Part shown: piece after piece, positions 1 through 64,000 of the stretch | Layout of the letters: each line of letters begins with the position of its first letter | Numbering within the stretch: position 1 is the first letter of the stretch | NCBI GenBank assembly: GCA_963765495.1 | Contig: CAVXWP010000004.1 | Span: forward strand, 32,001 to 96,000 | DNA: 64,000 bases | Source: Blastocatellia bacterium | Lineage (GTDB): Bacteria; Acidobacteriota; Blastocatellia; UBA7656 | Direction: 5' to 3' | Notes under the pieces: model-generated | The model's database searches: none | Told to the model about the DNA's origin: nothing | The model's input: only the letters and a program-made list of their open reading frames with translations | Made by a program: the position numbers and the translations under genes

Positions 1-141
1 AATCCGCTGACAGAGTTCTCGCAGGCGCATTTCAATCAAGAGTTTGACGGATCTATAGGAGACGCAACGCTGAAGAAATTCAAAGTGATCTTCGATTATT
101 CACACAGAGAGATGATTCTTGAGGCAAGCCCGAGAAAATAA
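1..141 (+). CDS. 3' end of a gene cut by the window edge, probably a retropepsin-like aspartyl protease domain protein
   Basis: Frame 1 reads NPLTEFSQAHFNQEFDGSIGDATLKKFKVIFDYSHREMILEASPRK*. DGxIG...LxxFxVxFDY is typical of the end of bacterial retropepsin-like domains. Not in the ORF track because it has no start codon. Confidence 0.6.
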   Translation, partial: NPLTEFSQAHFNQEFDGSIGDATLKKFKVIFDYSHREMILEASPRK

Positions 142-158
142 TAAGGAAGATTTGCAGC

Positions 159-1603
159 ATGACCATACTCCAAATTCGCCAGGACGCTCCGAAGGATGCT
201 CACTACCCCGTCCGCCTCACTTTGAAGCGGCACGGTCAACCGGCCCTGGAAGCCGAGGCAAACATCGAGTTCGCCCTCACAGTCCAGGAGCAGGAAGACA
301 TCCGCTGGTATCTCGAAGATTACCTACAGAACGCCGACGTGGTCGAAGCCGTCACCGTTGAGCAAGTCGAGGAGCAAATGAAGGCACGCGGCGAAGAGCT
401 TTACACAAAGGTCCTCGCCGCCAACGGCGACACGCAGGCTCTCTGGTTTTCTATCCGCAATGACCTCGCCGACCTGCTCAACCAGATCGGCCAGCCCTTC
501 TCGCCGCTGCTCGCGGCGCAGGGAATCGACTGGAGCGCGATCAATGACCAAGAAGAACGCAGGCATCTCGTCTTCCAAATCCTCCGCCAATTCCCCGTCC
601 TCTGGATATGGGACAACGTCGAGCCGGTCGCCGGATTCCCGGAAGGCACAGAGTCGCAATGGACCGCCGCCGAGCAGCAGGATCTCCGCGACTTCCTCCA
701 ACAGATCAACCTCGACACTGCCAGTAAGGTGAAGATCCTGCTCACCTCCCGCCGGGACGAGGCGAAGTGGCTCGGCGGCATCCCGCATCGCATTGCAATG
801 CTCCGCATGAGTAACTCCGACGCCGCCAAGCTCGCCCTCAAGCTAGGCGAAGAGAAGAAGCTCAAGCGCTCAGAGATCGCCGACTGGCAGCCGCTGCTCG
901 ACTACTGCGGAGGAAATCCGCTGACGCTGCGTGTGCTCGTAGGGCAGGCGGTCAAAGCGGGTCTTCGCGGAAGAGAACAAATTACGGAATTCGTGGAAGC
1001 CATACTTACAAGAATATCACTGCCATCCGCGATCTCGATGCCGCAGAGGCGGCCTACCAGCGCAGCCTGGATTTGCGCAATCCAGACGACGCCCTTGGCC
1101 GCTCCAGGTGCATCCAGCAAATCGGGATGGTGCATTACGAGCGCTTCCGCGAGGCACGTCAACGCAAAGTGCCAGTGGAAACCTTGCTTCGTCACTTCCA
1201 GGCGGCGGAAGCAAGTTACCTTGAGGGGCTGCGACTGTGTCCAAATGACGCCTTAGCTGACCTCTCGCCGCTGCACAACGGGTTGGGCGCTCTCTATGCC
1301 GAAGTTGGACAACTGGACAAGGCCCGCGAGCATTTCGAGCAAGCCGCACTTTATTTTGAAAAGGCCGGAAACCATTTCAATGCTGGCCATACACGCTTCA
1401 ACATGGCCGTCATGTATGCTCGGGCGGCAGGAAGGGATGACCAGCCGTCCCAGCAGCGCGCCGGTCTGCTTCGTGCGCGGGCTTATGCAGATGCCGCCTT
1501 GCGCGACTTCCAGCATTACCAGGGTCGCGCTGCCGCACTCGAGGCTAAAGCCCAGGGTCTCCTCGACAAAATCAACCAGGATCTCGCGAAACTGCCACAA
1601 TAA
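159..1603 (+). pseudogene. Internally deleted, frameshifted remnant of a large CHAT / P-loop NTPase / TPR protein
   Basis: N-terminus (EDIRWYLEDYL...RGEELY) is typical of CHAT-TPR proteins, but runs directly into NTPase segments (LWIWDNVE Walker-B-like, KILLTSRR, GGNPLTL) with no CHAT domain and no Walker A. At ~1001 the similarity switches frame to TPR sequence (HTYKNITAIRDLDAAEAAYQRSLDLR...LHNGLGALYAEVGQLDKAREHFEQA), ending at TAA 1603. Confidence 0.7.
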
Positions 1604-1698
1604 GCGCCGACTGCGCAAGTGGAGAGTCGCCTGTGGCGATGGCACCGCTTCCTTGTTATCCCTTTGACCACAGCGAGCCGCTGATGCTTGCGTTAGGC
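1595..1698 (+). repeat. Degenerate attC-like (integron cassette) site
   Basis: Right arm GCGAGCCGCTGATGCTTGCGTTAGGC ends in the GTTRRRY core (GTTAGGC 1692-1698) just after a stop codon. The left arm is decayed, with no clean RYYYAAC. Confidence 0.3.
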
Positions 1699-1757
1699 TT
1701 CCGCGAGGGCTCCGAAAACCCTTGAGTTGATAATTCAGAGGTTGACCTGATTTCCAT

Positions 1758-1880
1758 ATGATTGACCGATTCAAATTGAGCATCCATCCTACTTTTTACA
1801 TGTCCAGGTATGAGGTGACGGTAGCGCAATGGAGGGTGGTTACAAAGTTACCCAAGATTGACGGTGACTTGACTTCTGAC
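1758..1880 (+). pseudogene. Fragment of a formylglycine-generating-enzyme (SUMF1/FGE-sulfatase) domain gene
   Basis: FYMSRYEVTVAQWRVVTKLPKI matches the FxMgkyEVTqaQW motif. The rest of the domain is absent. Confidence 0.55.
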
Positions 1881-2086
1881 ACAGGAAAAGTCTATAGAAG
1901 CTCCTGTGTCGCCGCTCAGATCTATGACCTGACCTTGTGGAACTCTATCTCCCGCCGCGACTATCGCCCCGTTTTTCGTGGGATGAGTATACTGAGCAAC
2001 CGTACCATCATCACTTCAAAATGATAGCTGTACTCCCGATTTTGATTCGTCGTCCGTCAAGGAAAGGTAGAGAATCTCACTTTGTT

Positions 2087-3838
2087 CTAAGCCTGCGTCG
2101 TCCCGAAAAAGAGAACGGCTATATTCGAGCGAATCGAATTCTTTATCAACCGCACGCGGTTGGCTCCTGTGCGGATGTTGAGTTCGTCCGCCTTCGCTTT
2201 GATCTTCACTTTCTTGTTCGAATCGGCATTCAACGTTGAAACTATCACGCCGTTGATTTCGATCTGAATCTGTCCCGCAAGTCCATTACCTTTTATCTTC
2301 AGCTTCTTACCGTTGAATGAAACATTATTGATTATCGCTCCGCCCTCATCGGCCTCACTGAAATCGGCTATGGCGGGCGCTCCTGTGTTGTCCTCGCTAT
2401 CTCGGAATACGACACTTGCCTTCGTTGTGGAGGGAAGGTCGTCGAGACCGGCAAGATTGAATATAAAATCACTCCGTTTTTCATTATCGCCAAAAGCGAC
2501 CGGAGCATCCTCGCGCAAGACGTTTCCGGCACTATCGAGTAGCGAGATTTGAGCGGTCGCCACATCGGCGTCAATGTCGTAAACCGCGCCCTTCAAAGTC
2601 AGAAAGCCGCTTTGGAGATCACCTTTCAGTGAGTCGACATAAGGCGAGTGGTCTGTGGCTTCGGCGATAATTCGATAGCCCATCGCTTTGAAGGCTATAA
2701 GATCATTTTTCTTAATATCATGCACTTGTCCGAGTTTCAATATAGGGTCCATTACACCGATACGCGAACCGACAAATGAATCATCTTTCCAGTGGTCTGC
2801 TCCGAAGCCATCGCCGCCTGTGAGGTTGAGCCGGGCGGTTGAAAGCGGAATCTCCTTTTCACCCGCATAGTGGAACTGTTCGCCGCCTGCCGACAGAATG
2901 CGCTTTGCATTCGTGAAAGTCTCCATCGTGGTTCCAGGGCGGAAGCGATAGATATCAAGGGAACTGACGGTCAGCGGCAGCCCAGGATTCAATTCTGTTG
3001 TGCCGACTCGTGTAACAAAGCCTATTACGTGTCCAATCTCATGCAAGGCCGTTCCTACGAAATCCAGTCTTCCCGCATCAATGCCATCGTCAGGATTGAA
3101 ATCCCAGAGCCCTGTGCTCAGGAAAGCAATAGAGGGAGGGGGTCCGAACTGGTCCATCTCGCCCTCCGGGTCGGCGACAGGAGGGATCAGACCGATGACC
3201 CGCAATAATGCCGATGGCATCACGAAGGCATCGGTGTCGCCGAGGTCGGTCGGGACAGCGGTTTCCGGCAGCGCGCTGAACAATGCAAGGTCCCGTCCGG
3301 TATTGGCGTTGGCAATCACAGAGTTTCGCCAATCCTTGTACTCGCCTCTACCGATCAGCAATTGAGGTCTGGCCTGACCGGTAATATCGGGGCGACCAAA
3401 CACAGTTGGCCCATAATCGACATCAATAATAATAGTGACTGGCGCAGGGGCCTCAATGAGCGAACACCAGGTTTGCGCCGCGCGCAGATAAGCATCCCGC
3501 GCCTGGGGATTGGATTCGAGTCCGTCTCCTGCGCGCAAGATAAAGGTTATGTTGCCTGTCCCTTGCACAGTGAGCAGGTGACGACGCGATGCCCCTGTTT
3601 GCGGGTTGTAGCTGGATTCGGCCATCAGTCGAATATCCTGCTCGGTTGCCGATTGACAGATGACTTTTCCATCCTCAATGCGGGAAACAAATCCAACTTC
3701 TTCGGGAAGCTTCCTCCAACGGGAGGAAGCCTGTTCGGTGTGTGGGGTGGACAAGCTTGCCTGTGCGAGAGGGCTTATTGAAGCCAGAACAAATATTCCA
3801 ATCGGTAACCATATCGCCGCAAAAACTTTTCGTGACAT
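2087..3838 (-). CDS. Secreted zinc metalloprotease (HExxH, NF038122-like) with Ig-like C-terminal domains
   Basis: Signal peptide; WDFNPDDGID...DFVGTALHEIGHVIGF; LDIYRFRPG; ADHWKDD; GVMDP (Met-turn). RBS GAGGAGG upstream. Confidence 0.8.
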   Translation of the reverse strand: MSRKVFAAIWLPIGIFVLASISPLAQASLSTPHTEQASSRWRKLPEEVGFVSRIEDGKVICQSATEQDIRLMAESSYNPQTGASRRHLLTVQGTGNITFILRAGDGLESNPQARDAYLRAAQTWCSLIEAPAPVTIIIDVDYGPTVFGRPDITGQARPQLLIGRGEYKDWRNSVIANANTGRDLALFSALPETAVPTDLGDTDAFVMPSALLRVIGLIPPVADPEGEMDQFGPPPSIAFLSTGLWDFNPDDGIDAGRLDFVGTALHEIGHVIGFVTRVGTTELNPGLPLTVSSLDIYRFRPGTTMETFTNAKRILSAGGEQFHYAGEKEIPLSTARLNLTGGDGFGADHWKDDSFVGSRIGVMDPILKLGQVHDIKKNDLIAFKAMGYRIIAEATDHSPYVDSLKGDLQSGFLTLKGAVYDIDADVATAQISLLDSAGNVLREDAPVAFGDNEKRSDFIFNLAGLDDLPSTTKASVVFRDSEDNTGAPAIADFSEADEGGAIINNVSFNGKKLKIKGNGLAGQIQIEINGVIVSTLNADSNKKVKIKAKADELNIRTGANRVRLIKNSIRSNIAVLFFGTTQA

Positions 3839-3915
3839 AACGCCTCCTCAAATCAGCAAATCGTGATTGCAATCTTATTCTTCCAATTTCCTCCAAGCGG
3901 TCACTTCAACCTGCA

Positions 3916-5310
3916 TCAGGGCGTCGTCACTGTTATCTCAGATTGATCTGAGCAATGAGAACTATCGCAGGCGCGAACGGCGAAGCGATACTCGGTCCCT
4001 GACTGTAATTTCTTGATCTTCGCGGCAGTTGAATTGGCCGCAAGGGTCTTGACAACTATCCACTGAGCGCCATCCCATTGAAGAACTTCAAAACGGTTCT
4101 CCCCTGGAGATGTATCTATCCAGGCGAGCTTGACTTTGTTGGCCTTCACCTTCTTCGCCTCGAAATTATCGGGTTGAAACACAGAGGCTTTTACATAATG
4201 GTGGATGCGCTTCACGGTCCAGGTCAGCCCATTGTCCTCTGACACTTCAAATTTACGATCTGCTGCGGATTGCGAGATGCTGTCGTAGGTCACACGTCCG
4301 AGCATCGTGAGACCGGTTTGCGGGTCATCGAATTCTCCCTGAAACACCATATCATTGTCTTCTTCGTTTCCCTTAAGCTCAAGCAACAGCCCTTCGGTGT
4401 CGAGCCACATATAACGCCACATGCCGGCTCGCGTATCGTAGAAGCTTACGCTTGTGCCCCTGTAATCGTCCCCGCATCTGAAATCTTCAAGCATGGCGAA
4501 TCCGCCCCCGGCTCCGAACAGAGTGCCCGTAACGCTTGCCTGAGACGCGCAATCCGGGTCTTCGACTTCCCATTCGCCTTTCAGGAAATCAAACTGCCTG
4601 AATTTTTTCGGCAAAGAAGAAATGGTTATGACATTCTGGCCTCCGCCCTGAGATGACGATGAAAGTGTGCGCGCAGAAACAAGAGAGTCTGCCCTCCTGC
4701 CGTGCGCGAGGAAATTCTGCTGCCAGGTTTGCCCGCCGTTTGCCGATACTTCGTAGAGGAAATCCCATTGATTATCCGTGATGTTGAACCAGGACTCTCG
4801 CCCTGACATTTTGACTCCTGTGGTCGTCCTCGTCTCCTGCCCCGTTAGCACCATCCTGCCGTTTTGAAATTCACCGCTGACCTCTATAAGCAGTTGGTCC
4901 TGATCGAACCAGGTCTGATACCATTTCTGCTCCCTCGTGTCGTAAATGCTCACGCTCGTGCCAAGGCCGTTGCTGAAGTTCTCAAGGGTGGCGATGCCTC
5001 CTCCGACGCCGAATGAGGTTATTTGACTCTTGGAAGACCCGCTCCCGATAGCAAGGTTCCAGTTTCCGAGCCAGAAGTCGAATTGACGGGCTTCGGGTGG
5101 CAATGCCGCCTCTGCTTCGCCCTCTGATTGTGCTGCTGTGCCTATTACGACGATAGCCATACCGGCGGAGAGAATCAGGAAGATCGCGATAGAAGTGACG
5201 ATCAGACGAAAAAAGTTCTTCCCGAAAGCTCCTCTCAAACGGGTCGCCAAGATTACCGCAATATTAAGACCGCTGCCATTATCGGCATCAAGCGAGTTTC
5301 TTCGATACAT
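3916..5310 (-). CDS. Membrane-anchored or secreted protein with two DUF1579-like repeats and a C-terminal fibronectin type III domain
   Basis: N-terminal TM segment; two repeats starting RQFDF(W/L)xGxW...YDTRxxxWxxxWxD; C-terminal KLAWID...TEYRFAVRAC Fn3. Start moved to ATG 5310 (GGAG RBS); the ORF track gives 5334. Confidence 0.7.
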   Translation of the reverse strand: MYRRNSLDADNGSGLNIAVILATRLRGAFGKNFFRLIVTSIAIFLILSAGMAIVVIGTAAQSEGEAEAALPPEARQFDFWLGNWNLAIGSGSSKSQITSFGVGGGIATLENFSNGLGTSVSIYDTREQKWYQTWFDQDQLLIEVSGEFQNGRMVLTGQETRTTTGVKMSGRESWFNITDNQWDFLYEVSANGGQTWQQNFLAHGRRADSLVSARTLSSSSQGGGQNVITISSLPKKFRQFDFLKGEWEVEDPDCASQASVTGTLFGAGGGFAMLEDFRCGDDYRGTSVSFYDTRAGMWRYMWLDTEGLLLELKGNEEDNDMVFQGEFDDPQTGLTMLGRVTYDSISQSAADRKFEVSEDNGLTWTVKRIHHYVKASVFQPDNFEAKKVKANKVKLAWIDTSPGENRFEVLQWDGAQWIVVKTLAANSTAAKIKKLQSGTEYRFAVRACDSSHCSDQSEITVTTP

Positions 5311-5641
5311 AAAATTCTCCTTCTTACATATCAATCGATTCAGTCAGGTTGATTTCAGAGCACAAAACATTCGCTGATTCAGGGCGCACATTCAGAGCGG
5401 GCGTGTATGCCAAAACTCACAGCACCGCCGTTAATCGCTGACACCATTCTGTGATAAACTGCGTCCTCGTTATTTTTTGACTTCTTGAGATACTAACGGA
5501 GCGGCGGGTCAATCAGGCATTAATTGAGGATTAAAAATGATTAAATTATGTTGCGGATGGCCAAACCTCCATGCAACAGAAATTTATATACTGCGTCCTT
5601 TATCGAATCATTGAATAAAGAAGAAAGGGGGCGAGAAGGAG

Positions 5642-7408
5642 TTGTATGAATTCGGTCCATTTTACCTCGAACCTGTAAAGCGAATTCTTTTACGGGACGG
5701 AGAGCCGGTCGCTCTGCCTCCAAAAGCCTTCGATACTCTGCTCGTCTTGATTGAAAACGTAGGACAGGTCGTCGAAAGAAATGTATTGATGGAGAAACTC
5801 TGGCCCGATACATGTGTCGAAGAGAGCAACCTCAACGTACAGATATCCTTTCTCAGAAAGGCGCTCGGAGAGCATCCAAACGAGCATCGCTACATCGTCA
5901 CGGTCCCGCGTAGAGGCTATAGCTTTGTTGCAGAAATCAACAGGATTGAAAATGATACGGGCGATAAGCTTGCGGTAGAAGATATCACGCGCGCTGAACC
6001 GGTCGAGGGGGAGGAAGATCAGAAAGAATATTTGCAGGAGGAGGTGCATCTCGATGGCAAAGCCGCTTCCGAATGGTTTTCCGGCAGTTGGAAGCGCAGA
6101 TTAACCATCGCGCTGGCGACGCTGGCGCTGATAACGAAGCTCAGCAACATTGATCAGATAATCGTCAGACCGACAAGCGCGATTCTCAAATACGGCGATG
6201 CGGAATCGGACCCGGTTACAGCAGGGCGGGAACTCGAAGTGGATCTTCTGCTGGAGGGAAAGATACAGAACTCGGGTGATAGGATTCGTGTGACAGTGCA
6301 GATGTTGAGAATGAGAGACGGAGCGGCGCTGTGGGCCGATTCCTTCGATGAGAAAAACACGAACATATTCGCGGTGGAGGATTCAATATCGAGGCGAGTG
6401 GCAGAGGTCGTAAGGACGAATCTGAATGTGGAAGAGAAAAAGACTCTTGGCAAGCATTACACCGAAAACACGCGGGCATATCAGGCATATATAAAAGGGC
6501 GATATCACTGGAACAAACGGACAGGGGAAGAACTGATAAAGGCAACAGTATACTTCGAAGAAGCCATCGAGCATGACCCCACTTATGCGCTTGCTTATGC
6601 GGGACTTGCCGACTCCTACAATCTGCTGAGCATCTATGGAGGCATGGATCCGAAGGATGTTTATCCAAAGGCCAAAGAGGCGGCAACCAAAGCGATTGAA
6701 ATCGATGACACGCTGGCCGAGGCCTACACGTCGCGCGCTTACGCGAAGATGCGGTATGACTGGGACTGGGCGGGGGCCGAAGAAGATTTCAAGCACTCAC
6801 TCAGTCTGGCCCCCGGTTACGCCACCGCTCATCATTGGTACGGTGAATATTTCATGCTCATCGGAAGATCGAATGAAGCAAAGGCGGAATTCAAGCGGGC
6901 TTTAGAACTAGACCCCCTTTCGGTGATAATGAACAGCGATCTGGCCTGGCTTCTCTACTATGTCCACGACTACGATGCGGCAATCGATCAGGCCCGGAAG
7001 ACGCTCGATCTGGACCGGGAATTCATCCCTGCGCGTCTGGCGCTTGCGGAGACGTACACCCAAAAAGGAATGTATGAAGAGGCGCTCAAAGAATTCGAGA
7101 ATAACGACATAATGAAGAGTTACTGGGCTCGCATCGCATATATTTTCGCCATATCAGGCAGGAGAGATCAGGCGCTCGGCATACTCAAAGAAAAAGCGAG
7201 GATTTATAAAGATAATCCCCGTTTGCCCCATCCGCTCGCAGTGATATATGCGGGGCTCTTAGACAAAGACCATGCGATTGAATTGTTGGAAAAATCTTAT
7301 CAAGCTCATCTGGAAGCGATGCTCTACCTGAAAGTAGACCCCAGATTCGATCTCTTGCACTCCGACGCGAGGTTTCAAGAATTACTGCGCCGCATAGGGC
7401 TGAGTTGA
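5642..7408 (+). CDS. OmpR/CadC-type winged-helix regulator with TolB-like and TPR domains; appears to carry an in-frame internal deletion
   Basis: YEFGPF...LPPKAFDTLLVL...LWPDTCVEESNL...LRKALG...TVPRRGYSF (Trans_reg_C), then LITKLS...RIRVTVQ, then TPRs (AYQAYIKGRYHWNKRT, AHHWYG). Confidence 0.85.
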   Translation: MYEFGPFYLEPVKRILLRDGEPVALPPKAFDTLLVLIENVGQVVERNVLMEKLWPDTCVEESNLNVQISFLRKALGEHPNEHRYIVTVPRRGYSFVAEINRIENDTGDKLAVEDITRAEPVEGEEDQKEYLQEEVHLDGKAASEWFSGSWKRRLTIALATLALITKLSNIDQIIVRPTSAILKYGDAESDPVTAGRELEVDLLLEGKIQNSGDRIRVTVQMLRMRDGAALWADSFDEKNTNIFAVEDSISRRVAEVVRTNLNVEEKKTLGKHYTENTRAYQAYIKGRYHWNKRTGEELIKATVYFEEAIEHDPTYALAYAGLADSYNLLSIYGGMDPKDVYPKAKEAATKAIEIDDTLAEAYTSRAYAKMRYDWDWAGAEEDFKHSLSLAPGYATAHHWYGEYFMLIGRSNEAKAEFKRALELDPLSVIMNSDLAWLLYYVHDYDAAIDQARKTLDLDREFIPARLALAETYTQKGMYEEALKEFENNDIMKSYWARIAYIFAISGRRDQALGILKEKARIYKDNPRLPHPLAVIYAGLLDKDHAIELLEKSYQAHLEAMLYLKVDPRFDLLHSDARFQELLRRIGLS

Positions 7409-7455
7409 ATGCATTAGCTGCCAGGGCGCAGCACAGGGCGCGCGCTGTGGGCTCC

Positions 7456-7504
7456 GCTTCAACTGAGTAGGTGGAAAGCGCGTCCGCTAAACTCGGCGTT
7501 AGGC
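7456..7504 (+). repeat. Right arm of an attC-like site upstream of the GNAT gene
   Basis: GCTTCAACTGAGTAGGTGGAAAGCGCGTCCGCTAAACTCGGCGTTAGGC ends in the GTTRRRY core at 7498-7504 and is complementary to 8013-8059. Confidence 0.65.
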
Positions 7505-7542
7505 CCCTTGCACCTGCTTTAGTTATTGCGCATTCTTAACAT

Positions 7543-8007
7543 ATGGTCGAGATCGAAGAAGCATTTGATTTAGCATCCATCAGAGCGGCACGTGCACTCT
7601 TTGAGGAGTATCAGCAAGCACTCGGCATTGATCTCAGCTTTCAAGACTTCGCAACAGAGCTTGAAACGCTCCCGGGAGAGTATGCGCCTCCCCCCGGACG
7701 GCTCTTGCTCGCGCGAGAAGGCGGCATCATCGTTGGGTGCGTCGCAATGCGTCCTTTAACACTCGAGACATGTGAAATGAAACGCCTATATGTGAGACCG
7801 CAGTCTCGGGCAGGGGGCGTGGGGCGACAACTGGCCGAGCGCGTGATCGCGGAAGCACGGGCGATTGGCTACCATCGTACGCACCTGGACACGCTGCCTA
7901 CGATGGCAGGCGCACAGCGGCTTTATGAAAGCCTCGGCTTCAAAGACATACCGCCCTACCGTCACAACCCGATCGCAGGGACAAGATTCCTCGGCCTTGA
8001 TCTGTGA
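7543..8007 (+). CDS. GNAT family N-acetyltransferase (cassette-like)
   Basis: IDLSFQDFATELETLPGEY; CEMKRLYVRP; RAGGVGRQL acetyl-CoA motif; LDTLPTM...LYESLGF. Confidence 0.92.
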   Translation: MVEIEEAFDLASIRAARALFEEYQQALGIDLSFQDFATELETLPGEYAPPPGRLLLAREGGIIVGCVAMRPLTLETCEMKRLYVRPQSRAGGVGRQLAERVIAEARAIGYHRTHLDTLPTMAGAQRLYESLGFKDIPPYRHNPIAGTRFLGLDL

Positions 8008-8012
8008 CGATG

Positions 8013-8059
8013 GCCTAACCGCATTCCAGCGGACGCGTTTTCCACCTACTCAGTTAAGC
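8013..8059 (+). repeat. Left arm of an attC-like site downstream of the GNAT gene
   Basis: GCCTAAC (RYYYAAC) 5 nt after the stop, then CGCATTCCAGCGGACGCGTTTTCCACCTACTCAGTTAAGC, a near-perfect reverse complement of 7456-7488. Confidence 0.65.
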
Positions 8060-8437
8060 AGAAGCAGCAGTATCAGGTTGGTCTATAGATGTAAATGAAC
8101 TGTTTCCAGAATCACGTTTTTAAGAAGCACATTCTCCTGCGCGCAGCCCACCTAACTTTTCCTTTCAGCAAACACCTATTTGGTTGCGCTGTTATCCCTG
8201 TTGGTCACAAAGCGTCGCAAGTTTCCAGGGCCGTTTCATTCTCAGATTGACTTGCCGAGATAATAGGAAACCACTGATTGCATTATGAAAAGGCCTTGCC
8301 TGCTTTGCGTCTTTTCGTCCTTACGCAAATCTATTTCACGCAAAGAAGTGAAGGGCGTCAGGTACGCGAAGAGTTTCCTGAGAAATAAATTGGCCCAGCC
8401 TGGTCTCTCCTCAGAACGCTTGAGTAGCCTTCGCTCT

Positions 8438-8466
8438 TTGACAATTTTCGCTTATGAATGTAAGTT
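8438..8466 (+). promoter_or_regulatory. Candidate sigma70 promoter of the AP2-domain gene
   Basis: TTGACA-17 bp-TAAGTT, followed by a GGAGG RBS and ATG 8505. Confidence 0.45.
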
Positions 8467-8504
8467 TTTATGTAAATACATTTTGGAGGGGATACAGTTT
8501 CAGT

Positions 8505-9005
8505 ATGTCAAAGAGTGGTCACAAAGGAATATGCAGAATAGATCAGCCGTCCAGAAATACATATGGATGGTACGTTCGTGTAGTGTTTAACGGAATATCT
8601 CGCTGTAAGTTTTTCAGTGACAAAACGATTGGCACCAAACGGAAGGCGCTTGAGGCCGCAATCAAGTTTCGCGATCAGGCAGAAAAAGAGCTGGGCCGCC
8701 CGCGCACAGACCGGCAGGTGTCATCAGGAAGTGGAAAGAACGAGTCAGGTGTTACGGGGGTAAATCTCAAGAAGGAAATTGTGAAGGGCAAAGATGGAGA
8801 GCGAGAGGTAAAGAAGTACTACATAGTGAATTGGAGTCCCTGGCCCGGGAAATTATGTAGAAAGTTTATCTCAATAGAAAAGTACGGCGAGAAAGGCGCA
8901 TTGTTGAGGGCTTGCCGTCTCAGGAGGGAGAAGGAGAGGGAGATGTACGGGAGCGAAGTAAAGGGGAACTGGAAAGTGAGTTTAGGCAAGCTATTGGAAC
9001 TCTAA
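8505..9005 (+). CDS. Tandem AP2-domain DNA-binding protein
   Basis: KGICRID...YGWYVRV...KFFSDK...KALEAAIKFRD, then SGVTGV...NW...SIEKYGEKGALLRACRLR: two AP2-like units. Start set at the RBS-preceded ATG 8505. Confidence 0.75.
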   Translation: MSKSGHKGICRIDQPSRNTYGWYVRVVFNGISRCKFFSDKTIGTKRKALEAAIKFRDQAEKELGRPRTDRQVSSGSGKNESGVTGVNLKKEIVKGKDGEREVKKYYIVNWSPWPGKLCRKFISIEKYGEKGALLRACRLRREKEREMYGSEVKGNWKVSLGKLLEL

Positions 9006-9395
9006 CAACCAAATGCATCGGTACGCAGGCAGCAGATATCGTAAAACATAATCGATGCTGTTGCCCGCGTCCGATCAACCGGCATCAAACTTGTGCCGGG
9101 GCTGACTCTGCTGGCAAATGAGAATAACATCAAACGGAGACGGGGGTTCAGAAAGAACTGACGGTCCTTCCCTCGCCCAGTAAAATACCATCCTCCCAGG
9201 TTCGATCGGATGGCTATCCCGCAGAAAGATTTGCCTATGGTTTGTTTAATCTTTTCCAGACAGCCGGGATGATGCGATCCAGGGCTTATCCGCTTGTTCT
9301 TCACCGCATGAATTGCAGTGTAAAACCCGGCTCGCTCAGCTAAGACAAAAAGGTTAGAATGGCATAATCAAATCTGATTTGAATGGAGTTTTTCA

Positions 9396-9671
9396 ATGAG
9401 CGAACAAGACAAAGATGACATCAAGAGAGAGCATTCTCCGAGGGAAGAAAAGACTGATTACACCGATTATCAGGAGTTGAATTTTCTAGGGCGGGCCGAG
9501 GTGCTTGGCGCGGCAGAAGTGGAGAACGTCGAGCCATCAGAAGTTGTTGGCGGGGAACCGCAGTCCGATCCACATCCGGAACAGTTGACAGAAGCCACAC
9601 ATGGCAAAACAGATTACAATGACAATGCTGATTTAGCCCCTGTTGATCCAGAGGGGCAGACAAACGGCTAA
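9396..9671 (+). CDS. Small acidic, probably disordered hypothetical protein
   Basis: GGAG RBS, ATG start, D/E-rich 91-aa ORF with an internal repeat (KTDY twice). Confidence 0.55.
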   Translation: MSEQDKDDIKREHSPREEKTDYTDYQELNFLGRAEVLGAAEVENVEPSEVVGGEPQSDPHPEQLTEATHGKTDYNDNADLAPVDPEGQTNG

Positions 9672-9838
9672 ATCGAATCGTTTAAGATTGACACAGATGC
9701 ATCTACAAGCATTCCAAAAATCATTTGTGGCGAAAGCCGCCTGGCAAGGTACGACTTCAAAGCAATCACTGAACTGTCAATAAGGCTCGATTCCTTGCGG
9801 ATTGTCGTGGATTGCTCACCAGGTATAGTAGGTGACTT

Positions 9839-11797
9839 ATGAAACCCAAAGAACTCACCATACGCGGCCTGATACTCGGCGCGCTCATCACGGTTATCTT
9901 CACGGCGGCTAACGTATATCTCGGCCTCAAGGTCGGTCTTACCTTTGCTTCGTCGATCCCTGCTGCGGTGATCTCGATGGCCATCCTTAGCGCAGTGAAG
10001 GACTCGTCGATACTCGAAAACAACATCGTCCAGACCGTCGCGTCTGCTGCCGGAACGCTCTCAGCGATCATCTTCGTTTTGCCGGGTCTCGTGATTGTCG
10101 GCTGGTGGACGGGGTTCCCCTTCTGGCAATCGTTTCTTATCTGCCTAAGCGGAGGCGTGCTCGGCGTGGTCTTCACGATCCCGCTCCGACGTGCGCTAGT
10201 TACAAACTCCGACCTGCCCTACCCGGAAGGTGTAGCGGCGGCCGAAGTATTGAAAGTCGGATCCGGCACGCGTGGAGAAACGAAGGACGAGACGGGCGAA
10301 GCGAGAGAAGGGCTTGTCGCCGTGATTCTCGGTTCCGCCGCTTCGGCGGGGCTCGCCATCGTAACGGCGACGCGGATCGCTGCCGGTCAACTCACAGGTT
10401 TCTTTCGCATCGGGACCATGGCATCGAGCGGTTACGACTTCGCATGGTCGCTTGCGCTTGTCGGCGCAGGTCATCTCGTCGGGTTGTCGGTGGGAATGGC
10501 TATGCTTTTCGGCCTCGTGATCGCATGGGGAATTGCCGTCCCGATCTTGACATCGATGCAGCCCGCTGCCGAAGGCATGACGCTTGCCGGGCACACCCTG
10601 TCGATCTGGCGCGATCAGGTTCGGTTTATCGGCGCCGGAACGATCGCTATTGCCGCGATCTATACGCTGGCCAAACTAGCAAAGCCGGTCGTCGGCGGGC
10701 TCTTGAGCACGCTTGCTGCCTCTCGGAAAGCGGACACAGGGGACGATAGTGACCGCGATCTCTCACCCTCGTGGATTTTCGCGCTTACTGCCGCATGCCT
10801 GCTCATAGCCGCGTGGCTTTCGTTCACGTTCGCGCAGTCGACGGTACTGGCATCAAGTGCCTTGAAGCTCACAATGATCGCCGTACCCTTCGTGCTACTT
10901 GGCGGCTTTCTCATCGCCGGGATCTGCGGATATATGGCGGGGCTCATCGGGGCATCGAACAGCCCAATTTCGGGCGTTGGCATTCTGTCAATCGTGCTAT
11001 GTGCATCGACACTCGTACTCGCCGTGTCGCCAACGCCTGCGATGCAGCCCGCGCTTGTGGCCTTCGCGCTCTTCGTGACGGCGATAGTCTTCGCGTGTGC
11101 AACGATCTCGAACGACAACTTGCAAGATCTCAAAACCGGCCAGCTAGTCGGTGCCTCTCCTATGCGTCAGCAGATAGCGCTCATAGTCGGCGTAGGTGCC
11201 GGCGCGGCGGTGATCCCCTGGGTGCTCAACCTGCTCGCCAAGGCGTATGGGTTTGCCGGAGCCGCAAACGTCGGCGTTGTAGCTCCGAATCCACTGGCGG
11301 CCCCACAGGCAACGCTCATCTCCGCCCTCGCCAGGGGCGCAATCGGGGGAAGCCTCCCCTGGAAGATGATCGGGATTGGCGCACTCATTGGCGTCGGCAT
11401 CATTCTGCTTGATACGACGCTTGGCGCGATGAAGAGATTACGCATTCCACCGTTAGCCGTTGGCATCGGGATATATCTTCCAATGTCGGCCACCTTTGCT
11501 GTGGTTGTAGGGGCGGTGATCTCTCATTGGTATGATAAGTTCGCTCGCTCGACGGCGAACCCTGATCGTGCCGAGCGACTGGGCACGCTCGTGGCGTCGG
11601 GATTGATTGTCGGCGAGAGCTTGTGGGGCGTGATCAACGCGGGTCTGATCGTCGGGCTCTCGAAAGACGCGCCGATAGGGCTCGTATCCGAGGATTTTGC
11701 GCTCGCTCCCTGGCTCGGACTGCTCGGCTTCATTGGGTCGATCATTTGGTTGTACGGATGGATGGTGCGCCGGTCTGCAAAGCAAATGCGTGTCTAG
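9839..11797 (+). CDS. OPT family oligopeptide transporter
   Basis: ELTIRGLILG...NVYLGLKVGLTFASSIPAAVIS; ENNIVQT; LPYPEGVAAAEVL; NDNLQDLKTG; many TM helices. Confidence 0.95.
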   Translation: MKPKELTIRGLILGALITVIFTAANVYLGLKVGLTFASSIPAAVISMAILSAVKDSSILENNIVQTVASAAGTLSAIIFVLPGLVIVGWWTGFPFWQSFLICLSGGVLGVVFTIPLRRALVTNSDLPYPEGVAAAEVLKVGSGTRGETKDETGEAREGLVAVILGSAASAGLAIVTATRIAAGQLTGFFRIGTMASSGYDFAWSLALVGAGHLVGLSVGMAMLFGLVIAWGIAVPILTSMQPAAEGMTLAGHTLSIWRDQVRFIGAGTIAIAAIYTLAKLAKPVVGGLLSTLAASRKADTGDDSDRDLSPSWIFALTAACLLIAAWLSFTFAQSTVLASSALKLTMIAVPFVLLGGFLIAGICGYMAGLIGASNSPISGVGILSIVLCASTLVLAVSPTPAMQPALVAFALFVTAIVFACATISNDNLQDLKTGQLVGASPMRQQIALIVGVGAGAAVIPWVLNLLAKAYGFAGAANVGVVAPNPLAAPQATLISALARGAIGGSLPWKMIGIGALIGVGIILLDTTLGAMKRLRIPPLAVGIGIYLPMSATFAVVVGAVISHWYDKFARSTANPDRAERLGTLVASGLIVGESLWGVINAGLIVGLSKDAPIGLVSEDFALAPWLGLLGFIGSIIWLYGWMVRRSAKQMRV

Positions 11798-11873
11798 TGA
11801 AGAGCGAGAAAGGACAGACAGGATTAACAAGATTCTACCCTTCATAGGATTTACTCAAGGAGTTGCTGTTTAT

Positions 11874-12905
11874 ATGAAGATACCTTCCAGTTCTTCCATA
11901 CTACGGAGCGGCATAGCCCCAATCGCTCTTATCTCAATGATTATTTTGGCGGCCCCTGCTTCCAACCCTCCACTCCAGATGTGGGAACGTCTCAACCACG
12001 GAAACCCTATCATATCCCCAGAGGGCGACGCTTTTGAGTCAGCTGGCGTCTTTAATCCAGCAGTTGTGAAAAAGGATGGCAAGCTCGTAATGCTCTATCG
12101 CGCTCAGGACAAAGGCGGGACTTCGCGCCTCGGCTATGCCGAAAGCACCGACGGAATTCATTTTGTCAGGCGGGCCGGGCCAGTGCTTGTGCCGGAAACC
12201 GATTATGAAAAGGACGGTGGTGTTGAAGATCCTCGGCTGGTAAAAATCGGCGGCACTTACTACCTGACCTATACCGGGTATAACAAGAAGGATGCGCAAC
12301 TCTGTCTGGCTACGTCCAAAGACCTTATTCATTGGGTGCGCAAGGGCATCATCATGCCAGCCTACAAAGGGCGTTGGAACATAGGGTGGCCCAAATCAGG
12401 CGCTATACTTTCTGAGAAGATAAAGAACCGTTACTGGATGTATTTCTTGGGTGATTCTGCAAAGGACGTACACGAAACGGGGGTGGCCTATTCCTATGAT
12501 CTAATTCATTGGACCGAGGCGCTCGACCAGCCACTCGTCAGGCGACGGCCAGGATACTTCGATGCGAAAGTCGTCGAGCCGGGCCCGCCGCCGATAATGA
12601 CCGAGAAAGGCATCCTCTTAATTTATAATGGCGCTGACGAAAATAGTGTCTTTGCAACGGGATGGGTACTATTTGACAGGAATGACCCAACAAGAATAGT
12701 TGCCCGCTCTGATAAGCCGATCTTCACAGCAGAGCAGGAGTGGGAGAAGGTGGGGCAGGTGCCAAATGTCGTATTCGTCGAAGGTGCGGTGCAGGAGGGC
12801 AACCGCTGGCTGTTCTATTATGGTGGTGCCGATAAATACATAGGGGTTGCAGCGACTGAGACGCTTCCACACGTAAAGCCGTCTAATGCTAACTTGAAGA
12901 GATGA
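11874..12905 (+). CDS. Glycoside hydrolase family 130 protein with signal peptide
   Basis: GVFNPAVV, LYRAQD, GGVEDPRL, YYLTYTGY, VVEPGPPP, GQVPNVVF, YYGGAD. Start at ATG 11874 behind AAGGAG. Confidence 0.9.
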   Translation: MKIPSSSSILRSGIAPIALISMIILAAPASNPPLQMWERLNHGNPIISPEGDAFESAGVFNPAVVKKDGKLVMLYRAQDKGGTSRLGYAESTDGIHFVRRAGPVLVPETDYEKDGGVEDPRLVKIGGTYYLTYTGYNKKDAQLCLATSKDLIHWVRKGIIMPAYKGRWNIGWPKSGAILSEKIKNRYWMYFLGDSAKDVHETGVAYSYDLIHWTEALDQPLVRRRPGYFDAKVVEPGPPPIMTEKGILLIYNGADENSVFATGWVLFDRNDPTRIVARSDKPIFTAEQEWEKVGQVPNVVFVEGAVQEGNRWLFYYGGADKYIGVAATETLPHVKPSNANLKR

Positions 12906-13018
12906 CCCTCTATGGCAGCCTGTACTGAGTATAGGCCGCCTATCTGTTTCATATGAGGGGCGCGTATTGCATCGCCTCGCGTTCCATCAGTCCACTCAGA
13001 TTTTTCAGAGGAGGTAAC

Positions 13019-13477
13019 ATGAAACTAGCCGAAGCACTTATCCTTAGAGCCGATCATCAAAAACGTATCGAGCAGCTCAAACAGCGACTTTTGAGAAACG
13101 CCAAAATTCAGGAGGGTGACGAACCTGCTGAAAACCCGGGGTTACTCATTGAGGAACTCGAAAAACTTTCTGAAAATCTGCTCCATTTGATCCAGTCCAT
13201 AAACGGCACTAATGCAACCACTCAGCTTGGCGATGGGTTGACTATCTCTGATGCTATCGCTGTCAGAGACGTTATAAGGTTGAAACAGAGCATCTATAGA
13301 GACCTGGCACAGATGGCGACGGTAACTCAAGACCGCTACACCAAGTCGGAGGTAAAATTCAAGAGCACAGTTGAGGTCACTGAAATTCAGAAACGGGCGG
13401 ATGATTTGGCCAGACAGCATCGAGAATTAGACTCTAGAATTCAAGAAGCTAACTGGCGGACAGAACTTGTCGAGTAG
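13019..13477 (+). CDS. DIP1984 family protein (long coiled-coil hairpin, function unknown)
   Basis: MKLAEALILRAD...NAKIQEGDEPAENP...IN.TN...AIAVRD...RYTKSEVK...RELDSRIQEANW.TEL matches the family from end to end. RBS GAGGAGG, ATG 13019. Confidence 0.88.
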   Translation: MKLAEALILRADHQKRIEQLKQRLLRNAKIQEGDEPAENPGLLIEELEKLSENLLHLIQSINGTNATTQLGDGLTISDAIAVRDVIRLKQSIYRDLAQMATVTQDRYTKSEVKFKSTVEVTEIQKRADDLARQHRELDSRIQEANWRTELVE

Positions 13478-13484
13478 TTGAAAG

Positions 13485-13721
13485 AAGGTAGCAATTCCAG
13501 TGAAGGCGAGCACAACCCTTGCGAGCGAAAGCTGGCATCATGGTAGGCGCGAGGGGCCGTGCCTGTGGGTTCGACCCCCACAATAACAGGGTATGCCCAG
13601 TAAGGTGACAAGCGTACAGTGTAATGAGTATTGTTACTACCGAGTGCTGATTCATTGGGAATGTGAGGGTGGGAAAGGGGACTTTCAGAACTACTCTATA
13701 GCAACATATCCAGTTCTACCC
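13485..13721 (+). ncRNA. Candidate ~240-nt structured RNA directly downstream of the DIP1984 gene
   Basis: Nested helices CCAGTGAA(13497-504)/TTCATTGG(13651-58), AGCAC/GTGCT and CCCTTGCG/CGCGAGGG; GAAA and GGGA tetraloop hairpins; a T-loop hairpin TGTGGG-TTCGACC-CCCACA; two GGTAG/CTACC pairings. Confidence 0.65.
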
Positions 13722-13724
13722 GTT

Positions 13725-15602
13725 TTATGTCTGCACGCATACGGAATACCCGCAAGTGCAATAAAGGCAACCGCCATTGTGTTGTAAGGTTGATCCGCAG
13801 TCCGGGCAAATGTTTTTCGCAAACAGTTGATTTTCCGGTCGTTGCAATTCACCCTGAGATGCGGCCGTAAGTGTTAACGGCTCGTTGAGGTCGGCAGGGT
13901 GCGTACTCAGCACCTGATTTTCGCGCGAGCCATCACGATAGACAGTTATTCCTTTGCAGCCAAGCTCGTATGCTAAACGGTAAGCTCGCGCCACATCTTC
14001 AGCCTTTGCGTTGTTTGGAAAGTTAATCGTCTTGGAGACTGCTGCGTCAATATGTTTCTGAAAAGCGGCCTGCATACGCACGTGCCACTCGGGAGCAATT
14101 TCGTGCGTTGTCACAAACAACCTTTTCGCCTCTTCGGGGATTTCCGGGATGTTTAGGAGGGAACCTTTTTCCGCTATGCGGTCCATCAGCAACCTGCTAT
14201 AAAAGCCGTGGTCCCGCGCATACCGCTCGAACAATGGGTGCACAAAAAGCATCTGTTCAGATTCAAATGATAACCTGCGGTATGCGACGGAATAGACTGG
14301 CTCGATACCGCTTGAGCAGTTTGCAATCAAGCTGATAGTACCGGTTGGAGCTACAGTCGTGACAGTAGCATTGCGGCGCGGTTTCTGAGAGGGGTTCTTA
14401 TAAATGTTCTCTTGATACCATCGCGGGAAGGGGCCGCGCCTCTTTGCCAGATCAATCGAGGCTCGCGTTGCCTCGCGCGAGATAAAACTCATAACTTTAT
14501 CAGCGGTGCGGACTCCTTCCTCCGAGTTGTAGGCAATGCCGAGATTTATAAGCAGATCGGCCCATCCCATCACTCCAAATCCTATCTTGCGATTAAGCCT
14601 CGTTATCTGTTCGATCTGAGGTATGGGAAACTCGCTTACATCAATAATGTTGTCAAGAAAATGTACGCCTGTCGCGATGACCTCCTTCAATCGCTCATAG
14701 TCCACATCACCATCACGGTGAAATCGAGACAGGTTGATCGAGCCAAGCACACAGGATTCATAAGGCAGCAGCGGTTGTTCACCGCAAGGATTGGTGCTCT
14801 CGATTTGTCCAAGCTCGGGCGTCGGGTTATCGCGATTGATGCGATCAATGAATATCACCCCCGGTTCACCATTGTGCCACGCTAATTGAACTATCTTGTC
14901 GAATACTTTGCGCGCATCCAACTGCCCGGCTACCCGCCCGGTGCGGGGATTAATCAGAGGGTAAGGCTCGCCCGTTTTGACTTTTTCCATGAATGCGTCG
15001 GTCACCGCTACGGAGATGTTGAAGGTATTGAGTTCAAGCGGGTTGGTTTTCGCGGTTATGAATTCTTTAATATCCGGGTGGTCTACGCGCAGTATCGCCA
15101 TGTTAGCACCCGCCCGTTTGCCTCCGAGCTTTGTGACTTCGGTAGCGTAATTGTAAAGGCGCATGAAAGATACCGGACCGCTCGACTGGCCGTGAGTTGA
15201 TTCGATGAGGTCTTCTTTGGGCCGCAGTTGAGAGAAAGAGAATCCCGTTCCGCCGCCGCTCTTTTGAATCAGCGCCGTGTTGGTAAGAGTGCCAAATATG
15301 CCCTCCATCGAATCTTCAATTGGCAACACAAAGCAGGCTGACAATTGAGCGAGGTTGCGACCGGCGTTCATAAGCGTGGGCGAGTTGGGCAGGAATTCAA
15401 GCCGCGTCATCACATCATAGAAAGCCGCTTCCGATCTCTCAACGTCGTCCGGAGTCCCATATTTCAAATCGGCAGATGCGATGCTTCTGGCGACGCGCCG
15501 AAACATCTCTTCCGGTGTTTCACTCACTCGCCCGTCTGAATTACGCGCAAGTATGCGCTTGCGCAAAACGAGCAATGCGTTTTTTGTAAGCTCCAAATTC
15601 AT
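13725..15602 (-). CDS. nrdJ: Adenosylcobalamin-dependent (class II) ribonucleotide reductase
   Basis: FLPNSPTLMNAG, QLSACFV, GGGTGFSFS, STNPCGEQPL, ESCVLGSINL, APTGTIS, VSKTINF, KGITVYRDGSR, C-terminal CPDCG...CLYCTCGYSVC. Start at ATG 15602. Confidence 0.95.
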   Translation of the reverse strand: MNLELTKNALLVLRKRILARNSDGRVSETPEEMFRRVARSIASADLKYGTPDDVERSEAAFYDVMTRLEFLPNSPTLMNAGRNLAQLSACFVLPIEDSMEGIFGTLTNTALIQKSGGGTGFSFSQLRPKEDLIESTHGQSSGPVSFMRLYNYATEVTKLGGKRAGANMAILRVDHPDIKEFITAKTNPLELNTFNISVAVTDAFMEKVKTGEPYPLINPRTGRVAGQLDARKVFDKIVQLAWHNGEPGVIFIDRINRDNPTPELGQIESTNPCGEQPLLPYESCVLGSINLSRFHRDGDVDYERLKEVIATGVHFLDNIIDVSEFPIPQIEQITRLNRKIGFGVMGWADLLINLGIAYNSEEGVRTADKVMSFISREATRASIDLAKRRGPFPRWYQENIYKNPSQKPRRNATVTTVAPTGTISLIANCSSGIEPVYSVAYRRLSFESEQMLFVHPLFERYARDHGFYSRLLMDRIAEKGSLLNIPEIPEEAKRLFVTTHEIAPEWHVRMQAAFQKHIDAAVSKTINFPNNAKAEDVARAYRLAYELGCKGITVYRDGSRENQVLSTHPADLNEPLTLTAASQGELQRPENQLFAKNICPDCGSTLQHNGGCLYCTCGYSVCVQT

Positions 15603-15984
15603 ACCCTCGCTAATATATTTTACATCTTTATCTTCCTGCTCATAAAGATCATCAGCATAACCGGTCAATTCAGATCGTTTGAAACGAGCACGGTAGATAC
15701 CCTGGTTTCCGTTCTTTCGGCAAATTCGCGCTTGACCACCCTTTGATTCTCTCTGAGCGTATCGGTCAGCCATCTTTTGGCATATTACGGGTCTTCCTCA
15801 AAGTTCTTCAGAAAGTAACCGTCAATCAACTTGGCCCGTTCGCTCCCGTAGAGAGAATCGAGAATTGCCCGGCTTGTAATAGAGCGCTTGTTTGTATAAT
15901 TGGCAGTCAGGCCCGCGCCCCTTTGATGCGTCTGGCCTGTTTTGTTTATTTCTGAAATAATCGGAATGAATCGAGGTTATAATT

Positions 15985-16752
15985 ATGGGAATCCCTACTC
16001 AGATTGATGTTCGCGTACTCGCAAAAGACGGCAAGTACCTCGGCGATGACATCGGTGGCGCACTCGTGACTATCTACGATGTCCATACTGGTGAACTCCT
16101 GGCTCGTGGCAATACAGCCGGCGGTTCTGGTCAGCAAGACCTTATGAGTATTTGTCTCAAACGCTCAGAAGTTCTTCCAGTCGATGCGGCCTCTCTTTTT
16201 TCTGCCACTCTTGATTTAGACCAACCACGGCTCATCAAGGTATCTGCCTATGGTCCTTTGGCCGCGCAGCAATCTGCCAATTCCGCCTCTGTTACGCAAT
16301 GGGTCTATCCTGGTAAAGATATCACTGGTGGCAAGAACGGTGGCGGCTTCTTTTTAGAGATACCTGGACTGGTGGTTCAGATACTAAACCCGCCAACTCA
16401 CTTTCTACCTAAAACAGCGCCCCGGCATATCAAAATCAGAGCCAATGTAACAATGATGTGTGGTTGCCCAATTGGCCCGAATCACTCGCCCTGGTTTCCG
16501 GATCAATTTGAGGTGATGGCTGTAATAAAGCAGGGTGAGAATGGATGTACCGAGGTACCTCTGAATTTTGATCAGGATGCTCCTGACGGAGCACCGAGTC
16601 AGTTTGTGGGTAAGTGGCGAGTTCCAAAGAATGGTTCCGGGCAGCCAATGATATACGAGATCACTGTTTTTGCCTTCCAGCAAGAGACGGGCAACACCGG
16701 AGTAGATAAAGCAACCGTGATAATTCCGCCCGGCTCTACAACAACAAAATAA
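15985..16752 (+). CDS. Conserved hypothetical protein (MMCGCP motif)
   Basis: VRVLAKDGKYLGDDIGGALVTI...TGELLARG, ANVTMMCGCPI, QQETGNTG motifs recalled from an uncharacterised family; GAGG RBS. Confidence 0.75.
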   Translation: MGIPTQIDVRVLAKDGKYLGDDIGGALVTIYDVHTGELLARGNTAGGSGQQDLMSICLKRSEVLPVDAASLFSATLDLDQPRLIKVSAYGPLAAQQSANSASVTQWVYPGKDITGGKNGGGFFLEIPGLVVQILNPPTHFLPKTAPRHIKIRANVTMMCGCPIGPNHSPWFPDQFEVMAVIKQGENGCTEVPLNFDQDAPDGAPSQFVGKWRVPKNGSGQPMIYEITVFAFQQETGNTGVDKATVIIPPGSTTTK

Positions 16753-16807
16753 ACACCTTCGAAACTGGGAGGAAAAGTGGGATAGACCACAGGGCCATAC
16801 AATTTGA

Positions 16808-16872
16808 GCTTTGCGTACTTCGCGTCTTTGCGAGAAATAGGTACTTGCAAAGGCGCAAAGTCGTAAAGTAAG
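16808..16872. repeat. Palindromic 9-bp-period repeat element
   Basis: CTTTGCGTACTTCGCGTCTTTGCG...GCAAAGGCGCAAAGTCGTAAAG inverted arms. Confidence 0.6.
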
Positions 16873-16940
16873 CAAAGAGTTTCCTGAGAATCATAGGTAT
16901 CCTAAATCAAACAGCAAGAGACCGGTTCAGATGAGTTTGA

Positions 16941-17294
16941 ATGAATATCAGGAAGGTCAAACAATCCCTAGCCAACAATAAGCTTCGCATTGTGGAAGCT
17001 GTCTGTCTGATCATCGCTCTTGTCATTGTGATTACGGCAGCCGTCACCATCACCTATCAGAGGTTTACCTTGACGGGAACATACCGCAATGAGTTCTCAG
17101 GAAGAATTATTGATAAAGTGACAAGGTATCACGAATCCGATGAAGGGTCATCAAGGGAGAGGCACCTGATAATTGAAGATAGGGGCGGGAAACGCAGCGA
17201 GGTATACGTTACCGAAGATATTTATGGCAGAGCCAATATTGGGATGTGGATTGAAAAGAGCGACAAAGGAGTGAATTTAGTGCCGCCGAAATGA
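16941..17294 (+). CDS. Hypothetical membrane-anchored protein
   Basis: One TM helix followed by a small beta-rich domain (GRIIDK...VYVTEDIY...IGMWIEK). Confidence 0.7.
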   Translation: MNIRKVKQSLANNKLRIVEAVCLIIALVIVITAAVTITYQRFTLTGTYRNEFSGRIIDKVTRYHESDEGSSRERHLIIEDRGGKRSEVYVTEDIYGRANIGMWIEKSDKGVNLVPPK

Positions 17295-17361
17295 GTCATC
17301 CTACTTTTCAATGTTTTCAGCAGTTTAGCAATTCATCTAAAACTGATCGGTTACAGGGGAG

Positions 17362-17736
17362 TTGGATTTTATGCGATTTGCCAAATGGGTTTACCTGATT
17401 TCAGGAATTTATGGGTTAATCGTTTTGACACCCATGTATTTTCTGGAATCCAAGAATGGAATAGACTACCCGCCGGCGATTAATCACCCCGAGTTTTACT
17501 ACGGGTTTATAGGTGTCGCGCTCGCGTGGCAGGTTGGATTTTTGATCATCTCGAAAGACCCGAAGCGATATAGACTGATGATGATAGCGGCTGTGATAGA
17601 GAAATATAGTTATGGCATCGCTGTCTTGATACTCTTTTTGCAAGGTCGCATCGCAAACATGATTCTGGTAACAGGGATGATTGACATCGTCTTAGGAACG
17701 CTCTTCTTCATCTCTTACAAGAGAGTAAGTGAATAA
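17362..17736 (+). CDS. Four-TM hypothetical membrane protein
   Basis: [13 protein letters not shown]...[21 protein letters not shown]...DPKRYR...EK. Start may be ATG 17371. Confidence 0.8.
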
Positions 17737-17791
17737 ATAATATATTGCCCTGCGCTGAAGCTGTCGTCAGACCGACAGGTTGCTGTTTTGC

Positions 17792-17823
17792 TTGACTCTA
17801 TACCTAAGTATAGGATGCAAAAT
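17792..17823 (+). promoter_or_regulatory. MerR-type promoter/operator
   Basis: -35 TTGACT, an elongated ~20-bp spacer containing the dyad CTATAC-CTAA-GTATAG (17798-17813), and -10-like CAAAAT, directly upstream of a MerR gene. Confidence 0.75.
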
Positions 17824-17849
17824 GGTGAAACGGGGTGAAAGGAGGAGGA

Positions 17850-18248
17850 ATGCGTATTGGACAACTTGCCACACTAACCGGCGTCTCTGTTCAGACTATC
17901 CGCTTCTATGAACGTCGCGGGCTCCTGAAAAAAGTCACGCGGCTCGCATCCGGCTACAGGTCCTACTCAGAGGATGACATAAAACAGATTCGCTTTATTA
18001 AGCGATCACAAGAGCTTGGCTACACTCTAGTTGAAATCGCGCGCCTTCTCGATCTAAAGCACGAACCTCCACACAATACGGTGCAGTTGCGAGCGATTGT
18101 TGAGACAAAGCTTCGTCACATCGAAGACAATATTCGCCATTTGCAGCAGATGCGCGAAGAGCTGCTAGCCGTTGCGCAAACTTGTGGCTGTAGCGAGGCA
18201 CAGCCTGTTTGCCACGTCCTTGAACAACTCAATCAGCCTGTAGAGTAG
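17850..18248 (+). CDS. MerR family heavy-metal-responsive regulator (CueR/ZntR-like)
   Basis: MRIGQLA...TIRFYERRGLL...SGYRSY...FIKRSQELGYTL.EI; C-terminal CGC...C. GGAGG RBS, ATG 17850. Confidence 0.93.
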   Translation: MRIGQLATLTGVSVQTIRFYERRGLLKKVTRLASGYRSYSEDDIKQIRFIKRSQELGYTLVEIARLLDLKHEPPHNTVQLRAIVETKLRHIEDNIRHLQQMREELLAVAQTCGCSEAQPVCHVLEQLNQPVE

Positions 18249-18263
18249 ACCCGAGAGGAATAA

Positions 18264-18737
18264 ATGGAGGAACAAATGCTTGATAGAAAATTAATTCGCG
18301 TTGTTATGACAATATCACTGTTGGGATTGAGCCTCTTCACAATTAGACCTCTTCAGGGCAAACCAGTTACAACAACCATAATGATACAAGACCAGGCTAT
18401 GAAAAACGTAAAAGAGAATGCAACTACAGAATCGCCCTTTGCCTGTAATCTCGCAGGGCTAAACTCTGAACAGCGGAAGCTTTATACAGCTTTAGTTAAG
18501 AAGCTCCATAGCAGCATGCAAGAAGTACGGGAACTGGCGGATGGGTACGCCTTCCGTTTTTCACCAGAGGCGACAAATATTAAAGAATTGGCTGAGTTCA
18601 TAACATACGAGAGACTATGTTGCCCATTCTTCGATTTCGATCTGGAGGTAGAAAGAGAAAGCGGTCCGGCGTGGCTGCGACTGAGAGGGCGGGAGGGTGT
18701 CAAAGAATTTATCCGCAGCGAATTTGGCGTGAAATAG
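18264..18737 (+). CDS. MerR-associated Cys-motif protein with N-terminal hydrophobic segment
   Basis: PFACNL...ELADGYAFRF...ERLCCPFFDF...WLRL.G.EGVKEF; candidate metal-binding cysteines. Confidence 0.75.
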   Translation: MEEQMLDRKLIRVVMTISLLGLSLFTIRPLQGKPVTTTIMIQDQAMKNVKENATTESPFACNLAGLNSEQRKLYTALVKKLHSSMQEVRELADGYAFRFSPEATNIKELAEFITYERLCCPFFDFDLEVERESGPAWLRLRGREGVKEFIRSEFGVK

Positions 18738-18842
18738 TTTAGCCCTCGACCGCAGCGCGTCGACTATGCCCGAGTCAGACTCGCCCAGGAACTGGTCATT
18801 GTATTATCATCTTTCGTCAAGCAGAAGGAGTGAATCTAAGCT

Positions 18843-19187
18843 ATGAACAGAAAGCAGATTTACTTGCTCATTACTGTAATTGGCCTTGTTGCCCCTTACT
18901 ACTTCTTCATCTCATTTCTGGCCGCTCACGGCTTAAATGCAGGGGTATTTCTGCAACAACTCTTCGGCACCCCCATATCAGCATTCTTTGCCGTTGATCT
19001 GATTTTGTCCTGTGTGGTCTTTGTAAGCTTCTTGATTCAAGAAGCGACCCGCTATTCGATCAAGCATCGGTGGATTTATATTCTGGCGCTTCTTACAGTA
19101 GGTCTTTCGTTTGCGTTACCACTCTTTTTATATGTGCGTGAATCCCGGATCGATGCAGGAGCGCGTTCGGCTGGAGTCGCTCTATAA
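18843..19187 (+). CDS. DUF2834-like membrane protein
   Basis: Three TM helices; SAFFAVDLILS; VGLSFALPLFLYVRE. Confidence 0.8.
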   Translation: MNRKQIYLLITVIGLVAPYYFFISFLAAHGLNAGVFLQQLFGTPISAFFAVDLILSCVVFVSFLIQEATRYSIKHRWIYILALLTVGLSFALPLFLYVRESRIDAGARSAGVAL

Positions 19188-19350
19188 TCCCCCGGAGCGG
19201 GCTTTCAAAGGTTTCAAGCTAAACAGACCGCAAAAGATCGGCGCAAATGAGTTTGAATGAAAGACGGATCGGACAGATCAGACGGATTTTCAATGTTCTG
19301 ACCATATTTGATCGACATTTTGAAGAAAGGAAATTGCACACAGCCAGCAC

Positions 19351-19980
19351 ATGCAACAGCTTGAAACCCTATATCCTGCTATCGTCTTCGATTTCGGTGG
19401 CGTTCTCATAGACTGGAACCCGCGCTACCTCTATCAAAAGTTGTTTAACGATCCCCTTGCCATGGAAGGCTTTCTCACAGAGATCGGCTTTGTCGAGTGG
19501 AACATGCTCCAGGATAAAGGGCGTCCTTTCGCAGAAGCGGTCAGCGAATTATCTGAAAGATTCCCTCATTATGCTGATCTTATAAAAGCTTACAAAGATC
19601 GCTGGGAAGAATCCATTGGTGGCCCTATCCAATCGACTGTGGATTTACTCTACTCATTGAAGCAGGCAGGATATTCACTGTATGGGTTGAGCAACTGGTC
19701 GGCAGAGACGTTCGAGCGTATCCGTAACAAGCACGAATTCTTAAGCTGGTTTGAAGATATTGTGATAAGCGGCGAGGTCAAGATGGTCAAGCCTGACCCG
19801 CGCATCTACAGCGTGTTATTGGAGAGGATAGGTCGGCCAGCACAAGAGTGTCTTTTTATTGATGACTCAGAACCCAACATAGCGGTCGCCCTTGAGTTAG
19901 GGTTCAAGACTATTCGATTTGAGTCAGCACAGCAGTTGGAAGAGACGTTGTACGGTATGGGTCTATTGAAGAGAGATTGA
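19351..19980 (+). CDS. HAD family phosphatase (YihX-like)
   Basis: FDFGGVL motif I, LSNW motif II, KPDPRIY motif III, FIDD motif IV. Confidence 0.93.
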   Translation: MQQLETLYPAIVFDFGGVLIDWNPRYLYQKLFNDPLAMEGFLTEIGFVEWNMLQDKGRPFAEAVSELSERFPHYADLIKAYKDRWEESIGGPIQSTVDLLYSLKQAGYSLYGLSNWSAETFERIRNKHEFLSWFEDIVISGEVKMVKPDPRIYSVLLERIGRPAQECLFIDDSEPNIAVALELGFKTIRFESAQQLEETLYGMGLLKRD

Positions 19981-20312
19981 GGCGGTCGGGTAGAGAGTCC
20001 GATTACGATCCTTTGCTGCGCGGCGGGACACAGACTGCAAGTATTAGATGTAGGCGGGGTTGTTGAGTATTACCCCTCACGCAGAGTTGTTTTTCGGGTT
20101 GATGCCGGAGACACGATCATACGGTACTCGGAGCGTCAATTTTTTATAATTGACATTACCCCGGTACCCGTGACTATTCCCGGAAAAACAGCAAACAATC
20201 TTCAGATTAACGCAGGAATAGGATTTCGGTTTTGACTAATTGGCAGACTGCATAAGCAAAATCACAAACATGCAAGAGGCTGAAAGCCTGTCAAACTGAG
20301 CAACCTGTCAGA

Positions 20313-20519
20313 TAAGCTTTCGGGCAATCGGGAGCGAACCCGCTTTTATGGACAACAGGCTTGATGGCACCCGAGGCCTACGTTTTAAGTTCTGCGATTG
20401 ATGGCTGGATTATGAATGAGAGCGGCAACGAAATTCGTATGCGAGCAGCCACAGCTTATAACACTTATCAGAGATGTGGAATTAAAGCGGCGCTTAATTT
20501 ATTTTCTAACACCTGGTAA
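20313..20519 (+). pseudogene. 3' remnant of a conserved hypothetical gene (missing from the ORF track)
   Basis: Reads GANPLLWTTGLMAPEAYVLSSAIDGWIMNESGNEIRMRAATAYNTYQRCGIKAALNLFSNTW*, a C-terminus recalled from an uncharacterised family. Closed upstream by TAA, with no 5' part present. Confidence 0.6.
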
Positions 20520-20784
20520 TGTGCAGGACCAATTGATTCTCATGCTAGAGAGGCCCTTTCGGCAAAGCGGGCAAACAAACAGGAGGGCAAGGAGACTGTT
20601 ATTTCCGGTATACTCTCTTCTACCGCAAAATTCTTTGTTAGGCAGAGATCGTCCCTTATTTCATTTACTCGTTTCCGCTCGGGCAGGGCAGCCCGAGCGG
20701 CTGCTCTTACATCTGTAACATTTGCAAATGGTTTTCAGTTCAAGAACCTTTGCTATCATCAATCACTGAGGATAAAGTACAACG

Positions 20785-21624
20785 ATGCTTCGGTTAGCCG
20801 TTAAATTCTTGCCTGTTCTTCTTGTCTCTTTTCTCTTTGCGGGACAAGCATCATTATCTTTTCAACAAGCTAAAGTTTCAATCTCGACTCCCGAAGAGTT
20901 TCAACTGGAATTCACTTCCGTCCCTTGTAAGGATAAAGATCGCCTCGATGCCGTAAAGGCTCTGTTCTTAAAGATGGGGGCCTCAGAATCGGACATTTCT
21001 GTTGAGAAATTCAAGAATGTTGAGAACCTTGTCGTATCCAAACCCGGCCCTTCACAGGAAAGGATTGTCCTCGGCGCTCATTACGATAAGGTTTCTGATG
21101 GGTGCGGCGCTGTTGATAACTGGACAGGCATTGTAACTCTGGCTCATCTCTATAAAACCATCAAAGATACTCCTTTGAATAAGTCCTTTCTTTTTGTCGC
21201 ATTTGGGAAAGAAGAGAAAGGGCTTGTCGGCTCAAACGCAATGGTGGGGGCAATAAAGAAAGAGGACCTGCCACAATACTGCGCCATGATAAACATCGAC
21301 AGCCTCGGTATGGGCGTGCCTCAAGCCGCAGACAATATGTCGAGCAAGAAACTATTGGCGTTGGCCGCCGATCTGGCTAAAGAAGCAGAAATACCCTACG
21401 CGCACGCAAGCATTGCCGGTGCAGATGCAGACTCAAGCTCATTCCTCGATAAGAAGATTCCAGCGATAACGATCCATGGATTGACAAACCAATGGTCTTC
21501 GATTCTGCATAGCAGCAAGGACCAGCCATCGAAGGTAAACGCTGCAAGCGTCTACCTGGGCTATAGACTTGCCCTGTTAATGTTGAGCCGTCTCGACGCT
21601 TCTAGCTGTCACGCATACAACTAG
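20785..21624 (+). CDS. Secreted M28 family metallopeptidase
   Basis: Signal peptide; GAHYD, GAVDNWTG, FGKEEKGLVGS, INIDSLG, LHSSKD. Confidence 0.9.
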   Translation: MLRLAVKFLPVLLVSFLFAGQASLSFQQAKVSISTPEEFQLEFTSVPCKDKDRLDAVKALFLKMGASESDISVEKFKNVENLVVSKPGPSQERIVLGAHYDKVSDGCGAVDNWTGIVTLAHLYKTIKDTPLNKSFLFVAFGKEEKGLVGSNAMVGAIKKEDLPQYCAMINIDSLGMGVPQAADNMSSKKLLALAADLAKEAEIPYAHASIAGADADSSSFLDKKIPAITIHGLTNQWSSILHSSKDQPSKVNAASVYLGYRLALLMLSRLDASSCHAYN

Positions 21625-21763
21625 AGGTAACGGCGTATAATCCGATTGCGTGAGCCATTGTTGCGGCTGCCTGAACACACATCAGTCATTGCCCTTCGGG
21701 CGATCCGGGCAGGGACAAGCCCGCGCCGTGCGAAGCACCGTCTGCGCCAATCGCCCCTACACT

Positions 21764-22126
21764 TCACATGTTATAAGTCTGAAAACTCTTCTCCTTCTCG
21801 GTGAGGCAATCCATGCAGGTAACGGCCTCCGGCTCGGCGTCGAGACGTTCGGGCGAAATCTGCTTGCCGCACTTTATGCATGTTCCGTAGGTACCCTGAT
21901 TTATGCTCTGCAACGCGGCATAGATTTTTTCCAGCCGGTCGCTCATCATATCGGCGACCTCGGCTTCAATATCTGCCGCCTCTCCCATCTGCGGAGCGTT
22001 CGCCGCATTGATCTCCTGCCGGTCAATATCGGCGTTGACCTCGCTCCGGGCCATGTTCATTTCCTGCTCGATTCGATCACGCTCCCTTATCAGCTTCGCT
22101 CTGTATTTCTCTAAATCCAGTGACAT
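21764..22126 (-). CDS. TraR/DksA family C4 zinc-finger protein
   Basis: Coiled coil, then GTYGTCIKCGKQISPERLDAEPEAVTCMDC. Confidence 0.9.
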   Translation of the reverse strand: MSLDLEKYRAKLIRERDRIEQEMNMARSEVNADIDRQEINAANAPQMGEAADIEAEVADMMSDRLEKIYAALQSINQGTYGTCIKCGKQISPERLDAEPEAVTCMDCLTEKEKSFQTYNM

Positions 22127-22242
22127 CGGAAATCCTTTCGACACATCTTTTCAGCGTGCGCCGCAGAGCCGGGCAAGCACTGCGGCGCACATTCTAAACA
22201 TCACATTCTAAACATTACGCTAAACATTGCGGCCTGATCTTA

Positions 22243-23466
22243 TCAGTGCCGTATGTTTCGGGACCGCGACGGCGTAGGCTGCGATATGCGCTCAAGCGCG
22301 TTTGCCAGTTCCCTGTCACGCTCGGCCTCAAGCGCGATGTCGGCCATGGCGATGATCCCCTTCAGCCTGCCGTTGTGGTCGATGATGGGTATGCGGCGAA
22401 TCTGGTTCTGCCCCATCTTGCGGATGGCGTCTATAACAGATTCATCCGGCGTACAGGTGACTACGTCTTCGCTCATAGCGCCCGCAGCGGTCGCCTGCCG
22501 GGTGTCCCCGCCTTCGGCCAGCACGCGACACACTATGTCACGGTCTGTCACTATGCCGACCAGCCGCCCGTTGTCTACTACGGGAAGCGAGCCAACGTTT
22601 TCGTCTTCAAGCCTGTTAGCCACTTCTCTCAGATTGGTGTTTGATGAACAGGTGGTAACATCGGTCGTCATAACGTCCTGGCATCTGAGGTAGTTCCTGC
22701 TGTACCAGGGGCTTGTGAATTGTCCTTCCGCCGGGTAGTTGTAGGGCGTGTTGTACTGACCTGAGTTGTACTGACCTGAGTAGTACTGGTCTGTATTGTA
22801 CTGGCTTGTCTCTCGGCCCCGGTACGAGCGGTCATAATCGCGCCCGTAGTCGCGGCCCGATCTTCCACGATCCCACTCGCGGCGATCTTCAAACTCACCA
22901 TCGTAATCCGTTTCGTAGAGACGGCCTCCCGACCGAACCGGATTCTCATAGTCGCGAGTGAAAGACCCGCCGTAGCGGGCGAGATTTGGCTGACCTTCCC
23001 TCTCGTACTCGCCATAGCGAGGGTTGAAGGATTTTGTGTAATAGTTATCGCGGGGGCCTTGATCTCTGTCAAAGTCCCGGTTGCGGCGATTGTAATAATC
23101 GCTTTCAGCGCGCCCGTATGTTTCCCTTCGAGGGCGTCCGAATTTTTCACGCGAATATAGATCGCTGCTTCCCTCTCTGTAGTCTTCGCTGGTTTGGTAA
23201 GGCTGCTCGCGATAATAGCGATTGCGGTTCTCTGTTTGAGTTTGATAGTTTTGACCGCGGCCGTATCTGTTGCGGAAATCTTCATTCGCAGCCCTGAGCG
23301 AGGTTGATCTTCTTGGGAAATCGCGCCTGCTTTCGCGCCCGGTGATATATCCGCCGCGACTCTGTTGCTGATTCAAGTCTGGATTTGTGGTTTGATCAGT
23401 CGGTGTCCTGTCAACCTGCCTGCTCGGCGTCTGGTTTGTCTCTCTGCCTTCTTTAGTTCTGCTCAT
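22243..23466 (-). CDS. CBS-pair protein with a long R/Y/G/D-rich low-complexity N-terminus
   Basis: C-terminal CBS pair (DVMTTDV...VGSLPVV...GIVTDRDIV...QIRRIPII...GIIAMADIA); ~260 aa of disordered N-terminus. Confidence 0.9.
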   Translation of the reverse strand: MSRTKEGRETNQTPSRQVDRTPTDQTTNPDLNQQQSRGGYITGRESRRDFPRRSTSLRAANEDFRNRYGRGQNYQTQTENRNRYYREQPYQTSEDYREGSSDLYSREKFGRPRRETYGRAESDYYNRRNRDFDRDQGPRDNYYTKSFNPRYGEYEREGQPNLARYGGSFTRDYENPVRSGGRLYETDYDGEFEDRREWDRGRSGRDYGRDYDRSYRGRETSQYNTDQYYSGQYNSGQYNTPYNYPAEGQFTSPWYSRNYLRCQDVMTTDVTTCSSNTNLREVANRLEDENVGSLPVVDNGRLVGIVTDRDIVCRVLAEGGDTRQATAAGAMSEDVVTCTPDESVIDAIRKMGQNQIRRIPIIDHNGRLKGIIAMADIALEAERDRELANALERISQPTPSRSRNIRH

Positions 23467-23531
23467 TAATTTCTACCCCCTTAAAAGTTCGGTTTGTTCT
23501 CATTTCCCTCTTGTTGTTTGCGGCAACCGGC

Positions 23532-24281
23532 CTACCAGCCAATGGCGTTGGTAAGGCGGCTGAACCAGGACGGTGACTTGCTGATCTGTTCAAGCGCTGC
23601 TTCCAGTTCCATGTCATCTTCGGTTTCGCGGGCCACATCTGCCATAGAGATTATCCCTACCAGACGGCCACGCCCGTCAACGACAGGAATACGCCGCACC
23701 TGATGGTCGCCCATCTCCTGGATCATATCTACGACACGCTCGTTGTGATTGGCGGTGTAAAGGTCATCGGACATACAGTCTTCCGCCTTGAGATTCACAT
23801 CGTCTTTGTCTGTGCTGAGCCCACGGATTACGATGTCGCGGTCTGTGACTATGCCTTCCAGCTTGTTGTCATCGCCAAGGACCGGGATCGAGCCGATGTC
23901 TTCGTCTCTCATGAGCCGGGCGACCTCTGTTATCGGAGTGTCGCGCCGACAGGTGATCACTTCCCGCGTCATTATTTCGCGGCAACGCAGATGGGACCGG
24001 CCAGGCCCCTGACCATAAAGGGTGTCTCGACGTGGCTCAAAGGCGGGCGTGGAAAAATCCCTGCCATAATCTCTGTCTACGGCCGTTCCGTACCCGCTAG
24101 GGCCTCTGTCGTATCCAGAGCCGTAGTTTGGTTCCTGATTGAGGTTGTAGCCTCTTGAATATCCTCGGTAATCTTCTCCATAGCCCCGACGAGGTTGTCG
24201 GTTGAAAGACTCTCTGTTGCTTCGTCCTTCATAATCGACATTATCTTCGTAGGTGCTGTAATTTCTGTTCCTATTCGCCAT
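23532..24281 (-). CDS. CBS-pair protein, paralog of the downstream gene
   Basis: LRCREIMT...IGSIPV...GIVTDRDIV...QVRRIPVVD...GIISMADVA. Start at ATG 24281 behind AAGGAG. Confidence 0.9.
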   Translation of the reverse strand: MANRNRNYSTYEDNVDYEGRSNRESFNRQPRRGYGEDYRGYSRGYNLNQEPNYGSGYDRGPSGYGTAVDRDYGRDFSTPAFEPRRDTLYGQGPGRSHLRCREIMTREVITCRRDTPITEVARLMRDEDIGSIPVLGDDNKLEGIVTDRDIVIRGLSTDKDDVNLKAEDCMSDDLYTANHNERVVDMIQEMGDHQVRRIPVVDGRGRLVGIISMADVARETEDDMELEAALEQISKSPSWFSRLTNAIGW

Positions 24282-24322
24282 AAATGGTTCTCCTTCGGTT
24301 GGTTTTCGTTCCATGTTCAAGT

Positions 24323-24339
24323 TGCAATAAGTATGCCGG
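24323..24339 (-). promoter_or_regulatory. Candidate sigma54 (-24/-12) promoter of the CBS-CBS-DksA cluster
   Basis: Minus strand reads CCGGCATACTTATTGCA: GG-N10-GC with TTGCA, ~40 nt upstream of ATG 24281. Confidence 0.55.
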
Positions 24340-24558
24340 GTTTGGAAAATCGAGAATACAACCTATCAAACCGCTCTAGCGCGTATTTACTTGAGTTTTC
24401 AACCCTTCACGCTTTGATTAGAGCATCACGAGTCCGTTTAAACCGTGATGCTTTAATACACCAGTGTTTTGAAAAAGAACTGGTAAAGAGTCGCTATCTG
24501 CTTCTGAGGCGGGAAGGTCTGAGCTTGAGACACATCTGTTGAGAGAGAAAAAACAGTT

Positions 24559-24621
24559 GCCACAGAGGCACAGAGACACAGAGGTCTTTATTTATTTTTC
24601 TGTGCCTGCGGTGCCTGTGGT
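24559..24621. repeat. Palindromic tandem-repeat element
   Basis: CCACAGAGGCACAGAGACACAGA...TCTGTGCCTGCGGTGCCTGTGG inverted arms. Confidence 0.65.
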
Positions 24622-24697
24622 GCTACGGCTGAACCCGCAGGCAAAATCCCCTCGCTTTGAGTTTGATCTTTCCGATGCTAATCTTAGAATCTTGAAT

Positions 24698-25651
24698 ATG
24701 GATGCGAAACCTGACATGACGCGGAAAGATGATTTCTTACGTCGCGCTCACGCGCCCTTGCAGGCCTGGGAGCTTGTCGGCAAAACTCCGCTGCTACGGC
24801 TCGGAAATATCGCGGCGCAGGCAGGCGGAGTAGAAATATGCGCCAAGGCAGAATGGTTCAACCCGGGCGGCTCGGTAAAAGACCGGCCTGCGCTCAGCAT
24901 GATAGTCGATGGCGAGCGGGCAGGGCTTTTGACAAAAGAGAAGATTATTCTCGACGCAACATCGGGCAACACCGGCATCGCTTACGCCTGGATAGGCGCG
25001 GCGCGCGGATACCGTGTGAGGCTTGCGCTGCCGCAGAATGCAAGCGAAGAACGAAAACGGATACTCAAGAGCTACGGCGCAGAACTTATCCTGACCAGCC
25101 CGCTTGAAGGCTCGGACGGGGCAATCCGCGAGGCCCGGCGACTTTATGCCGAAAACCCGGATTTGTACTTTTACCCCGACCAGTACAACAACCCGGCCAA
25201 CTGGCAGGCGCATTACGAGACTACCGCGCCTGAAATCTGGGAACAGACCTCTGGGCGCATAACACACTTTGTAGCCGGTCTGGGAACGAGTGGCACCTTC
25301 ATGGGCACAGGCCGTCGTTTGAAGGAATTCAACCCGGAAATCAAAATAATAGCATTCCAGCCCGATTCGCCTTTTCACGGGCTTGAAGGTCTGAAGCATA
25401 TGGAAACCGCTATCGTGCCGGGTATTTATGATTCGTCGCTTGCGGATGAGAATTACGAGATCAGCACGGAGGAGGCGCACGAATACACCCGGTTGCTCGG
25501 CAAGCAGGAAGGTCTGCTTGTAGGCGTATCGTCGGGGGCGGCTCTGGTCTGCGCGCTCAAGGTTGCGAGCAAACTTAATTCCGGCCTCATAGTGACCATC
25601 TTCCCCGACGGGGGCGATAAGTATCTGAGCGAGCGATTCTGGGAGCGTTAG
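24698..25651 (+). CDS. cysM: PLP-dependent cysteine synthase (CysM-like)
   Basis: VGKTPL, KAEWFNPGGSVKDR (PLP lysine), DATSGNTGIA, DQYNNPAN, GLGTSGT, GVSSGA, DGGDKYLS. Confidence 0.9.
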   Translation: MDAKPDMTRKDDFLRRAHAPLQAWELVGKTPLLRLGNIAAQAGGVEICAKAEWFNPGGSVKDRPALSMIVDGERAGLLTKEKIILDATSGNTGIAYAWIGAARGYRVRLALPQNASEERKRILKSYGAELILTSPLEGSDGAIREARRLYAENPDLYFYPDQYNNPANWQAHYETTAPEIWEQTSGRITHFVAGLGTSGTFMGTGRRLKEFNPEIKIIAFQPDSPFHGLEGLKHMETAIVPGIYDSSLADENYEISTEEAHEYTRLLGKQEGLLVGVSSGAALVCALKVASKLNSGLIVTIFPDGGDKYLSERFWER

Positions 25652-25665
25652 AAGGAGGTTTCATA

Positions 25666-26091
25666 TTGGCCATCAAAGTCAAAAGCGAGCATCTGAATGA
25701 GATCAAGGCATTCGGCGAGAAGTCTTATCCGCACGAGTGCTGCGGCTTTTTATTGGGAACGAACGAGGGAGGGGCAAACATTTTGAGCGAGGTTTATCCC
25801 GCATCAAATGAGCGTCTCGATTCGCTTCATAACCGTTATTTGATTACACCTGAGCAATACAGAAAGGCCGATGCCTATGCGCGGTCAAAAGGGCTTGGAA
25901 TCATTGGCTACTACCATTCGCACCCGGACCATCCGGCGGCCCCGTCAGGTTATGATCTCGATCATTCCTGCTGGCCCGGCGAATCTTACATCATCGTCGC
26001 GGTCGAACAGGCAAAGGCCGCCGCGCTGAATTCATTTACCAAACCTGATTACTCTCAGTTTGTTCAGGAAGAGATCACGATAGAAGATTAG
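25666..26091 (+). CDS. JAB/MPN+ (M67) metalloprotease, Mec-like
   Basis: YPHECCGFLLG ... GYYHSHPDHPAAPSGYD (HSH-x7-S-x2-D). TTG start with AAGGAGG RBS. Confidence 0.92.
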   Translation: MAIKVKSEHLNEIKAFGEKSYPHECCGFLLGTNEGGANILSEVYPASNERLDSLHNRYLITPEQYRKADAYARSKGLGIIGYYHSHPDHPAAPSGYDLDHSCWPGESYIIVAVEQAKAAALNSFTKPDYSQFVQEEITIED

Positions 26092-26177
26092 CGGCGGGTT
26101 TTGCTTTTTTCACGCAGCAACCCTAGAATTTAAATTAAGTGGCGAGCACAACTTGTCAAACTTAGAAGGAGATATAT

Positions 26178-27623
26178 ATGTCGGTCAAGATTCTGGTCCC
26201 CACCGCGCTCAGGACATACACGGGGGGCAATGACACGGTCACGGTCGAAGGGAGCACGGTTGAGCAGGCACTAGGCGCGCTCGTCCAACAACATCCCGAT
26301 TTGAAGAAGCACCTCTATAATGATGAGGGGCAGCTTCGTCACTTCGTCAATATTTACGTCAATGACGAGGACATTCGGTATCAGGAGAAAGGAGCTACGC
26401 CGCTAAAAGAGAACGACGAAGTGAGCATAGTGCCTTCGATTGCCGGAGGCTCGATAGCCGTTGACGCCGCCGCCGAGGAGGTCGAACTCGACCGCGACGA
26501 GGTGTTGCGATACAGCCGCCATCTGATAATGCCCGAAGTCGCTATGGAAGGGCAGAAAAAGCTCAAGGCGGCCCGGGTGCTCTGCATAGGCGCAGGGGGG
26601 CTGGGCTCTCCGCTCGCACTCTATCTTGCGGCGGCTGGCGTGGGACATCTGGGTATCGTTGATTTCGACGTAGTGGATTTCACAAACCTCCAGAGACAGA
26701 TCATTCATTCGACCGATGATGTCGGACGCCCAAAACTCGAATCGGCTAAAGATCGGCTGGGCGCGCTCAACCCCCATATCGAAATCGAAACATACGAGAC
26801 GGCTCTCTCTTCGGAAAATGCGCTGGAACTCTTCGCGCCCTACGACATCATTGTGGACGGCACAGACAATTTTCCCACCCGCTATCTGGTGAATGATGCC
26901 TGCGTGCTGCTTGGCAAGCCAAATGTTTACGGCTCGATATTCCGTTTTGAAGGACAGGCGACGGTTTTTTACGCGAAGCAAGGCCCGTGCTATCGGTGTC
27001 TTTACCCGGAACCGCCGCCGCCGGGGCTCGTGCCCAGTTGCGCCGAGGGCGGGGTGCTCGGAGTCCTGCCCGGTGTGATCGGGGTGATTCAGGCTATCGA
27101 GACGGTCAAATTGATTCTCGGAAAAGGCGAATCGCTTACGGGCCGGTTGCTGCTATTTGATGCGCTCAAGATGAAGTTCCGCGAATTGAAGCTCCGTAAA
27201 AACCCGGAATGCCCGATATGCGGCGAGAACCCCACTATTCACAAGTTGATTGATTATCAGGAATTTTGCGGCGTCACGCCTCAAGAGGAGGTTAGTCTCG
27301 GATCGGAATTTGAGATCACTCCGATTGAGTTAAAAGAGAAGATTGATCGTGGAGACGATTTCGTGCTTGTAGACGTTCGCGAGCCCGAAGAGTTTGCCAT
27401 CTGTCGAATACCCGGATCGAAGCTCATCCCGCTCAGAACCGTGCCCGAACGATTGCACGAACTTTCGAGCGCCGACAACATCATAGTTCATTGCCGCAGC
27501 GGGGTGCGAAGCGGGCAGGCCGTAGAATTTATGAAACAGGCGGGCTATCGAAAGGTCAAAAACCTGGTCGGTGGCATCCTCCGATGGTCCGATGACGTGG
27601 ACCCGAGCGTGCCGAAGTATTGA
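26178..27623 (+). CDS. moeB: Fusion of MoaD/CysO-like ubiquitin-like domain, MoeB/E1 adenylyltransferase and rhodanese
   Basis: N-terminal beta-grasp domain ending VSIVPSIAGG (aa ~91); RYSRHL, GAGGLG, NLQRQ, CYRC...CPIC; C-terminal rhodanese VHCRSGVRS. Confidence 0.93.
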   Translation: MSVKILVPTALRTYTGGNDTVTVEGSTVEQALGALVQQHPDLKKHLYNDEGQLRHFVNIYVNDEDIRYQEKGATPLKENDEVSIVPSIAGGSIAVDAAAEEVELDRDEVLRYSRHLIMPEVAMEGQKKLKAARVLCIGAGGLGSPLALYLAAAGVGHLGIVDFDVVDFTNLQRQIIHSTDDVGRPKLESAKDRLGALNPHIEIETYETALSSENALELFAPYDIIVDGTDNFPTRYLVNDACVLLGKPNVYGSIFRFEGQATVFYAKQGPCYRCLYPEPPPPGLVPSCAEGGVLGVLPGVIGVIQAIETVKLILGKGESLTGRLLLFDALKMKFRELKLRKNPECPICGENPTIHKLIDYQEFCGVTPQEEVSLGSEFEITPIELKEKIDRGDDFVLVDVREPEEFAICRIPGSKLIPLRTVPERLHELSSADNIIVHCRSGVRSGQAVEFMKQAGYRKVKNLVGGILRWSDDVDPSVPKY

Positions 27624-27647
27624 TAGAACTCGTCAGGAATCGCTTCC

Positions 27648-27747
27648 GTGATACGTGATGCGTGATAGTCGAGATTTGGGATTCCCGGCTAGGAGAAACT
27701 TGTCCTAAAGGATCACGCATCACGTATCACGTATCGCGTATTACGCA
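27648..27747. repeat. Palindromic 7-bp-period repeat element (GTGATGC/GCATCAC)
   Basis: GTGATACGTGATGCGTGAT ... ATCACGCATCACGTATCACGTATCGCGTATTACGC. Confidence 0.75.
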
Positions 27748-27748
27748 A

Positions 27749-29245
27749 ATGCACTCATCTTCTGAAATCGAACAGGGTCCAGGCCTCCCGCAGCCGGTGA
27801 TCGAAAGACTAAGGGCCGCACTTGGCAAGAAGTTTGTCCTGACCGAGCCGGATGAATTATTTGTCTATGAATCGGACGCGCTGACCGTGCACAAGCTGCC
27901 CCCCTCGGCGGTGATCATTCCCGGCACTGCCGAAGAAGTGGCGGCGGCAGTAAAGATACTGGCCGCCGAGGGGATTCCATTCGCGCCTCGCGGAGCGGGA
28001 ACGGGTCTTTCCGGCGGCGCGCTCTCGATGAATGGAGCAGTCATAATAGAGATGGCCCGCCTTAATCGCATACTCAAAATAGATTATGAGAACCGCCTCG
28101 CCGTGGTCGAACCCGGCGTGATAAACATCCACCTTTCAAAGGCGACTTCGCCGGATGGATTTCATTACGCGCCCGATCCTTCCAGCCAGATGGCATGTAC
28201 AATCGGCGGGAACGTTGCTGAAAATTCGGGCGGCCCACATTGCCTCAAATACGGCATGACGGTCAATCACGTGCTGGCGGTCGAGGTCGTCCTCCCGGAT
28301 GGTAATATGATCACGCTCGGAGGGGGCGGGGTAGATGTCCCGGGTTATGATTTGCTCGGTCTTTATGTAGGTTCGGAAGGCACTTTCGGTATTACCACTA
28401 AAGCCACTCTTAAGCTCACGCGTCTGCCTCAAAGTGTCAAGACACTGCTGGCTGAGTTTATGACAGTGACCGATGCCAGTCGCAGCGTGAGCGAGATAAT
28501 CGCGGCGGGGATACTGCCGGCGGCGCTTGAGATGATTGACGGCGCTACGATCAGAGCCATCGAGGATTCGATCTTTGCGGGGGGATTTCCTACCGATGTA
28601 GCGGCGCTATTGATTATAGAGGTTGACGGGCTGGCTGTAGGGCTTGAAGATACTGCCGGGAGCGCGGCAAACATCTGTCTGACAAACAACGCCCGCGCGG
28701 TGCGAGTCGCACAGGACGAAGCCGAGCGTACAAGGCTCTGGGCAGCGCGCAAACGGGCCTTTGGCGCGATGGGACGGATAAAAGCCGATCTGATGGTTCA
28801 GGATGCCGTGATTCCCCGCTCGCGATTGCCCGAAGTGCTCGATGAAATATACAGGATTGCTGCGCGCTACGATTTGACGGTTGCAAATGTCTTTCACGCC
28901 GGAGACGGCAATCTGCACCCGAATATCAGCTTTGACGGGCGCGACCCGGATCAGGTGCGCAGGGTAGAAGCCGCCTCAAAAGAGATCATGCAGCTTTGCG
29001 TCGGCGTCGGCGGCTCGATTACGGGCGAGCACGGCGTGGGAATGGACAAGATCGAATCCATGAAATTGATCTTTTCAAATGAAGACCTCGATAGAATGCT
29101 TTCGGTTCGGTATGTTTTCAATCCTCTGGGCCTTGCAAACCCCGGCAAGGTTATTCCAACCGTGAAGACCTGTCGCTATTGCGGCTTTGGTCTTGAAGAC
29201 TTCCGTCATCGCCGTCTCACACAAAACGGTTACAGCGACCACTAA
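27749..29245 (+). CDS. glcD: FAD-linked oxidase, glycolate oxidase subunit GlcD-like
   Basis: PRGAGTGLSGG, YAPDPSS, TIGGNVAENSGGPHCLKYG, GSEGT, FHAGDGNLHP, ITGEHGVG, NPGK. Confidence 0.85.
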   Translation: MHSSSEIEQGPGLPQPVIERLRAALGKKFVLTEPDELFVYESDALTVHKLPPSAVIIPGTAEEVAAAVKILAAEGIPFAPRGAGTGLSGGALSMNGAVIIEMARLNRILKIDYENRLAVVEPGVINIHLSKATSPDGFHYAPDPSSQMACTIGGNVAENSGGPHCLKYGMTVNHVLAVEVVLPDGNMITLGGGGVDVPGYDLLGLYVGSEGTFGITTKATLKLTRLPQSVKTLLAEFMTVTDASRSVSEIIAAGILPAALEMIDGATIRAIEDSIFAGGFPTDVAALLIIEVDGLAVGLEDTAGSAANICLTNNARAVRVAQDEAERTRLWAARKRAFGAMGRIKADLMVQDAVIPRSRLPEVLDEIYRIAARYDLTVANVFHAGDGNLHPNISFDGRDPDQVRRVEAASKEIMQLCVGVGGSITGEHGVGMDKIESMKLIFSNEDLDRMLSVRYVFNPLGLANPGKVIPTVKTCRYCGFGLEDFRHRRLTQNGYSDH

Positions 29246-29305
29246 AGCCACTCAGACTACCCGCATTTGCTTGAAAATTCAAAGATTTGCGGGGAGTAAC
29301 TACCC

Positions 29306-29334
29306 TTGACCCAACCGATTTCGGGTGTTAAAAT
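29306..29334 (+). promoter_or_regulatory. sigma70 promoter of ssrA
   Basis: TTGACC-17 bp-TAAAAT with extended -10 TG, 11 nt upstream of the mature tmRNA 5' end. Confidence 0.75.
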
Positions 29335-29345
29335 TTCTAATGTTT

Positions 29346-29700
29346 GGGGGTGCCAGGTTTCGACGGGGGTACTCCGAGGCGTTAGATGCATACCGCGGCC
29401 CATGCACCGCGTTATCAAGTGTGGAAAACACAATCGCGAACAGCGAACTTGCATTGGCAGCTTAGTTCTGCCACGTCTCCTCCGCCATCGCCTGTGTGTA
29501 GGATGTGAGGCGTAACTTTAGCAGGCTGCCCCTTTCGGGCCGTGCTCAGGGCGCGACGGGGAAAGATAATCTGAACTAGCCCGATGCGATGCTTAGTTGC
29601 TTCCACTGTCGCAAAGGGCGAATCAAAACAGGAAGCGACTATGTATGTAGAGTTTAACGTTTAGGGCTTCCGGACGAGAGTTCGATTCTCTCCACCTCCA
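29346..29700 (+). ncRNA. ssrA: tmRNA, tag peptide ANSELALAA
   Basis: 5' GGGGGTG...GGTTTCGAC; 3' GACGAGAGTTCGATTCTCTCCACCTCCA with a G3.U acceptor pair; tag ORF GCG AAC AGC GAA CTT GCA TTG GCA GCT TAG (29436-29465). 3' CCA is not encoded. Confidence 0.96.
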
Positions 29701-29801
29701 TTGATTATTGTGACGACTTGATTGCTAAATTTTGGGCGGTAGATTTGCTCCGTTGAGGAGCGCGCCTACCGCCTTATAGTCTTTTAGGAGAGAACTTTAA
29801 A

Positions 29802-30203
29802 ATGATTGACCCTGGCAACGCCGAGGCGGCGGCTATAAGATTGGCGGAAATCTCGCGCGAAATCGACGACATGGAAAAGGGGCGAGCCGCGTTGCTTGAG
29901 CGGTTGAACAGAACGCGTAACACGATCCTTTCGGCCGGGCAGCGAACCGCTGCCATGCGCGCTTCGGTTGATCTGATGTGCGACCACATGACCAATGTAG
30001 CCATGGCCTTTGCCGAATTGCGCGCCCTCGAAGAAGAGATGCGCGAAGTGGGGCGGGGACTTGCAGACAACGACCGCGAAACCACGGGGTTGTTGTTTGA
30101 GGCCGACAGCTTCTCAGATACGCTCGAAGAAACCGAAGACGATCTTGACCGCCTTTCTGCCATCATCATCGAAGGCAAAGTGAGAAACCAGCGCGGGCAT
30201 TGA
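29802..30203 (+). CDS. Hypothetical coiled-coil protein
   Basis: AGGAG RBS; 133-aa heptad-rich helical ORF. Confidence 0.7.
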   Translation: MIDPGNAEAAAIRLAEISREIDDMEKGRAALLERLNRTRNTILSAGQRTAAMRASVDLMCDHMTNVAMAFAELRALEEEMREVGRGLADNDRETTGLLFEADSFSDTLEETEDDLDRLSAIIIEGKVRNQRGH

Positions 30204-30305
30204 TTTGATCGCGGATTCGAGATCGTGGATTGTGAACCGCAAATCAATTGAACATCTTCCTGACTTTCCGCAATCCCTGCTCCGCGACCCACATACACAA
30301 ATTTG

Positions 30306-31130
30306 ATGACTGAAGACTCAAATAACGGGGAAGCGCCAATAGGAATATTCGATTCCGGCGTAGGCGGGCTCACGGTCTTTCGCGCCCTGGAGCGGCGCTT
30401 TCCAAACGAGAGCCTTATCTATCTCGGCGACACGGCCCGCATACCCTACGGCACAAAGTCGCTTGCGACCGTCGAGCGATACGCGCTCGAAGATGCGGCC
30501 TTTATCGAATCGAAGCGCGTCAAAATGATCGTCATCGCCTGCAATACGGCGTCGGCTCTCGCCACCGAAAGCCTCGCTCGGCAGTCAAGAGTCCCGGTCC
30601 TGAATGTCATCGAACCCGGAGCGCGCCGCGCCGTAGAGCAAAGCCGCAACGGATACATAGGCGTGATAGCCACCGAGGCTACCATCACAAGCGGGGCTTA
30701 TGAGAAGGCGATGCTGGCAAAACGGAGCGGGATTGAGATAATATCTCGGGCTTGCCCGTTGTTTGTGCCGCTTGCAGAAGAGGGCTGGCTGACGCATCCG
30801 GTAACAAGACAGGTCGCCGAAGAGTATCTGGCAGAACTTCGCCGCAGCAACGTAGATACGCTCGTGCTCGGATGCACACACTATCCGATACTGAGGCCGG
30901 TAATCGAACAGGTTTTGGGGGATGAGATCAGCTATATAGATTCAGGAGAAGCCGTGGCCGAAGAGGTGGGGCGTCTGCTTGAAGAGAATGATCTGGCGCG
31001 CAAGAGTGATGAACCGCGCACCGAACAATTTTTCGTTACAGACTCTGCCATCCGGTTTCGTCGGGTTGCAGAGCTATTCCTCGGCCGCTCGCTGGAGTCG
31101 GTCGAATCTATAGAATTGGGGACTGCATGA
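30306..31130 (+). CDS. murI: Glutamate racemase
   Basis: [35 protein letters not shown]. Confidence 0.97.
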
Positions 31131-31861
31131 GCTTTAAGAGAGCAGGCGGCCGCGCCTATGATGAGTTGAGACCCGTTAAGCTTACGCCAAATTTCACACG
31201 CTACGCCGAAGGCTCCGTATTGATTGAAGTCGGAGAGACCCGCGTGATTTGCACAGCGTCAATCGATGAGCGAGTGCCGATATTCCTGCGCGGGCAGGGC
31301 AAAGGATGGGTGACTGCCGAATACTCCATGCTGCCTCGCGCAACCGAAACTCGCACACAACGCGAAACGGGGCGCAATCTTTCGGGCCGCACTCAAGAGA
31401 TACAGCGATTGATCGGCCGGTCGCTCAGGGCCGTGGTTCAGGCAAACCGGCTTGGCGAGCGAACGATATATCTCGACTGCGATGTCATACAGGCCGACGG
31501 CGGAACGCGCACCGCTTCGATCACGGGCGCTTTCGTAGCCCTGGTGCTGGCTCTTCGCAAACTTTACAATGATGGAAAGATCGCCGCTCCGCTTCCGGTG
31601 CTTGATTACGTGGCCGCCGTGTCTGTAGGCGTAATCAACAGTCAGGTTTTGCTCGACCTTGCCTATGTGGAAGACTCTCGCGCCGAAGTCGATATGAATA
31701 TAGTTCGCACAGGCTCGGGGCAGTTTATAGAGATACAGGGAACAGCCGAATCGAAACCGTTTACAAGAGAGCAGATGGACCAGATGACCGAACTGGCGAG
31801 CCTTGGGATTACTCAGCTTGTCGAGCAACAACGCTCCATACTCGGTGACTTGCGTTCCTGA
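31127..31861 (+). CDS. rph: Ribonuclease PH
   Basis: [55 protein letters not shown]. Confidence 0.97.
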
Positions 31862-31956
31862 GAATAAAAGGGGCTCTGAGATGAAAATTCCTTTTTTTTA
31901 AGTAATATTAAGAAGTTATTAGTCGATAAGGCATCGACTGGTTATAATGAAGGGTC

Positions 31957-33798
31957 GTGGAAGAAGATAAGGAAAACAAGAACCGTCCCGTCTGGTATCG
32001 CCTGCAAATTCGCGCTCGCCAGGCTTTCAACAGGATCCCTCTCCGAGAGCAACAGAAGATATACATACTGACTCTGCTGATTGGCGTCATCTGTGGGCTT
32101 GCTGCCGTACTGTTTCACCTGCTGCTCGATTTCTTTCAAACAAACATAATATATGCAGCGGCGGCTGTGCAGGGCTGGTGGCGTATTCCGCTTGTGTTAT
32201 TCATCCCGGCCATCGGCGGACTGATCGCGGGCGCAGGGCTATACTTCTACGCGCCCGAAGCGAGAGGAAGCGGCATCCCGCAGGTCAAGACGGCGTTCTA
32301 TCTCGACAGCGGGCGCATTCCCGCCCGCGTGATTCCGGGCAAGATGATTCTGGCCGCATTCAATATCGGGACCGGCGCAAGCCTCGGACGCGAAGGCCCT
32401 ACGGTGCAAATATGCGCCGCCTTAGCCTCGATTCTGGGTCGAATGTTTGCAATCTCTCGCCGCAAGTTGCAAAGCCTCGTCCCTGTGGGAGCAGCAGCAG
32501 GACTGGCCGCGGCCTTCAACACACCGATTGCATCGGTGACTTTTACGATTGAAGAGATACTGGGCGATAATTCAAGCAAGCCGCTCGGCTCCATCGTGAT
32601 TGCCGCCGTTATCGCCTCCGTAATCGAGCGGGCCATACTCGGCGAGCACGCGTTGTTCACCGTTCCGTCTTATCGCCTGAACAGCGCCATAGAACTGGTG
32701 TTTTACGGCGCGCTCGGTGTGGTAGCCGGGTTTGCCGCCGTGGCGTTTAACGAAGGTCTGCTGAGGTTGAGGCTCTATTTCCGCACACAGAAAACTATCC
32801 CTCAATGGGCGACACCCGGAGTAGGCGGTTTCATACTTGGAATCATAGGGCTGATCGCGCTGTGGCTGACAGGTTCGGCAAGCATTTTCGGTGTCGGCTA
32901 CAGCCAGCTATCGGTCGAATTGCAAACCAACCTGCCAATGAAAATCCTTCTTATCCTCGGCATTTTCAAACTGGGCGCGACGGTGATCTCTTATAGCTCC
33001 GGCTCGTCAGGCGGCATCTTCGGCCCGTCGCTTTACATAGGCGGGATGCTCGGCGGCGCGGTGGGATTGGTCACTCAACACATTCTGGGAAATCCCCTGA
33101 CCTCGCCCGGAGCCTTTGCCCTCGTCGGCATGGGTGCCGTCTTTGCCGGTGTCGTTCGCGCGCCGGTAACTTCGATAGTCATCATTTTCGAGATGACAAA
33201 TAACTATTCGATTATCCTGCCCTTGATGGTAGCCAATATAACAAGCTATGTGCTGGCTACAAAACTCAGCCCCACGCCTATCTACGACGCGCTGCTGCTT
33301 CAAGACGGTATCCACCTGCCTCACACACAGAGACACGTGTTAAAGCAACGGAGGGTTGGCGCGGCGATGACCAAGCATGTTATTTCAGTACCGGGCCATC
33401 TGAGTGTCGAGGGGGCCTTCAAACATGTGCAGTCGCTGCCCAAACACCATCACTCCTACCCCGTAGTAGATCAAGCGGGGCGGCTGGTAGGTCTTTTCAC
33501 ATTCAACGACCTGAAACGGGCAATCGCAGAAGGGCAAGGCAGCCATCAGCTTTCGCAAATAGTGAGCAAGAAGCTCGTGCACGCCCACCCCGATCACACG
33601 CTCGATGTCGTTATGCTGAAACTCGGTCAGAAGGGCATCTCTCAACTTCCGGTAGTCTCTCGCAAAGACACGACGCAGCTTCTCGGAATCATCACGATGC
33701 ACGACGTCGCAGTGGCGCTATCGGAGGGAGAAGAGATACCCGACCTGACGATGGATGGTCTTGAGAGACATTTGAAGGAAAGCGAAATCAAGGCGTGA
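31957..33798 (+). CDS. ClC chloride/proton antiporter with CBS pair
   Basis: GSGIP, GREGP (gating Glu), GIFGP signatures; C-terminal CBS pair. Confidence 0.95.
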   Translation: MEEDKENKNRPVWYRLQIRARQAFNRIPLREQQKIYILTLLIGVICGLAAVLFHLLLDFFQTNIIYAAAAVQGWWRIPLVLFIPAIGGLIAGAGLYFYAPEARGSGIPQVKTAFYLDSGRIPARVIPGKMILAAFNIGTGASLGREGPTVQICAALASILGRMFAISRRKLQSLVPVGAAAGLAAAFNTPIASVTFTIEEILGDNSSKPLGSIVIAAVIASVIERAILGEHALFTVPSYRLNSAIELVFYGALGVVAGFAAVAFNEGLLRLRLYFRTQKTIPQWATPGVGGFILGIIGLIALWLTGSASIFGVGYSQLSVELQTNLPMKILLILGIFKLGATVISYSSGSSGGIFGPSLYIGGMLGGAVGLVTQHILGNPLTSPGAFALVGMGAVFAGVVRAPVTSIVIIFEMTNNYSIILPLMVANITSYVLATKLSPTPIYDALLLQDGIHLPHTQRHVLKQRRVGAAMTKHVISVPGHLSVEGAFKHVQSLPKHHHSYPVVDQAGRLVGLFTFNDLKRAIAEGQGSHQLSQIVSKKLVHAHPDHTLDVVMLKLGQKGISQLPVVSRKDTTQLLGIITMHDVAVALSEGEEIPDLTMDGLERHLKESEIKA

Positions 33799-33878
33799 TT
33801 TGTGATTTGTGAATCTCATGGGGCCTTGCCTCTGGACGACAACCTGTCAGCCTTCTTTATCACGCATCACGCCTCACC
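33795..33878. repeat. Palindromic 7-bp-period repeat element
   Basis: GTGATTTGTGATTTGTGA ... ATCACGCATCACGCCTCAC; the first unit supplies the ClC TGA stop. Confidence 0.65.
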
Positions 33879-33884
33879 TATTTT

Positions 33885-34997
33885 ATGTCATCATCACTTT
33901 CGAGAATTCCGCCGGGCGTACAGTACATCTTTGATGAAGAGGTGCAGGTTCGTCGGTGGATCGAGCGACAGATAATGGCCGTCTTCGACGGCTGGTCTTA
34001 TTCCGAAATAATCCTGCCGATCTTTGATTACGCCGATCTGTTTGCGCTCGGGATGGGAAAAGATCAGGCGGAATTGACCTATCGCTTCACGGGGCGTGAC
34101 GGAAAGCTTCTGGCGCTCAGACCAGAAATGACTTCGCTTGTTGCGCGCACCGTCGCCACTCGTTTCCGCAACAAAGCCCGCCCGATTCGCCTCTCTTATT
34201 CGGGCGAGGTCTTTCGCTGGGACGAGCCTCACGGGGGCCGACAGTACGAGTTTCATCAAATAGGTCTTGAGCACATCGGCTCGGACCGGCTCGAAGCAGA
34301 CACCGAAGCCCTGGTTGTGGCCATCGAGGCGCTCAGAAAACTTGGGCTTGAAAACTTTACAATCACACTCAGCCACGTCGATTTTTTCAACGGCATCGCA
34401 GAGGTTCTCGAACTTGACGAGGACGAAAGGCGGCGAATGCGCGAACTGGTTGACCGTAGAGAGATCGAACAACTATCGAGCTTTCTCGAAAAATATATCG
34501 ACCTGCCGGGCAGAATCGCGCTCTGCCGATTGACGGCTCTCGCCGGAAAGCGAGAGATCATCGAAGAAGGTCGGGCGCTGGTTTCAAATCCTAAATCCAT
34601 CGCGGCGCTCGACGACCTTGAGCGCGTTTATCAAATTGCCGAAGAGATAGGCATTGCGGCCTTTATAGATGTTGATCTGGGCGATGTGGGCGGTCTTGAT
34701 TATTACACGGGCTTGACCTTCAAAATTTACGCGCAGGGACTTGGCACTGCGCTGGGTCGCGGGGGGCGGTACGATCAATTGCTGTCGAATTTCGGCAGCA
34801 CCGAACCAGCCGTAGGGTTTTCGCTCTGCCTCGACTGGCTCGCGCAATTGCTCGCGCCTGAATTGAGCCGCCTCGCCTCGACAGCCGCCGATGAGGCGGA
34901 ACCCATCAATGCCACTCGTGACATTGTCAGCGCCTTCAAGCAGGCGAATCAACTGCGAACAGAAGGCCGAAAGGTAAAAGTGATGCGTGATGCGTGA
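33885..34997 (+). CDS. hisZ: ATP phosphoribosyltransferase regulatory subunit
   Basis: HisRS-like (LALRPEMT, EFHQIGLE, LDYYTG, GGRYD, PAVGF) without an anticodon domain, adjacent to short-form hisG. Confidence 0.93.
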   Translation: MSSSLSRIPPGVQYIFDEEVQVRRWIERQIMAVFDGWSYSEIILPIFDYADLFALGMGKDQAELTYRFTGRDGKLLALRPEMTSLVARTVATRFRNKARPIRLSYSGEVFRWDEPHGGRQYEFHQIGLEHIGSDRLEADTEALVVAIEALRKLGLENFTITLSHVDFFNGIAEVLELDEDERRRMRELVDRREIEQLSSFLEKYIDLPGRIALCRLTALAGKREIIEEGRALVSNPKSIAALDDLERVYQIAEEIGIAAFIDVDLGDVGGLDYYTGLTFKIYAQGLGTALGRGGRYDQLLSNFGSTEPAVGFSLCLDWLAQLLAPELSRLASTAADEAEPINATRDIVSAFKQANQLRTEGRKVKVMRDA

Positions 34998-35075
34998 TTC
35001 TCAATCTGATCAATATGAATCATCGGGTTCATATTTCACGCATCACGCATCACGGATTACGCATCACGCATCACA
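34980..35075. repeat. Palindromic 7-bp-period repeat element
   Basis: GTGATGCGTGATGCGTGAT ... TCACGCATCACGCATCACGGATTACGCATCACGCATCAC; overlaps the hisZ stop. Confidence 0.75.
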
Positions 35076-35082
35076 CCCTCTT

Positions 35083-35736
35083 ATGAGCAATCTGACTATC
35101 GCACTTGCGAAGGGCCGCCTTCTGGATGAGACGATAGCGCTTTTTCGGCGCGCGGGAATCATTTTGTCCGGCCAGGCGCTGGAATCTCGAAAACTGCGAA
35201 TTGAGGATGAGAGCGGGCAATACAGCTTGATTTTCGTGAAGCCCTCGGATGTGCCCGTTTACGTCGAATATGGAGTTGCCGACGCCGGTATTTGCGGGCG
35301 GGATGTGCTGATGGAATCCGATGCCGATGTGCACGAACCGCTTGATCTCGGATTTGGTCGATGCCGTATGGTTGTGGCCGGCACCCCTGAATCATACGCG
35401 CGCGGTTATGACCCTCTTGCTACTGCTCGCGTGGCGACAAAATATCCGCGCCTTGCGGCCGATTATTTCCAACGGCGCGGCGTCCCCGTAGAAGTTATTC
35501 TCCTTTCCGGCTCGGTCGAGCTTGCGCCTGTGCTCGGCCTTTCCGAGCACATAGTCGATCTTGTCGAAACAGGGCGAACGCTAAAAGAGAACGGGCTGGT
35601 CATCGTCGATACGATTGCCCAATCCAGCGCCCGGTTGATAATCAATCGAGCAAGTTATCATTTGAAACGCTCGGATGTAAGCAGGTTTGTAGCCCGATTG
35701 AGAGAGGCATTGAATTCGGCTGACAGCCAGTCTTGA
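35083..35736 (+). CDS. hisG: ATP phosphoribosyltransferase, short form
   Basis: TIALAKGR, DVPVYVEYG.AD.GI.G.D, VATKYP, GSVELAP, DLVETGRTLKENGL. Start set at ATG 35083 because the upstream in-frame extension is repeat-derived. Confidence 0.95.
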   Translation: MSNLTIALAKGRLLDETIALFRRAGIILSGQALESRKLRIEDESGQYSLIFVKPSDVPVYVEYGVADAGICGRDVLMESDADVHEPLDLGFGRCRMVVAGTPESYARGYDPLATARVATKYPRLAADYFQRRGVPVEVILLSGSVELAPVLGLSEHIVDLVETGRTLKENGLVIVDTIAQSSARLIINRASYHLKRSDVSRFVARLREALNSADSQS

Positions 35737-35742
35737 TCATCA

Positions 35743-38211
35743 ATGATGGAAATTGTCAATTACGATAAAGACAAACCCAATCCCACGCTTGAGAGGATAA
35801 AATCTCGCTCGCTTCAGATGAACTCTGATCTGATCGCGAGCATAAGCGAGGTGGTCGAGGGCGTCAGGTCGGGAGGCGATGAAGCGCTCATCCACTATAC
35901 AAAGAGATTCGATAAAGTCGATCTCAGCCCACACGACCTGCTTGTAGACTCCGATTTTCTACAAGACATGGCCGGACGCGCCGAGCCTCACGCGGTCGCA
36001 GCTTTTCGCAAAGCTATCAGCAATGTCAGGGCATTCCACGAGCGGCAGAGAGAAACCGGATGGCAGATGCCGGGCGAGTGCGGTTCTGTGATCGGACAGC
36101 GCATCCTGCCCGTCTCCTCTGCCGGGCTGTATGTCCCGGGCGGGCGCGCGGCTTATCCTTCATCGGTAGTCATGAACACCGTCCCGGCGCAGGTGGCAGG
36201 CGTTCGCCGTATCGTTATCACCACTCCTCCCGGTACGCTTGAGCGCAACCCTATGGTTGCGGCCGTGATTGCCGAGCTTGGCATAACCGAGGTCTATCGC
36301 ATCGGCGGCGCGCAGGCAATCGCCGCGCTCGCGTTCGGGACCGAAACGATTCCTCGCGTTGATAAGATTGTAGGTCCCGGCAATGCCTATGTCGCCATTG
36401 CGAAAAAACTCGTCTACGGCTCGGTCGGTATCGATTCGATTGCGGGACCTACAGAGGTGATAGTGCTTGCCGACGAGACCGCCCGCCCGGAATTTATCGC
36501 AGCCGACATGCTTGCCCAGGCCGAACACGACGAAGAAGCATCGGCAATCTGTATCAGCACAAGCGCCGCTATGGCACGCAATGTCGCTCGCGAGGTTGAG
36601 CGACAGATCGAGTCGCTCGAACGAAAAGAGATCGCCCACGCTTCGATTGACTCTTACGGCGCAGTCTTCGTAGTCGAATCGCTCGAAGCCGGTTGCGATC
36701 TGGTAAATCAGATCGCGCCCGAACATCTTGAATTGATGACCGCCGACAACGACCGCGCCGCCGGGCTTATAGAAAATGCGGGGGCGATATTTTTCGGTGA
36801 ATGGTCGTCGGAGCCTGTCGGCGATTACCTGGCCGGACCAAATCACGTACTACCGACCGTCGGCACGGCGCGCTTCTCTTCCCCGCTTGGAGTCTACGAT
36901 TTTCTTAAGCGCCAATCCGTAATTCGCTACACCCGCGAGGCCATACGAAAAAATGCCGACTCAATCGCGGCGATGGCCGACGCTGAAGGACTGACCGCGC
37001 ACAGACGAGCGGTGCTTGTCAGAGGCCGGGAGCCGGGGGCCGGGGGCCGGGTTGATGAGGGAGATGAATTTCAACAACGTGAGAATATGTCGGGATCAGA
37101 TTTACCGATCCCCGGTCTCCGGCCCCCGGTCCCCCTTGAAAAGATCAAACCGGCGGTGCGAGCAATCACGGCGTACACGCTTGCGCCTTACCGCGCTACG
37201 GTGAAGTTGAATCAGAATGAGAGTCCGTTTGAGATGCCGGAGGAGATCAAGAAGGAGGTTGAGCGAAGGCTCGCCGAGCGCAAATGGTCCCGCTACCCGG
37301 ATTTCGTTCCTACCGGTTTGCTAAACCTGATGGCGGATTTCGCGGGTTGGAAACCCGAAGGCACTCTGGCAGGAAACGGGTCGAATGAGCTTATACAGGC
37401 CACATTGATGGTCACGGTTGAGCGCGGCACCCGTGTTGTAATCGCTGAACCTACCTTCACGCTCTATCGCCAGATAGTCCATGTGCTTGGGGGACAGGTC
37501 GAAAGCGTTTCTCTCACAAGTGATTTCCAATTCGATGTTGATGCTATTATTGAGCGCGCCGCTTCTTCAATGGCTGACGTGATTATTCTTTGCTCGCCGA
37601 ACAACCCTACGGGTTGCCGCGTGTCGAATGAAGATATCTTGCGGATAGCGCAAAGCTTTAAGGGACTCGTCGTGGTGGATGAAGCGTATCACGAATTTTC
37701 GGGTCATAGCGCTGTGCCGATGCTTGAGCAGTTACCCAACCTGATCGTGCTCAGGACATTTTCAAAAGCGATGGCGATGGCAGGTCTTCGCGTGGGGTAT
37801 CTGCTGGCGTCTGAGGAGTTGGCCCGCGAGATTCACAAGGCTACGCTCCCTTACAATTTGAATTTCTTTTCGGCAACGGCCGCAGAGGTCGCGTGCGAAA
37901 ATTATCATTTGCTCAGACCGCAAATAGATAAAATCATCAGCGAGCGCGGGCGCGTCTTTCAGGCGCTCGCCTCACTTCGCGGCGTCAGCCCTGTGCCGTC
38001 TTTTGCAAATTTCCTACTCTTCCGAACGCCGAAGAGCCCGCGAGCCCTTTTTCAGGACCTTATAAAGCGCGATATACTTGTGCGTGATGTGAGCGGGTAC
38101 CATATGCTGTCGGAGTACACAAGAGTTTCAATCGGCTCTCGTGAAGAGAACGATCTGATGCTTTCGGCGCTCAAGGATGTCTTGGCGAAACAGGATGGAA
38201 GCGATGGCTAG
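35743..38211 (+). CDS. hisD-hisC: In-frame fusion of histidinol dehydrogenase and histidinol-phosphate aminotransferase
   Basis: aa 1-~427 HisD (GLYVPGG, GPGNAYV, AGPTE, QAEHD, APEHLE, DYLAGPNHVLPT, EGLTAH); repeat-derived linker; then HisC (KLNQNESP, RYPD, GNGSNE, SPNNPTG, DEAY, RTFSKA...GLRVG). Confidence 0.9.
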   Translation: MMEIVNYDKDKPNPTLERIKSRSLQMNSDLIASISEVVEGVRSGGDEALIHYTKRFDKVDLSPHDLLVDSDFLQDMAGRAEPHAVAAFRKAISNVRAFHERQRETGWQMPGECGSVIGQRILPVSSAGLYVPGGRAAYPSSVVMNTVPAQVAGVRRIVITTPPGTLERNPMVAAVIAELGITEVYRIGGAQAIAALAFGTETIPRVDKIVGPGNAYVAIAKKLVYGSVGIDSIAGPTEVIVLADETARPEFIAADMLAQAEHDEEASAICISTSAAMARNVAREVERQIESLERKEIAHASIDSYGAVFVVESLEAGCDLVNQIAPEHLELMTADNDRAAGLIENAGAIFFGEWSSEPVGDYLAGPNHVLPTVGTARFSSPLGVYDFLKRQSVIRYTREAIRKNADSIAAMADAEGLTAHRRAVLVRGREPGAGGRVDEGDEFQQRENMSGSDLPIPGLRPPVPLEKIKPAVRAITAYTLAPYRATVKLNQNESPFEMPEEIKKEVERRLAERKWSRYPDFVPTGLLNLMADFAGWKPEGTLAGNGSNELIQATLMVTVERGTRVVIAEPTFTLYRQIVHVLGGQVESVSLTSDFQFDVDAIIERAASSMADVIILCSPNNPTGCRVSNEDILRIAQSFKGLVVVDEAYHEFSGHSAVPMLEQLPNLIVLRTFSKAMAMAGLRVGYLLASEELAREIHKATLPYNLNFFSATAAEVACENYHLLRPQIDKIISERGRVFQALASLRGVSPVPSFANFLLFRTPKSPRALFQDLIKRDILVRDVSGYHMLSEYTRVSIGSREENDLMLSALKDVLAKQDGSDG
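37022..37135. repeat. Palindromic 7-bp-period repeat element (GGGGCCG/CGGCCCC) inside the hisD-hisC ORF
   Basis: GAGGCCGGGAGCCGGGGGCCGGGGGCCGGG ... CCGATCCCCGGTCTCCGGCCCCCGGTCCCC. Confidence 0.75.
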
Positions 38212-38791
38212 AGAGGCGGAAAAACGGCGCACGACACGCGAAACGGATGTCGAGGTAAGGATCAATCTGGATGGACGAGGCCAGTCTGACATCGCTACCG
38301 GCATAGGCTTCCTCGACCACATGCTAGATCTGTTTGCACGGCACGGTCTGTTCGACCTTACGATCAGTTGCAAAGGCGACCTGCACATTGACGGTCATCA
38401 TTCGGCCGAAGATGTGGCCATCACTTTTGGACAGGCATTTGCCGACGCTTTAGGCGACAAACGCGGGATTGTGCGCTACGGTGCGGCCTATGTGCCAATG
38501 GACGAAACGCTTGTGCGCGCGGTGGTTGATTTGAGTGGCCGGGCCTTCACCGTGTATAAAGTCCCTCCCTTGCGTGACAGGATCGGAGAGTTGGACGTAG
38601 AACTTGTAGAGCACTTCTGGAGATCATTTGCCGGTGAGGTTCGATGTAATCTGCACATCGAGTTGCTCTATGGCGCGAACCAGCACCATGTACTGGAAGC
38701 GGTATTCAAATCAGCCGCGCGCGCCCTTTCAGCGGCAACCAGAATTTCTGAGCGAATAGAAGGCGTCCTTTCTACAAAGGGACAACTGTAG
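38204..38791 (+). CDS. hisB: Imidazoleglycerol-phosphate dehydratase
   Basis: RTTRETDV, TGIGFLDHML, DGHHSAED, PMDETL, NQHHVLEAVFK, STKG. Confidence 0.96.
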   Translation: MAREAEKRRTTRETDVEVRINLDGRGQSDIATGIGFLDHMLDLFARHGLFDLTISCKGDLHIDGHHSAEDVAITFGQAFADALGDKRGIVRYGAAYVPMDETLVRAVVDLSGRAFTVYKVPPLRDRIGELDVELVEHFWRSFAGEVRCNLHIELLYGANQHHVLEAVFKSAARALSAATRISERIEGVLSTKGQL

Positions 38792-38928
38792 GGGCCAGGG
38801 GCCGGGGGCTGGCGGCCGGTAACAGAAGTAGAGATCGAGATCAGTAACAGATGGAAGACCATACTATCAGCAAATCACCGAGGCACCGGCGTAATCACCT
38901 AATCCCGGCCCCCGGCCCCCGACCCCTG
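38790..38928. repeat. Palindromic 7-bp-period repeat element (GGGGCCG/CGGCCCC)
   Basis: AGGGGCCAGGGGCCGGGGGCTGG ... CCCGGCCCCCGGCCCCCGACCCCT fills the hisB-hisH spacer. Confidence 0.75.
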
Positions 38929-38930
38929 CT

Positions 38931-39533
38931 ATGATTGCAATCATCGATTACGGAGTAGGCAACCTGCGCAGCGTCGAAAAGGCGCTGGAGGCAATCGGCG
39001 CATCGGCTGTGGTCACAAGCGATGTGGGGGCAATTCGTGAAGCCGACCGTCTGGTGCTTCCCGGCGTTGGCGCTTTTGGCGAGTGCGCCGACCGATTGCG
39101 CGCAACGGGGCTGGACAAACTTGTGCTCGAAGCCGCGCAAATCAACAAGCCAGTGCTGGGCCTGTGCGTAGGGTTGCAACTGATGTTTGAAGAAGGGCTC
39201 GAATTTGGCAGGCACAGGGGATTGGGTCTGATGCGCGGGCGCGTAATCAGGTTTCCAGATGACGGGCCGCACGTGCCTCAGATAGGCTGGAATCAGATCG
39301 AGACAGCCCGCCCGCATAAACTGCTAGACGGATTGGCCGACGGGACCTATTTCTATTTTGTTCACTCATATTACATCGAACCCGCAGATGCTGAGGATGT
39401 GCTTGCCGTAACCGAATACGGTATCCGCTATCCGAGCGTCTGCGGCAGAGGGGCTGTTTTTGGCGCGCAGTTTCATCCCGAAAAGAGCCAGAAGGCAGGG
39501 CTAAGATTGCTGGCCAACTTTGCCGCGCTCTAA
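38931..39533 (+). CDS. hisH: Imidazole glycerol phosphate synthase glutaminase subunit
   Basis: IDYGVGNLRSV, LPGVGAF, GLCVGLQ, PQIGWN, YFVHSY, QFHPEKS. Confidence 0.96.
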   Translation: MIAIIDYGVGNLRSVEKALEAIGASAVVTSDVGAIREADRLVLPGVGAFGECADRLRATGLDKLVLEAAQINKPVLGLCVGLQLMFEEGLEFGRHRGLGLMRGRVIRFPDDGPHVPQIGWNQIETARPHKLLDGLADGTYFYFVHSYYIEPADAEDVLAVTEYGIRYPSVCGRGAVFGAQFHPEKSQKAGLRLLANFAAL

Positions 39534-39562
39534 ATGATTGAGATGGAGTGGCGGACCGATTT

Positions 39563-40111
39563 TCAAGCCGCGCCCGTGTCGGCATCTTCGAGAAAGAGGT
39601 ATTTGCGCCATTCCGGGCGCGACTGGGCGGCGTGATAAAGCGCCGTTTTCTCAAGACCATAATTGAGCGCGCTTGGATTGGAAAGCAGAGGCATCCTGGC
39701 CTCCTCAGGCGTTCGATTTCCCTTGCGTTGATTGCAGACCTTGCACGCTACGCACAGGTTTTCCGCAATCGTGCGTCCTCCACGAGAGCGTGGATGGATG
39801 TGATCCAGGGTAAGCTCGAAGGCGCTCTCTTTGACTCCGCAATATTGGCAGCGATAACGATCTCTCATAAGGATCGCTGCTCTCATGCTGGGCGAACGGC
39901 TCTGGCGTCCCCTCACATCTATGTAAGCGAGAAGCCTGATGACCGAAGGAGCCGGAAAGACAAACCGTGGAGAACGCAGGACACGATCTCCGTCCAGTTC
40001 AATTACTTCTGCGGTTTCTTTCCACACAAGCCGGATGGCGCGGGGAATCCCTACCGTGCCAAGTGGTTCATACGAGGCATTCAGCAATAGCACTTTTCTC
40101 GTCAGTACCAT
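39563..40111 (-). CDS. HNH endonuclease (McrA-like)
   Basis: VLLLNASYEPL, PSVIRL, RDRYRCQYCG, LTLDHIHPRSRGG, N.CVACKVCNQRKGNRTPEEA. Confidence 0.93.
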   Translation of the reverse strand: MVLTRKVLLLNASYEPLGTVGIPRAIRLVWKETAEVIELDGDRVLRSPRFVFPAPSVIRLLAYIDVRGRQSRSPSMRAAILMRDRYRCQYCGVKESAFELTLDHIHPRSRGGRTIAENLCVACKVCNQRKGNRTPEEARMPLLSNPSALNYGLEKTALYHAAQSRPEWRKYLFLEDADTGAA

Positions 40112-40312
40112 AGCGTATCCAGGTGTCTATTCAGAGTCGGATATAAGCCGGGAGCGAGCTTTTTCCCTGTTATCCTACAGGAAATGATCTGTTCAGGCCA
40201 GGTGGTATGCGGGTTTTCCCTGCTAAAACTTAAAAATGTGTAGGGCCTTTTAAGTCTCATGAAATTCCTAGCATACGCGGGCGACTTTGCGTTGATTCAT
40301 TTTTCGCAAATT

Positions 40313-40347
40313 AAAAAAACGGGCCGGAAACCTGAAGTCTCCGGCCC
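40313..40347 (-). terminator. Rho-independent terminator of the giant gene
   Basis: GGGCCGGA...TCCGGCCC stem with an A7 run on the plus strand (U tract on the minus strand), just after the stop at 40377. Confidence 0.75.
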
Positions 40348-40376
40348 TAAAGGATTTTCACTGATCTGTCAGTCCT

Positions 40377-43300
40377 TTATCTATCTGTATTCACTACATT
40401 CGGTGGACAACTGCACGTGCTGTTTGTCGTGTCGTCATCCTTTATCGAACTTACTGTCAATCTCTTGTTCTGCACTATCGTAAGCGTCGCATCCCCCTTG
40501 TGCGTGCACGTGTTTATGTGCGCCTGCACCGTCTGGTTCCCCTGGTTATAGGTCAACGTTATATTGCAGTTAGACCTTGTGATAGATCCTCTGCCTGATA
40601 TCTGGAATCCATCGCTGCATCTCACAAACAGATAGTCTCCCGTAACCGAGTTGAAGACTATATAGCTCCCGTTCGTGTTGTCCTGTAAGCACACGTCGAA
40701 GACCGATACGGTAAAGCTACACGTTGCTGTGTTGCCTGCCGTGTCCGTCACCGTGCATACCACCGTAGTTGACCCCAGCGGGAACTCGCTTCCAGACGGC
40801 GGGTTGCACACTACGCTCGCCACTCCGCAGTTATCCGCTGTCACTGGCGGCGGGTAATTCACTACCACTCGCGGGTCACCCGGGTTCACCGTCGTAATAA
40901 TTATATTCGCCGGACAAGTGATCGTAGGCGGCACCTGATCTACTCCCAAAGTCGCTGCCTGCGATGTCGCCATCCCGCAAGTATTTGTGAACTTCGCTCG
41001 ATACCTGTTGTTTCTAACTGCTACCGTTGCCGTCACCGTCAACGGATTGCTCGTCGCGCCTCCTATGTTATTAAAGGTCGCCCCGTTGTCGGTTGACACC
41101 TGCCATTGTATCGTCGGCGCCGGGCTTCCCGACGCCGTTGAAGAGAAGTTCACTACATCTCCTACACAGGCTGTCACGCTCTGCGGATTTGTCAGCACAA
41201 CGGGCGTCGTGTTCACTGTCAACATCGCCGCGCTTGTCGGCGTCATACCGCACGTGTTTGTAAACACCGCCCGGTACTTGTTCCCGTTCATCGAGAAGTT
41301 CGCCGTAAACAATAGCGTTGTCGATGTCTCTCCGCTCAAGTTATTGAATGTCCCGCCTCCATCGGTTGAGACCTGCCACTGCACGGTCGGCGTCGGCGTT
41401 CCGTTTGCTGCTGCTGTAAACGTCACCTTGTCTCCCGCGCAGACGGTCTGCGTTTGCGGATTTTGCGTGATATCGGGCGCTCGATTTACAAACGTAGTCG
41501 CCGTCCCCGTGTTGTTACCCGGTGTCGGGTCCATTATGGTCGAGGCCGCCGTAGCAGAGTTTGTGATCGTCGTCCCTCCCGATGTTGCAGAGTTCACATT
41601 GACAACTACTGTGAAGGTCGCACTGTCTCCGTTCGAGCTTGTCGCCTTCGAGAAGACCACATTGCCGGTTCCTCCGACTGCCGGGGCCGATGTGCTCCAC
41701 CCCGACCCGGTCGTGACCGTAGCCGACACGAACGTGGCATTAGCTGGCACCGCGTCTGTCACTGTCACATTGAGACCGTCTCCCGGCCCGTTGTTCGAGT
41801 AGTTGATCGTGTAGGTGATATTGCTCCCAGCGCAGACAGGGTCAGGCGAATCACTCTTCGTCACCGCAAGATCGGCCTGTGCAAGCACGGTCGTCGTAGC
41901 GGTAGAAGAATTGTTGCCCGGTGTCGGGTCTGTCGTTGAGCTTGCAGCTGTCGCCGTGTTCGTCAGCGTCGTGTTGTGTGGAGTGTTGGCATTGACATTG
42001 ACAACGATTGTGAAGACGGCTGTTTCAGATCCGCCAACCGACGCCTTCGAGAATACGACATTGCCGGTCCCTCCAACTGCCGGGGCCGATGTGCTCCACC
42101 CCGAGCCTGTCGTGACCGTTGCCGACACGAACGTCGTGTTTGCGGGTACGGCATCGGTGACAGTCACTGAGTTAGCCGAACTCGGCCCGTTGTTTGTGAA
42201 GTTGATCGTGTAGGTGAGATTCTGGCTCGCTACCACCGGGTCAGGAGTGTCGGTCTTGACCACGGCGATGTCGGCCATCATCTGTACCGTCGTTGTTGCC
42301 GTAGCAGAGTTGTTGCCCGGTGTCGGATCTGTCGTAGCCGAGGCCGCTGTCGCCGTGTTTGTGATCGTAGCTCCGTCGGCCGTCGTCGAGTTGACCTTGA
42401 CAACCACAGTGAAGACGGCTGTTTCCCCTGCTGACACTGCGCCTTTAGAGAAGACCACGTTGCCGGTACCGCCAACTGCCGGGGCCGATGTGCTCCACCC
42501 CGAGCCTGTCGTAACTGTTGCCGATACAAACGTTGTGTTTGCTGGCACCGCGTCTGTGACGGTGACGGTCTGGGCATCTGAGGGGCCGTTGTTTGTGAAG
42601 TTTATCGTGTAGGTGATGTTATTTCCGGCTATCACTGGATCAGGCGAGTCGGTCTTTGTTACCGCAAGGTCTGCCATCGTTTGCACGGTAGTCGTCGCCG
42701 TCCCCGTGTTGTTGCCAGGCGTCGGATCACTTGTCGCGCTGGCTGCTGTCGCGCTGTTTGTGATCGTAGCGCCGTTTGCCGCGCTTGTATTGACTTTAAC
42801 TACCATCGTGAAGACGGCTGTTTCACCGGCGCTGACGGTGCTCTTTGAGAAGACTACGTTGCCTGTACCGCCGACTCCGGGCGCGCTGCTGCTCCACCCC
42901 GAGCCTGTCGTGACCGTTGCCGACACAAACGTCGTGTTTGCGGGTACGGCATCGGTGACAGTCACGGTCTGGGCATCTGAGGGACCGTTATTTGTGAAGT
43001 TTATCGTGTAGGTAATGTTGTTACCCGCAACCACAGGGTCTGGTGAGTCGGTCTTCGTAACGGCGAGGTCCGCGCTCGTCTGCACGGTAGTCGTCGCCGT
43101 TGCCGAATCGTTACCCGGCGTCGTGTCTGCCGTAGTGGCTGAGGTCGTCACCGTGTTTGTGATCGTCGATCCATTTGCCGTGCTTGCGTTTACCTTGACC
43201 ACAATAGTGAAGACGGCTGTCTCACCATTGGCGACCGTTGCCTTCGAAAATACAACGTTGCCGGTCCCGCCGACTGCCGGGGCCGATGTGCTCCACCCGC

Positions 43301-46300
43301 TGCCTGTCGTGACTGTTGCCGATACAAACGTCGTGTTTGCCGGAACCGCATCTGTGACAGCCACGGTTGTAGCCTGAGACGGGCCGTTGTTTGCGAAGTT
43401 TATCGTGTAAGTGATGTTGTTTCCGGCTATCACTGGATCAGGCGAATCACTCTTTGTAACGGCGAGGTCGGCCACTGCCTGAACGGTAGTCGTAGCCGTA
43501 GAAAAGTTATTGGCAGGAGTCGGGTCTGAGGTAGCCGAAGCCGCTGTCGCCGTGTTTGAAATAACAGTGCCGCCGGCTGTCGCGGAATTGACATTGACAA
43601 CCACAGTAAAGACGGCTGTTTCCCCTGCTGCAACTGTGCCTTTAGAGAAGACCACATTGCCGGTCCCACCGACTGCCGGGGCCGATGTGCTCCACCCCGA
43701 CCCGGTCGTGACCGTAGCCGATACGAACGTCGTGTTTGCTGGCACGGCATCGGTGACAGTTACGGTCTGGGCATCTGAGGGACCGTTGTTTGTGAAGTTT
43801 ATCGTGTAGGTGATGTTGTTACCTGCAACCACAGGATCAGGCGAGTCGGTCTTTGTAATGGCGAGGTCTGCGCTCGTCTGCACAGTGGTTGTCGCGGTTG
43901 CGGAATTGTTGCCCGGCGTCGGGTCTGTTGTAGCCGAAGCTGCCGTGGCCGTGTTTGTGATCGTAGCCCCGTTTGCAGTTGTGGCGTTAACCTTAACTAC
44001 AACAGTAAAGACAGCCGTCTCGCCTGCGGCTACCGTGGCCTTTGAGAATACAACGTTTCCGGTTCCACCGACTGCCGGGGCCGATGTGCTCCACCCCGAG
44101 CCTGTCGTGACCGTTGCCGACACAAACGTCGTGTTTGCGGGTACGGCATCGGTGACGGTGACGGTCTGGGCATCTGAGGGGCCGTTGTTTGTGAAATTTA
44201 TCGTATAGGTGATGTTCTGGCCTGCCGTCACAGGGTCTGGTGAATCGGTCTTTGTAACGGCAAGATCGGCCCTTGTCTGCACAGTCGTTGTCGCGGTCGC
44301 GCTGTTGTTGCCCGCTGTAGGATCGGTCGTAGCAGTCGCCGCCGTTGCGGTGTTGGTAATCGTCGTTGCGTCAGGTGTGCTTGCACCTACCTTGACAACC
44401 ACAGTAAAGACTGCCGTCTCGCCTGCCGCTACCGTCCCCTTCGAAAATACTACGTTGCCCGTACCGCCAACAGCCGGGGCCGATGTGCTCCACCCCGAGC
44501 CTGTCGTGACCGTTGCCGACACGAACGTTGTGTTTGCGGGTACGGCATCGGTGACAGTCACGGTCTGGGCATCTGAGGGGCCGTTGTTTGTGAAATTTAT
44601 CGTGTAGGTGATGTTGTTTCCGGCTATCACCGGGTCTGGCGAGTCGGTCTTTGTCACCGCAAGATCGGCTTCGGTTGCCACGGTAGTCGTTGCGGTCTTG
44701 GAATCATTGCCCGGTGTGGGATCAGCCGTAGATGAAGCCGCTGTCGCCGTGTTTGTGATCGTAGCCCCGTTTGCGGTGTTCGAGTTGACCTTTACTACCA
44801 CCTGGAATGTAGCCGTTTCGCCATTTGGCACACTACCCTTCGAGAAGACTACATTGCCCGTACCGCCAACGGCAGGCGCGCTTATACTCCACCCGCTGCC
44901 GGTTGTGACACTCGCTGATACGAATGTCGTGTTTGCGGGTACGGCATCTGTGACAGTAGCCGAGGTCGCGCTGCCCGGCCCGTTGTTTATAAAGCTGATG
45001 GTGTAGGTGATGTTGTTACCGGCAAGCACCGGGTCGGGGGCATCGGTCTTGCTGACAATTTCAAGATCGGCCTGCGCCTGAACGGTCGTCGTAGCAGTGC
45101 CGGTGTTATTGCCCTGCGTGCCGTCCGGTGTGTCGGAAGTGATAACGGCATTGTTTGTGACGATGGTGCCGCCCGGTGTGGCGTTGTCTACGTTGACGAC
45201 GAGAGTGAATGAAGCGGTCTCGGCGTTTGCGACGGTCGGCTTAGTGAACATTATAGTTCCGGTGCCGCCGACAGGGACCGAATCGACTCTGGTCCATCCA
45301 GCCGGAGTAGTGACCGAGACGAAAGTTGTATTTGCGGGAATCGCATCTGTAAGCACCGCGTTGTTTGCCGTGTCGGGCCCGTTGTTTATAGTGTTGATGG
45401 TGTAGGTGATGTTGCTGCCTGAGAAGACCGGGTCGGGCGTGTCAGTCTTTGTGACAGCCAGATCGGCCTGGGCAAGGGTTGTGCAGGTTGGATTGGCGGC
45501 CCCGGCTACATCGGGATCATCGGTTAGAACACTGATGGGGCCGTCGGCAGTGACCGTGCCCTGATTGCAGACCTGAGTCGTTCCGGGAGGAACCACCGGA
45601 GTGTTGATGGTGGCCTGGAACATTATCGTCACGCTCTCGCTCGGCGGGAGCGTGAACGGCCCGATACTGATCGAGCCGACAGCCGGAGCGTTTGGAGTCG
45701 CTTGCTGCTGACCGGTTGCCGCAGATGGACCGGCCGAACTAAAGGAAGCGGTTTCGACCGTCTCGGCTCTGATGCCCATCACGCTTACGTCTTGCGGGCG
45801 CGTGAAGACAGCGGGTCGCAAATCAGGAATCCGAGTTGCTGTCGTGGCATCTGCGGTTGCTGACAACTGCCGTAAATCATTCGATGTTGAGAGTTGACCC
45901 GAAGCCGCCACAGAAGGATTCTTTTGAATCGCCTCATCAGCAACTCCGACAGCATAGGCGGTTTCCACCTTGCCCGTTGCGGTCGACACGGTTGGAGCGG
46001 TCCATTTTGAGAGCGCATAGCCGACCGGCTCAACCACGCTTGTGATCGGGCCTACCTGCAATGTCGGCAGAGATTCAAGCACGTAAACAAAAGCCATGAG
46101 GGCATCGCCCGTGCTGATGGAGCCGGAAGATGTCGAAGTATTCCTTCCGCTCACCTTGGTTTCGGGCAGACGCCGCGTCCCCGTAGCAAGGGAAGTAGAG
46201 GTCAACGCATCCTGTCTTCTCTCGGCGCGCGGTTTGTCGTGGTCGAGCACAAACCCGAGCGCGTGCATGACAACCGTAAAGAGGTCCATGCGCTGATATG

Positions 46301-49300
46301 CCTGAGAAATTTCGCTCGCCTTGAGGTCATTTCCGTCCTGCGTCTCGAACTCCGTTTCATCATAAGGAGTCACATCTATAAACCAGCCGTAACCGGCGGC
46401 GCGGCGATCAATCACAACCTGCGTTGCCGTTGTGTAAGCCAGTTGACCGTCAGGCAGATCGTCTATATCGAAATTGACGGCTTCGAGCCGGGCAACGTCT
46501 TCGGCTGAAATGCCCATTGCCTTCCATCGCTCGATTGCTGCCGGGATGATCCACGGCAAATCGGATTTCTTCAGTTTGCCGAGTGATTTTCCGCCCGGTC
46601 CCTGCCCGCCTTCGGCCCAGAGCGTGTCATCGGTTGGACCCGCGACACTGTCGGGTTGTTCGCTCAAACTCTGCTGAGTTGTTTCTCCGGGATCGGCAAA
46701 GCTCGGCTGTACGCAGGTCGCAACTGCGGGAGGCAGTGTCGGGTTGCCCGCGACCAGAGTGATCGTCCCGGATGGCAGCACCGACGGGTTCCCGGTGTTG
46801 TCATCTTTTATCACCAGTGTCGCGGTGGCCGAGGCGGACCCTCCCCGCGAAAGATTAAACGTCCCGAAGGTCTGTAACAATACCACATCGGCCGCCGTCC
46901 CAAGCGTACCGCCCAGAGCATTTTTATCTGCTGACACCGATGAACTTCCTACCAGAACATTTAACGTGGTGGCATCGCCGGGCAGAGCGCCGGTCTCAAG
47001 AAAGAGGCCGGCTTCGGGAGTTCCCCCGCTCAAGGGATTGATCGTATTACCGAGGATCGTAGCATTCATCGTGCTGCTGCCCTCTGCGGGTCTGAGCAGC
47101 ATTCCATCGTTTATTACCTTATTAATTGTGTTGTTTTTGACCAGAACCGTGTGCACTCCTGTGCCGAGACTCCTGACTCGGATGCCCGTATCGCCTCCCG
47201 AGTTATTCACAGCCGTTACGCCTATGGTGTTGTTGATTATTGACCCGACGGCATTGCCGGCCCCATTTCCTTTAAAAACGTCGAGAGAAGTGCCTTTGGC
47301 ATCGCGGAAAGTGTTGCAGGAGATGTCATAGGTCATCGAGGCGGTGACACCGGGAGCGCCCCCGGAGGCGATCAATACGCCGCCGCCGCCGCTCAAGATA
47401 TTCGCGTGGTTGTTGCTGACCTTGTTCCTTCGAAAGATAAGGTCCATCGTCGAGTTCTGGTTAGCGGCTATATTGATAACATCGCCTTTGGCGCTCGTAA
47501 AGATGCTGTCAGAAACCGTGACATTTAGTGTGGCGCTGTTGAACGCCTCGACGTGGAAGCTGTCGTCTTCATTCCCCGATGCCTGCATCGCGTTTACGGT
47601 TGTGTTTGTAAAATTCAACCTGTTCAGGCTTCCGCTGTTTACGATGACGTTGACATTGAATTCATAGCCGCCGCTGATCGTGCAATTAGAAATCGTCGCG
47701 TTCCCGGTCAGGTCAGTAAACCGGATGGCGGCTTCATCAGACCCGCCGCCCGAGGTATTGTTGCCACTGTTTCCGCTGATGACCGAGTTGTCGAGCGTAA
47801 AGCCTGAAACCGTCGTGCCGCGTATGGCAAAGTTGCCAAAGTCGTTCAACTGCATCCGCGTAAAAGACGGGTTCGTGGTGCTGTTGAGGTAGATGCCGAT
47901 TCCGTTGGTCGTGCCGCCGTCTGCGCCTACCTGTGCCTTGTTTGCGATAGTTCCGCCCGATGCGGCAGTGCCGGTTCCGGTGACAGTCAGGCTGCCGGTC
48001 GAGCCTGTGGTGTCGAGGATTATGCCCGTGCTTGTCCCACCATTCGATGTGATGCTCTGGAACGTCATCCCGCTTACGCCTATCGTCGTGGAACTGACAT
48101 TCAAGGCCGTGCCCTGCCCTGAACTGATCGTGTTTACACTGCCTGTGACGTTTACGCCCACCGCGCCGCCTGTCGCGTTGAACCCGGTTCCAGTAGTCGT
48201 AGTGATCGCCAGTCCACCGTTTGAGAAGTTGATCGTCGCACCATTGGCCGTTCCATTAGTACTGAGAGTGACCGCTGCATTTGTGCCGGTGTTCAGGCTC
48301 TTGCTCAACCCGCTGAAGGTGATCGTCTTCGTAGCTACGGTGTTGTTGTTTTGAACGAGAATGCCCGTGCCCGTATCGGTGATGTTGCCGCTAAAGGTCA
48401 CCGACCCGCCCGTCGTGCTTGTGATCGACACCGAGCGATTGCTGGCGTTAGTGATGCTGCCGCCATAAGAGATCGTCGCGGCCCCGCCGTTTATGCTTGC
48501 CGCGATTCCCGTAGAGGTAGTGATCGAGCCGCCGGGGCTCGCAAAGCTTCCCGACGCGCTGTTGAATCTGATGCCTTCGGTAGAACTGCCCGAGGATGAA
48601 ACGCTCGTCAGAGCCAGTCCCATCGTTACGCTGTCGAGGTTTACGCCCTGCCCGCCGGTCGCGCTGATCGTCCCGCTGGTGGCATTGACCGTACCGCTCA
48701 CGGTCGCTACAAGCCCGGCTCCGGCTCCTGTCGTGATATTGAGCGACGTAAAGCCAACAGTTGCGGTTCCGTTACTGGCAAGATTTACGCCAGTCCCGGA
48801 CGCCGTTTTGTTTACGGTCGTTGCGCTAAAGCCGAATATCGAGGTTCCAAATGTGCTTTGAATGTCAATACCCGTAGTCGCAGGCGTCTGGATATTGGTT
48901 GTCCCGGTCACAGTGATGTTGCCAATACAACCCTGTGTCTTGATACCTTCGGCCGTGCTGTTTGTTGACGCAAGGCTTGTGAAATTCAAACCTGTTCCCA
49001 GATTCTCGCTGGTCAGATCGAGCGCCGCTCCGCCCGTTGCGTTTATCGTGCTTGAGCCTCCGACGCTCACTGTTCCCGCCGCGTTTGCGACTATGCCTCT
49101 GCCGCTTGCTGTCGTTATGCTGACTCCGCCCGTGAAACTGACTGTCGGGTTGCCGCCCGTAAGGATGATTCCGTCACCCGTTGTGCCTGTAGTCGTAGTC
49201 GTACCCGTAACGGTGAAGGTCCCGCCCGTGGCAGACGTCAGCCTCACGCCTCGCGTGCCGTTCGTAGATGAAAGGCTTTCAAAGGTTACTCCGAGCGTGC

Positions 49301-50462
49301 CCGCCGTCTGTATATCTACGGCGGCTCCGGGGTTGCCCGTAGCCATCACGGTGTCGATGTTCAGATTGCCTACGCTTGAGCCCGCAATGCCTGCGCTTGC
49401 GCCGCCTGCGGCTGTTGTTGTGGCTGCAAGTCCCCTCACCGTGTTTCCGCTCGAAAGGGTTACACCGTTTCCGGCGCTGTTTGTGATGATAGGCTTTGTT
49501 CCGGCAGGAACAAGTGTCTGAGCGTTGACGACAAGCGCAACACCGTTTCCGATCAGCATCTGGTTGCTTTCGAGTTCGAGCCCTCCCGTATAAGCGCCGC
49601 CGCCATTCTCAAATACAAATATGATATGGCCCGGCGCGTCAACATCGCCCACGCCGCCCGCGCCGTTTACCGGGGCAAGCGTCTTGAACGGGGTGGCCGA
49701 CCGACCGTCTGATGTCGCGCCAACGTAAGTGTTATCCACATACCAGACGAGCGCGCTTAAAGTGATGCTCACTGTGCCCGTATCGGTCTTCGTGCCGTCG
49801 GTTGCCGTGTATGTGAAGGTATCGGTCGTGCTCGTCACGCCCACCGGCGGGTCATAGACAAAGCTGCCGTCTGCGGCGAGCGATACGGTTCCGCCAAGCG
49901 TCGTAGGACCGTTTACTATTGGCACAGCCGTTGGGGTCGTCCCGTCGGGGTCGAAGTCGTTTGCGAGCACTCCGTTTGCCGCGTTGACCGTGAGCCGCGT
50001 GTTTCCGATTGCGTTCGGATATGCGTCATTTACGGCTACGGGCGAAGAGTTGACCGACCCGGGCACAAGCGTAAGGTTTGCCTCAAGCATATCGCTGAAA
50101 TTGACATTCGTAGCAGCCATCGCACCCGTATTTGAGATGGTGACTGTGTACATAAGCGTGTCGCCCGGGTCGGCCTTCCCGTTGCTATTCACATCGGTTT
50201 GCAGCGCATCCACTTTTGTTGCCGTGATGACCGCGGCCACGGGCGCGTTGAGAAGCGTAGAAGCGAGTTTGCGATTGACGCCGGTTGAGACCGCGTGGGT
50301 GACAGCTGGTGTAGAGACCAGAGGCGCAGGCCCGGAAGCGGTCGTCGATGAAAGCGGTCCTGGTGTGGTGCTTGGAAGGACCACCAGACAACAGGTCAGT
50401 GCTATAACGATCAATAATAGACGGATAGAATTACTGGCAAGACGGTATTGGTTGATCTTCAT
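40377..50462 (-). CDS. Giant (3361 aa) secreted adhesin-like protein: Ig, beta-helix, degenerate metallopeptidase, 10 DUF11 repeats, 2 Ig, HYR, Cys-rich C-terminal domain
   Basis: Signal peptide; PVAVNDAY...GVLAND.D.DG Ig domain; WYVDN beta-helix start; G/T/S/N-rich solenoid; ten 133-aa ADLAVTKTD...ITYTINF.N.GP...D.VP...TNTA...NN units; PPTITCP HYR domain. AAGGAG RBS. Confidence 0.9.
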   Translation of the reverse strand: MKINQYRLASNSIRLLLIVIALTCCLVVLPSTTPGPLSSTTASGPAPLVSTPAVTHAVSTGVNRKLASTLLNAPVAAVITATKVDALQTDVNSNGKADPGDTLMYTVTISNTGAMAATNVNFSDMLEANLTLVPGSVNSSPVAVNDAYPNAIGNTRLTVNAANGVLANDFDPDGTTPTAVPIVNGPTTLGGTVSLAADGSFVYDPPVGVTSTTDTFTYTATDGTKTDTGTVSITLSALVWYVDNTYVGATSDGRSATPFKTLAPVNGAGGVGDVDAPGHIIFVFENGGGAYTGGLELESNQMLIGNGVALVVNAQTLVPAGTKPIITNSAGNGVTLSSGNTVRGLAATTTAAGGASAGIAGSSVGNLNIDTVMATGNPGAAVDIQTAGTLGVTFESLSSTNGTRGVRLTSATGGTFTVTGTTTTTGTTGDGIILTGGNPTVSFTGGVSITTASGRGIVANAAGTVSVGGSSTINATGGAALDLTSENLGTGLNFTSLASTNSTAEGIKTQGCIGNITVTGTTNIQTPATTGIDIQSTFGTSIFGFSATTVNKTASGTGVNLASNGTATVGFTSLNITTGAGAGLVATVSGTVNATSGTISATGGQGVNLDSVTMGLALTSVSSSGSSTEGIRFNSASGSFASPGGSITTSTGIAASINGGAATISYGGSITNASNRSVSITSTTGGSVTFSGNITDTGTGILVQNNNTVATKTITFSGLSKSLNTGTNAAVTLSTNGTANGATINFSNGGLAITTTTGTGFNATGGAVGVNVTGSVNTISSGQGTALNVSSTTIGVSGMTFQSITSNGGTSTGIILDTTGSTGSLTVTGTGTAASGGTIANKAQVGADGGTTNGIGIYLNSTTNPSFTRMQLNDFGNFAIRGTTVSGFTLDNSVISGNSGNNTSGGGSDEAAIRFTDLTGNATISNCTISGGYEFNVNVIVNSGSLNRLNFTNTTVNAMQASGNEDDSFHVEAFNSATLNVTVSDSIFTSAKGDVINIAANQNSTMDLIFRRNKVSNNHANILSGGGGVLIASGGAPGVTASMTYDISCNTFRDAKGTSLDVFKGNGAGNAVGSIINNTIGVTAVNNSGGDTGIRVRSLGTGVHTVLVKNNTINKVINDGMLLRPAEGSSTMNATILGNTINPLSGGTPEAGLFLETGALPGDATTLNVLVGSSSVSADKNALGGTLGTAADVVLLQTFGTFNLSRGGSASATATLVIKDDNTGNPSVLPSGTITLVAGNPTLPPAVATCVQPSFADPGETTQQSLSEQPDSVAGPTDDTLWAEGGQGPGGKSLGKLKKSDLPWIIPAAIERWKAMGISAEDVARLEAVNFDIDDLPDGQLAYTTATQVVIDRRAAGYGWFIDVTPYDETEFETQDGNDLKASEISQAYQRMDLFTVVMHALGFVLDHDKPRAERRQDALTSTSLATGTRRLPETKVSGRNTSTSSGSISTGDALMAFVYVLESLPTLQVGPITSVVEPVGYALSKWTAPTVSTATGKVETAYAVGVADEAIQKNPSVAASGQLSTSNDLRQLSATADATTATRIPDLRPAVFTRPQDVSVMGIRAETVETASFSSAGPSAATGQQQATPNAPAVGSISIGPFTLPPSESVTIMFQATINTPVVPPGTTQVCNQGTVTADGPISVLTDDPDVAGAANPTCTTLAQADLAVTKTDTPDPVFSGSNITYTINTINNGPDTANNAVLTDAIPANTTFVSVTTPAGWTRVDSVPVGGTGTIMFTKPTVANAETASFTLVVNVDNATPGGTIVTNNAVITSDTPDGTQGNNTGTATTTVQAQADLEIVSKTDAPDPVLAGNNITYTISFINNGPGSATSATVTDAVPANTTFVSASVTTGSGWSISAPAVGGTGNVVFSKGSVPNGETATFQVVVKVNSNTANGATITNTATAASSTADPTPGNDSKTATTTVATEADLAVTKTDSPDPVIAGNNITYTINFTNNGPSDAQTVTVTDAVPANTTFVSATVTTGSGWSTSAPAVGGTGNVVFSKGTVAAGETAVFTVVVKVGASTPDATTITNTATAATATTDPTAGNNSATATTTVQTRADLAVTKTDSPDPVTAGQNITYTINFTNNGPSDAQTVTVTDAVPANTTFVSATVTTGSGWSTSAPAVGGTGNVVFSKATVAAGETAVFTVVVKVNATTANGATITNTATAASATTDPTPGNNSATATTTVQTSADLAITKTDSPDPVVAGNNITYTINFTNNGPSDAQTVTVTDAVPANTTFVSATVTTGSGWSTSAPAVGGTGNVVFSKGTVAAGETAVFTVVVNVNSATAGGTVISNTATAASATSDPTPANNFSTATTTVQAVADLAVTKSDSPDPVIAGNNITYTINFANNGPSQATTVAVTDAVPANTTFVSATVTTGSGWSTSAPAVGGTGNVVFSKATVANGETAVFTIVVKVNASTANGSTITNTVTTSATTADTTPGNDSATATTTVQTSADLAVTKTDSPDPVVAGNNITYTINFTNNGPSDAQTVTVTDAVPANTTFVSATVTTGSGWSSSAPGVGGTGNVVFSKSTVSAGETAVFTMVVKVNTSAANGATITNSATAASATSDPTPGNNTGTATTTVQTMADLAVTKTDSPDPVIAGNNITYTINFTNNGPSDAQTVTVTDAVPANTTFVSATVTTGSGWSTSAPAVGGTGNVVFSKGAVSAGETAVFTVVVKVNSTTADGATITNTATAASATTDPTPGNNSATATTTVQMMADIAVVKTDTPDPVVASQNLTYTINFTNNGPSSANSVTVTDAVPANTTFVSATVTTGSGWSTSAPAVGGTGNVVFSKASVGGSETAVFTIVVNVNANTPHNTTLTNTATAASSTTDPTPGNNSSTATTTVLAQADLAVTKSDSPDPVCAGSNITYTINYSNNGPGDGLNVTVTDAVPANATFVSATVTTGSGWSTSAPAVGGTGNVVFSKATSSNGDSATFTVVVNVNSATSGGTTITNSATAASTIMDPTPGNNTGTATTFVNRAPDITQNPQTQTVCAGDKVTFTAAANGTPTPTVQWQVSTDGGGTFNNLSGETSTTLLFTANFSMNGNKYRAVFTNTCGMTPTSAAMLTVNTTPVVLTNPQSVTACVGDVVNFSSTASGSPAPTIQWQVSTDNGATFNNIGGATSNPLTVTATVAVRNNRYRAKFTNTCGMATSQAATLGVDQVPPTITCPANIIITTVNPGDPRVVVNYPPPVTADNCGVASVVCNPPSGSEFPLGSTTVVCTVTDTAGNTATCSFTVSVFDVCLQDNTNGSYIVFNSVTGDYLFVRCSDGFQISGRGSITRSNCNITLTYNQGNQTVQAHINTCTHKGDATLTIVQNKRLTVSSIKDDDTTNSTCSCPPNVVNTDR
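41490..45470 (-). repeat. Ten tandem ~399-bp coding repeats (DUF11 domains)
   Basis: Antisense ORFs recur at 399-nt spacing (41815, 42214, 42613, 43810, 44209, 44608), with near-identical blocks such as GCCGGGGCCGATGTGCTCCACCC. Confidence 0.92.
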
Positions 50463-51122
50463 ACGATGAGGCTCCTTGAAAGGCGGATGAAATGGCAGCA
50501 GAGAATATGCATCCCTGTTTCACGCATCGAAGATGAGCGCTGAGGTTGGGGGAACAGGTCTCAGCCTCTAAGATTGTTAATTACCCTGCGCCTCTAAAGG
50601 CGCTTTGACTCGTCGTTCTTCCTTGAGAGAACCATCAGATGGTTTTAGAACTCGCAAGACCATGGGCAGAGGCGCTTTACCTCTGCAATATTGAATATTT
50701 GCTCCTGACTATCAGGCTTCGAACTTAATTTACGGCGCGAAAACGGGCCGGGAAATGATTTTGGCGATTCTGCACCTTTAACGCAATATTGAAAAGTCGT
50801 CAATTGACGATACGCAAACCGAAAGGCACATCACAAAAAATTGAAAGCTAACATCCGTAATTGCCCCGCTTCTTGTTCTAAGCCACCCTTTTGCGGAGCG
50901 CGTTTACTATACTCAACTGCGATTAATTTAGCAAGTCGGGAAGTCGCCCCTGAAAGGCAGATGAATCACATTAGCCACCTCTTGCCAGAACAGGGGTTGT
51001 CAACTGGAAACGGTTCCCTAACTTCTCAAATTCAATTGATACTGTCCTGTCAGTTCGTTAACACACGATGCTAAATAAAAGCCTTAAGCATTGACACAAT
51101 GATCTTACAAACCCTCGGCCAC

Positions 51123-51188
51123 AAAGGGGCGGAGAGACTGAGAAAATGACCGGGCTTCCCGGATATTTTCCAATCATCTCCGCGCCTC
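51123..51188 (-). terminator. Long imperfect hairpin after the 1775-aa gene, probable terminator
   Basis: GGGGCGGAGA...GAAAAT..CCGGG-CTT-CCCGG..ATTTTC...TCTCCGCGCCTC; only a short U tract. Confidence 0.45.
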
Positions 51189-51205
51189 GTGTATTACTTC
51201 TCAAA

Positions 51206-54200
51206 TCACTGGCAATTGCTATTCACCGTATAGGCCGGTCCATCGTCTATGGCCGGGTTACCGTTCTGGCTCTTGGGCACTGTGACTTTGCAAGTAGCTG
51301 TGGTCATATTGCCGGAAGAATCAGAAACTTTAAAAGTGATAGTGTAAACGCGGCCATTTCCTCCGCCTTCACGCTCAGCCCTGAGTTGCACCGATTTGCA
51401 GTTGGCGGCGATGACAATATCGTTGAGCGTATTTCCATCCCCACCACTGTTTTCCGGTTCGTCACTCGTGACCTTTGTAATCACTACATCATTTATACCA
51501 ATGGTAGGATCACATAGATCGCTGACGCTTGCGATACAGTCAGATACATTGACAGTATGGTACTTGTGATTTGCAGGCCATAGCGTGATCGGTTGCCCGA
51601 TGAGCGTGATCACTGGTGGCTGCACATCCTTGACCGTGATTGTGAAGCTGCAATTTGCCGAGCCTGCGATGTTGGTAGCTGTGCAGGTGACCGTAGTCGT
51701 TCCCACCGGGAATGAGCTTCCCGGCGGAGGCGTGCAAACAACGGTCGGCGCGGGGAATCCCGTGGTCGTCACGCTGTAGTTGACCACTGCCGAACATTGA
51801 CCCGACGCGGCATTCACAGTTATTGGACCGGGACAGGTAATGGTCGGCGCAGTGTTTACAGTGGTCGTGGCCGTAGCCGTGTTGTTTGCTGAATTTGGGT
51901 CGGGTGTGCTGCTTGCGGCTGTGACGGTATTGCTGATGATCGTGCCGCCCGCCGTAGCCGAGTTGACGTTGACAACTATCTGGAAAACAGCCGTCTCGCC
52001 GTTTGCTGTTGACGCCTTCGAGAAGACGACGTTTCCGGTCCCACCTACAGACGGCGCGCTCACGCTCCACCCGGTTCCTGTAACTACCGATGCGGAGACA
52101 AACGTTGTGTTTGCCGGAACCGCGTCCGTCACCGTCACGTTTGTGGCATTGCCTGCGCCGTTGTTTACGAAGTTGATCGTGTAAGTGATGTTCTGACCCG
52201 CTGCAACCGGATCGGGCGAATCACTCTTTGTGACCGCAAGATCGGCCTGAGCTACGACGGTGGTCGTGGCCGTAGCCGTGTTGTTCGCACCATTCGGGTC
52301 GGGCGTATCGCTTGCCGCCGTTGCCGTGTTTGTTATGGTAGCGCCGTTTGCTGTGCCGGTATCCACCTTCACAACTATCTGGAAGACAGCCGTCTCGCCG
52401 TTTGCTACCGATGCTTTCGAGAAGACGACATTGCCGGTCCCACCTACGGAGGGCGCGCTCACGCCCCACCCGGTTCCTGTAACTACCGATGCAGAGACAA
52501 ATGTTGTATTTGCCGGAACCGCATCTGTCACCGTCACATTTGAGGCGCTGCTCGGCCCGTTATTTGAGAGGTTTATAGTGTATGTGATGTTGTCTCCGGC
52601 AAAGACCGGATCGGGCGAATCACTCTTTGTGATGCTCAAGTCCGTGTTGTCGAGAGTTGTGCAGGTAGGATCATTTGGCGCGGCCGTATCGGGGTCATCG
52701 GTCACGATGCTGCTGAAGTTGCTCCCCGAAACCGTCGCCTGATTGCACACCTGGGTAGTTCCCGGCGGCAAAACGGGTGAGTTGATCGTCACCTGGAACA
52801 TCACGGTGACGCTTTCGCCTGCGGGCAGGCTCGGAATATTGACAGTCACGGTTTCGCCCGACAGTGCGCTGCTGCTGATGCTCGCTCGTTTCACCTTCGC
52901 GCGATAAGCGGGCTGCGTATTCAGGGTCAAAGGCTGCACCACCCTTATGCCGTTTACAGCCACGTCACGCGGACTTGTTACGGCAAACCCGGAGGAATCC
53001 GACGATTGCTGTGCAACCGCTGTCGTTGAAGCATAGCTTGTCGGCAAGAAGGATACCGGCTGTTGCGAGATCACCTCTCCGACCAGACCTGCGGGCAATT
53101 GAGTCTCAACCTTGCCGGTCTTTGCTTCCGTCGTGCGGCGCACACCGGCAGGCAAGGTGTTTCTCATCAATCTGCCGCGATCCGTCTTGATACTGGTCTT
53201 GTCGTGTTTCAGCACGTAACCTAATTCGCGAGTCACGACGGTCAATAAATCTACGCGCTTATAGGCCTGGCTGGTCTCATCGGCGCGCAACTGACCGCCT
53301 TCGGGAATCCCAAATTCAAGATCATCTTCGGGCGTCGTATCTATAAACCAGCCGTATCCCGCGCCGTTCTTATCAAGAGTTATGCGCGACGGCGTAGCCG
53401 TTGCCAGAACTCCATCGGGGAGATTCGCGATGTCGAATGTAACCGCTTCGAGGCGGGCCGCTTCGTCGGAAGAGATCCCCTCGGCTTTCCACTTCGCTAT
53501 TGCGGCAGGAATGACCCAGGGAAGGTCGGAGTCCTTCAGCTTCTTTGTGCCTTTTCCGCCCGGTCCTTTGCCGCCCTCTGCAAATAGAGTGTCTTCCTGT
53601 GCGGCAGAATCTCCCGGCGAGATGCTAGCAAGGCTCGGCGTCGGACACGCGGCACCGCCTACGAAACCGCCTCCGCTCCCGCTTGGGAAAGCGGACCCGT
53701 CAACGCCCGCCGAGTTGTTCGATTGTACGAATGCGACAACAGCGGCCGAATCCAGAGGCGAGCCCGCGTAGCCCGGAAGTCGCACGGTCGTATCTACGTT
53801 CTGAAACAGATAGAAATCATCATCGGTGAACGGACCGCTGCCGGTCATGTTGTTCTTGTCTGCCGCGCTTGTTCCCCCTATGACCGCACAGACGAAATTT
53901 GTATCGGGCGGTGTGGGCAGGGCTCCCGAATCCAGGAAGATTCCGGTGAAGGCAAACGCGCCCGGCTCGGCTATCGTATTGCCGGTGATAGTGGCATTGA
54001 GCGAGCTGCTGCCTTCGGCGGCACGCAACAGAATGCCCGCTTCGTTGTATTGCCGGATGCTGTTGCCCGTCACAGCCACTGTGTGCGACCCAGTTCCGAG
54101 GCTTATGAGTTGAATGCCTGTGGCTTCGGATGAGCCTGAATCGGCAACACCGGACACGCCTATTGTGTTGTTATCAATAGTGCCTTCGAAGCTTCCTCCT

Positions 54201-56533
54201 CCAGACAATTTTGAGACGTTCAAAGCGGTCCCTTTCGCGTCTCGGAAACTGTTGTTTGAAATTTCGTAGGTCACGTTTATGTTGGAGCCTGTGCCGCCGC
54301 CGACAAACAATGCGCCCCCGCCTCCACTCAAGATCGCGGGATGATTGTTCGACAGTGCGTTGCCGGTAAACAGGATATCCATCGAGGAATTATTTAGCGC
54401 GGTCGTGCTTATCAGATCGCTCCTCGCGCTGGTGAAGAAGCTGTTCATCACCGTGAGATTCAACACGGCGGCGCTCGAAGCCTCTATAAACAATCCGTCT
54501 TCTCCTGACAAAGTGCTGTTTGCGCCGATGGTTGTATTGGTGAGCGTCAGCCTGTCGAGTATGCCTGTGCTGTTTGTAACCCTGACGTTGTCTTTGAATC
54601 CGCCGCTGATGTTGCTGTTAAAGATCAGGGCGCTTCCGACCAGGTTACTGAAGCTTATGCTGCCTTCGCTATCGGCAACCGAATCGCCGTTCACTCCGTT
54701 GATGATGCTTGCGATCAGATTGAAGCCGTTGACGGTTGATCCTCGAATGGCGAAATTGCTGAAGTTGTTTAGCTGCATGGAAGTTAGCGTGACCGCCTGC
54801 GCGTTTGAGAGAAAGACTCCCGAACCTGTGGTCGCGCCGTTTGCGCCCGTCATGTTCTGTATGGTTCCGCCTGAACCGTTGGCCAGCCCCGATCCGTCGC
54901 CGCTGACGGTGAAGCCGCCGGTTGTGTTGCTCAAGATGATACCGTTAGATCCTCCGCTTGCAGAAACGCTGCCAAGCGCGACGGCGAGCGGCGTCGTGCC
55001 GGTCGTTTGCGAGATATCGACGGCGACCGCGTTGCTTGTGCTGATCGCGCCGCCCGCTATGCTTATGCTGCCCGAAGCGGCGATGCTATTTGTGGCGTGC
55101 AATCCGCGCTGACCCGCATCGGGCGTGATCGAGAGACTGCCAAAGGTGACATTGCCGGTGTTGTTATCGAGCCTGACGCCTGTGCTGCCTGAACTGCTTG
55201 CGGTAGTACTGCCGCCGAAGCCGAAAGCGGTCCCGGTATTGTTCTGCAATAACAGCCCGTTGCCGGACGGGTTTGTAATGGTGGTTGGGCCGCTTACTGC
55301 AAACGACCCGCCGCCGCTGCCGGTCACTCTGACGCCCACGCCGCCGTTTGTAGATGAAAGAGTTCCCAAAGAGACGCTCAAGGTTCCGGCCCCTTGGATA
55401 TCTATGGCCGCGCCTCCCGTAGAACTGGCATTCACTGTATCAATCGTCAGGCTACCGACCGACGATCCGGCGATGCCTGCTCCGCCGCCCTGCCCGTCGG
55501 CATTCAAACCGCGAACGGTGTTGTCCGTCGAGAGAGTGACGCCGTTGCCGGCGGCATTCGTGATCTGGGGAGAACTCGTAGAAGTCACAAGCGTCTGGCT
55601 GTTGACGACAAGGTTTACTCCCTGCCCTATCAGCCGCTGATTCGCCTCAAGTTCCAGGCCACCTCCATACGGGCCGCTGCCCTGGAAAACGAATATGATG
55701 TGACCGGGACTGTCGGCATCGCCTGCGCCTCCCGCTCCGTTGACGGGTGCGAGGCTGTTGAAAGGCGAAAACGAACGGCCATCGCCGTTTGTCGCCTGCG
55801 AATTGTCCACGTACCAGACCATCTCGCTTATGGTTATTGATACTGTAGCCGTATCGGTTTTTGAACCGTCGCTCAAGGTATAGGTAAAAGTGTCTGTCGT
55901 ATTGGTGACACCAACGGGCGGATCATAGGTAAAGCTGCCGTCCCCAGTGTTCACCGAAACGTTGCCGCCCAGCGTGCTCGTTGCATCGAAAGCGGTTATC
56001 GAAATGGTATCGCCATCTGGGTCCGAATCGTTTGCAAGCACCCCGTTCACCGCGTTTATAGTGAATCGCGTATTACCAATTGCGTTCGCATACGCATCGT
56101 CTACGGCCAGGGGCGACGTGTTGAGCGACCCGCTCACAAGGGTCGTGTTCGGGTCAATGGTATCGCTCAGGACTACTCCCGTAGCATCCATGCTTCCGCT
56201 GTTGGTGATTGTGACGCTATACATCAGGGTATCACCGGGATCGGCATTATTATCGCCGTCATTGTCAACAGCGAGCGCATCGGTCTTTGTGGCTGTGACG
56301 AGTGGGGCGAGAAGGCTGTTTGTACCGAATGTTTTTACAAGCTCACTTCCCCGCCGGGCCGAAGCGATATTTGATAGCGGTTGAGCCGTCTTTGCCGGCT
56401 CGGGGGCGAATTCGCCTGGTGATGAGTAGGCCGGTCTGCGTAAAAAGCTGGGCAACGCGATCAGACAGACCAGAACCGTTATGGTCAGCAACAGGCGGAC
56501 CAGGAACTTATTAGCTCGAATTCTCTCTTTCAT
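51206..56533 (-). CDS. Large (1775 aa) secreted paralog of the giant protein, with 2 DUF11 repeats, HYR and a different C-terminal domain
   Basis: Same N-terminal order (TATK.DAL..D...ADPGDTLMY, Ig, WYVDN beta-helix, GYGWFIDxTP domain); C-terminus LWPANHKY...VTSDEPE...QLRAER.G.GNGRVYTITF. Confidence 0.9.
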   Translation of the reverse strand: MKERIRANKFLVRLLLTITVLVCLIALPSFLRRPAYSSPGEFAPEPAKTAQPLSNIASARRGSELVKTFGTNSLLAPLVTATKTDALAVDNDGDNNADPGDTLMYSVTITNSGSMDATGVVLSDTIDPNTTLVSGSLNTSPLAVDDAYANAIGNTRFTINAVNGVLANDSDPDGDTISITAFDATSTLGGNVSVNTGDGSFTYDPPVGVTNTTDTFTYTLSDGSKTDTATVSITISEMVWYVDNSQATNGDGRSFSPFNSLAPVNGAGGAGDADSPGHIIFVFQGSGPYGGGLELEANQRLIGQGVNLVVNSQTLVTSTSSPQITNAAGNGVTLSTDNTVRGLNADGQGGGAGIAGSSVGSLTIDTVNASSTGGAAIDIQGAGTLSVSLGTLSSTNGGVGVRVTGSGGGSFAVSGPTTITNPSGNGLLLQNNTGTAFGFGGSTTASSSGSTGVRLDNNTGNVTFGSLSITPDAGQRGLHATNSIAASGSISIAGGAISTSNAVAVDISQTTGTTPLAVALGSVSASGGSNGIILSNTTGGFTVSGDGSGLANGSGGTIQNMTGANGATTGSGVFLSNAQAVTLTSMQLNNFSNFAIRGSTVNGFNLIASIINGVNGDSVADSEGSISFSNLVGSALIFNSNISGGFKDNVRVTNSTGILDRLTLTNTTIGANSTLSGEDGLFIEASSAAVLNLTVMNSFFTSARSDLISTTALNNSSMDILFTGNALSNNHPAILSGGGGALFVGGGTGSNINVTYEISNNSFRDAKGTALNVSKLSGGGSFEGTIDNNTIGVSGVADSGSSEATGIQLISLGTGSHTVAVTGNSIRQYNEAGILLRAAEGSSSLNATITGNTIAEPGAFAFTGIFLDSGALPTPPDTNFVCAVIGGTSAADKNNMTGSGPFTDDDFYLFQNVDTTVRLPGYAGSPLDSAAVVAFVQSNNSAGVDGSAFPSGSGGGFVGGAACPTPSLASISPGDSAAQEDTLFAEGGKGPGGKGTKKLKDSDLPWVIPAAIAKWKAEGISSDEAARLEAVTFDIANLPDGVLATATPSRITLDKNGAGYGWFIDTTPEDDLEFGIPEGGQLRADETSQAYKRVDLLTVVTRELGYVLKHDKTSIKTDRGRLMRNTLPAGVRRTTEAKTGKVETQLPAGLVGEVISQQPVSFLPTSYASTTAVAQQSSDSSGFAVTSPRDVAVNGIRVVQPLTLNTQPAYRAKVKRASISSSALSGETVTVNIPSLPAGESVTVMFQVTINSPVLPPGTTQVCNQATVSGSNFSSIVTDDPDTAAPNDPTCTTLDNTDLSITKSDSPDPVFAGDNITYTINLSNNGPSSASNVTVTDAVPANTTFVSASVVTGTGWGVSAPSVGGTGNVVFSKASVANGETAVFQIVVKVDTGTANGATITNTATAASDTPDPNGANNTATATTTVVAQADLAVTKSDSPDPVAAGQNITYTINFVNNGAGNATNVTVTDAVPANTTFVSASVVTGTGWSVSAPSVGGTGNVVFSKASTANGETAVFQIVVNVNSATAGGTIISNTVTAASSTPDPNSANNTATATTTVNTAPTITCPGPITVNAASGQCSAVVNYSVTTTGFPAPTVVCTPPPGSSFPVGTTTVTCTATNIAGSANCSFTITVKDVQPPVITLIGQPITLWPANHKYHTVNVSDCIASVSDLCDPTIGINDVVITKVTSDEPENSGGDGNTLNDIVIAANCKSVQLRAEREGGGNGRVYTITFKVSDSSGNMTTATCKVTVPKSQNGNPAIDDGPAYTVNSNCQ

Positions 56534-57101
56534 TATTCAATACTCCTTTAGCGGTTAAGGGATGGTCATATCGAACGTCCTTTTGGAGGACAGTCAAACC
56601 GGGTTTACATAGTTGAAGCCGGACACAGGCCAGAGATTAGCGCCCGGCGTGGAAACCTCTAAAAGGCTTTATTCAATGTTCAAGTAAAAAGCTCTTTCGA
56701 CAAAGCTCTAAGCGAAGTGACAAGTTCACCAGAAGAATGATTGACGGAGCGGCAAGTAGTTCTATGGAGAGTGCTGGCGAACTATGCGCCGTCAAGTCAT
56801 TCCTATAGGCAGTAATGGATAATACCGACCGGCGAAAAAAAACGATGTGCCGGGCAAGTCGTTGACTGCTCAATTGCAACAATCGAGTGATACTTTCCAG
56901 CCTGGCCGGAGGATATATCCGAAGTTCAATTTGATAAAAACAATCAGCGAAGGCGAGACTCAATTATAGAAGGCATAAGATGTAGAAAGACCTCTAAATC
57001 AAGCAAAAACTCTCTGATTTATTGCGAGATTCTTCATTCATCTTATGCCTTCTGTCCTCAAGCCTGCCCGTCTCAGATTGCGCGCACCCCTCTTACAGGC
57101 G

Positions 57102-57626
57102 CTAGGTTCTGGGTGGGAACACTCCCTGAAGAGCTATACAAAAGTAAAAAGTAAGGTACGGCTGCATATTGTTATGGGGCTGGTCGCCGCCCGACGGAGC
57201 TATCGCATTGTCAGACATGCTCACTGTAGGAGTGAGTGTCGTCGAGTAGGCGTTTCCACCCTGCGACCTTGTCAGGTTGACGGCTGAACTCGGCGTGGTG
57301 ACGCTTGCCGAGATAGCGCCCGTATTAAGAGCATGGCTGTGCGCGGGCATCTCGGATTCGAGCAGCGATACCGTCTCCGACCCGCCCGTCTCGCCCAGAT
57401 CGTGAAGCGATAATCCCGGCCCCTGGCCCGGGTGCATCGCCGCCCTGCCCTGCAAATCGGGGAGGGCAAAATTTGATTTGCCGTTGCCTCCATAAGTCGT
57501 CCCGAGCAGCGAGAAGAGAGCCGTGTTCTGGCTGAGCGGCAACAACTGCCCGTCGCACCAGGCCCAGCCTTTTGGCGCGAAGTTGAAAGGAAATATTCTG
57601 ATTTCAGCTACAAACGGATCCGCCAT
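57102..57626 (-). CDS. Phage tail collar domain protein (microcystin-dependent-protein-like), paralog 3
   Basis: PFVAEIRIFPFNFAPKGWAWCDGQLLPLSQNTALFSLLGTTYGG.G...FALPDL.GR; MPAHSH; HNNMQPYL...CIALQGVFP. Confidence 0.92.
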   Translation of the reverse strand: MADPFVAEIRIFPFNFAPKGWAWCDGQLLPLSQNTALFSLLGTTYGGNGKSNFALPDLQGRAAMHPGQGPGLSLHDLGETGGSETVSLLESEMPAHSHALNTGAISASVTTPSSAVNLTRSQGGNAYSTTLTPTVSMSDNAIAPSGGDQPHNNMQPYLTFYFCIALQGVFPPRT

Positions 57627-57732
57627 GATCTCCTCCTTGATACCCGGGCCTCAAGGCCCCGGATATCGAGATGATGTAGTTAGAGAGAAAAATTCTGATC
57701 TCAACAAACAGAGACTGCAAAACCGATCTCCT

Positions 57733-58236
57733 TCATGTGGGCGACGGGAAAATCCCGAACAGTGAGATGATATAGTTTATGCACAGATAGGGCTGAAAGT
57801 TAGTGTGCGGCTGGCTGCCGCCTGTTGACGTAATCGCGCTTGCCGCTGCGGGGATAGTCGGCGATATTACTCTATAGAGAGTTACCGAAGGCGACTGCGA
57901 TACCACATTATTTGTCGGATCGGCCACCGAGCCGATATTTTGGGTAGCCAGGTAGGGGTGAGAGTGCGCCGGCATCTGATTGACTGTAAGAGTCACTTCT
58001 TCCACACCACCCGATTCTGCCAGTATGAACCCGTTCCCCTGATGCACCGGAATCCGGCCTCGCAGATCGGGAAGAGCAAAGGTGCTCTGTCCATCCCCGC
58101 CGTAGGTAGTTCCTATGAGATTGAATAGAGTCTCATTCTCACTTATGGGGAGCAATTGTCCTTCGCAAAACATCCAGCCTGCCGGCGCGAAGTTGCCGGC
58201 GAACATTCTGATTTCACCTACATAAGGTTGCGCCAT
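57733..58236 (-). CDS. Phage tail collar domain protein, paralog 2
   Basis: PYVGEIRMFAGNFAPAGWMFCEGQLL...LIGTTYGGDGQSTFALPDLRGR; MPAHSH; H.N.QPYLCINYIISLFGIFPS. Confidence 0.92.
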   Translation of the reverse strand: MAQPYVGEIRMFAGNFAPAGWMFCEGQLLPISENETLFNLIGTTYGGDGQSTFALPDLRGRIPVHQGNGFILAESGGVEEVTLTVNQMPAHSHPYLATQNIGSVADPTNNVVSQSPSVTLYRVISPTIPAAASAITSTGGSQPHTNFQPYLCINYIISLFGIFPSPT

Positions 58237-58246
58237 ATTTTCCTCC

Positions 58247-58744
58247 TTAGTTGGGCGATGGGAAGATACCTTGAAGAGCTATACAGAAACTGAGCGTCAA
58301 AAACGGCATCATATTTAAATGGGCCTGACTGCCGCCGATATTCCCGACGGTCGTTGAATTCAGAGCCGTCAAGGCAGAAGCCGAATTGTAGACGTTATTT
58401 GCTTTTGCCAGAAGAGCGTTGGTGGCAACGGGCACACCTCCATCGCTTGTCGTGGCCTGCGCCGTATGTACATGGGTCGGGAGTTCGGATATAGAGAGCG
58501 TGTGCGCCTGCTCTCCTCCGCGCTCTCCGAGCGTGTGTCCCGAGCCTACGTGTATAGGCACGCGGGAACGCAGATCGGGCAGGGCGAAGTTCACACGCCC
58601 GTCGCCACCAAAGGTCGTCCCCAGCAGCGAAAACAACGCCTGGTTCTGATTGATAGGCAATAGCTGCCCGTCGCACAGCGCCCATCCCTTGGGTGCGAAC
58701 ACAAAGCTCATGATTCTGATTTCAGACAGAAAAGGTTCCGCCAT
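58247..58744 (-). CDS. Phage tail collar domain protein, paralog 1
   Basis: PFLSEIRIMSFVFAPKGWALCDGQLLPINQNQALFSLLGTTFGGDG..NFALPDLR; LPTHVH; HLNMMPFL...CIALQGIFPS. Start at ATG 58744 behind AAGGAGG. Confidence 0.92.
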   Translation of the reverse strand: MAEPFLSEIRIMSFVFAPKGWALCDGQLLPINQNQALFSLLGTTFGGDGRVNFALPDLRSRVPIHVGSGHTLGERGGEQAHTLSISELPTHVHTAQATTSDGGVPVATNALLAKANNVYNSASALTALNSTTVGNIGGSQAHLNMMPFLTLSFCIALQGIFPSPN

Positions 58745-58933
58745 ACTTTTCCCTCCTTTAGCATGGGTCCTGACTAGAGTCTGGTGAGTAACTGAAGCCG
58801 GGGTAAAGAAGCCGGCCAAAAAGATGAATATTTGAAGCCTGGGCAGTAAGCGCCTTACTATTCAACGCTCGCACTCTCCTGAGAAGGCAGAAAGGTTGAT
58901 TCTCAACTGAACAATTCCCTGTTGGGCGGAGCG

Positions 58934-58962
58934 ATTCTATAGCTAAGTAATTTCCATGTCAA
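58934..58962 (-). promoter_or_regulatory. sigma70 promoter of the tail-collar operon
   Basis: Minus strand TTGACA-17 bp-TAGAAT. Confidence 0.7.
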
Positions 58963-59131
58963 GCAAATATGAATTTCATGACAAGAAAACTCTTGAAAAT
59001 TTTTGCGATATTCTTCTTAATTAGGCCGAAGCAACCAGCCAACTTGCCCCAGGTTACCAAACCCGCCCCTCGACCCCGCGACAGACTTCCCCCACAAATC
59101 AATCATCAGGCTAAATTATGAGGATATTTGA

Positions 59132-59602
59132 ATGTCAATTTCACGAAGAAGTTTTCTAATAAAAGGATCAATGGCAGGTCTTTCCTCCGCGCTCTTTCTG
59201 AGCGTCACCACAAACGCCTTCGGACAAAGAGGTCGGACCAGAGACGATAAGGCTGGATTTCCTATTCCAAAAGATGTCGAACACGATCCGCTCAACGCTC
59301 TCACCATGGAGATGTTTGCCAAGAATAAGTACTCGAAGTTCTACATCCACGTGAATGACTCAACGGTTGTGGAAATGGAGTTGATCGAAATCACGGAGGG
59401 ACCTTCCGAGCAAAGCGATTTGCTCGAAGGCTTCATGCTGGGATTCCACACCCACGGGGAAAAGACCGTCGGGCAAGGAACCTACAAGATAAAACATGGA
59501 AAGTTGGGAGAGTTCGAGATGTTTCTGGTCCCAAGCTACTGGGATATGTACGGAGTGGATTACGTAGCAGTATTCAATCGCTTGCGCCCTTCCGGCAAAT
59601 AA
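59132..59602 (+). CDS. DUF6916-like protein with twin-arginine (Tat) signal peptide
   Basis: MSISRRSFLIKG + hydrophobic stretch + NAFG; C-terminal F.L.F...QGTY..KH..LG.F..FLVP...Y.AVFN. Confidence 0.82.
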   Translation: MSISRRSFLIKGSMAGLSSALFLSVTTNAFGQRGRTRDDKAGFPIPKDVEHDPLNALTMEMFAKNKYSKFYIHVNDSTVVEMELIEITEGPSEQSDLLEGFMLGFHTHGEKTVGQGTYKIKHGKLGEFEMFLVPSYWDMYGVDYVAVFNRLRPSGK

Positions 59603-59645
59603 AACTCGGCGGATAAAATGACGCTCACATAATGCTCCCCTATTA

Positions 59646-59696
59646 CTACGCCGGACACGTTCTTCTTTTATAAGGGGAAGAACGTGTCCGGCGTAG
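59646..59696. terminator. Perfect 20-bp hairpin between convergent genes
   Basis: CTACGCCGGACACGTTCTTC / GAAGAACGTGTCCGGCGTAG. Confidence 0.65.
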
Positions 59697-59770
59697 CGTT
59701 TTACTAGGCCGCTCAGCAAAGACCGGTATCAGGCTGTAATCGAAGGCGGAACGGATCATTGAAGGCTCAT

Positions 59771-60298
59771 TTAGCCCGTCGAATCGGCGACCTCTTGCCC
59801 GCTTTTGTCTGAATTCCATTCCATTTGAAAACTCGCTCCATATTCGCCTATCTGCGTAAAACCCAATCGCTCAAAAAGGTGGAGGGCCGGGCTAAAGCTT
59901 TCGACATAGATGCGAACGGGGCGACCCGACGCCTCGGCTTCGGCCATCAGTTCTTTGATGAGCGGAGTCCCAATACCGCGATTGCGATACGCAAGCAGCA
60001 GAGAGATGTCGAGTATGCGAATCTCTCCTTCGCCTTTTGCAAGATAAAGGCGTCCGACCGGAGTTTGATCCAGCATTATTACCCGCAGGTCCGCGTATGG
60101 GAACTTCATCAGGTAGAAATCCTGTTGAGCCTTGAACTGCAACTTCAGAAAGGCTTCGCGCTGCGCGTCATTCCAGGGTACGACGGATAATTCCTCGATC
60201 CGCGTACTGGCGTAAACATCAAGCAAAAAGGCTTCATCGTCGGGTTTGATCGGGCGGGTGGTCACTGACATAGAATTTTCGCGCATGGATTGATCCAT
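59771..60298 (-). CDS. GNAT family N-acetyltransferase (tail-collar-associated type)
   Basis: DEAFL..VYASTR.EEL...W...QREAFLKLQF.AQ...Y...P; PVGRLY; ILDISLL..YRNRGIGT; LFERLGF. Confidence 0.9.
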   Translation of the reverse strand: MDQSMRENSMSVTTRPIKPDDEAFLLDVYASTRIEELSVVPWNDAQREAFLKLQFKAQQDFYLMKFPYADLRVIMLDQTPVGRLYLAKGEGEIRILDISLLLAYRNRGIGTPLIKELMAEAEASGRPVRIYVESFSPALHLFERLGFTQIGEYGASFQMEWNSDKSGQEVADSTG

Positions 60299-60327
60299 CC
60301 CATATTAATCTATTTAATCTGCTCTAT

Positions 60328-60627
60328 TTAATCTTCGGGCGGATTGTTAAAGATCGCCTGGTAATAGAGCCCCTTCCCGTCCTTGCGAATAGGGACCAGA
60401 AACAGGTCGTGCGAGCCGACCTCGTCGTGCTCGATTCTGTAGACGCCCTGAGCAGGCGGCGAATCCTGTGGGGCACAAAACACGAGTGAAAACTGATCGT
60501 CTCCGTGCGGGCCGACCTCTTTTACTTCGACCAGTTCGATTTCGCGCGCTTCGGACCCTTGATGCTGCATACTGAATTTGGCGTTTATGTGTCCGTCAAA
60601 CGTAGCTTTTTTCAGGGTGTCAGACAT
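60328..60627 (-). CDS. DUF6916-like protein, no signal peptide
   Basis: IELVEV...FSLVF....QGVYRIEH..VG...LFLVPI.....YYQAIFN. Confidence 0.85.
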   Translation of the reverse strand: MSDTLKKATFDGHINAKFSMQHQGSEAREIELVEVKEVGPHGDDQFSLVFCAPQDSPPAQGVYRIEHDEVGSHDLFLVPIRKDGKGLYYQAIFNNPPED

Positions 60628-60729
60628 AGTGGATTTTCTCCAGTTTGTGGATTTTCTCTAGTTTGAGGCCGGGGCTTTCAAACCCTGTGCCTGGTGTTTT
60701 CGACCGGGGCGGCGCCCGATCATAGTTAA

Positions 60730-61200
60730 TCAGGTATCGGGAAACCATTTCATCTCGAAATGGGTATCGTTTTCGTCAACCCGCGCAAAACCCAGCCGCT
60801 CGTAGAGGCGAAGGGCAGAATTTGTCTTTTCCACGTGCAGCAGGACGGGTTTACCTGTCTTGCGGGCTTCGTCCTGCAAATCCCGAATCAAACCGCTGCC
60901 AACTCCCCCGCCTTGATGTTTCGGCAGCAGGGCTATATCGACAAGCAGAATTTCACGATCATTTCTTAAGACGTAGAGCCTGCCGATCTTTTCGCCGTCA
61001 AGGATGATGATATGGTGGTCAGCGCCCTTGAACTGACGTTTGTAATGGCCGGTTCTGGCCGTAAATTGCATCTTCAGAAACATCTCGCGCTGGGCGTCGG
61101 CCCATCCCCAGGTAGCCATCTCCTGATTGCGCGTGCTGGCATACAACTCATACAGGAATGCCTCGTCCTCTGTACCGGCAGGCCGCAAAGTTACAGGCAT
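60730..61200 (-). CDS. GNAT family N-acetyltransferase (tail-collar-associated type), second paralog
   Basis: LRPA...DEAFLYELYASTR..E...W...QREMFLKMQF.AR...Y; IGRLYV; LVDIALLPKHQGGGVGS; LYERLGF. Confidence 0.9.
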   Translation of the reverse strand: MPVTLRPAGTEDEAFLYELYASTRNQEMATWGWADAQREMFLKMQFTARTGHYKRQFKGADHHIIILDGEKIGRLYVLRNDREILLVDIALLPKHQGGGVGSGLIRDLQDEARKTGKPVLLHVEKTNSALRLYERLGFARVDENDTHFEMKWFPDT

Positions 61201-61262
61201 ATAAACATTCGTCCTCAAGAGCAAATAAAGATTCCGTGTTCTTCGTTATATATGGATTGAAG

Positions 61263-61342
61263 ATGGTATTTTTTCGGCGAAGAGATGTCAAGCCAGCCGG
61301 TCAAATAAGATTATTGACTTCTTATTTGTCCAGGAGTAATGT
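61263..61342. promoter_or_regulatory. Divergent sigma70 promoter pair (GNAT/DUF6916 operon and the 61720 gene)
   Basis: Minus strand TTGACA(61291-86)-17-TACCAT; plus strand TTGACT(61314-19)-17-TAATGT. Confidence 0.55.
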
Positions 61343-61719
61343 AGTGCGGTTAAAAGATTTATTTGGGTTTGGCAGTCTAGTTTTTTGTAGTACCTGCTCT
61401 GATTATACGGCATCTGCTCACAGATGTTTTGACGCCTTCGAAACAGCCTGGCAAGATGCCGTAAACCAATTGTTTTCCAACCTCGAAAGAGTTAGCCTGT
61501 CAAGGAGATGCGGCGGGCGGTAATTCCGGGGGTAACCTTAGAATGCCGGCGTAATTCGTCGTTACGCTCCCACAATCTTAGTGAACCGCCCCGGACAGGA
61601 CGCAGAACCTTGTGTCAGCGCATAGCAGCTACCCGTAGCATTCCTCGCCTCTCTGCGCGAAGGATGCAAAACGTTAGATCGGTTGGCGCTCCAGATACAC
61701 ATATAAAAGGAGAATTAGG

Positions 61720-62775
61720 ATGACCAAGAAGCCTGTAAAGCACAGTAAGGCTCTAATTGCACTCGAAGTAGCTCTGATGGGATTGTTATGTTGGGCGGTT
61801 TTGTCGAGCAATCTTACCAACCAGCCGGGCAATACCGTTCAAGCCGGAAATTCGGAAATAAATGCAATCTCGGGACAGAAGCAGAGGCACGTGCCACCAG
61901 AAGGAACTCCTAGGAAAAAATCCAGGGATATCATAGCCCAGCTCGGCACCCCGGGCGCCTGCTCTGAATTCGATTTTCAGAACGGCGCTCAGGGGTTCAC
62001 GACGCAAATGGTATCGGGCACGCAATTGTGGCACATTGCAAACGGCACCTGCCGCGCAAACCTTGCCGGACACACAACGCCCTTCACCTTCTATTATGGT
62101 CAGGAGGGAACCTGTAATTACAACACGGGTGCCCGGAACGCTGCGAACCTGATCTCTCCCTCAATCAGCCTCTCGGGGCTATTCCCTCCCTACACGATAG
62201 GCTTTAACTACCTGTTATTTGTGGAGAGCAGCAGTAGCTTCGACACGACCTTCGTTGATCTTTCGACCGACGGCGGCGCGACCTGGACGCCTGTGCTCAG
62301 CAAAGCCAATATGTTTAATGACAATCAGTGGCACAATATAGGGACCGACGTGACGGCAGTCATAGGCGGGGCGACTTCGATCAATTTGCGCTTCAGGTTC
62401 GATTCCGTCGATAACCTCGTCAACAGTTCGACCGGCTGGCACGTGGATGATGTTCTGGTCTGCGGCAATCCATTCGATGTTTGCGTACAGGATGACACTA
62501 ACGGGAACATACTGCAATTCAATTCACAGAGTGGAAACTACATCTTTACGCAGTGCAGCAACGGCACAACTATTACGGGGACAGGCACGGTAACGACCAG
62601 CGGATGCTTTATCACGCTGGTGCATAACCTGGCCAGTATGCGGCTTTCGGCAACTGTAAATACCTGCCAGAGCACCGGCAACGCAACCTTGTCTATGAGC
62701 ATACCGCGCGGGGTTAAGATATTGACTATCAAAGACACGGACACTACAAACAACACCTGTACCTGTCCTTTGTGA
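61720..62775 (+). CDS. Secreted protein with MAM/jelly-roll-like domain and Cys-rich C-terminal domain
   Basis: N-terminal TM/signal; LISPSISL...VDLSTDGGATW...LRFRFDS...GWHVDDV; C-terminal FDVCVQDD...TTNNTCTCP. AAGGAG RBS. Confidence 0.85.
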   Translation: MTKKPVKHSKALIALEVALMGLLCWAVLSSNLTNQPGNTVQAGNSEINAISGQKQRHVPPEGTPRKKSRDIIAQLGTPGACSEFDFQNGAQGFTTQMVSGTQLWHIANGTCRANLAGHTTPFTFYYGQEGTCNYNTGARNAANLISPSISLSGLFPPYTIGFNYLLFVESSSSFDTTFVDLSTDGGATWTPVLSKANMFNDNQWHNIGTDVTAVIGGATSINLRFRFDSVDNLVNSSTGWHVDDVLVCGNPFDVCVQDDTNGNILQFNSQSGNYIFTQCSNGTTITGTGTVTTSGCFITLVHNLASMRLSATVNTCQSTGNATLSMSIPRGVKILTIKDTDTTNNTCTCPL

Positions 62776-62814
62776 GTGCCCTATGCTTCCGTAACTAACT
62801 GTCTTACCGATAAC

Positions 62815-62853
62815 AAAAAGAGGACCGGTTCTGTGAATTCGGTCCTCTTTTTT
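62815..62853 (+). terminator. Rho-independent (bidirectional-type) terminator
   Basis: AAAAAGAGGACCG...CGGTCCTCTTTTTT. Confidence 0.85.
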
Positions 62854-62968
62854 GAAGTGATTATTCTGATAAACGGGCTTCGGCCTGAAACAAGTATCAC
62901 CCTATGCTTTCTACTCTCTCTTAATCTGATGATACTTCCAATATTTAAGATGGCAGAGGGAATTCTAC

Positions 62969-63112
62969 CAGCAATTCTCGGTTTAGAAATTCTGTCTTAA
63001 CAAAAAGTGAACCACGAAATACACGAAGCACACGAAATAGAAGAATTATTCGTGTATTTAGTGTGTTTCGTGGTATATCCCGGTGCGATTTCCTCTAAAC
63101 CGAGAATTGCTG
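62969..63112. mobile_element. MITE-like element (144 bp) with perfect 19-bp terminal inverted repeats
   Basis: CAGCAATTCTCGGTTTAGA (62969-87) and TCTAAACCGAGAATTGCTG (63094-112) enclose the palindrome ACCACGAAATACACGAAGCACACGAA...TTCGTGTATTTAGTGTGTTTCGTGGT. No ORF. Confidence 0.65.
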
Positions 63113-63180
63113 TAATACAGATGACTCTATAATGGAAGCGGTTGGGCCAAATCGTAAGCGGTAAATTTACGTTAGAAGAT

Positions 63181-63846
63181 ATGAAAGCTAAACTTCATTC
63201 TACTCCTCCTTCTATATCTGACTTTCGCCTGCTTGAGACTATGCGAGTATCAACGGTTGGTGATGTATACCTTTTGGGCCGCCATCTGGAAAGATTGCGT
63301 GACTCGGCGCGATACTTCGGCTTTGAGTGCAACCTGCAACAGATCGCAGACATGATTTCTAACTCGATCACTAAAGCTATTAAGCCCGCGTGCCTTCGCT
63401 TGCTGCTTTCTTACAATGGCAGTTGCGAATTGGAATTCTCTCCGCTTCCGTCCGGCAAACTCCGCCGCCTTCAATTATCAGCAATAAGAGTAGACAGTAG
63501 AGATCCGTTTATTCACCACAAAACTTCTAATCGCCAAATTTATGATGAGGCCCGCAAAAGGTGTGATGCTTGGACCGAACCTCTGCTCGTCAACGAGCGC
63601 GGTGAGGTAACAGAGACATCAATCGCTAATATTGCCCTGAAGCGAGGAACACGATGGGTCACACCGAGAGTTTCTTGCGGCTTGTTGCCAGGCACCCTTC
63701 GTGCTGAATTACTTGCTGTTGGTGACATAGTTGAAGGGATAGTATGTATAAATGAATTGGCAGAGGGTGAAAAGGTTCGATGCTTTAACTCTGTGCGCGG
63801 TATATTTGACCTGCCGCTGCTATTGTCTGAATGTGGCGAGAGGTAG
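63181..63846 (+). CDS. Class IV aminotransferase / 4-amino-4-deoxychorismate lyase-like (PabC)
   Basis: LLETMR, HLERLRDSA.YFGF, HKTSNR (PLP lysine), NERGEVTE.SIAN, TP...CGLLPGTLR, NSVRG. Confidence 0.88.
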   Translation: MKAKLHSTPPSISDFRLLETMRVSTVGDVYLLGRHLERLRDSARYFGFECNLQQIADMISNSITKAIKPACLRLLLSYNGSCELEFSPLPSGKLRRLQLSAIRVDSRDPFIHHKTSNRQIYDEARKRCDAWTEPLLVNERGEVTETSIANIALKRGTRWVTPRVSCGLLPGTLRAELLAVGDIVEGIVCINELAEGEKVRCFNSVRGIFDLPLLLSECGER

Positions 63847-64000
63847 TGAGCGCAAATAGCAGAGGGCATGACAGACCTGACGTATCAGGAGCTTTGCGAA
63901 TCAGGAGGTTTGCGAATCAGGAGGCCGCATCACGGCCCGGGCCGCTGAATCTATTGCACGGCGCAAGGCGAAAGCCTTGTCGAGCGTTTCTGTGTACTCC

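What the first reader, a model, noticed from the sequence alone, without database searches (positions are those of the whole stretch)
13019..13721. DIP1984-family gene followed by a large, multi-helix, probably pseudoknotted RNA: candidate undescribed protein-ncRNA system
Seen: the 247 nt between the DIP1984 stop (13477) and the convergent nrdJ stop (13725) are far too structured for a terminator. Nested stems: CCAGTGAA 13497-504 / TTCATTGG 13651-58 (extendable to ATTCC/GGAAT); AGCAC 13509-13 / GTGCT 13644-48; CCCTTGCG 13516-23 / CGCGAGGG 13548-55 enclosing the hairpin AGC-GAAA-GCT; a tRNA T-arm mimic TGTGGG-TTCGACC-CCCACA 13564-82; GAAAG-GGGA-CTTTC 13673-86. GGTAG 13487-91 / CTACC 13716-20 can close the whole domain, and a second pair, GGTAG 13542-46 / CTACC 13637-41, would cross the nested stems as a pseudoknot. 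The GNRA loops, T-loop and G.U pairs all favour the plus strand, i.e. co-transcription with the gene. Established: GNRA tetraloops and T-loops mark RNAs with tertiary folds, and DIP1984 proteins are functionally uncharacterised coiled-coil proteins. It does not look to me like tRNA, tmRNA, RNase P, SRP or a common riboswitch. Inference: a dedicated RNA partner of the basic DIP1984 protein (ribonucleoprotein, RNA antitoxin or ribozyme-like element).
Basis: partly seen in the sequence, partly recalled or inferred. Interest (0 to 1): 0.88.

Follow-up and report, generated by a model that had tools for sequence, protein, structure and literature searches.

The report
Uncatalogued RNA partnered with DIP1984 gene
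Right behind a small gene of unknown function lies a real, roughly 200-base folded RNA that travels with that gene across many bacterial phyla and often sits inside RNA-repair operons, so the two probably form an undescribed RNA-protein particle.

Summary
Window 13487-13685 (+) is a member of a conserved structured RNA family with no Rfam match. It follows a DIP1984/DUF6847 gene in every group I sampled.

- Relatives: 10 of 10 DIP1984-positive genomes among 61 carry it.
- A Brevibacillus-centred family: 9 of 9 among 61.
- A whole-collection pattern scan: 53 of 58 true hits across five or more phyla.
- Plasmids: 7 of 8 examined.

Covariation supports the closing stem P1, P2, a hairpin with a conserved GGGGC loop, and weakly a T-arm. 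The 3' domain carries four units spaced 7 nt apart.

In 7 of 10 relatives the pair opens an RtcR-controlled rtcB/rtcA operon, sometimes with Ro60 and a separate YrlA. The best reading is a DIP1984-RNA particle acting in RNA repair. Binding and expression are untested.

The scan has found this pair before on other DNA.

The parts
13019..13477 (+). DIP1984/DUF6847 gene (152 aa, stop included). The true start is ATG 13019, behind a GGAGG ribosome-binding site, not the upstream ATG 12953.
   Evidence: Pfam PF20935 at 3.5e-53. NCBIfam NF038048 at 9.5e-55. PDB 3KDQ at 4.1e-40. Homologues start at MKLAEAL.
13487..13685 (+). The whole conserved structured RNA. The covariance-model match is 13481-13685 and the conserved block starts at GGTAGC 13487.
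   Evidence: R1 scores 196.2 bits, E 1.3e-52. It is the only copy in the genome. There is no Rfam match.
13491..13504 (+). P1 5' strand. It pairs with 13651-13664, with one A-A mismatch in this copy.
   Evidence: All 14 pairs show changes on both sides, and 92.2% of cells are paired.
13505..13510 (+). Conserved junction GGCGAG, kept even in the Acinetobacter and Enterococcus variants.
   Evidence: Invariant columns. Read.
13509..13513 (+). P2 5' strand AGCAC. It pairs with GTGCT 13644-13648.
   Evidence: 5 of 5 pairs show changes on both sides, and 97.8% of cells are paired.
13520..13537 (+). P3, a variable hairpin (here TGCGAGC-GAAA-GCTGGCA).
   Evidence: Each homologue has a hairpin of different sequence and length at this place. 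This is my reading, not a statistic.
13546..13563 (+). P4 hairpin, 13546-50 with 13559-63. Its loop holds the conserved GGGGC 13553-57.
   Evidence: 5 of 5 pairs show changes on both sides, and 94.5% of cells are paired. The loop G's are invariant in the 8-sequence alignment.
13565..13581 (+). T-arm-like hairpin GTGGG-TTCGACC-CCCAC.
   Evidence: Three GC pairs are invariant and the fourth pair has 6 pair types. The scan pattern itself demanded this motif. It is absent from the Paracoccus, Picosynechococcus, Enterococcus and Acinetobacter variants.
13595..13600 (+). Conserved GCCCAG element. Its partner is unresolved.
   Evidence: Invariant columns.
13605..13632 (+). Row of four 7-nt units (GTGACAA GCGTACA GTGTAAT GAGTATT; family consensus G-Y-G-N-A-N-N).
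   Evidence: The lag-7 self-match is 0.411. Shuffles give 0.251, sd 0.011, with a maximum of 0.289 over all lags. The test used 51 distinct sequences.
13633..13641 (+). GTTAC and the conserved ACTACC. GTTAC can pair with GTGAC 13605-09 (P7, unproven).
   Evidence: P7 is 88.4% paired with no change on both sides. The alternative 5' GGTAG 13487-91 with CTACC is 92% paired but invariant.
13644..13648 (+). P2 3' strand GTGCT.
13651..13664 (+). P1 3' strand.
13665..13681 (+). Conserved G-rich 3' tail GAGGGTGGGAAAGGGGA.
   Evidence: The G tracts are invariant in the 8-sequence alignment. They are present in most of the 59 homologues and absent in the Acinetobacter variants.

Best explanation
Window 13487-13685 (+) encodes a member of a widespread structured non-coding RNA family that Rfam does not hold. 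The RNA is made from the same transcript as, or just behind, the DIP1984/DUF6847 gene at 13019-13477.

Anatomy:
- A long closing stem formed by the two ends (P1 and P2).
- A variable hairpin (P3).
- A hairpin with a fixed GGGGC loop (P4).
- A tRNA-like T-arm.
- A row of four 7-nt units.
- A G-rich tail.

I infer that the self-associating, all-helical DIP1984 protein binds this RNA, most likely on the 7-nt row, to form a ribonucleoprotein. I further infer that this particle is an accessory of the Rtc RNA-damage response, working as a scaffold, adaptor or tRNA mimic in the way Ro60 works with Y RNA.

In this genome the pair stands alone. RtcB is encoded on another contig, and I found no RtcR or Ro60.

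Shown: the conservation, the fold core, the strict gene-RNA linkage and the operon contexts. Inferred: co-transcription, protein-RNA binding and the repair role.
For: 1. No known family. Rfam shows nothing at gathering score. At E <= 10 there are only two junk matches. ARAGORN finds nothing there.

2. Conservation and covariation. RNAalifold on a structure-blind MAFFT alignment of 8 sequences predicts 34 pairs, 17 of them with compensatory changes. On 59 sequences 88.9% of cells are paired against 69.8% in shuffles. The covariation score is 0.490 against 0.191, reached by 0 of 500 shuffles, and slid controls give 0.05-0.09.

3. Not coding. Every anchored reading frame has stops in 41-53 of 55 sequences. 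Lengths fall evenly over the three classes mod 3.

4. Linkage to DIP1984.
- In 61 relatives PF20935 passes its cut-off in 10, and model R1 hits those same 10 right next to the gene.
- In a second set of 61 genomes around a Brevibacillus, 9 have the gene and the same 9 have the adjacent RNA.
- Of the 67 pattern hits over 185,579 species, 58 are true. Of those, 52 show the gene directly upstream on the same strand, and a 53rd (L036) shows it once extended.
- R1 hits directly after the stop codon in 7 of 8 plasmid or phage-labelled records at E <= 0.001.
- nrdJ and GH130, the window's neighbours, occur in none of the 7 relatives' loci.

5. Rtc context.
- In 7 of 10 DIP1984-positive relatives the order is rtcR, then divergently DIP1984-RNA-...-rtcB-rtcA.
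- One of these operons also holds Ro60 and Band-7. Another holds Ro60 and a separate YrlA.
- An RtcB-like gene (RtcB Pfam-confirmed for one member, L074) directly follows the RNA in 7 cyanobacterial loci and 1 Chloroflexota locus.
- An Acinetobacter plasmid has rtcB-hyp-DIP1984-RNA-rtcA.

6. Periodic 7-nt units.

7. Self-association. With four copies the ipSAE score is 0.74 and the best of 3 controls is 0.05. The mark was reached by 20 of 30 proteins solved as pairs and by 1 of 23 solved as single chains. The runs agree in at least 81% of contacts, and the partner's pLDDT is at least 85. A relative is solved with four chains (3KDQ), so this pass may come from memory.

8. In Enterococcus an intrinsic terminator follows the RNA, not the gene.
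Against: - No expression data and no binding data exist for this RNA.
- The window copy has no Rtc gene beside it. The genome shows no RtcR and no TROVE protein.
- 9 of the 16 relatives with RtcR lack the pair, so it is dispensable for Rtc operons.
- Most Acinetobacter plasmid copies and many other loci show no Rtc genes in the flanks I held.
- The protein is acidic (pI 5.7), and Foldseek finds no RNA-binding fold, only 3KDQ and generic helical bundles.
- The RNA stays intact beside broken DIP1984 genes in 2 genomes, which fits an RNA that can act without the protein.
- The fold energy is unremarkable (z = -1.22).
- Alignment A2 was fitted to the model's structure, so its pair counts lean towards that structure.
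Confidence: 0.55

Rival explanations
1. The element is cis-acting: a 3'-UTR or intercistronic structure that stabilises, processes or attenuates the DIP1984 mRNA, or controls the downstream rtcB. It would not be a trans-acting partner RNA.
For: It is always on the gene's transcript side, often 8-10 nt after the stop. In several operons it lies just 5' of rtcB.
Against: In the window and in many loci no same-strand gene follows it. In Enterococcus it is followed by a terminator. About 200 nt with phylum-spanning invariant blocks and a 7-nt row is much more than stabilisers need. It also persists next to broken DIP1984 genes.
Confidence: 0.15
2. The pair is a toxin-antitoxin or addiction/defence module. 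The RNA would neutralise a toxic DIP1984 protein, in the manner of type III systems.
For: The distribution is patchy and looks mobile. 371 plasmid records carry the gene, 342 of them Acinetobacter, and there are a few phage-labelled records. Only 10 of 61 and 9 of 61 genomes in the two families carry it.
Against: The protein has no PADLOC match and no nuclease fold. There are no tandem repeats, and the RNA lies downstream as a single copy, unlike type III antitoxins (a recalled property). The RNA surviving next to broken protein genes is the opposite of what an antitoxin-only role predicts. The Rtc operon context points elsewhere.
Confidence: 0.1
3. The RNA acts on its own as a tRNA-like decoy or damage sensor of the Rtc response, for example as a target whose cleavage products signal to RtcR. 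DIP1984 would be a chaperone or unrelated co-passenger.
For: The RNA has a T-arm and a variable-arm-like hairpin; the weak tRNA-Sec match covers exactly these. It lies in RtcR-controlled operons. RtcR is reported to respond to tRNA halves (abstracts of PMC7790460 and PMC10159003, seen in search listings). The RNA is retained where DIP1984 is broken, and an RNA remnant lies 5' of rtcB in G035.
Against: The T-arm is missing in several subtypes. The strict adjacency to DIP1984 in genomes without RtcR, this one included, is not explained.
Confidence: 0.1
4. It is a divergent Y RNA, that is, a partner of Ro60 (Rsr) rather than of DIP1984.
For: Like Y RNAs it has a terminal stem made by the two ends, a conserved G-N-C-G-A motif just after it, and a T-arm (compare sections 5-6 and 9-10 of PMC4201824). 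Ro60 lies beside the pair in 3 genomes: L110, L112 (which is also L036) and L063.
Against: There is no RF02553 or other Y RNA match. A bona fide YrlA (69.4 bits) sits elsewhere in the same operon in L112. This genome has no TROVE protein. Most loci show no Ro60 in the held flanks, while DIP1984 is nearly always there.
Confidence: 0.04
5. Chance complementarity in a spacer, or only a terminator.
For: The MFE z-score is only -1.22.
Against: The comparative results argue against it, and there is no terminator-like site.
Confidence: 0.01

Closest known systems
Ro60 (Rsr) with bacterial Y RNAs (YrlA, YrlB, Yrn1) in the rsr-yrlBA-rtcBA operon
   Same: A protein of no enzymatic class is encoded next to its own structured RNA. 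The RNA is closed by a stem made of its two ends and carries a tRNA-like T-arm. The pair sits in RtcR-controlled operons with rtcB and rtcA (PMC4201824 sections 5, 6, 9, 10 read).
   Different: The protein is a 152-aa helical bundle, not a TROVE ring. The RNA does not match RF02553 and co-exists with a true YrlA in one operon. It has a 7-nt row and a G-rich tail that are not described for Y RNAs. The pair also occurs where no Ro60 is found.
SmpB with tmRNA
   Same: A small protein and a tRNA-like structured RNA, often encoded side by side (recalled). A tmRNA is in this window at 29346-29703.
   Different: There is no acceptor end, tag reading frame or tmRNA model match. ARAGORN and Rfam see only the true tmRNA.
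Oligomeric proteins that read evenly spaced short RNA units (HutP, TRAP, CsrA sponges). Their properties are recalled, not tested here.
   Same: A row of short units at fixed spacing, next to a protein predicted to self-associate.
   Different: The protein fold is unrelated. There are only four units here. Binding is not shown. The RNA has a large additional folded core.
Type III toxin-antitoxin systems (ToxIN and relatives; properties recalled)
   Same: A protein gene coupled to a dedicated non-coding RNA, patchily distributed and common on plasmids.
   Different: There are no tandem repeats. The RNA is downstream and single-copy. The protein has no nuclease fold and no PADLOC hit.
SPFH/Band-7 with a 'novel tRNA-like molecule' in RtcB systems (Burroughs and Aravind 2016, recalled from its abstract; the paper was not held)
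   Same: The idea of scaffold proteins with cognate RNAs in RtcB operons. A Band-7 gene lies in one operon that also holds the pair.
   Different: Band-7 was found beside the pair in 1 locus only. I could not compare the RNAs because the paper was not readable.

Membership tests
Any Rfam 15 family | A covariance-model score at or above the family's gathering score | tested here: not met
   No match in 13478-13724 at gathering score. At E <= 10 the only matches are tRNA-Sec at 13.7 bits (cut-off 47) and MIMT1_1 at 12.1 bits (cut-off 45). There is none in 8 plasmid or phage loci with the pair.
YrlA / bacterial Y RNA | A match to RF02553 | tested here: not met
   The model does work on this material: it finds a YrlA at L112 5362-5475 (69.4 bits).
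YrlA / bacterial Y RNA | Encoded within about 4 kb of a Ro60 (TROVE) gene on the same strand (criterion of PMC4201824, section 5) | tested here: not met
   No TROVE match in the whole genome. Ro60 lies beside the pair in only 3 genomes.
YrlA / bacterial Y RNA | Bound by Ro60 | not testable with these tools
   This needs immunoprecipitation.
tRNA / tmRNA | Cloverleaf or tmRNA architecture recognised by ARAGORN or Rfam | tested here: not met
   The only hit in the window is the tmRNA at 29346-29700.
DIP1984 / DUF6847 protein family (the gene) | A score above the curated cut-offs of PF20935 and NF038048 | tested here: met
   179.8 bits against a cut-off of 27, and 184.8 bits against 70.
DIP1984-associated RNA family (defined here by model R1) | Closing stems P1 and P2, the GGCGAG junction, P4, the GCCCAG element, the 7-nt row, ACTACC, and a position directly 3' of a DIP1984 gene | tested here: met
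   196.2 bits over the full model. The window sequence was one of the 8 used to build R1, so the score is partly by construction. Independent members score 42.8-193.4 bits (full-length matches 56.7 and up).
Rtc RNA-repair operon (for this copy) | Adjacent rtcR, rtcB or rtcA | tested here: not met
   The window's neighbours are GH130 and a class II ribonucleotide reductase. RtcB is on contig C14. No RtcR was found. The feature is met in 7 of 10 relatives.
Type III toxin-antitoxin | Tandem RNA repeats upstream of an endoribonuclease toxin | tested here: not met
   No tandem repeats. The RNA is downstream. The protein has no nuclease fold and no PADLOC model.

The most novel reading that the evidence does not exclude
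DIP1984 and its RNA form a new class of ribonucleoprotein. An oligomer of a small helical-bundle protein would read a row of 7-nt-spaced units on a dedicated, tRNA-decorated scaffold RNA. The particle would be a mobile, phylum-spanning accessory of RNA-damage responses (Rtc/Ro60 operons, plasmids and, according to earlier unchecked notes of this scan, phages), with a mechanism unlike Ro60-Y RNA.
Probability: 0.35. Interest if true: 0.9.

Novelty: new variant of a known kind. Interest (0 to 1): 0.8.

Why it matters
DIP1984/DUF6847 is a large family. My search listed 2620 protein clusters, it has had a crystal structure since 2009, and 371 plasmid records carry it. Yet no function is known, and in clinical Acinetobacter plasmid papers it carries the misleading label 'septicolysin'.

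Three results turn this orphan into a testable hypothesis: the gene almost always comes with a conserved 200-nt RNA, that RNA is missing from Rfam, and the pair repeatedly opens RtcR/RtcB/RtcA/Ro60 operons. If the hypothesis holds, there would be a second protein-RNA accessory of bacterial RNA repair beside Ro60-Y RNA.

It also gives RNA structural biology a new multi-helix RNA with a T-loop module and a periodic protein-binding-like row.

Tried and rejected
- Thermodynamic test. The fold energy of the spacer is not unusual, so it cannot carry the claim.
- Sigma-70 promoter and terminator scan. It found 2 promoter-like sites against 1.4 expected and 0 terminators, which is uninformative.
- Sigma-54 promoters. 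My two regular expressions found 0 of 51 upstream regions (the first pattern, was mis-spaced). By eye, L005 and L007 have TGGCAC-N5-ATGC, and the window has a GG-N10-GC candidate at 12957-12970. I did not test this further.
- P6, a small hairpin between the T-arm and GCCCAG. It is only 49.8% paired in alignment A2. This may be an alignment problem, so it is left open.
- P7 (GTGAC/GTTAC) and 5' GGTAG/CTACC. Both are compatible with the sequences (88% and 92% paired), but the columns hardly vary, so neither is proven.
- Fold search of the protein. Only 3KDQ is significant, and the AF2 model differs from the crystal chain (TM 0.50).
- PADLOC gave no hit.
- Viral contigs. The pattern found 0 matches. 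This tests only the T-loop subtype.
- Sequencing runs. No RNA holder was listed, and the one holder is a soil metagenome DNA run. I laid no reads.
- Earlier notes by place found nothing.
- Literature searches:
  - 'DIP1984': 1 paper, unrelated.
  - 'DUF6847': 0 papers.
  - 'septicolysin': 34 papers; in the 15 listed, the titles and abstract openings shown concern resistance plasmids and genomes.
  - 'septicolysin' with 'noncoding RNA': 1 paper, irrelevant.
  - 'septicolysin' with 'RtcB': 0 papers.
  - 'RtcB' with 'tRNA-like' and 'SPFH': 0 papers.
- Papers I could not see. Burroughs and Aravind 2016 could not be read. The supplements of PMC4201824, which list the YrlA candidates, are closed. 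Either could hold a mention of this RNA or gene that I did not see.
- D. radiodurans. The control line says it has a PF20935 match. I had no route to its DNA. So I could not test whether the small RNAs a, b and d upstream of rsr (PMC4201824, section 9) include this RNA.
Full report
**What is at the site.** The gene at 13019-13477 (+) is a full-length DIP1984/DUF6847 protein of 152 aa. It scores 3.5e-53 against PF20935 and 9.5e-55 against NF038048, and it matches PDB 3KDQ at 4.1e-40. A class II ribonucleotide reductase converges from 15773 down to 13725.

By energy alone the spacer is unremarkable. The plus-strand MFE z-score is -1.22, with 23 of 200 shuffles folding as well, and the minus strand has z = +0.20. 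Rfam finds nothing there at gathering score, and its only match in the window is the tmRNA at 29346-29703. At E <= 10 there are two chance-level matches, one of which covers the T-arm. ARAGORN sees no tRNA-like gene, and there is no terminator-like site.

**Comparative check.** A blastn search of the spacer over 61 related genomes matched 9 including the window's own. One of those, L009, is a 25-nt chance match. In all 7 real foreign matches the similar DNA lies directly behind a DIP1984 homologue of 55-81% identity. None of them lies next to nrdJ or GH130.

A structure-blind MAFFT alignment shows a conserved block of about 200 nt, from GGTAGC (13487) to the G-rich tail near 13683. RNAalifold predicts 34 pairs on it, 17 with compensatory changes.

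I built covariance model R1 from these 8 sequences. I also scanned one genome of each of 185,579 species with a pattern taken from two invariant blocks. That gave 67 loci. Seven were the relatives again, and I did not pass them on. Of the 60 I gave to R1, 51 matched. The 9 that failed are tRNA genes or GC-rich coding DNA.

By record title, the true hits come from Acidobacteriota, Cyanobacteriota, Chloroflexota, Bacillota and Actinomycetota.

**Linkage to the gene.**
- A profile of the protein finds a DIP1984 frame directly upstream, on the same strand, in 52 of the 58 true pattern loci.
- Three loci (L020, L036, L060) are cut by the edge of the stored stretch. L036 turned out to have the gene once extended (L112).
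- Three lack the gene. L026 has a decayed gene and a truncated RNA, L034 has an XRE/ImmA pair instead, and L071 has insertion-sequence genes.
- Among the 61 relatives, PF20935 passes its cut-off in 10 genomes. R1 hits those same 10, next to the gene, plus a 49.9-bit remnant in G035 that has no gene.
- In a second, unrelated set of 61 genomes around a Brevibacillus, 9 have the gene (2 of them broken), and the same 9 have the RNA adjacent.
- Starting from the protein in plasmid and phage records, R1 hits directly after the stop codon in seven records at E <= 0.001:

| Record | R1 bits |
|---|---|
| Paracoccus | 94.4 |
| Mycobacterium | 89.8 |
| Picosynechococcus | 81.2 |
| Streptomyces | 74.9 |
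| Enterococcus (two records) | 34.3 each |
| Acinetobacter plasmid | 15.8 (E 5e-4) |

- A second Acinetobacter plasmid scores only 6 bits (E 0.2). By eye it shows the same P1, GGCGAG junction, P2 and ACC element.
- The genome holds one copy of the RNA.
- No reading frame is conserved: each anchored frame has stops in 41-53 of 55 sequences.

**The fold.** On the 59-sequence model alignment A2 the nested core is 88.9% paired, against 69.8% in shuffles. Its covariation score is 0.490 against 0.191, reached by 0 of 500 shuffles, and slid controls give 0.05-0.09. A2 is fitted to the model's structure, so these counts lean towards it. The blind alignment gives the same P1, P2 and P4.

| Helix | Window coordinates | Support |
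|---|---|---|
| P1 | 13491-13504 with 13651-13664 | 14 of 14 pairs change on both sides |
| P2 | 13509-13 with 13644-48 | 5 of 5 |
| P4 | 13546-50 with 13559-63 | 5 of 5 |
| T-arm | 13565-69 with 13577-81 | 1 of 4; the other 3 are invariant |

The pattern I scanned with demanded the T-loop, so its constancy in A2 is partly by selection. It is absent from the Paracoccus, Picosynechococcus, Enterococcus and Acinetobacter variants.

- The helix 13516-23 with 13548-55 is 40-66% paired, equal to shuffles, and it clashes with P4.
- The pseudoknot 13542-46 with 13637-41 is 46% paired.
- The hairpin 13673-86 is not conserved.
- The closure onto 13716-20 lies outside the conserved block.

The pairing of the 5' GGTAG with CTACC 13637-41 is 92% compatible, but the columns hardly vary. 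The same holds for GTGAC/GTTAC.

**A periodic row.** Earlier notes of this scan describe rows of 7-nt units in RNAs beside DIP1984-like genes elsewhere, which prompted me to test this family. In the 33 nt from GTGAC (13605) the lag-7 self-match is 0.411. Shuffles give 0.251, sd 0.011, and their maximum over all lags is 0.289. The test used 51 distinct sequences. The units are close to G-Y-G-N-A-N-N, four in a row.

**Context.** The window's own neighbours say nothing about function, but the relatives' neighbours do. I clustered neighbouring frames and checked them with Pfam, tblastn and Rfam.
- In 7 of the 10 DIP1984-positive relatives (G010, G011, G020, G021, G026, G034, G049) a divergent rtcR faces DIP1984-RNA. 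Where the contig goes on, rtcB and rtcA follow.
- G049 also has Ro60 (TROVE plus vWA) and Band-7.
- G011 has Ro60 and a separate YrlA at 69.4 bits.
- An RtcB-like gene directly follows the RNA in 7 cyanobacterial loci and 1 Caldilineaceae locus. RtcB was confirmed by Pfam on the L074 member.
- An Acinetobacter plasmid carries rtcB-hyp-DIP1984-RNA-rtcA.
- RtcR occurs in 16 of the 61 relatives. Seven of them have the pair beside it and 9 lack the pair. Three genomes with the pair, this one included, show no RtcR.
- This genome has RtcB on another contig and no TROVE protein.

So the pair is an optional, mobile accessory that is often, but not always, wired into the Rtc/Ro60 RNA-repair response.

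**The protein.** AlphaFold2 gives four long helices with short strands between them, at pLDDT 85.5. Foldseek finds only 3KDQ with significance. The computed pI is 5.7.

Four copies are predicted to associate. The score is 0.74 and the best of 3 controls is 0.05. The mark was reached by 20 of 30 proteins solved as pairs and by 1 of 23 solved as single chains. The runs agree in at least 81% of contacts, and pLDDT is at least 85. Because a relative is solved with four chains, this pass may reflect memory of that structure.

**Reading.** I regard the first step as established by the calls above: this is a real, uncatalogued RNA family tied to DIP1984. I put that at about 0.9.

The second step is inference from operon context, the periodic row, the predicted self-association and the analogy with Ro60-Y RNA. 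It says the protein binds the RNA and the particle serves RNA repair. I put that at about 0.5-0.6. The rivals are a cis element, a toxin-antitoxin pair, an RNA acting alone, and a Y RNA for Ro60. They are set out above with what would refute each.

**Novelty.** I found nothing in print. My searches were 'DIP1984' (1 unrelated paper), 'DUF6847' (0), 'septicolysin' with 'noncoding RNA' (1 irrelevant paper), 'septicolysin' with 'RtcB' (0), and 'RtcB' with 'tRNA-like' and 'SPFH' (0).

I could not read Burroughs and Aravind 2016 or the supplements of PMC4201824. Either may bear on prior mention.

The scan itself has flagged the same gene-RNA pair on other DNA: 26 notes in at least 25 genomes. I did not check their claims about phages.

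Noticed in passing
window 29346-29703 (+): A tmRNA gene (156.6 bits), with the tag peptide ANSELALAA by ARAGORN.
   Followed up: no
L113 3496-4409; L117 414-1191; L114 13384-13455: tRNA genes lie directly downstream of rtcA or rtcB in relatives' rtc operons: an array of 5, an array of 6, and a single gene. They may be spare tRNAs attached to an RNA-repair operon.
   Followed up: no
L112 5362-5475 (-): A bona fide YrlA (RF02553, 69.4 bits, just over its cut-off of 69) lies in the same rtcR-controlled operon as DIP1984, its RNA and Ro60.
   Followed up: partly
L118 7757-8185 (own genome, contig C14); L008 1067-1429; L110 7627-7992: A small protein family of 121-142 aa with no Pfam match sits just upstream of RtcB in the window's own genome. 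In several relatives it follows the DIP1984 RNA.
   Followed up: partly
L114 10216-12165: The RtcB of one relative carries an intein splicing domain.
   Followed up: no
G067:C1:5877134-5877641; G098:C4:128811-129184; G035:C1:4331-4531: The RNA is intact (130 and 134.8 bits) beside a DIP1984 gene with an in-frame TGA and beside one cut to 50 aa. A half-decayed RNA with no gene lies 5' of rtcB in G035.
   Followed up: partly
window 12957-12970; L005 and L007 upstream of DIP1984: Sigma-54-like GG-N10-GC elements, seen by eye. L005 and L007, which have a divergent rtcR, show TGGCAC-N5-ATGC. The window has AGGGGCGCGTATTGCA about 50 nt before the start codon, although no RtcR was found in the genome.
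   Followed up: partly
L027 4950-5516; L012 1317-1781 and clusters: An HNH endonuclease recurs upstream of the pair in 12 loci, and a NADAR-domain protein near it in 4 cyanobacterial loci.
   Followed up: no
L030, L075, L076 upstream of DIP1984: By eye, the 3' part of a tRNA gene lies just before the DIP1984 gene in three cyanobacterial loci. This would fit insertion of the module next to tRNA genes. I did not check it with a tRNA finder.
   Followed up: no
plasmid collection: 342 of the 371 plasmid records with a DIP1984 match are Acinetobacter, mostly small plasmids where the gene is called 'septicolysin' in papers. The 8-kb plasmid I read has the divergent RNA copy behind the gene.
   Followed up: partly

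Follow-up and report, generated by a model that had tools for sequence, protein, structure and literature searches.

A recurrent non-phage cassette of three collar paralogs, GNATs, DUF6916 proteins and beta-helix giants in a Blastocatellia genome

The Collar domain is best known from the fibres of phages. Why, then, does a Blastocatellia genome carry three different collar genes among housekeeping genes and next to two giant surface proteins? The locus occupies positions 40377-62775 of a stretch of 64,000 nucleotides, which we call the window; the stretch is contained in one soil-metagenome DNA run, and no RNA run is listed for it. Our analysis strongly supports reading the locus as one local copy of a widespread cellular, non-phage cassette. 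As its core, with equally strong support, this cassette has three collar-plus-head paralogs in fixed order, one or two GNATs, one or two DUF6916 beta-barrels and a giant protein with a beta-helix. Its probable function is to form a binding tip of a fibre on the cell surface.

All genes named in a preliminary description of this region were recovered in place. Profile searches and coordinates confirmed its main observation, namely that three co-oriented collar paralogs lie upstream of two paralogous giants. The collar genes COL1 (58247..58744, 165 aa from its ATG), COL2 (57733..58236, 167 aa) and COL3 (57102..57626, 174 aa) are on the minus strand; each product has a Collar domain and no signal peptide. 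The open frame of COL1 extends to a TTG at 58819 (58247-58819), the likely start being the ATG at 58744. Downstream on the same strand, profile searches place GIANT2 (51206..56533, 1775 aa) and GIANT1 (40377..50462, 3361 aa). In the gap of 568 nt between COL3 and GIANT2, a search for a conserved element found no similarity to any of 100 loci. On the other side of COL1, a DUF6916 gene with a Tat signal (59132..59602, plus strand, 156 aa) is divergent from the collar genes. It is followed on the minus strand by GNATb (59771..60298, 175 aa), a short DUF6916 gene without a leader (60328..60627, 99 aa) and GNATa (60730..61224, 164 aa from a TTG, with an ATG eight codons in). The three Collar genes and two DUF6916 genes found by searching the genome are the window copies only. 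A gene for a secreted protein of 351 aa (61720..62775, plus strand) lies outside the conserved cassette; this protein and GIANT1 have a Cys-rich C-terminal domain in common. An HNH endonuclease ORF is located at 39563-40111.

The collar genes had also been assigned a sigma70-type promoter, and sequence matching agrees. The predicted element upstream of COL1, TTGACA-17-TAGAAT (58934..58962, minus strand), is the sole 11/12 match in the whole 64-kb window; a match as good occurred in 3.5% of 200 Markov resamplings of a 5.4-kb region. A second promoter-like site, TTGACA-17-TACCAT (61263..61291, minus strand, 10/12 match), lies 5' of GNATa. The only hit in an Rfam scan of the window was a tmRNA located elsewhere in it.

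The collar assignment is well above the Pfam threshold (PF07484, cut-off 24 bits), with scores of 93.4, 102.6 and 94.0 bits for COL1, COL2 and COL3. The N-termini of the three proteins lie only 5-7 residues ahead of the collar domain, and the long shaft of the gp12/gp37 type is absent. H91 and H93 are invariant in 15 collar sequences and line up with the HxH motif in the long tail fibre of a phage (chain 8kec_A); this is the predicted metal-binding motif of a gp12/gp37-type tip. The three window paralogs are 45-50% identical to one another and 58-81% identical to cellular orthologs; relatives carry the public names "microcystin-dependent protein" and "tail fiber protein". Conservation is uneven along the chain: the majority residue has a share of 0.85-0.96 in the scaffold versus 0.39-0.51 in residues 94-136. 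The head loops are hypervariable, as would suit a face that binds receptors.

The second gene group had been described as GNAT-DUF6916-GNAT plus a further, Tat-tagged DUF6916, and Pfam scores and the N-terminal sequence bear this out. DUF6916 (PF21880, cut-off 27 bits) scored 59.2 bits in the Tat form and 86.7 bits in the short form; GNAT (PF00583, cut-off 20.7 bits) scored 34.5 bits in GNATb and 44.0 bits in GNATa. The 156-aa protein begins with MSISRRSFLIK and a hydrophobic stretch, and reads as a textbook twin-arginine signal: SRRSFLIK followed by GSMAGLSSALFLSVTTNAFG agrees with the pattern S/T-R-R-x-F-L-K, hydrophobic region and small-residue cleavage site. The short form is predicted to be a six-stranded beta-barrel. 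Its best structural match, to YcgR-N (PilZ/YcgR-N type; rmsd 2.7 over 85 residues, 7% identity), has a Z of 8.5, which is within the chance range, the typical best Z of this comparison being 7-8. Foldseek returned no match for the model at E <= 0.001 against the PDB or viral models, a wider structural search gave only generic small barrels, and an Atlas search gave only DUF6916 clusters. A search for fused DUF6916 proteins of 281-2000 aa found none; as evidence this is weak. The family has about 10,374 cluster representatives at 50% identity, and our literature search found no paper on it.

GNATs need acetyl-CoA and bind it with a loop of the form Q/R-x-x-G-x-G/A; the two window proteins carry the candidate loops QGGGVG and RNRGIG. 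They fall below the cut-off of the RimI equivalog TIGR01575 (34.5 and 26.5 versus 86.4 bits), and the best solved relative is the N-terminal acetyltransferase 6wqb (E 2.3e-7). An acyltransferase gene beside a giant exported protein recalls the RTX toxin HlyA, which is paired with the acyltransferase HlyC. The window enzymes differ from HlyC: up to an E of 0.01 they match the ordinary GNAT families Acetyltransf_1, _7 and _10, and the HlyC family is not among their hits. A toxin-antitoxin reading of a GNAT with a small protein was considered and rejected because DUF6916 also occurs with Tat signals and is a predicted beta-barrel.

The giants are mosaics. GIANT1 has an N-terminal hydrophobic leader, a beta-helix module (residues ~646-1168), 11 DUF11 repeats, Ig/I-set and HYR domains and the Cys-rich C-terminal domain of ~100 aa. 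GIANT2 starts with a leader and a DUF11-like plus Big_9/Cadherin_5 module, which are followed by its beta-helix module, a degenerate metzincin-like stretch, three DUF11 repeats and an HYR domain. The two proteins are 52% identical over the first 260 residues and 45% identical across the helix module. The AF2 model of GIANT2 residues 236-880 (53894..55828, minus strand; pLDDT 89.3) consists of all-strand coils and predicts a right-handed parallel beta-helix. Beta-helix proteins alone appeared among the Foldseek matches listed, and the predicted fold resembles that of Ag43, PfbA, phage tailspikes and polysaccharide lyases; the matches are weak, however (best E 4.5e-4, TM <= 0.33 on the query), and Pfam gave nothing above cut-off on residues 236-1297. 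The label "giant beta-helix adhesins" in the preliminary description is therefore right in part: these are paralogous giants with one beta-helix module each, but they consist mainly of DUF11, Ig and HYR repeats.

Is this arrangement peculiar to one genome? The neighbourhood statistics that had been suggested as a check were computed on 80 cross-phylum loci, selected as the best matches to COL2 and not drawn at random from the Collar proteins. Three or more collar genes were present in 62 of these loci, DUF6916 in 65, GNAT in 66 and both of the latter in 63. An ORF of at least 800 aa was found within three genes in 64/80 loci and was co-oriented in 58/80; ORFs of this length make up 7% (34/474) of the background farther from the collars. 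Close kin gave the same picture, with DUF6916 and GNAT in 20/20 loci and a giant in 19/20. Collar and DUF6916 occurred together in 25 of 41 related genomes, within 3 kb in 22 of the 25. Among 201 evenly sampled Acidobacteriota, 18/19 collar triplets had a DUF6916 gene at <=5 kb. At least eight phyla hold the cassette with intact frames. These counts uphold the earlier claim that the module recurs outside phage, in linkage with genes for GNAT, DUF6916 and giant secreted proteins. A literature search found no paper on the cassette.

How might the parts work together? We propose that the conserved collar scaffold and the HxH metal site would hold a collar trimer together. Its head loops, which differ among the three subunits and evolve fast, would provide a face that binds a ligand, probably a glycan. 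A hydrophobic leader was found in none of 288 collar ORFs, and because no collar gene has one, the trimer would fold in the cytoplasm. In this genome the Tat-signal DUF6916 could carry the trimer out as a hitchhiker, and the leaderless DUF6916 and the GNATs would act before export, in acetylation of the trimer or its hand-over. Outside the cell, the trimer and the beta-helix region of the giants would make up the recognition tip of a surface fibre. For this explanation as a whole, that is cassette, mixed trimer, export and a tip on the giant's fibre, we put the chances a little below even.

Tat hitchhiker export is known from E. coli HybO/HybC and DmsA/DmsB. The window resembles these pairs in that a small twin-arginine partner lies beside leaderless proteins, predicted here to oligomerise and to bind metal; it differs in that the DUF6916-collar partnership is putative and the Tat form is missing from most cassettes. 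A Tat-type DUF6916 with the motif xSRRxFL is present in only 36/101 loci and absent in 65/101, so Tat export cannot be the general route. All Bacteroidota loci have leaderless DUF6916 only; here either another export route is used or the trimer acts inside the cell.

The latter possibility can be extended to all hosts. The collar trimer, GNAT and leaderless DUF6916 could have an intracellular role; before the giant is secreted they might, for instance, act on it as a holdase, check its quality or regulate it. The Tat-DUF6916 would then be a side branch with a separate periplasmic role. The leaderless collars, the majority of loci without a Tat-type DUF6916 and the dependence of GNATs on acetyl-CoA all fit this idea. 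So does the covariation of DUF6916 and GNAT distances in a mirror-tree analysis (r 0.41; 0/2000 permutations as high), for which shared host ancestry alone may be the cause. Against it, fused triple collars with N-terminal leaders and PEP-CTERM tails exist and point outside the cell, and the hypervariable head loops resemble a receptor-binding face. The known functional relatives all bind surface ligands; T4 gp12 and gp37 do so on the cell surface. The same is reported for a virophage trimer (PMC12724248), and the exoproteome of Ruegeria pomeroyi is reported to contain a collar protein (PMC4949626). We regard an intracellular role as unlikely.

Another question is whether the giants belong to the system at all. 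Collar, GNAT and DUF6916 could be self-contained, e.g. a secreted binder of the lectin or bacteriocin kind that is accompanied by an enzyme for modification or immunity, while the giants merely adjoin them in variable surface-protein islands. The giants do vary widely between loci in repeats and secretion signals. Furthermore, 16/80 loci lack a giant within three genes (five of them span <=8.1 kb), the giant is on the opposite strand in 6/64 loci and likewise in Ruegeria sp. TM1040, and collar distances track those of the helix module non-significantly (r 0.24; 160/2000 permutations as high). The excess of co-oriented giants over the 7% background speaks against mere adjacency. One specific helix module of 645 residues is common to giants of other phyla, and it is always encoded at the collar-proximal end: near the N-terminus if the giant is downstream of the collars, near the C-terminus if it is upstream. 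Paenibacillus eucommiae, moreover, keeps collars and giant without GNAT, and DUF6916 is absent from its whole genome; this absence of DUF6916 counts against parts of our own reading as well. This makes a self-contained module quite unlikely.

The assembly of the trimer itself can be judged from the gene order. The order 1-2-3, with exactly one gene of each type, was found in 66/101 loci; this is the virophage-type arrangement, in which three collar genes follow one another on the same strand and are orthologous by position. Mean column identity within each paralog across phyla is 72-77%, compared with the 45-50% between the window paralogs, and the residues that stay invariant across phyla differ from paralog to paralog. 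Natural fusions add to this: different types are joined in 37/38 two-unit collar fusions, and 20 of the 29 single-chain fusions with three full units contain one unit per type, the other nine not. On these sequence data, the fixed order, the strong conservation within every paralog and the fusions are best explained by the 1:1:1 heterotrimer of the preliminary description. That COL1, COL2 and COL3 form one small 1:1:1 trimer is thereby supported indirectly.

Alternatively, the three paralogs could form three separate homotrimers of different specificities and no mixed trimer. T4 gp12 and gp37 are homotrimers, with long N-terminal shafts fixed to the baseplate. Their tips (PDB 1OCY, 5IV5; 8KEC from another phage) share the Collar domain and HxH with the window proteins, which differ in that they begin at the collar domain and are encoded by three different genes. 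Most phage records have one collar copy. A homotrimer can evidently do the job, because in two kin loci the cassette is complete except that it has just one collar gene. The tripartite tail proteins of virophage DSLV2 are the closest comparison. This collar triplet, a biochemical precedent for a mixed trimer, is reported to co-purify as one heterotrimer and to bind LPS, and in the same study one homotrimer was also stable in simulation (PMC12724248, J Virol 2025). As described there, the DSLV2 proteins share with the window collars three consecutive co-oriented small Collar genes, orthology by position and a collar scaffold with a variable head. They differ in being viral, located beside capsid genes and 196-247 aa long; the window collars have a cellular context with GNAT, DUF6916 and a giant surface protein. 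The single gene per type in fixed order, the mixed fusions and the paralog-specific invariant residues all argue against separate homotrimers, which we consider very unlikely.

The absence of phage genes from the window, also part of the earlier claims, was upheld. Families for capsid, sheath, tube, baseplate, integrase and lysis were found in none of the 46 window ORFs scanned (12 + 34). Phage, tailocin or eCIS genes, including terminase, were found neither among these ORFs nor among 36 recurrent neighbour clusters, which are housekeeping families; of the other neighbour ORFs, 386/479 are singletons, i.e. unrelated between loci. Matches to the collars occurred in 458 of 50,697 phage records (500 places), all at <60% identity and with 37.9% as the best among the matches listed. 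A decayed prophage, tailocin or eCIS remnant, suggested by the fame of the Collar family in phage fibres, is extremely improbable given the missing phage families, these low identities and the intact frames in at least eight phyla.

The cassette collars have other non-phage relatives. The COG4675 proteins MdpB/MrpB (Microcystis) and RhiB (Rhizobium leguminosarum) are likewise small Collar proteins outside phages; a collar domain in RhiB is reported in PMC13133039. Unlike the window, the quorum-sensing operon rhiABC contains only one collar gene. In the collar tree the phyla are interleaved, and collar distances show no coupling to those of DUF6916 (r 0.09) or GNAT (r 0.02). For this reason the collar genes may cross phyla independently of the other cassette genes; the missing correlation also counts against the joint action proposed above. 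A more far-reaching version of the surface-tip reading is that many phyla domesticated a phage fibre tip as part of a cellular organelle: an obligate A-B-C heterotrimer whose binding face is hypervariable, exported folded and mounted as a swappable module on the giant's beta-helix. The trimer would be pre-assembled in the cytoplasm and matured by a dedicated acetyltransferase and DUF6916, with Tat piggy-back only where a Tat-DUF6916 exists. We offer this version as a possible but doubtful one.

Collar proteins of the COG4675/MdpB/RhiB type are common in soil and water bacteria, and their detection in soil metaproteomes has been reported (PMC5579227). The finding of DUF6916 and collars in one cassette with a beta-helix giant provides hypotheses for their role: a heterotrimeric lectin-like tip, Tat piggy-back and dedicated acetylation. 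Culturable carriers are Ruegeria sp. TM1040, Aminobacter aminovorans, Dyadobacter fermentans and Flavobacterium phragmitis. If the domesticated tip is real, the collar triplet would be a horizontally exchangeable "recognition cartridge" for cell-surface fibres. If the surface-tip reading is true, the cassette would plainly exemplify how cells reuse a phage receptor-binding module for surface biology of their own.

The gene set that the preliminary description had placed at 40377-62775 was confirmed: the genes and their Pfam families are present, and every match of the cassette proteins lies well beyond its cut-off. The minus-strand series starts at the right with the acetyltransferase gene GNATa (60730-61224). 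To its left follow a gene for a leaderless DUF6916 (PF21880) protein of 99 aa (60328-60627), the second acetyltransferase gene, GNATb (59771-60298), the three Collar (PF07484) paralogs assigned by Pfam, COL1 (58247-58744), COL2 (57733-58236) and COL3 (57102-57626), and the genes for the giant surface proteins GIANT2 (1775 aa, 51206-56533) and GIANT1 (3361 aa, 40377-50462). A second DUF6916 gene (156 aa, 59132-59602, plus strand), with the twin-arginine signal MSISRRSFLIK..., diverges from the collar genes. For the collar and DUF6916 proteins there is no NCBIfam model, and the GNATs get only RimI-like NCBIfam matches that fall short of the threshold. The 7.3-Mb host genome (17 contigs) contains no Collar or DUF6916 genes beyond these three and two.

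A sigma-70-like site (TTGACA-17-TAGAAT, 58962..58934, minus strand) is located 190 nt upstream of the COL1 ATG. Its 11/12 match is unique in the 64-kb window, and resampling the region 200 times produced such a match in 3.5% of cases. The 568-nt gap between COL3 and GIANT2 (56534-57101) has a 15-nt inverted repeat at its start, with arms about 60 nt apart; it showed no similarity to the other 100 loci compared and no Rfam family. The two giants may have their own promoter or attenuator in this gap. Directly downstream of GIANT1 is a stand-alone HNH endonuclease ORF (39563-40111, minus strand), the sole mobile-element-like gene near the locus. The remaining window genes are housekeeping genes, among others ribonucleotide reductase, RNase PH, tmRNA (29346-29703, plus strand, 156.6 bits) and the his operon, in which an 822-aa single frame (35743-38211, plus strand) fuses HisD and HisC, i.e. 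histidinol dehydrogenase and a class I/II aminotransferase.

The same combination of genes is found in many other bacteria. Among 41 related genomes 26 have Collar, 26 have DUF6916 and 25 have both; the two lie within 3 kb of each other in 22 of these 25. All 20 loci taken from the related genomes contain both DUF6916 and GNAT; in 19 of them a co-oriented ORF of 800 aa or more lies no more than three genes from the collars. In an even sample of 201 Acidobacteriota, Collar scored above the cut-off in 28 genomes and DUF6916 in 21. DUF6916 was found within 5 kb of 18 of the 19 collar triplets, the exception (G220) being without it, and it adjoins the triplet in 18 of the 21 DUF6916-bearing genomes. 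Of the other three genomes, the first has DUF6916 next to a collar gene where a contig ends, the second has it 17 kb from a pair of collar genes where a contig starts, and the third lacks any Collar match.

A cross-phylum pattern scan with one genome per species gave at least 612 matching stretches. The best 80, which are the nearest relatives of COL2 and not a random draw, come from Acidobacteriota, Pseudomonadota, Chloroflexota, Bacteroidota, Actinomycetota, Verrucomicrobiota, Planctomycetota and Bacillota. The recurrence of collar triplets with GNATs and DUF6916, which had been stated earlier, was borne out in these 80: at least three collar ORFs are present in 62 and two in 18, DUF6916 in 65, GNAT in 66 and both in 63. 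An ORF of at least 800 aa occurs within three genes of the collars in 64 loci (co-oriented in 58), against a background of 34 in 474 ORFs farther away, and all four parts are present in 50. Genes in the compared loci were called with a simple greedy procedure, many records are metagenome bins and several loci stop at contig ends; five of the nine loci without any long ORF are no longer than 8.1 kb. The cassette is also present on large replicons listed as plasmids; 81 of 72,556 records gave a match, 71 of the 81 being typed as non-mobilizable. On Aminobacter aminovorans pAA01 and on the Ruegeria sp. TM1040 megaplasmid, a giant is followed in the annotation by three genes named 'tail fiber protein', then by genes for a hypothetical protein and a GNAT and by a small convergent gene for a hypothetical protein. 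Five alphaproteobacterial loci (L031, L058, L065, L101 at 13071-14555, L102 at 10126-11343) have an extra hypothetical protein of 405-494 aa, without a Pfam family, between COL3 and GNAT.

The setting had been called phage-free, and the scans agree: no phage families were detected among the 46 window ORFs scanned, and the recurrent neighbors elsewhere are non-phage. The 479 other neighboring ORFs of the 80 loci form 422 clusters, of which 386 are singletons and 36 recur, the latter being transporters, regulators and metabolic enzymes. Relatives of COL2 occur at 500 places, most of them annotated as minor tail protein, in 458 of the 50,697 phage records. All of them are below 60% identity, the best among the matches listed reaching 37.9%; cellular orthologs from other phyla are 58-81% identical to the window proteins.

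The description of the giants as beta-helix adhesins stood in part. Each has one helix module as a predicted fold, but by Pfam they consist chiefly of DUF11, Ig, HYR and Big_9/Cadherin repeats. Residues 236-880 of GIANT2 match no Pfam family and are predicted to form a long right-handed beta-helix (pLDDT 89.3; alignment of 18 sequences); GIANT1 contains the same module at about residues 646-1168. A Foldseek search with the GIANT2 module returned beta-helix proteins only (polysaccharide lyases, Ag43, PfbA, tailspikes; best E 4.5e-4). Acidobacteriota, Chloroflexota, Pseudomonadota and Actinomycetota have giants with homologs of this 645-residue module. Relative to the collars, the giant is encoded downstream in most loci of Acidobacteriota, Chloroflexota and Bacteroidota; among loci with a giant, it is upstream in each of the 16 from Pseudomonadota and the 6 from Actinomycetota. 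When it is downstream the module is near the N-terminus (residues ~230-1170), and when upstream it is inside the last 100-800 residues, so that the module is always encoded beside the collar genes; the repeats on the side away from the collars differ between loci. This collar-proximal position, an argument from linkage, is the best one that the collar trimer and the giant may act jointly.

The window giants have N-terminal leaders. Other giants have export or anchor signals typical of their lineage: those of Flavobacterium and Dyadobacter bear a T9SS C-terminal domain, those of Paenibacillus have SLH domains, and RTX repeats occur in those of Sphingomonas and one Solirubrobacterales bin. After the helix module of GIANT2 (52300-53300, minus strand), and in the same region of GIANT1, GWFxDxTP is followed some 30-40 residues on by a metzincin-like DLLTV..(H/R)E..(H/Y). 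This motif occurs in 13 of 77 giants; its HExxH is intact solely in a Verrucomicrobia giant (L023) and degenerate in GIANT1 and GIANT2. GIANT1 and a 351-aa protein share a C-terminal domain, roughly 100 aa long, that is rich in Cys (FDVC.QD.TNG ... C.CP) and has no Pfam family; it lies at 40377-40700 (minus strand) in GIANT1 and at 62473-62772 (plus strand) in the 351-aa protein. In all, 15 places in the genome encode the domain, most of them at the end of an open frame (365-3380 aa), and it may have a sorting or anchoring role specific to the lineage.

We then assigned each collar ORF to the type (COL1, COL2 or COL3) that it matched best. In this typing 66 of the 101 loci read 1-2-3; the others are mostly partial, and six read 213. 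Mean column identity across phyla is 74% for COL1, 72% for COL2 and 77% for COL3, while the paralogs of the window are only 45-50% identical to each other. Like this order and the conservation of each paralog, natural fusions speak for one trimer of the three. COL2 is matched at E ≤ 1e-10 by 1698 proteins of 294-2000 aa, and domain hits in the best 120 gave two units in 36, three in 32, four or five in 8 and six fragments, equivalent to three head-less units, in 44. When only full units were counted in these 120, two-unit fusions join different types in 37 of 38, and three-unit fusions have one unit per type in 20 of 29, 19 of them as 2-1-3. The head-less single chains (P0014, P0068 and 42 others) are circularly permuted, with the C-terminal strand first, and many have a leader and a PEP-CTERM tail. 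In the virophage DSLV2, three consecutive collar proteins co-purify via one tagged subunit as a single band of ~55 kDa, and the complex binds Synechococcus LPS (PMC12724248); this triplet, too, speaks for one trimer of three different chains. Against an obligate heterotrimer count the other compositions in 9 of the 29 triple fusions and the single Collar match in four related genomes. In L019 and L020 (genomes G003 and G015), one collar gene, 49-50% identical to COL3, replaces the triplet in an otherwise complete cassette.

The collar alignment contains an invariant HxH pair, H91/H93, and a phage long tail fibre of known structure has its HxH at the aligned position. In the T4 proteins gp12 and gp37, a metal ion on the three-fold axis is bound by histidines of this kind. 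The share of the majority residue is 0.85-0.96 in the scaffold (residues 1-93 and 137-end) versus 0.39-0.51 in the loop 94-136; with this constant frame and variable tip the subunits look like receptor-binding proteins. The 2011 Solibacter genome paper reports positive selection among its collar paralogs (PMC3174227).

The model of DUF6916 (pLDDT 88.7) is a beta-barrel of six strands with a short helix at the N-terminus, a fold without a convincing match to solved or viral structures. The family is large, with 10,374 representatives found at E ≤ 0.001 among 1.84 billion, and the best 150 are almost all ~100 aa or ~140-190 aa in length. Both GNATs keep the acetyl-CoA loop, and the solved structures closest to them are those of N-terminal acetyltransferases and RimI; their scores are under every equivalog cut-off. 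DUF6916 distances co-vary with GNAT distances (r 0.41, a value that none of 2000 permutations reached); collar distances follow neither of them.

All 288 collar ORFs that are separate genes lack a hydrophobic leader. Some fused triple collars have a leader and a PEP-CTERM tail, a simple heuristic finding the leader in 13 of 32, and a Ruegeria pomeroyi exoproteome study reports a collar protein (PMC4949626). A Tat-type DUF6916 with a conserved xSRRxFL is present in 36 of the 101 loci (14/20 from related genomes, 21/80 others, and the window). Because Tat exports folded, oligomeric proteins and may carry leaderless partners (HybO/HybC, DmsA/DmsB), the simplest reading for this genome is that a pre-assembled collar trimer would be exported by piggy-back on the Tat-type DUF6916. 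This route is not general, since most loci are without the Tat form and the whole Paenibacillus eucommiae genome has no DUF6916.

In a tree built by quick search from the concatenated collars of 74 loci, the phyla intermingle completely, with 33 phylum-label changes versus 34.6 with shuffled labels, and well-supported sister pairs join different phyla. This fits horizontal spread; bins and paralogy could also play a part in the pattern. A literature search, with subscription journals outside its reach, found no publication on the cassette or naming DUF6916. Together, these comparisons support the interpretation of the locus in outline, with a proposed mechanism. The cassette is real and widespread, and it represents an apparently undescribed way in which cells use a phage fibre tip.
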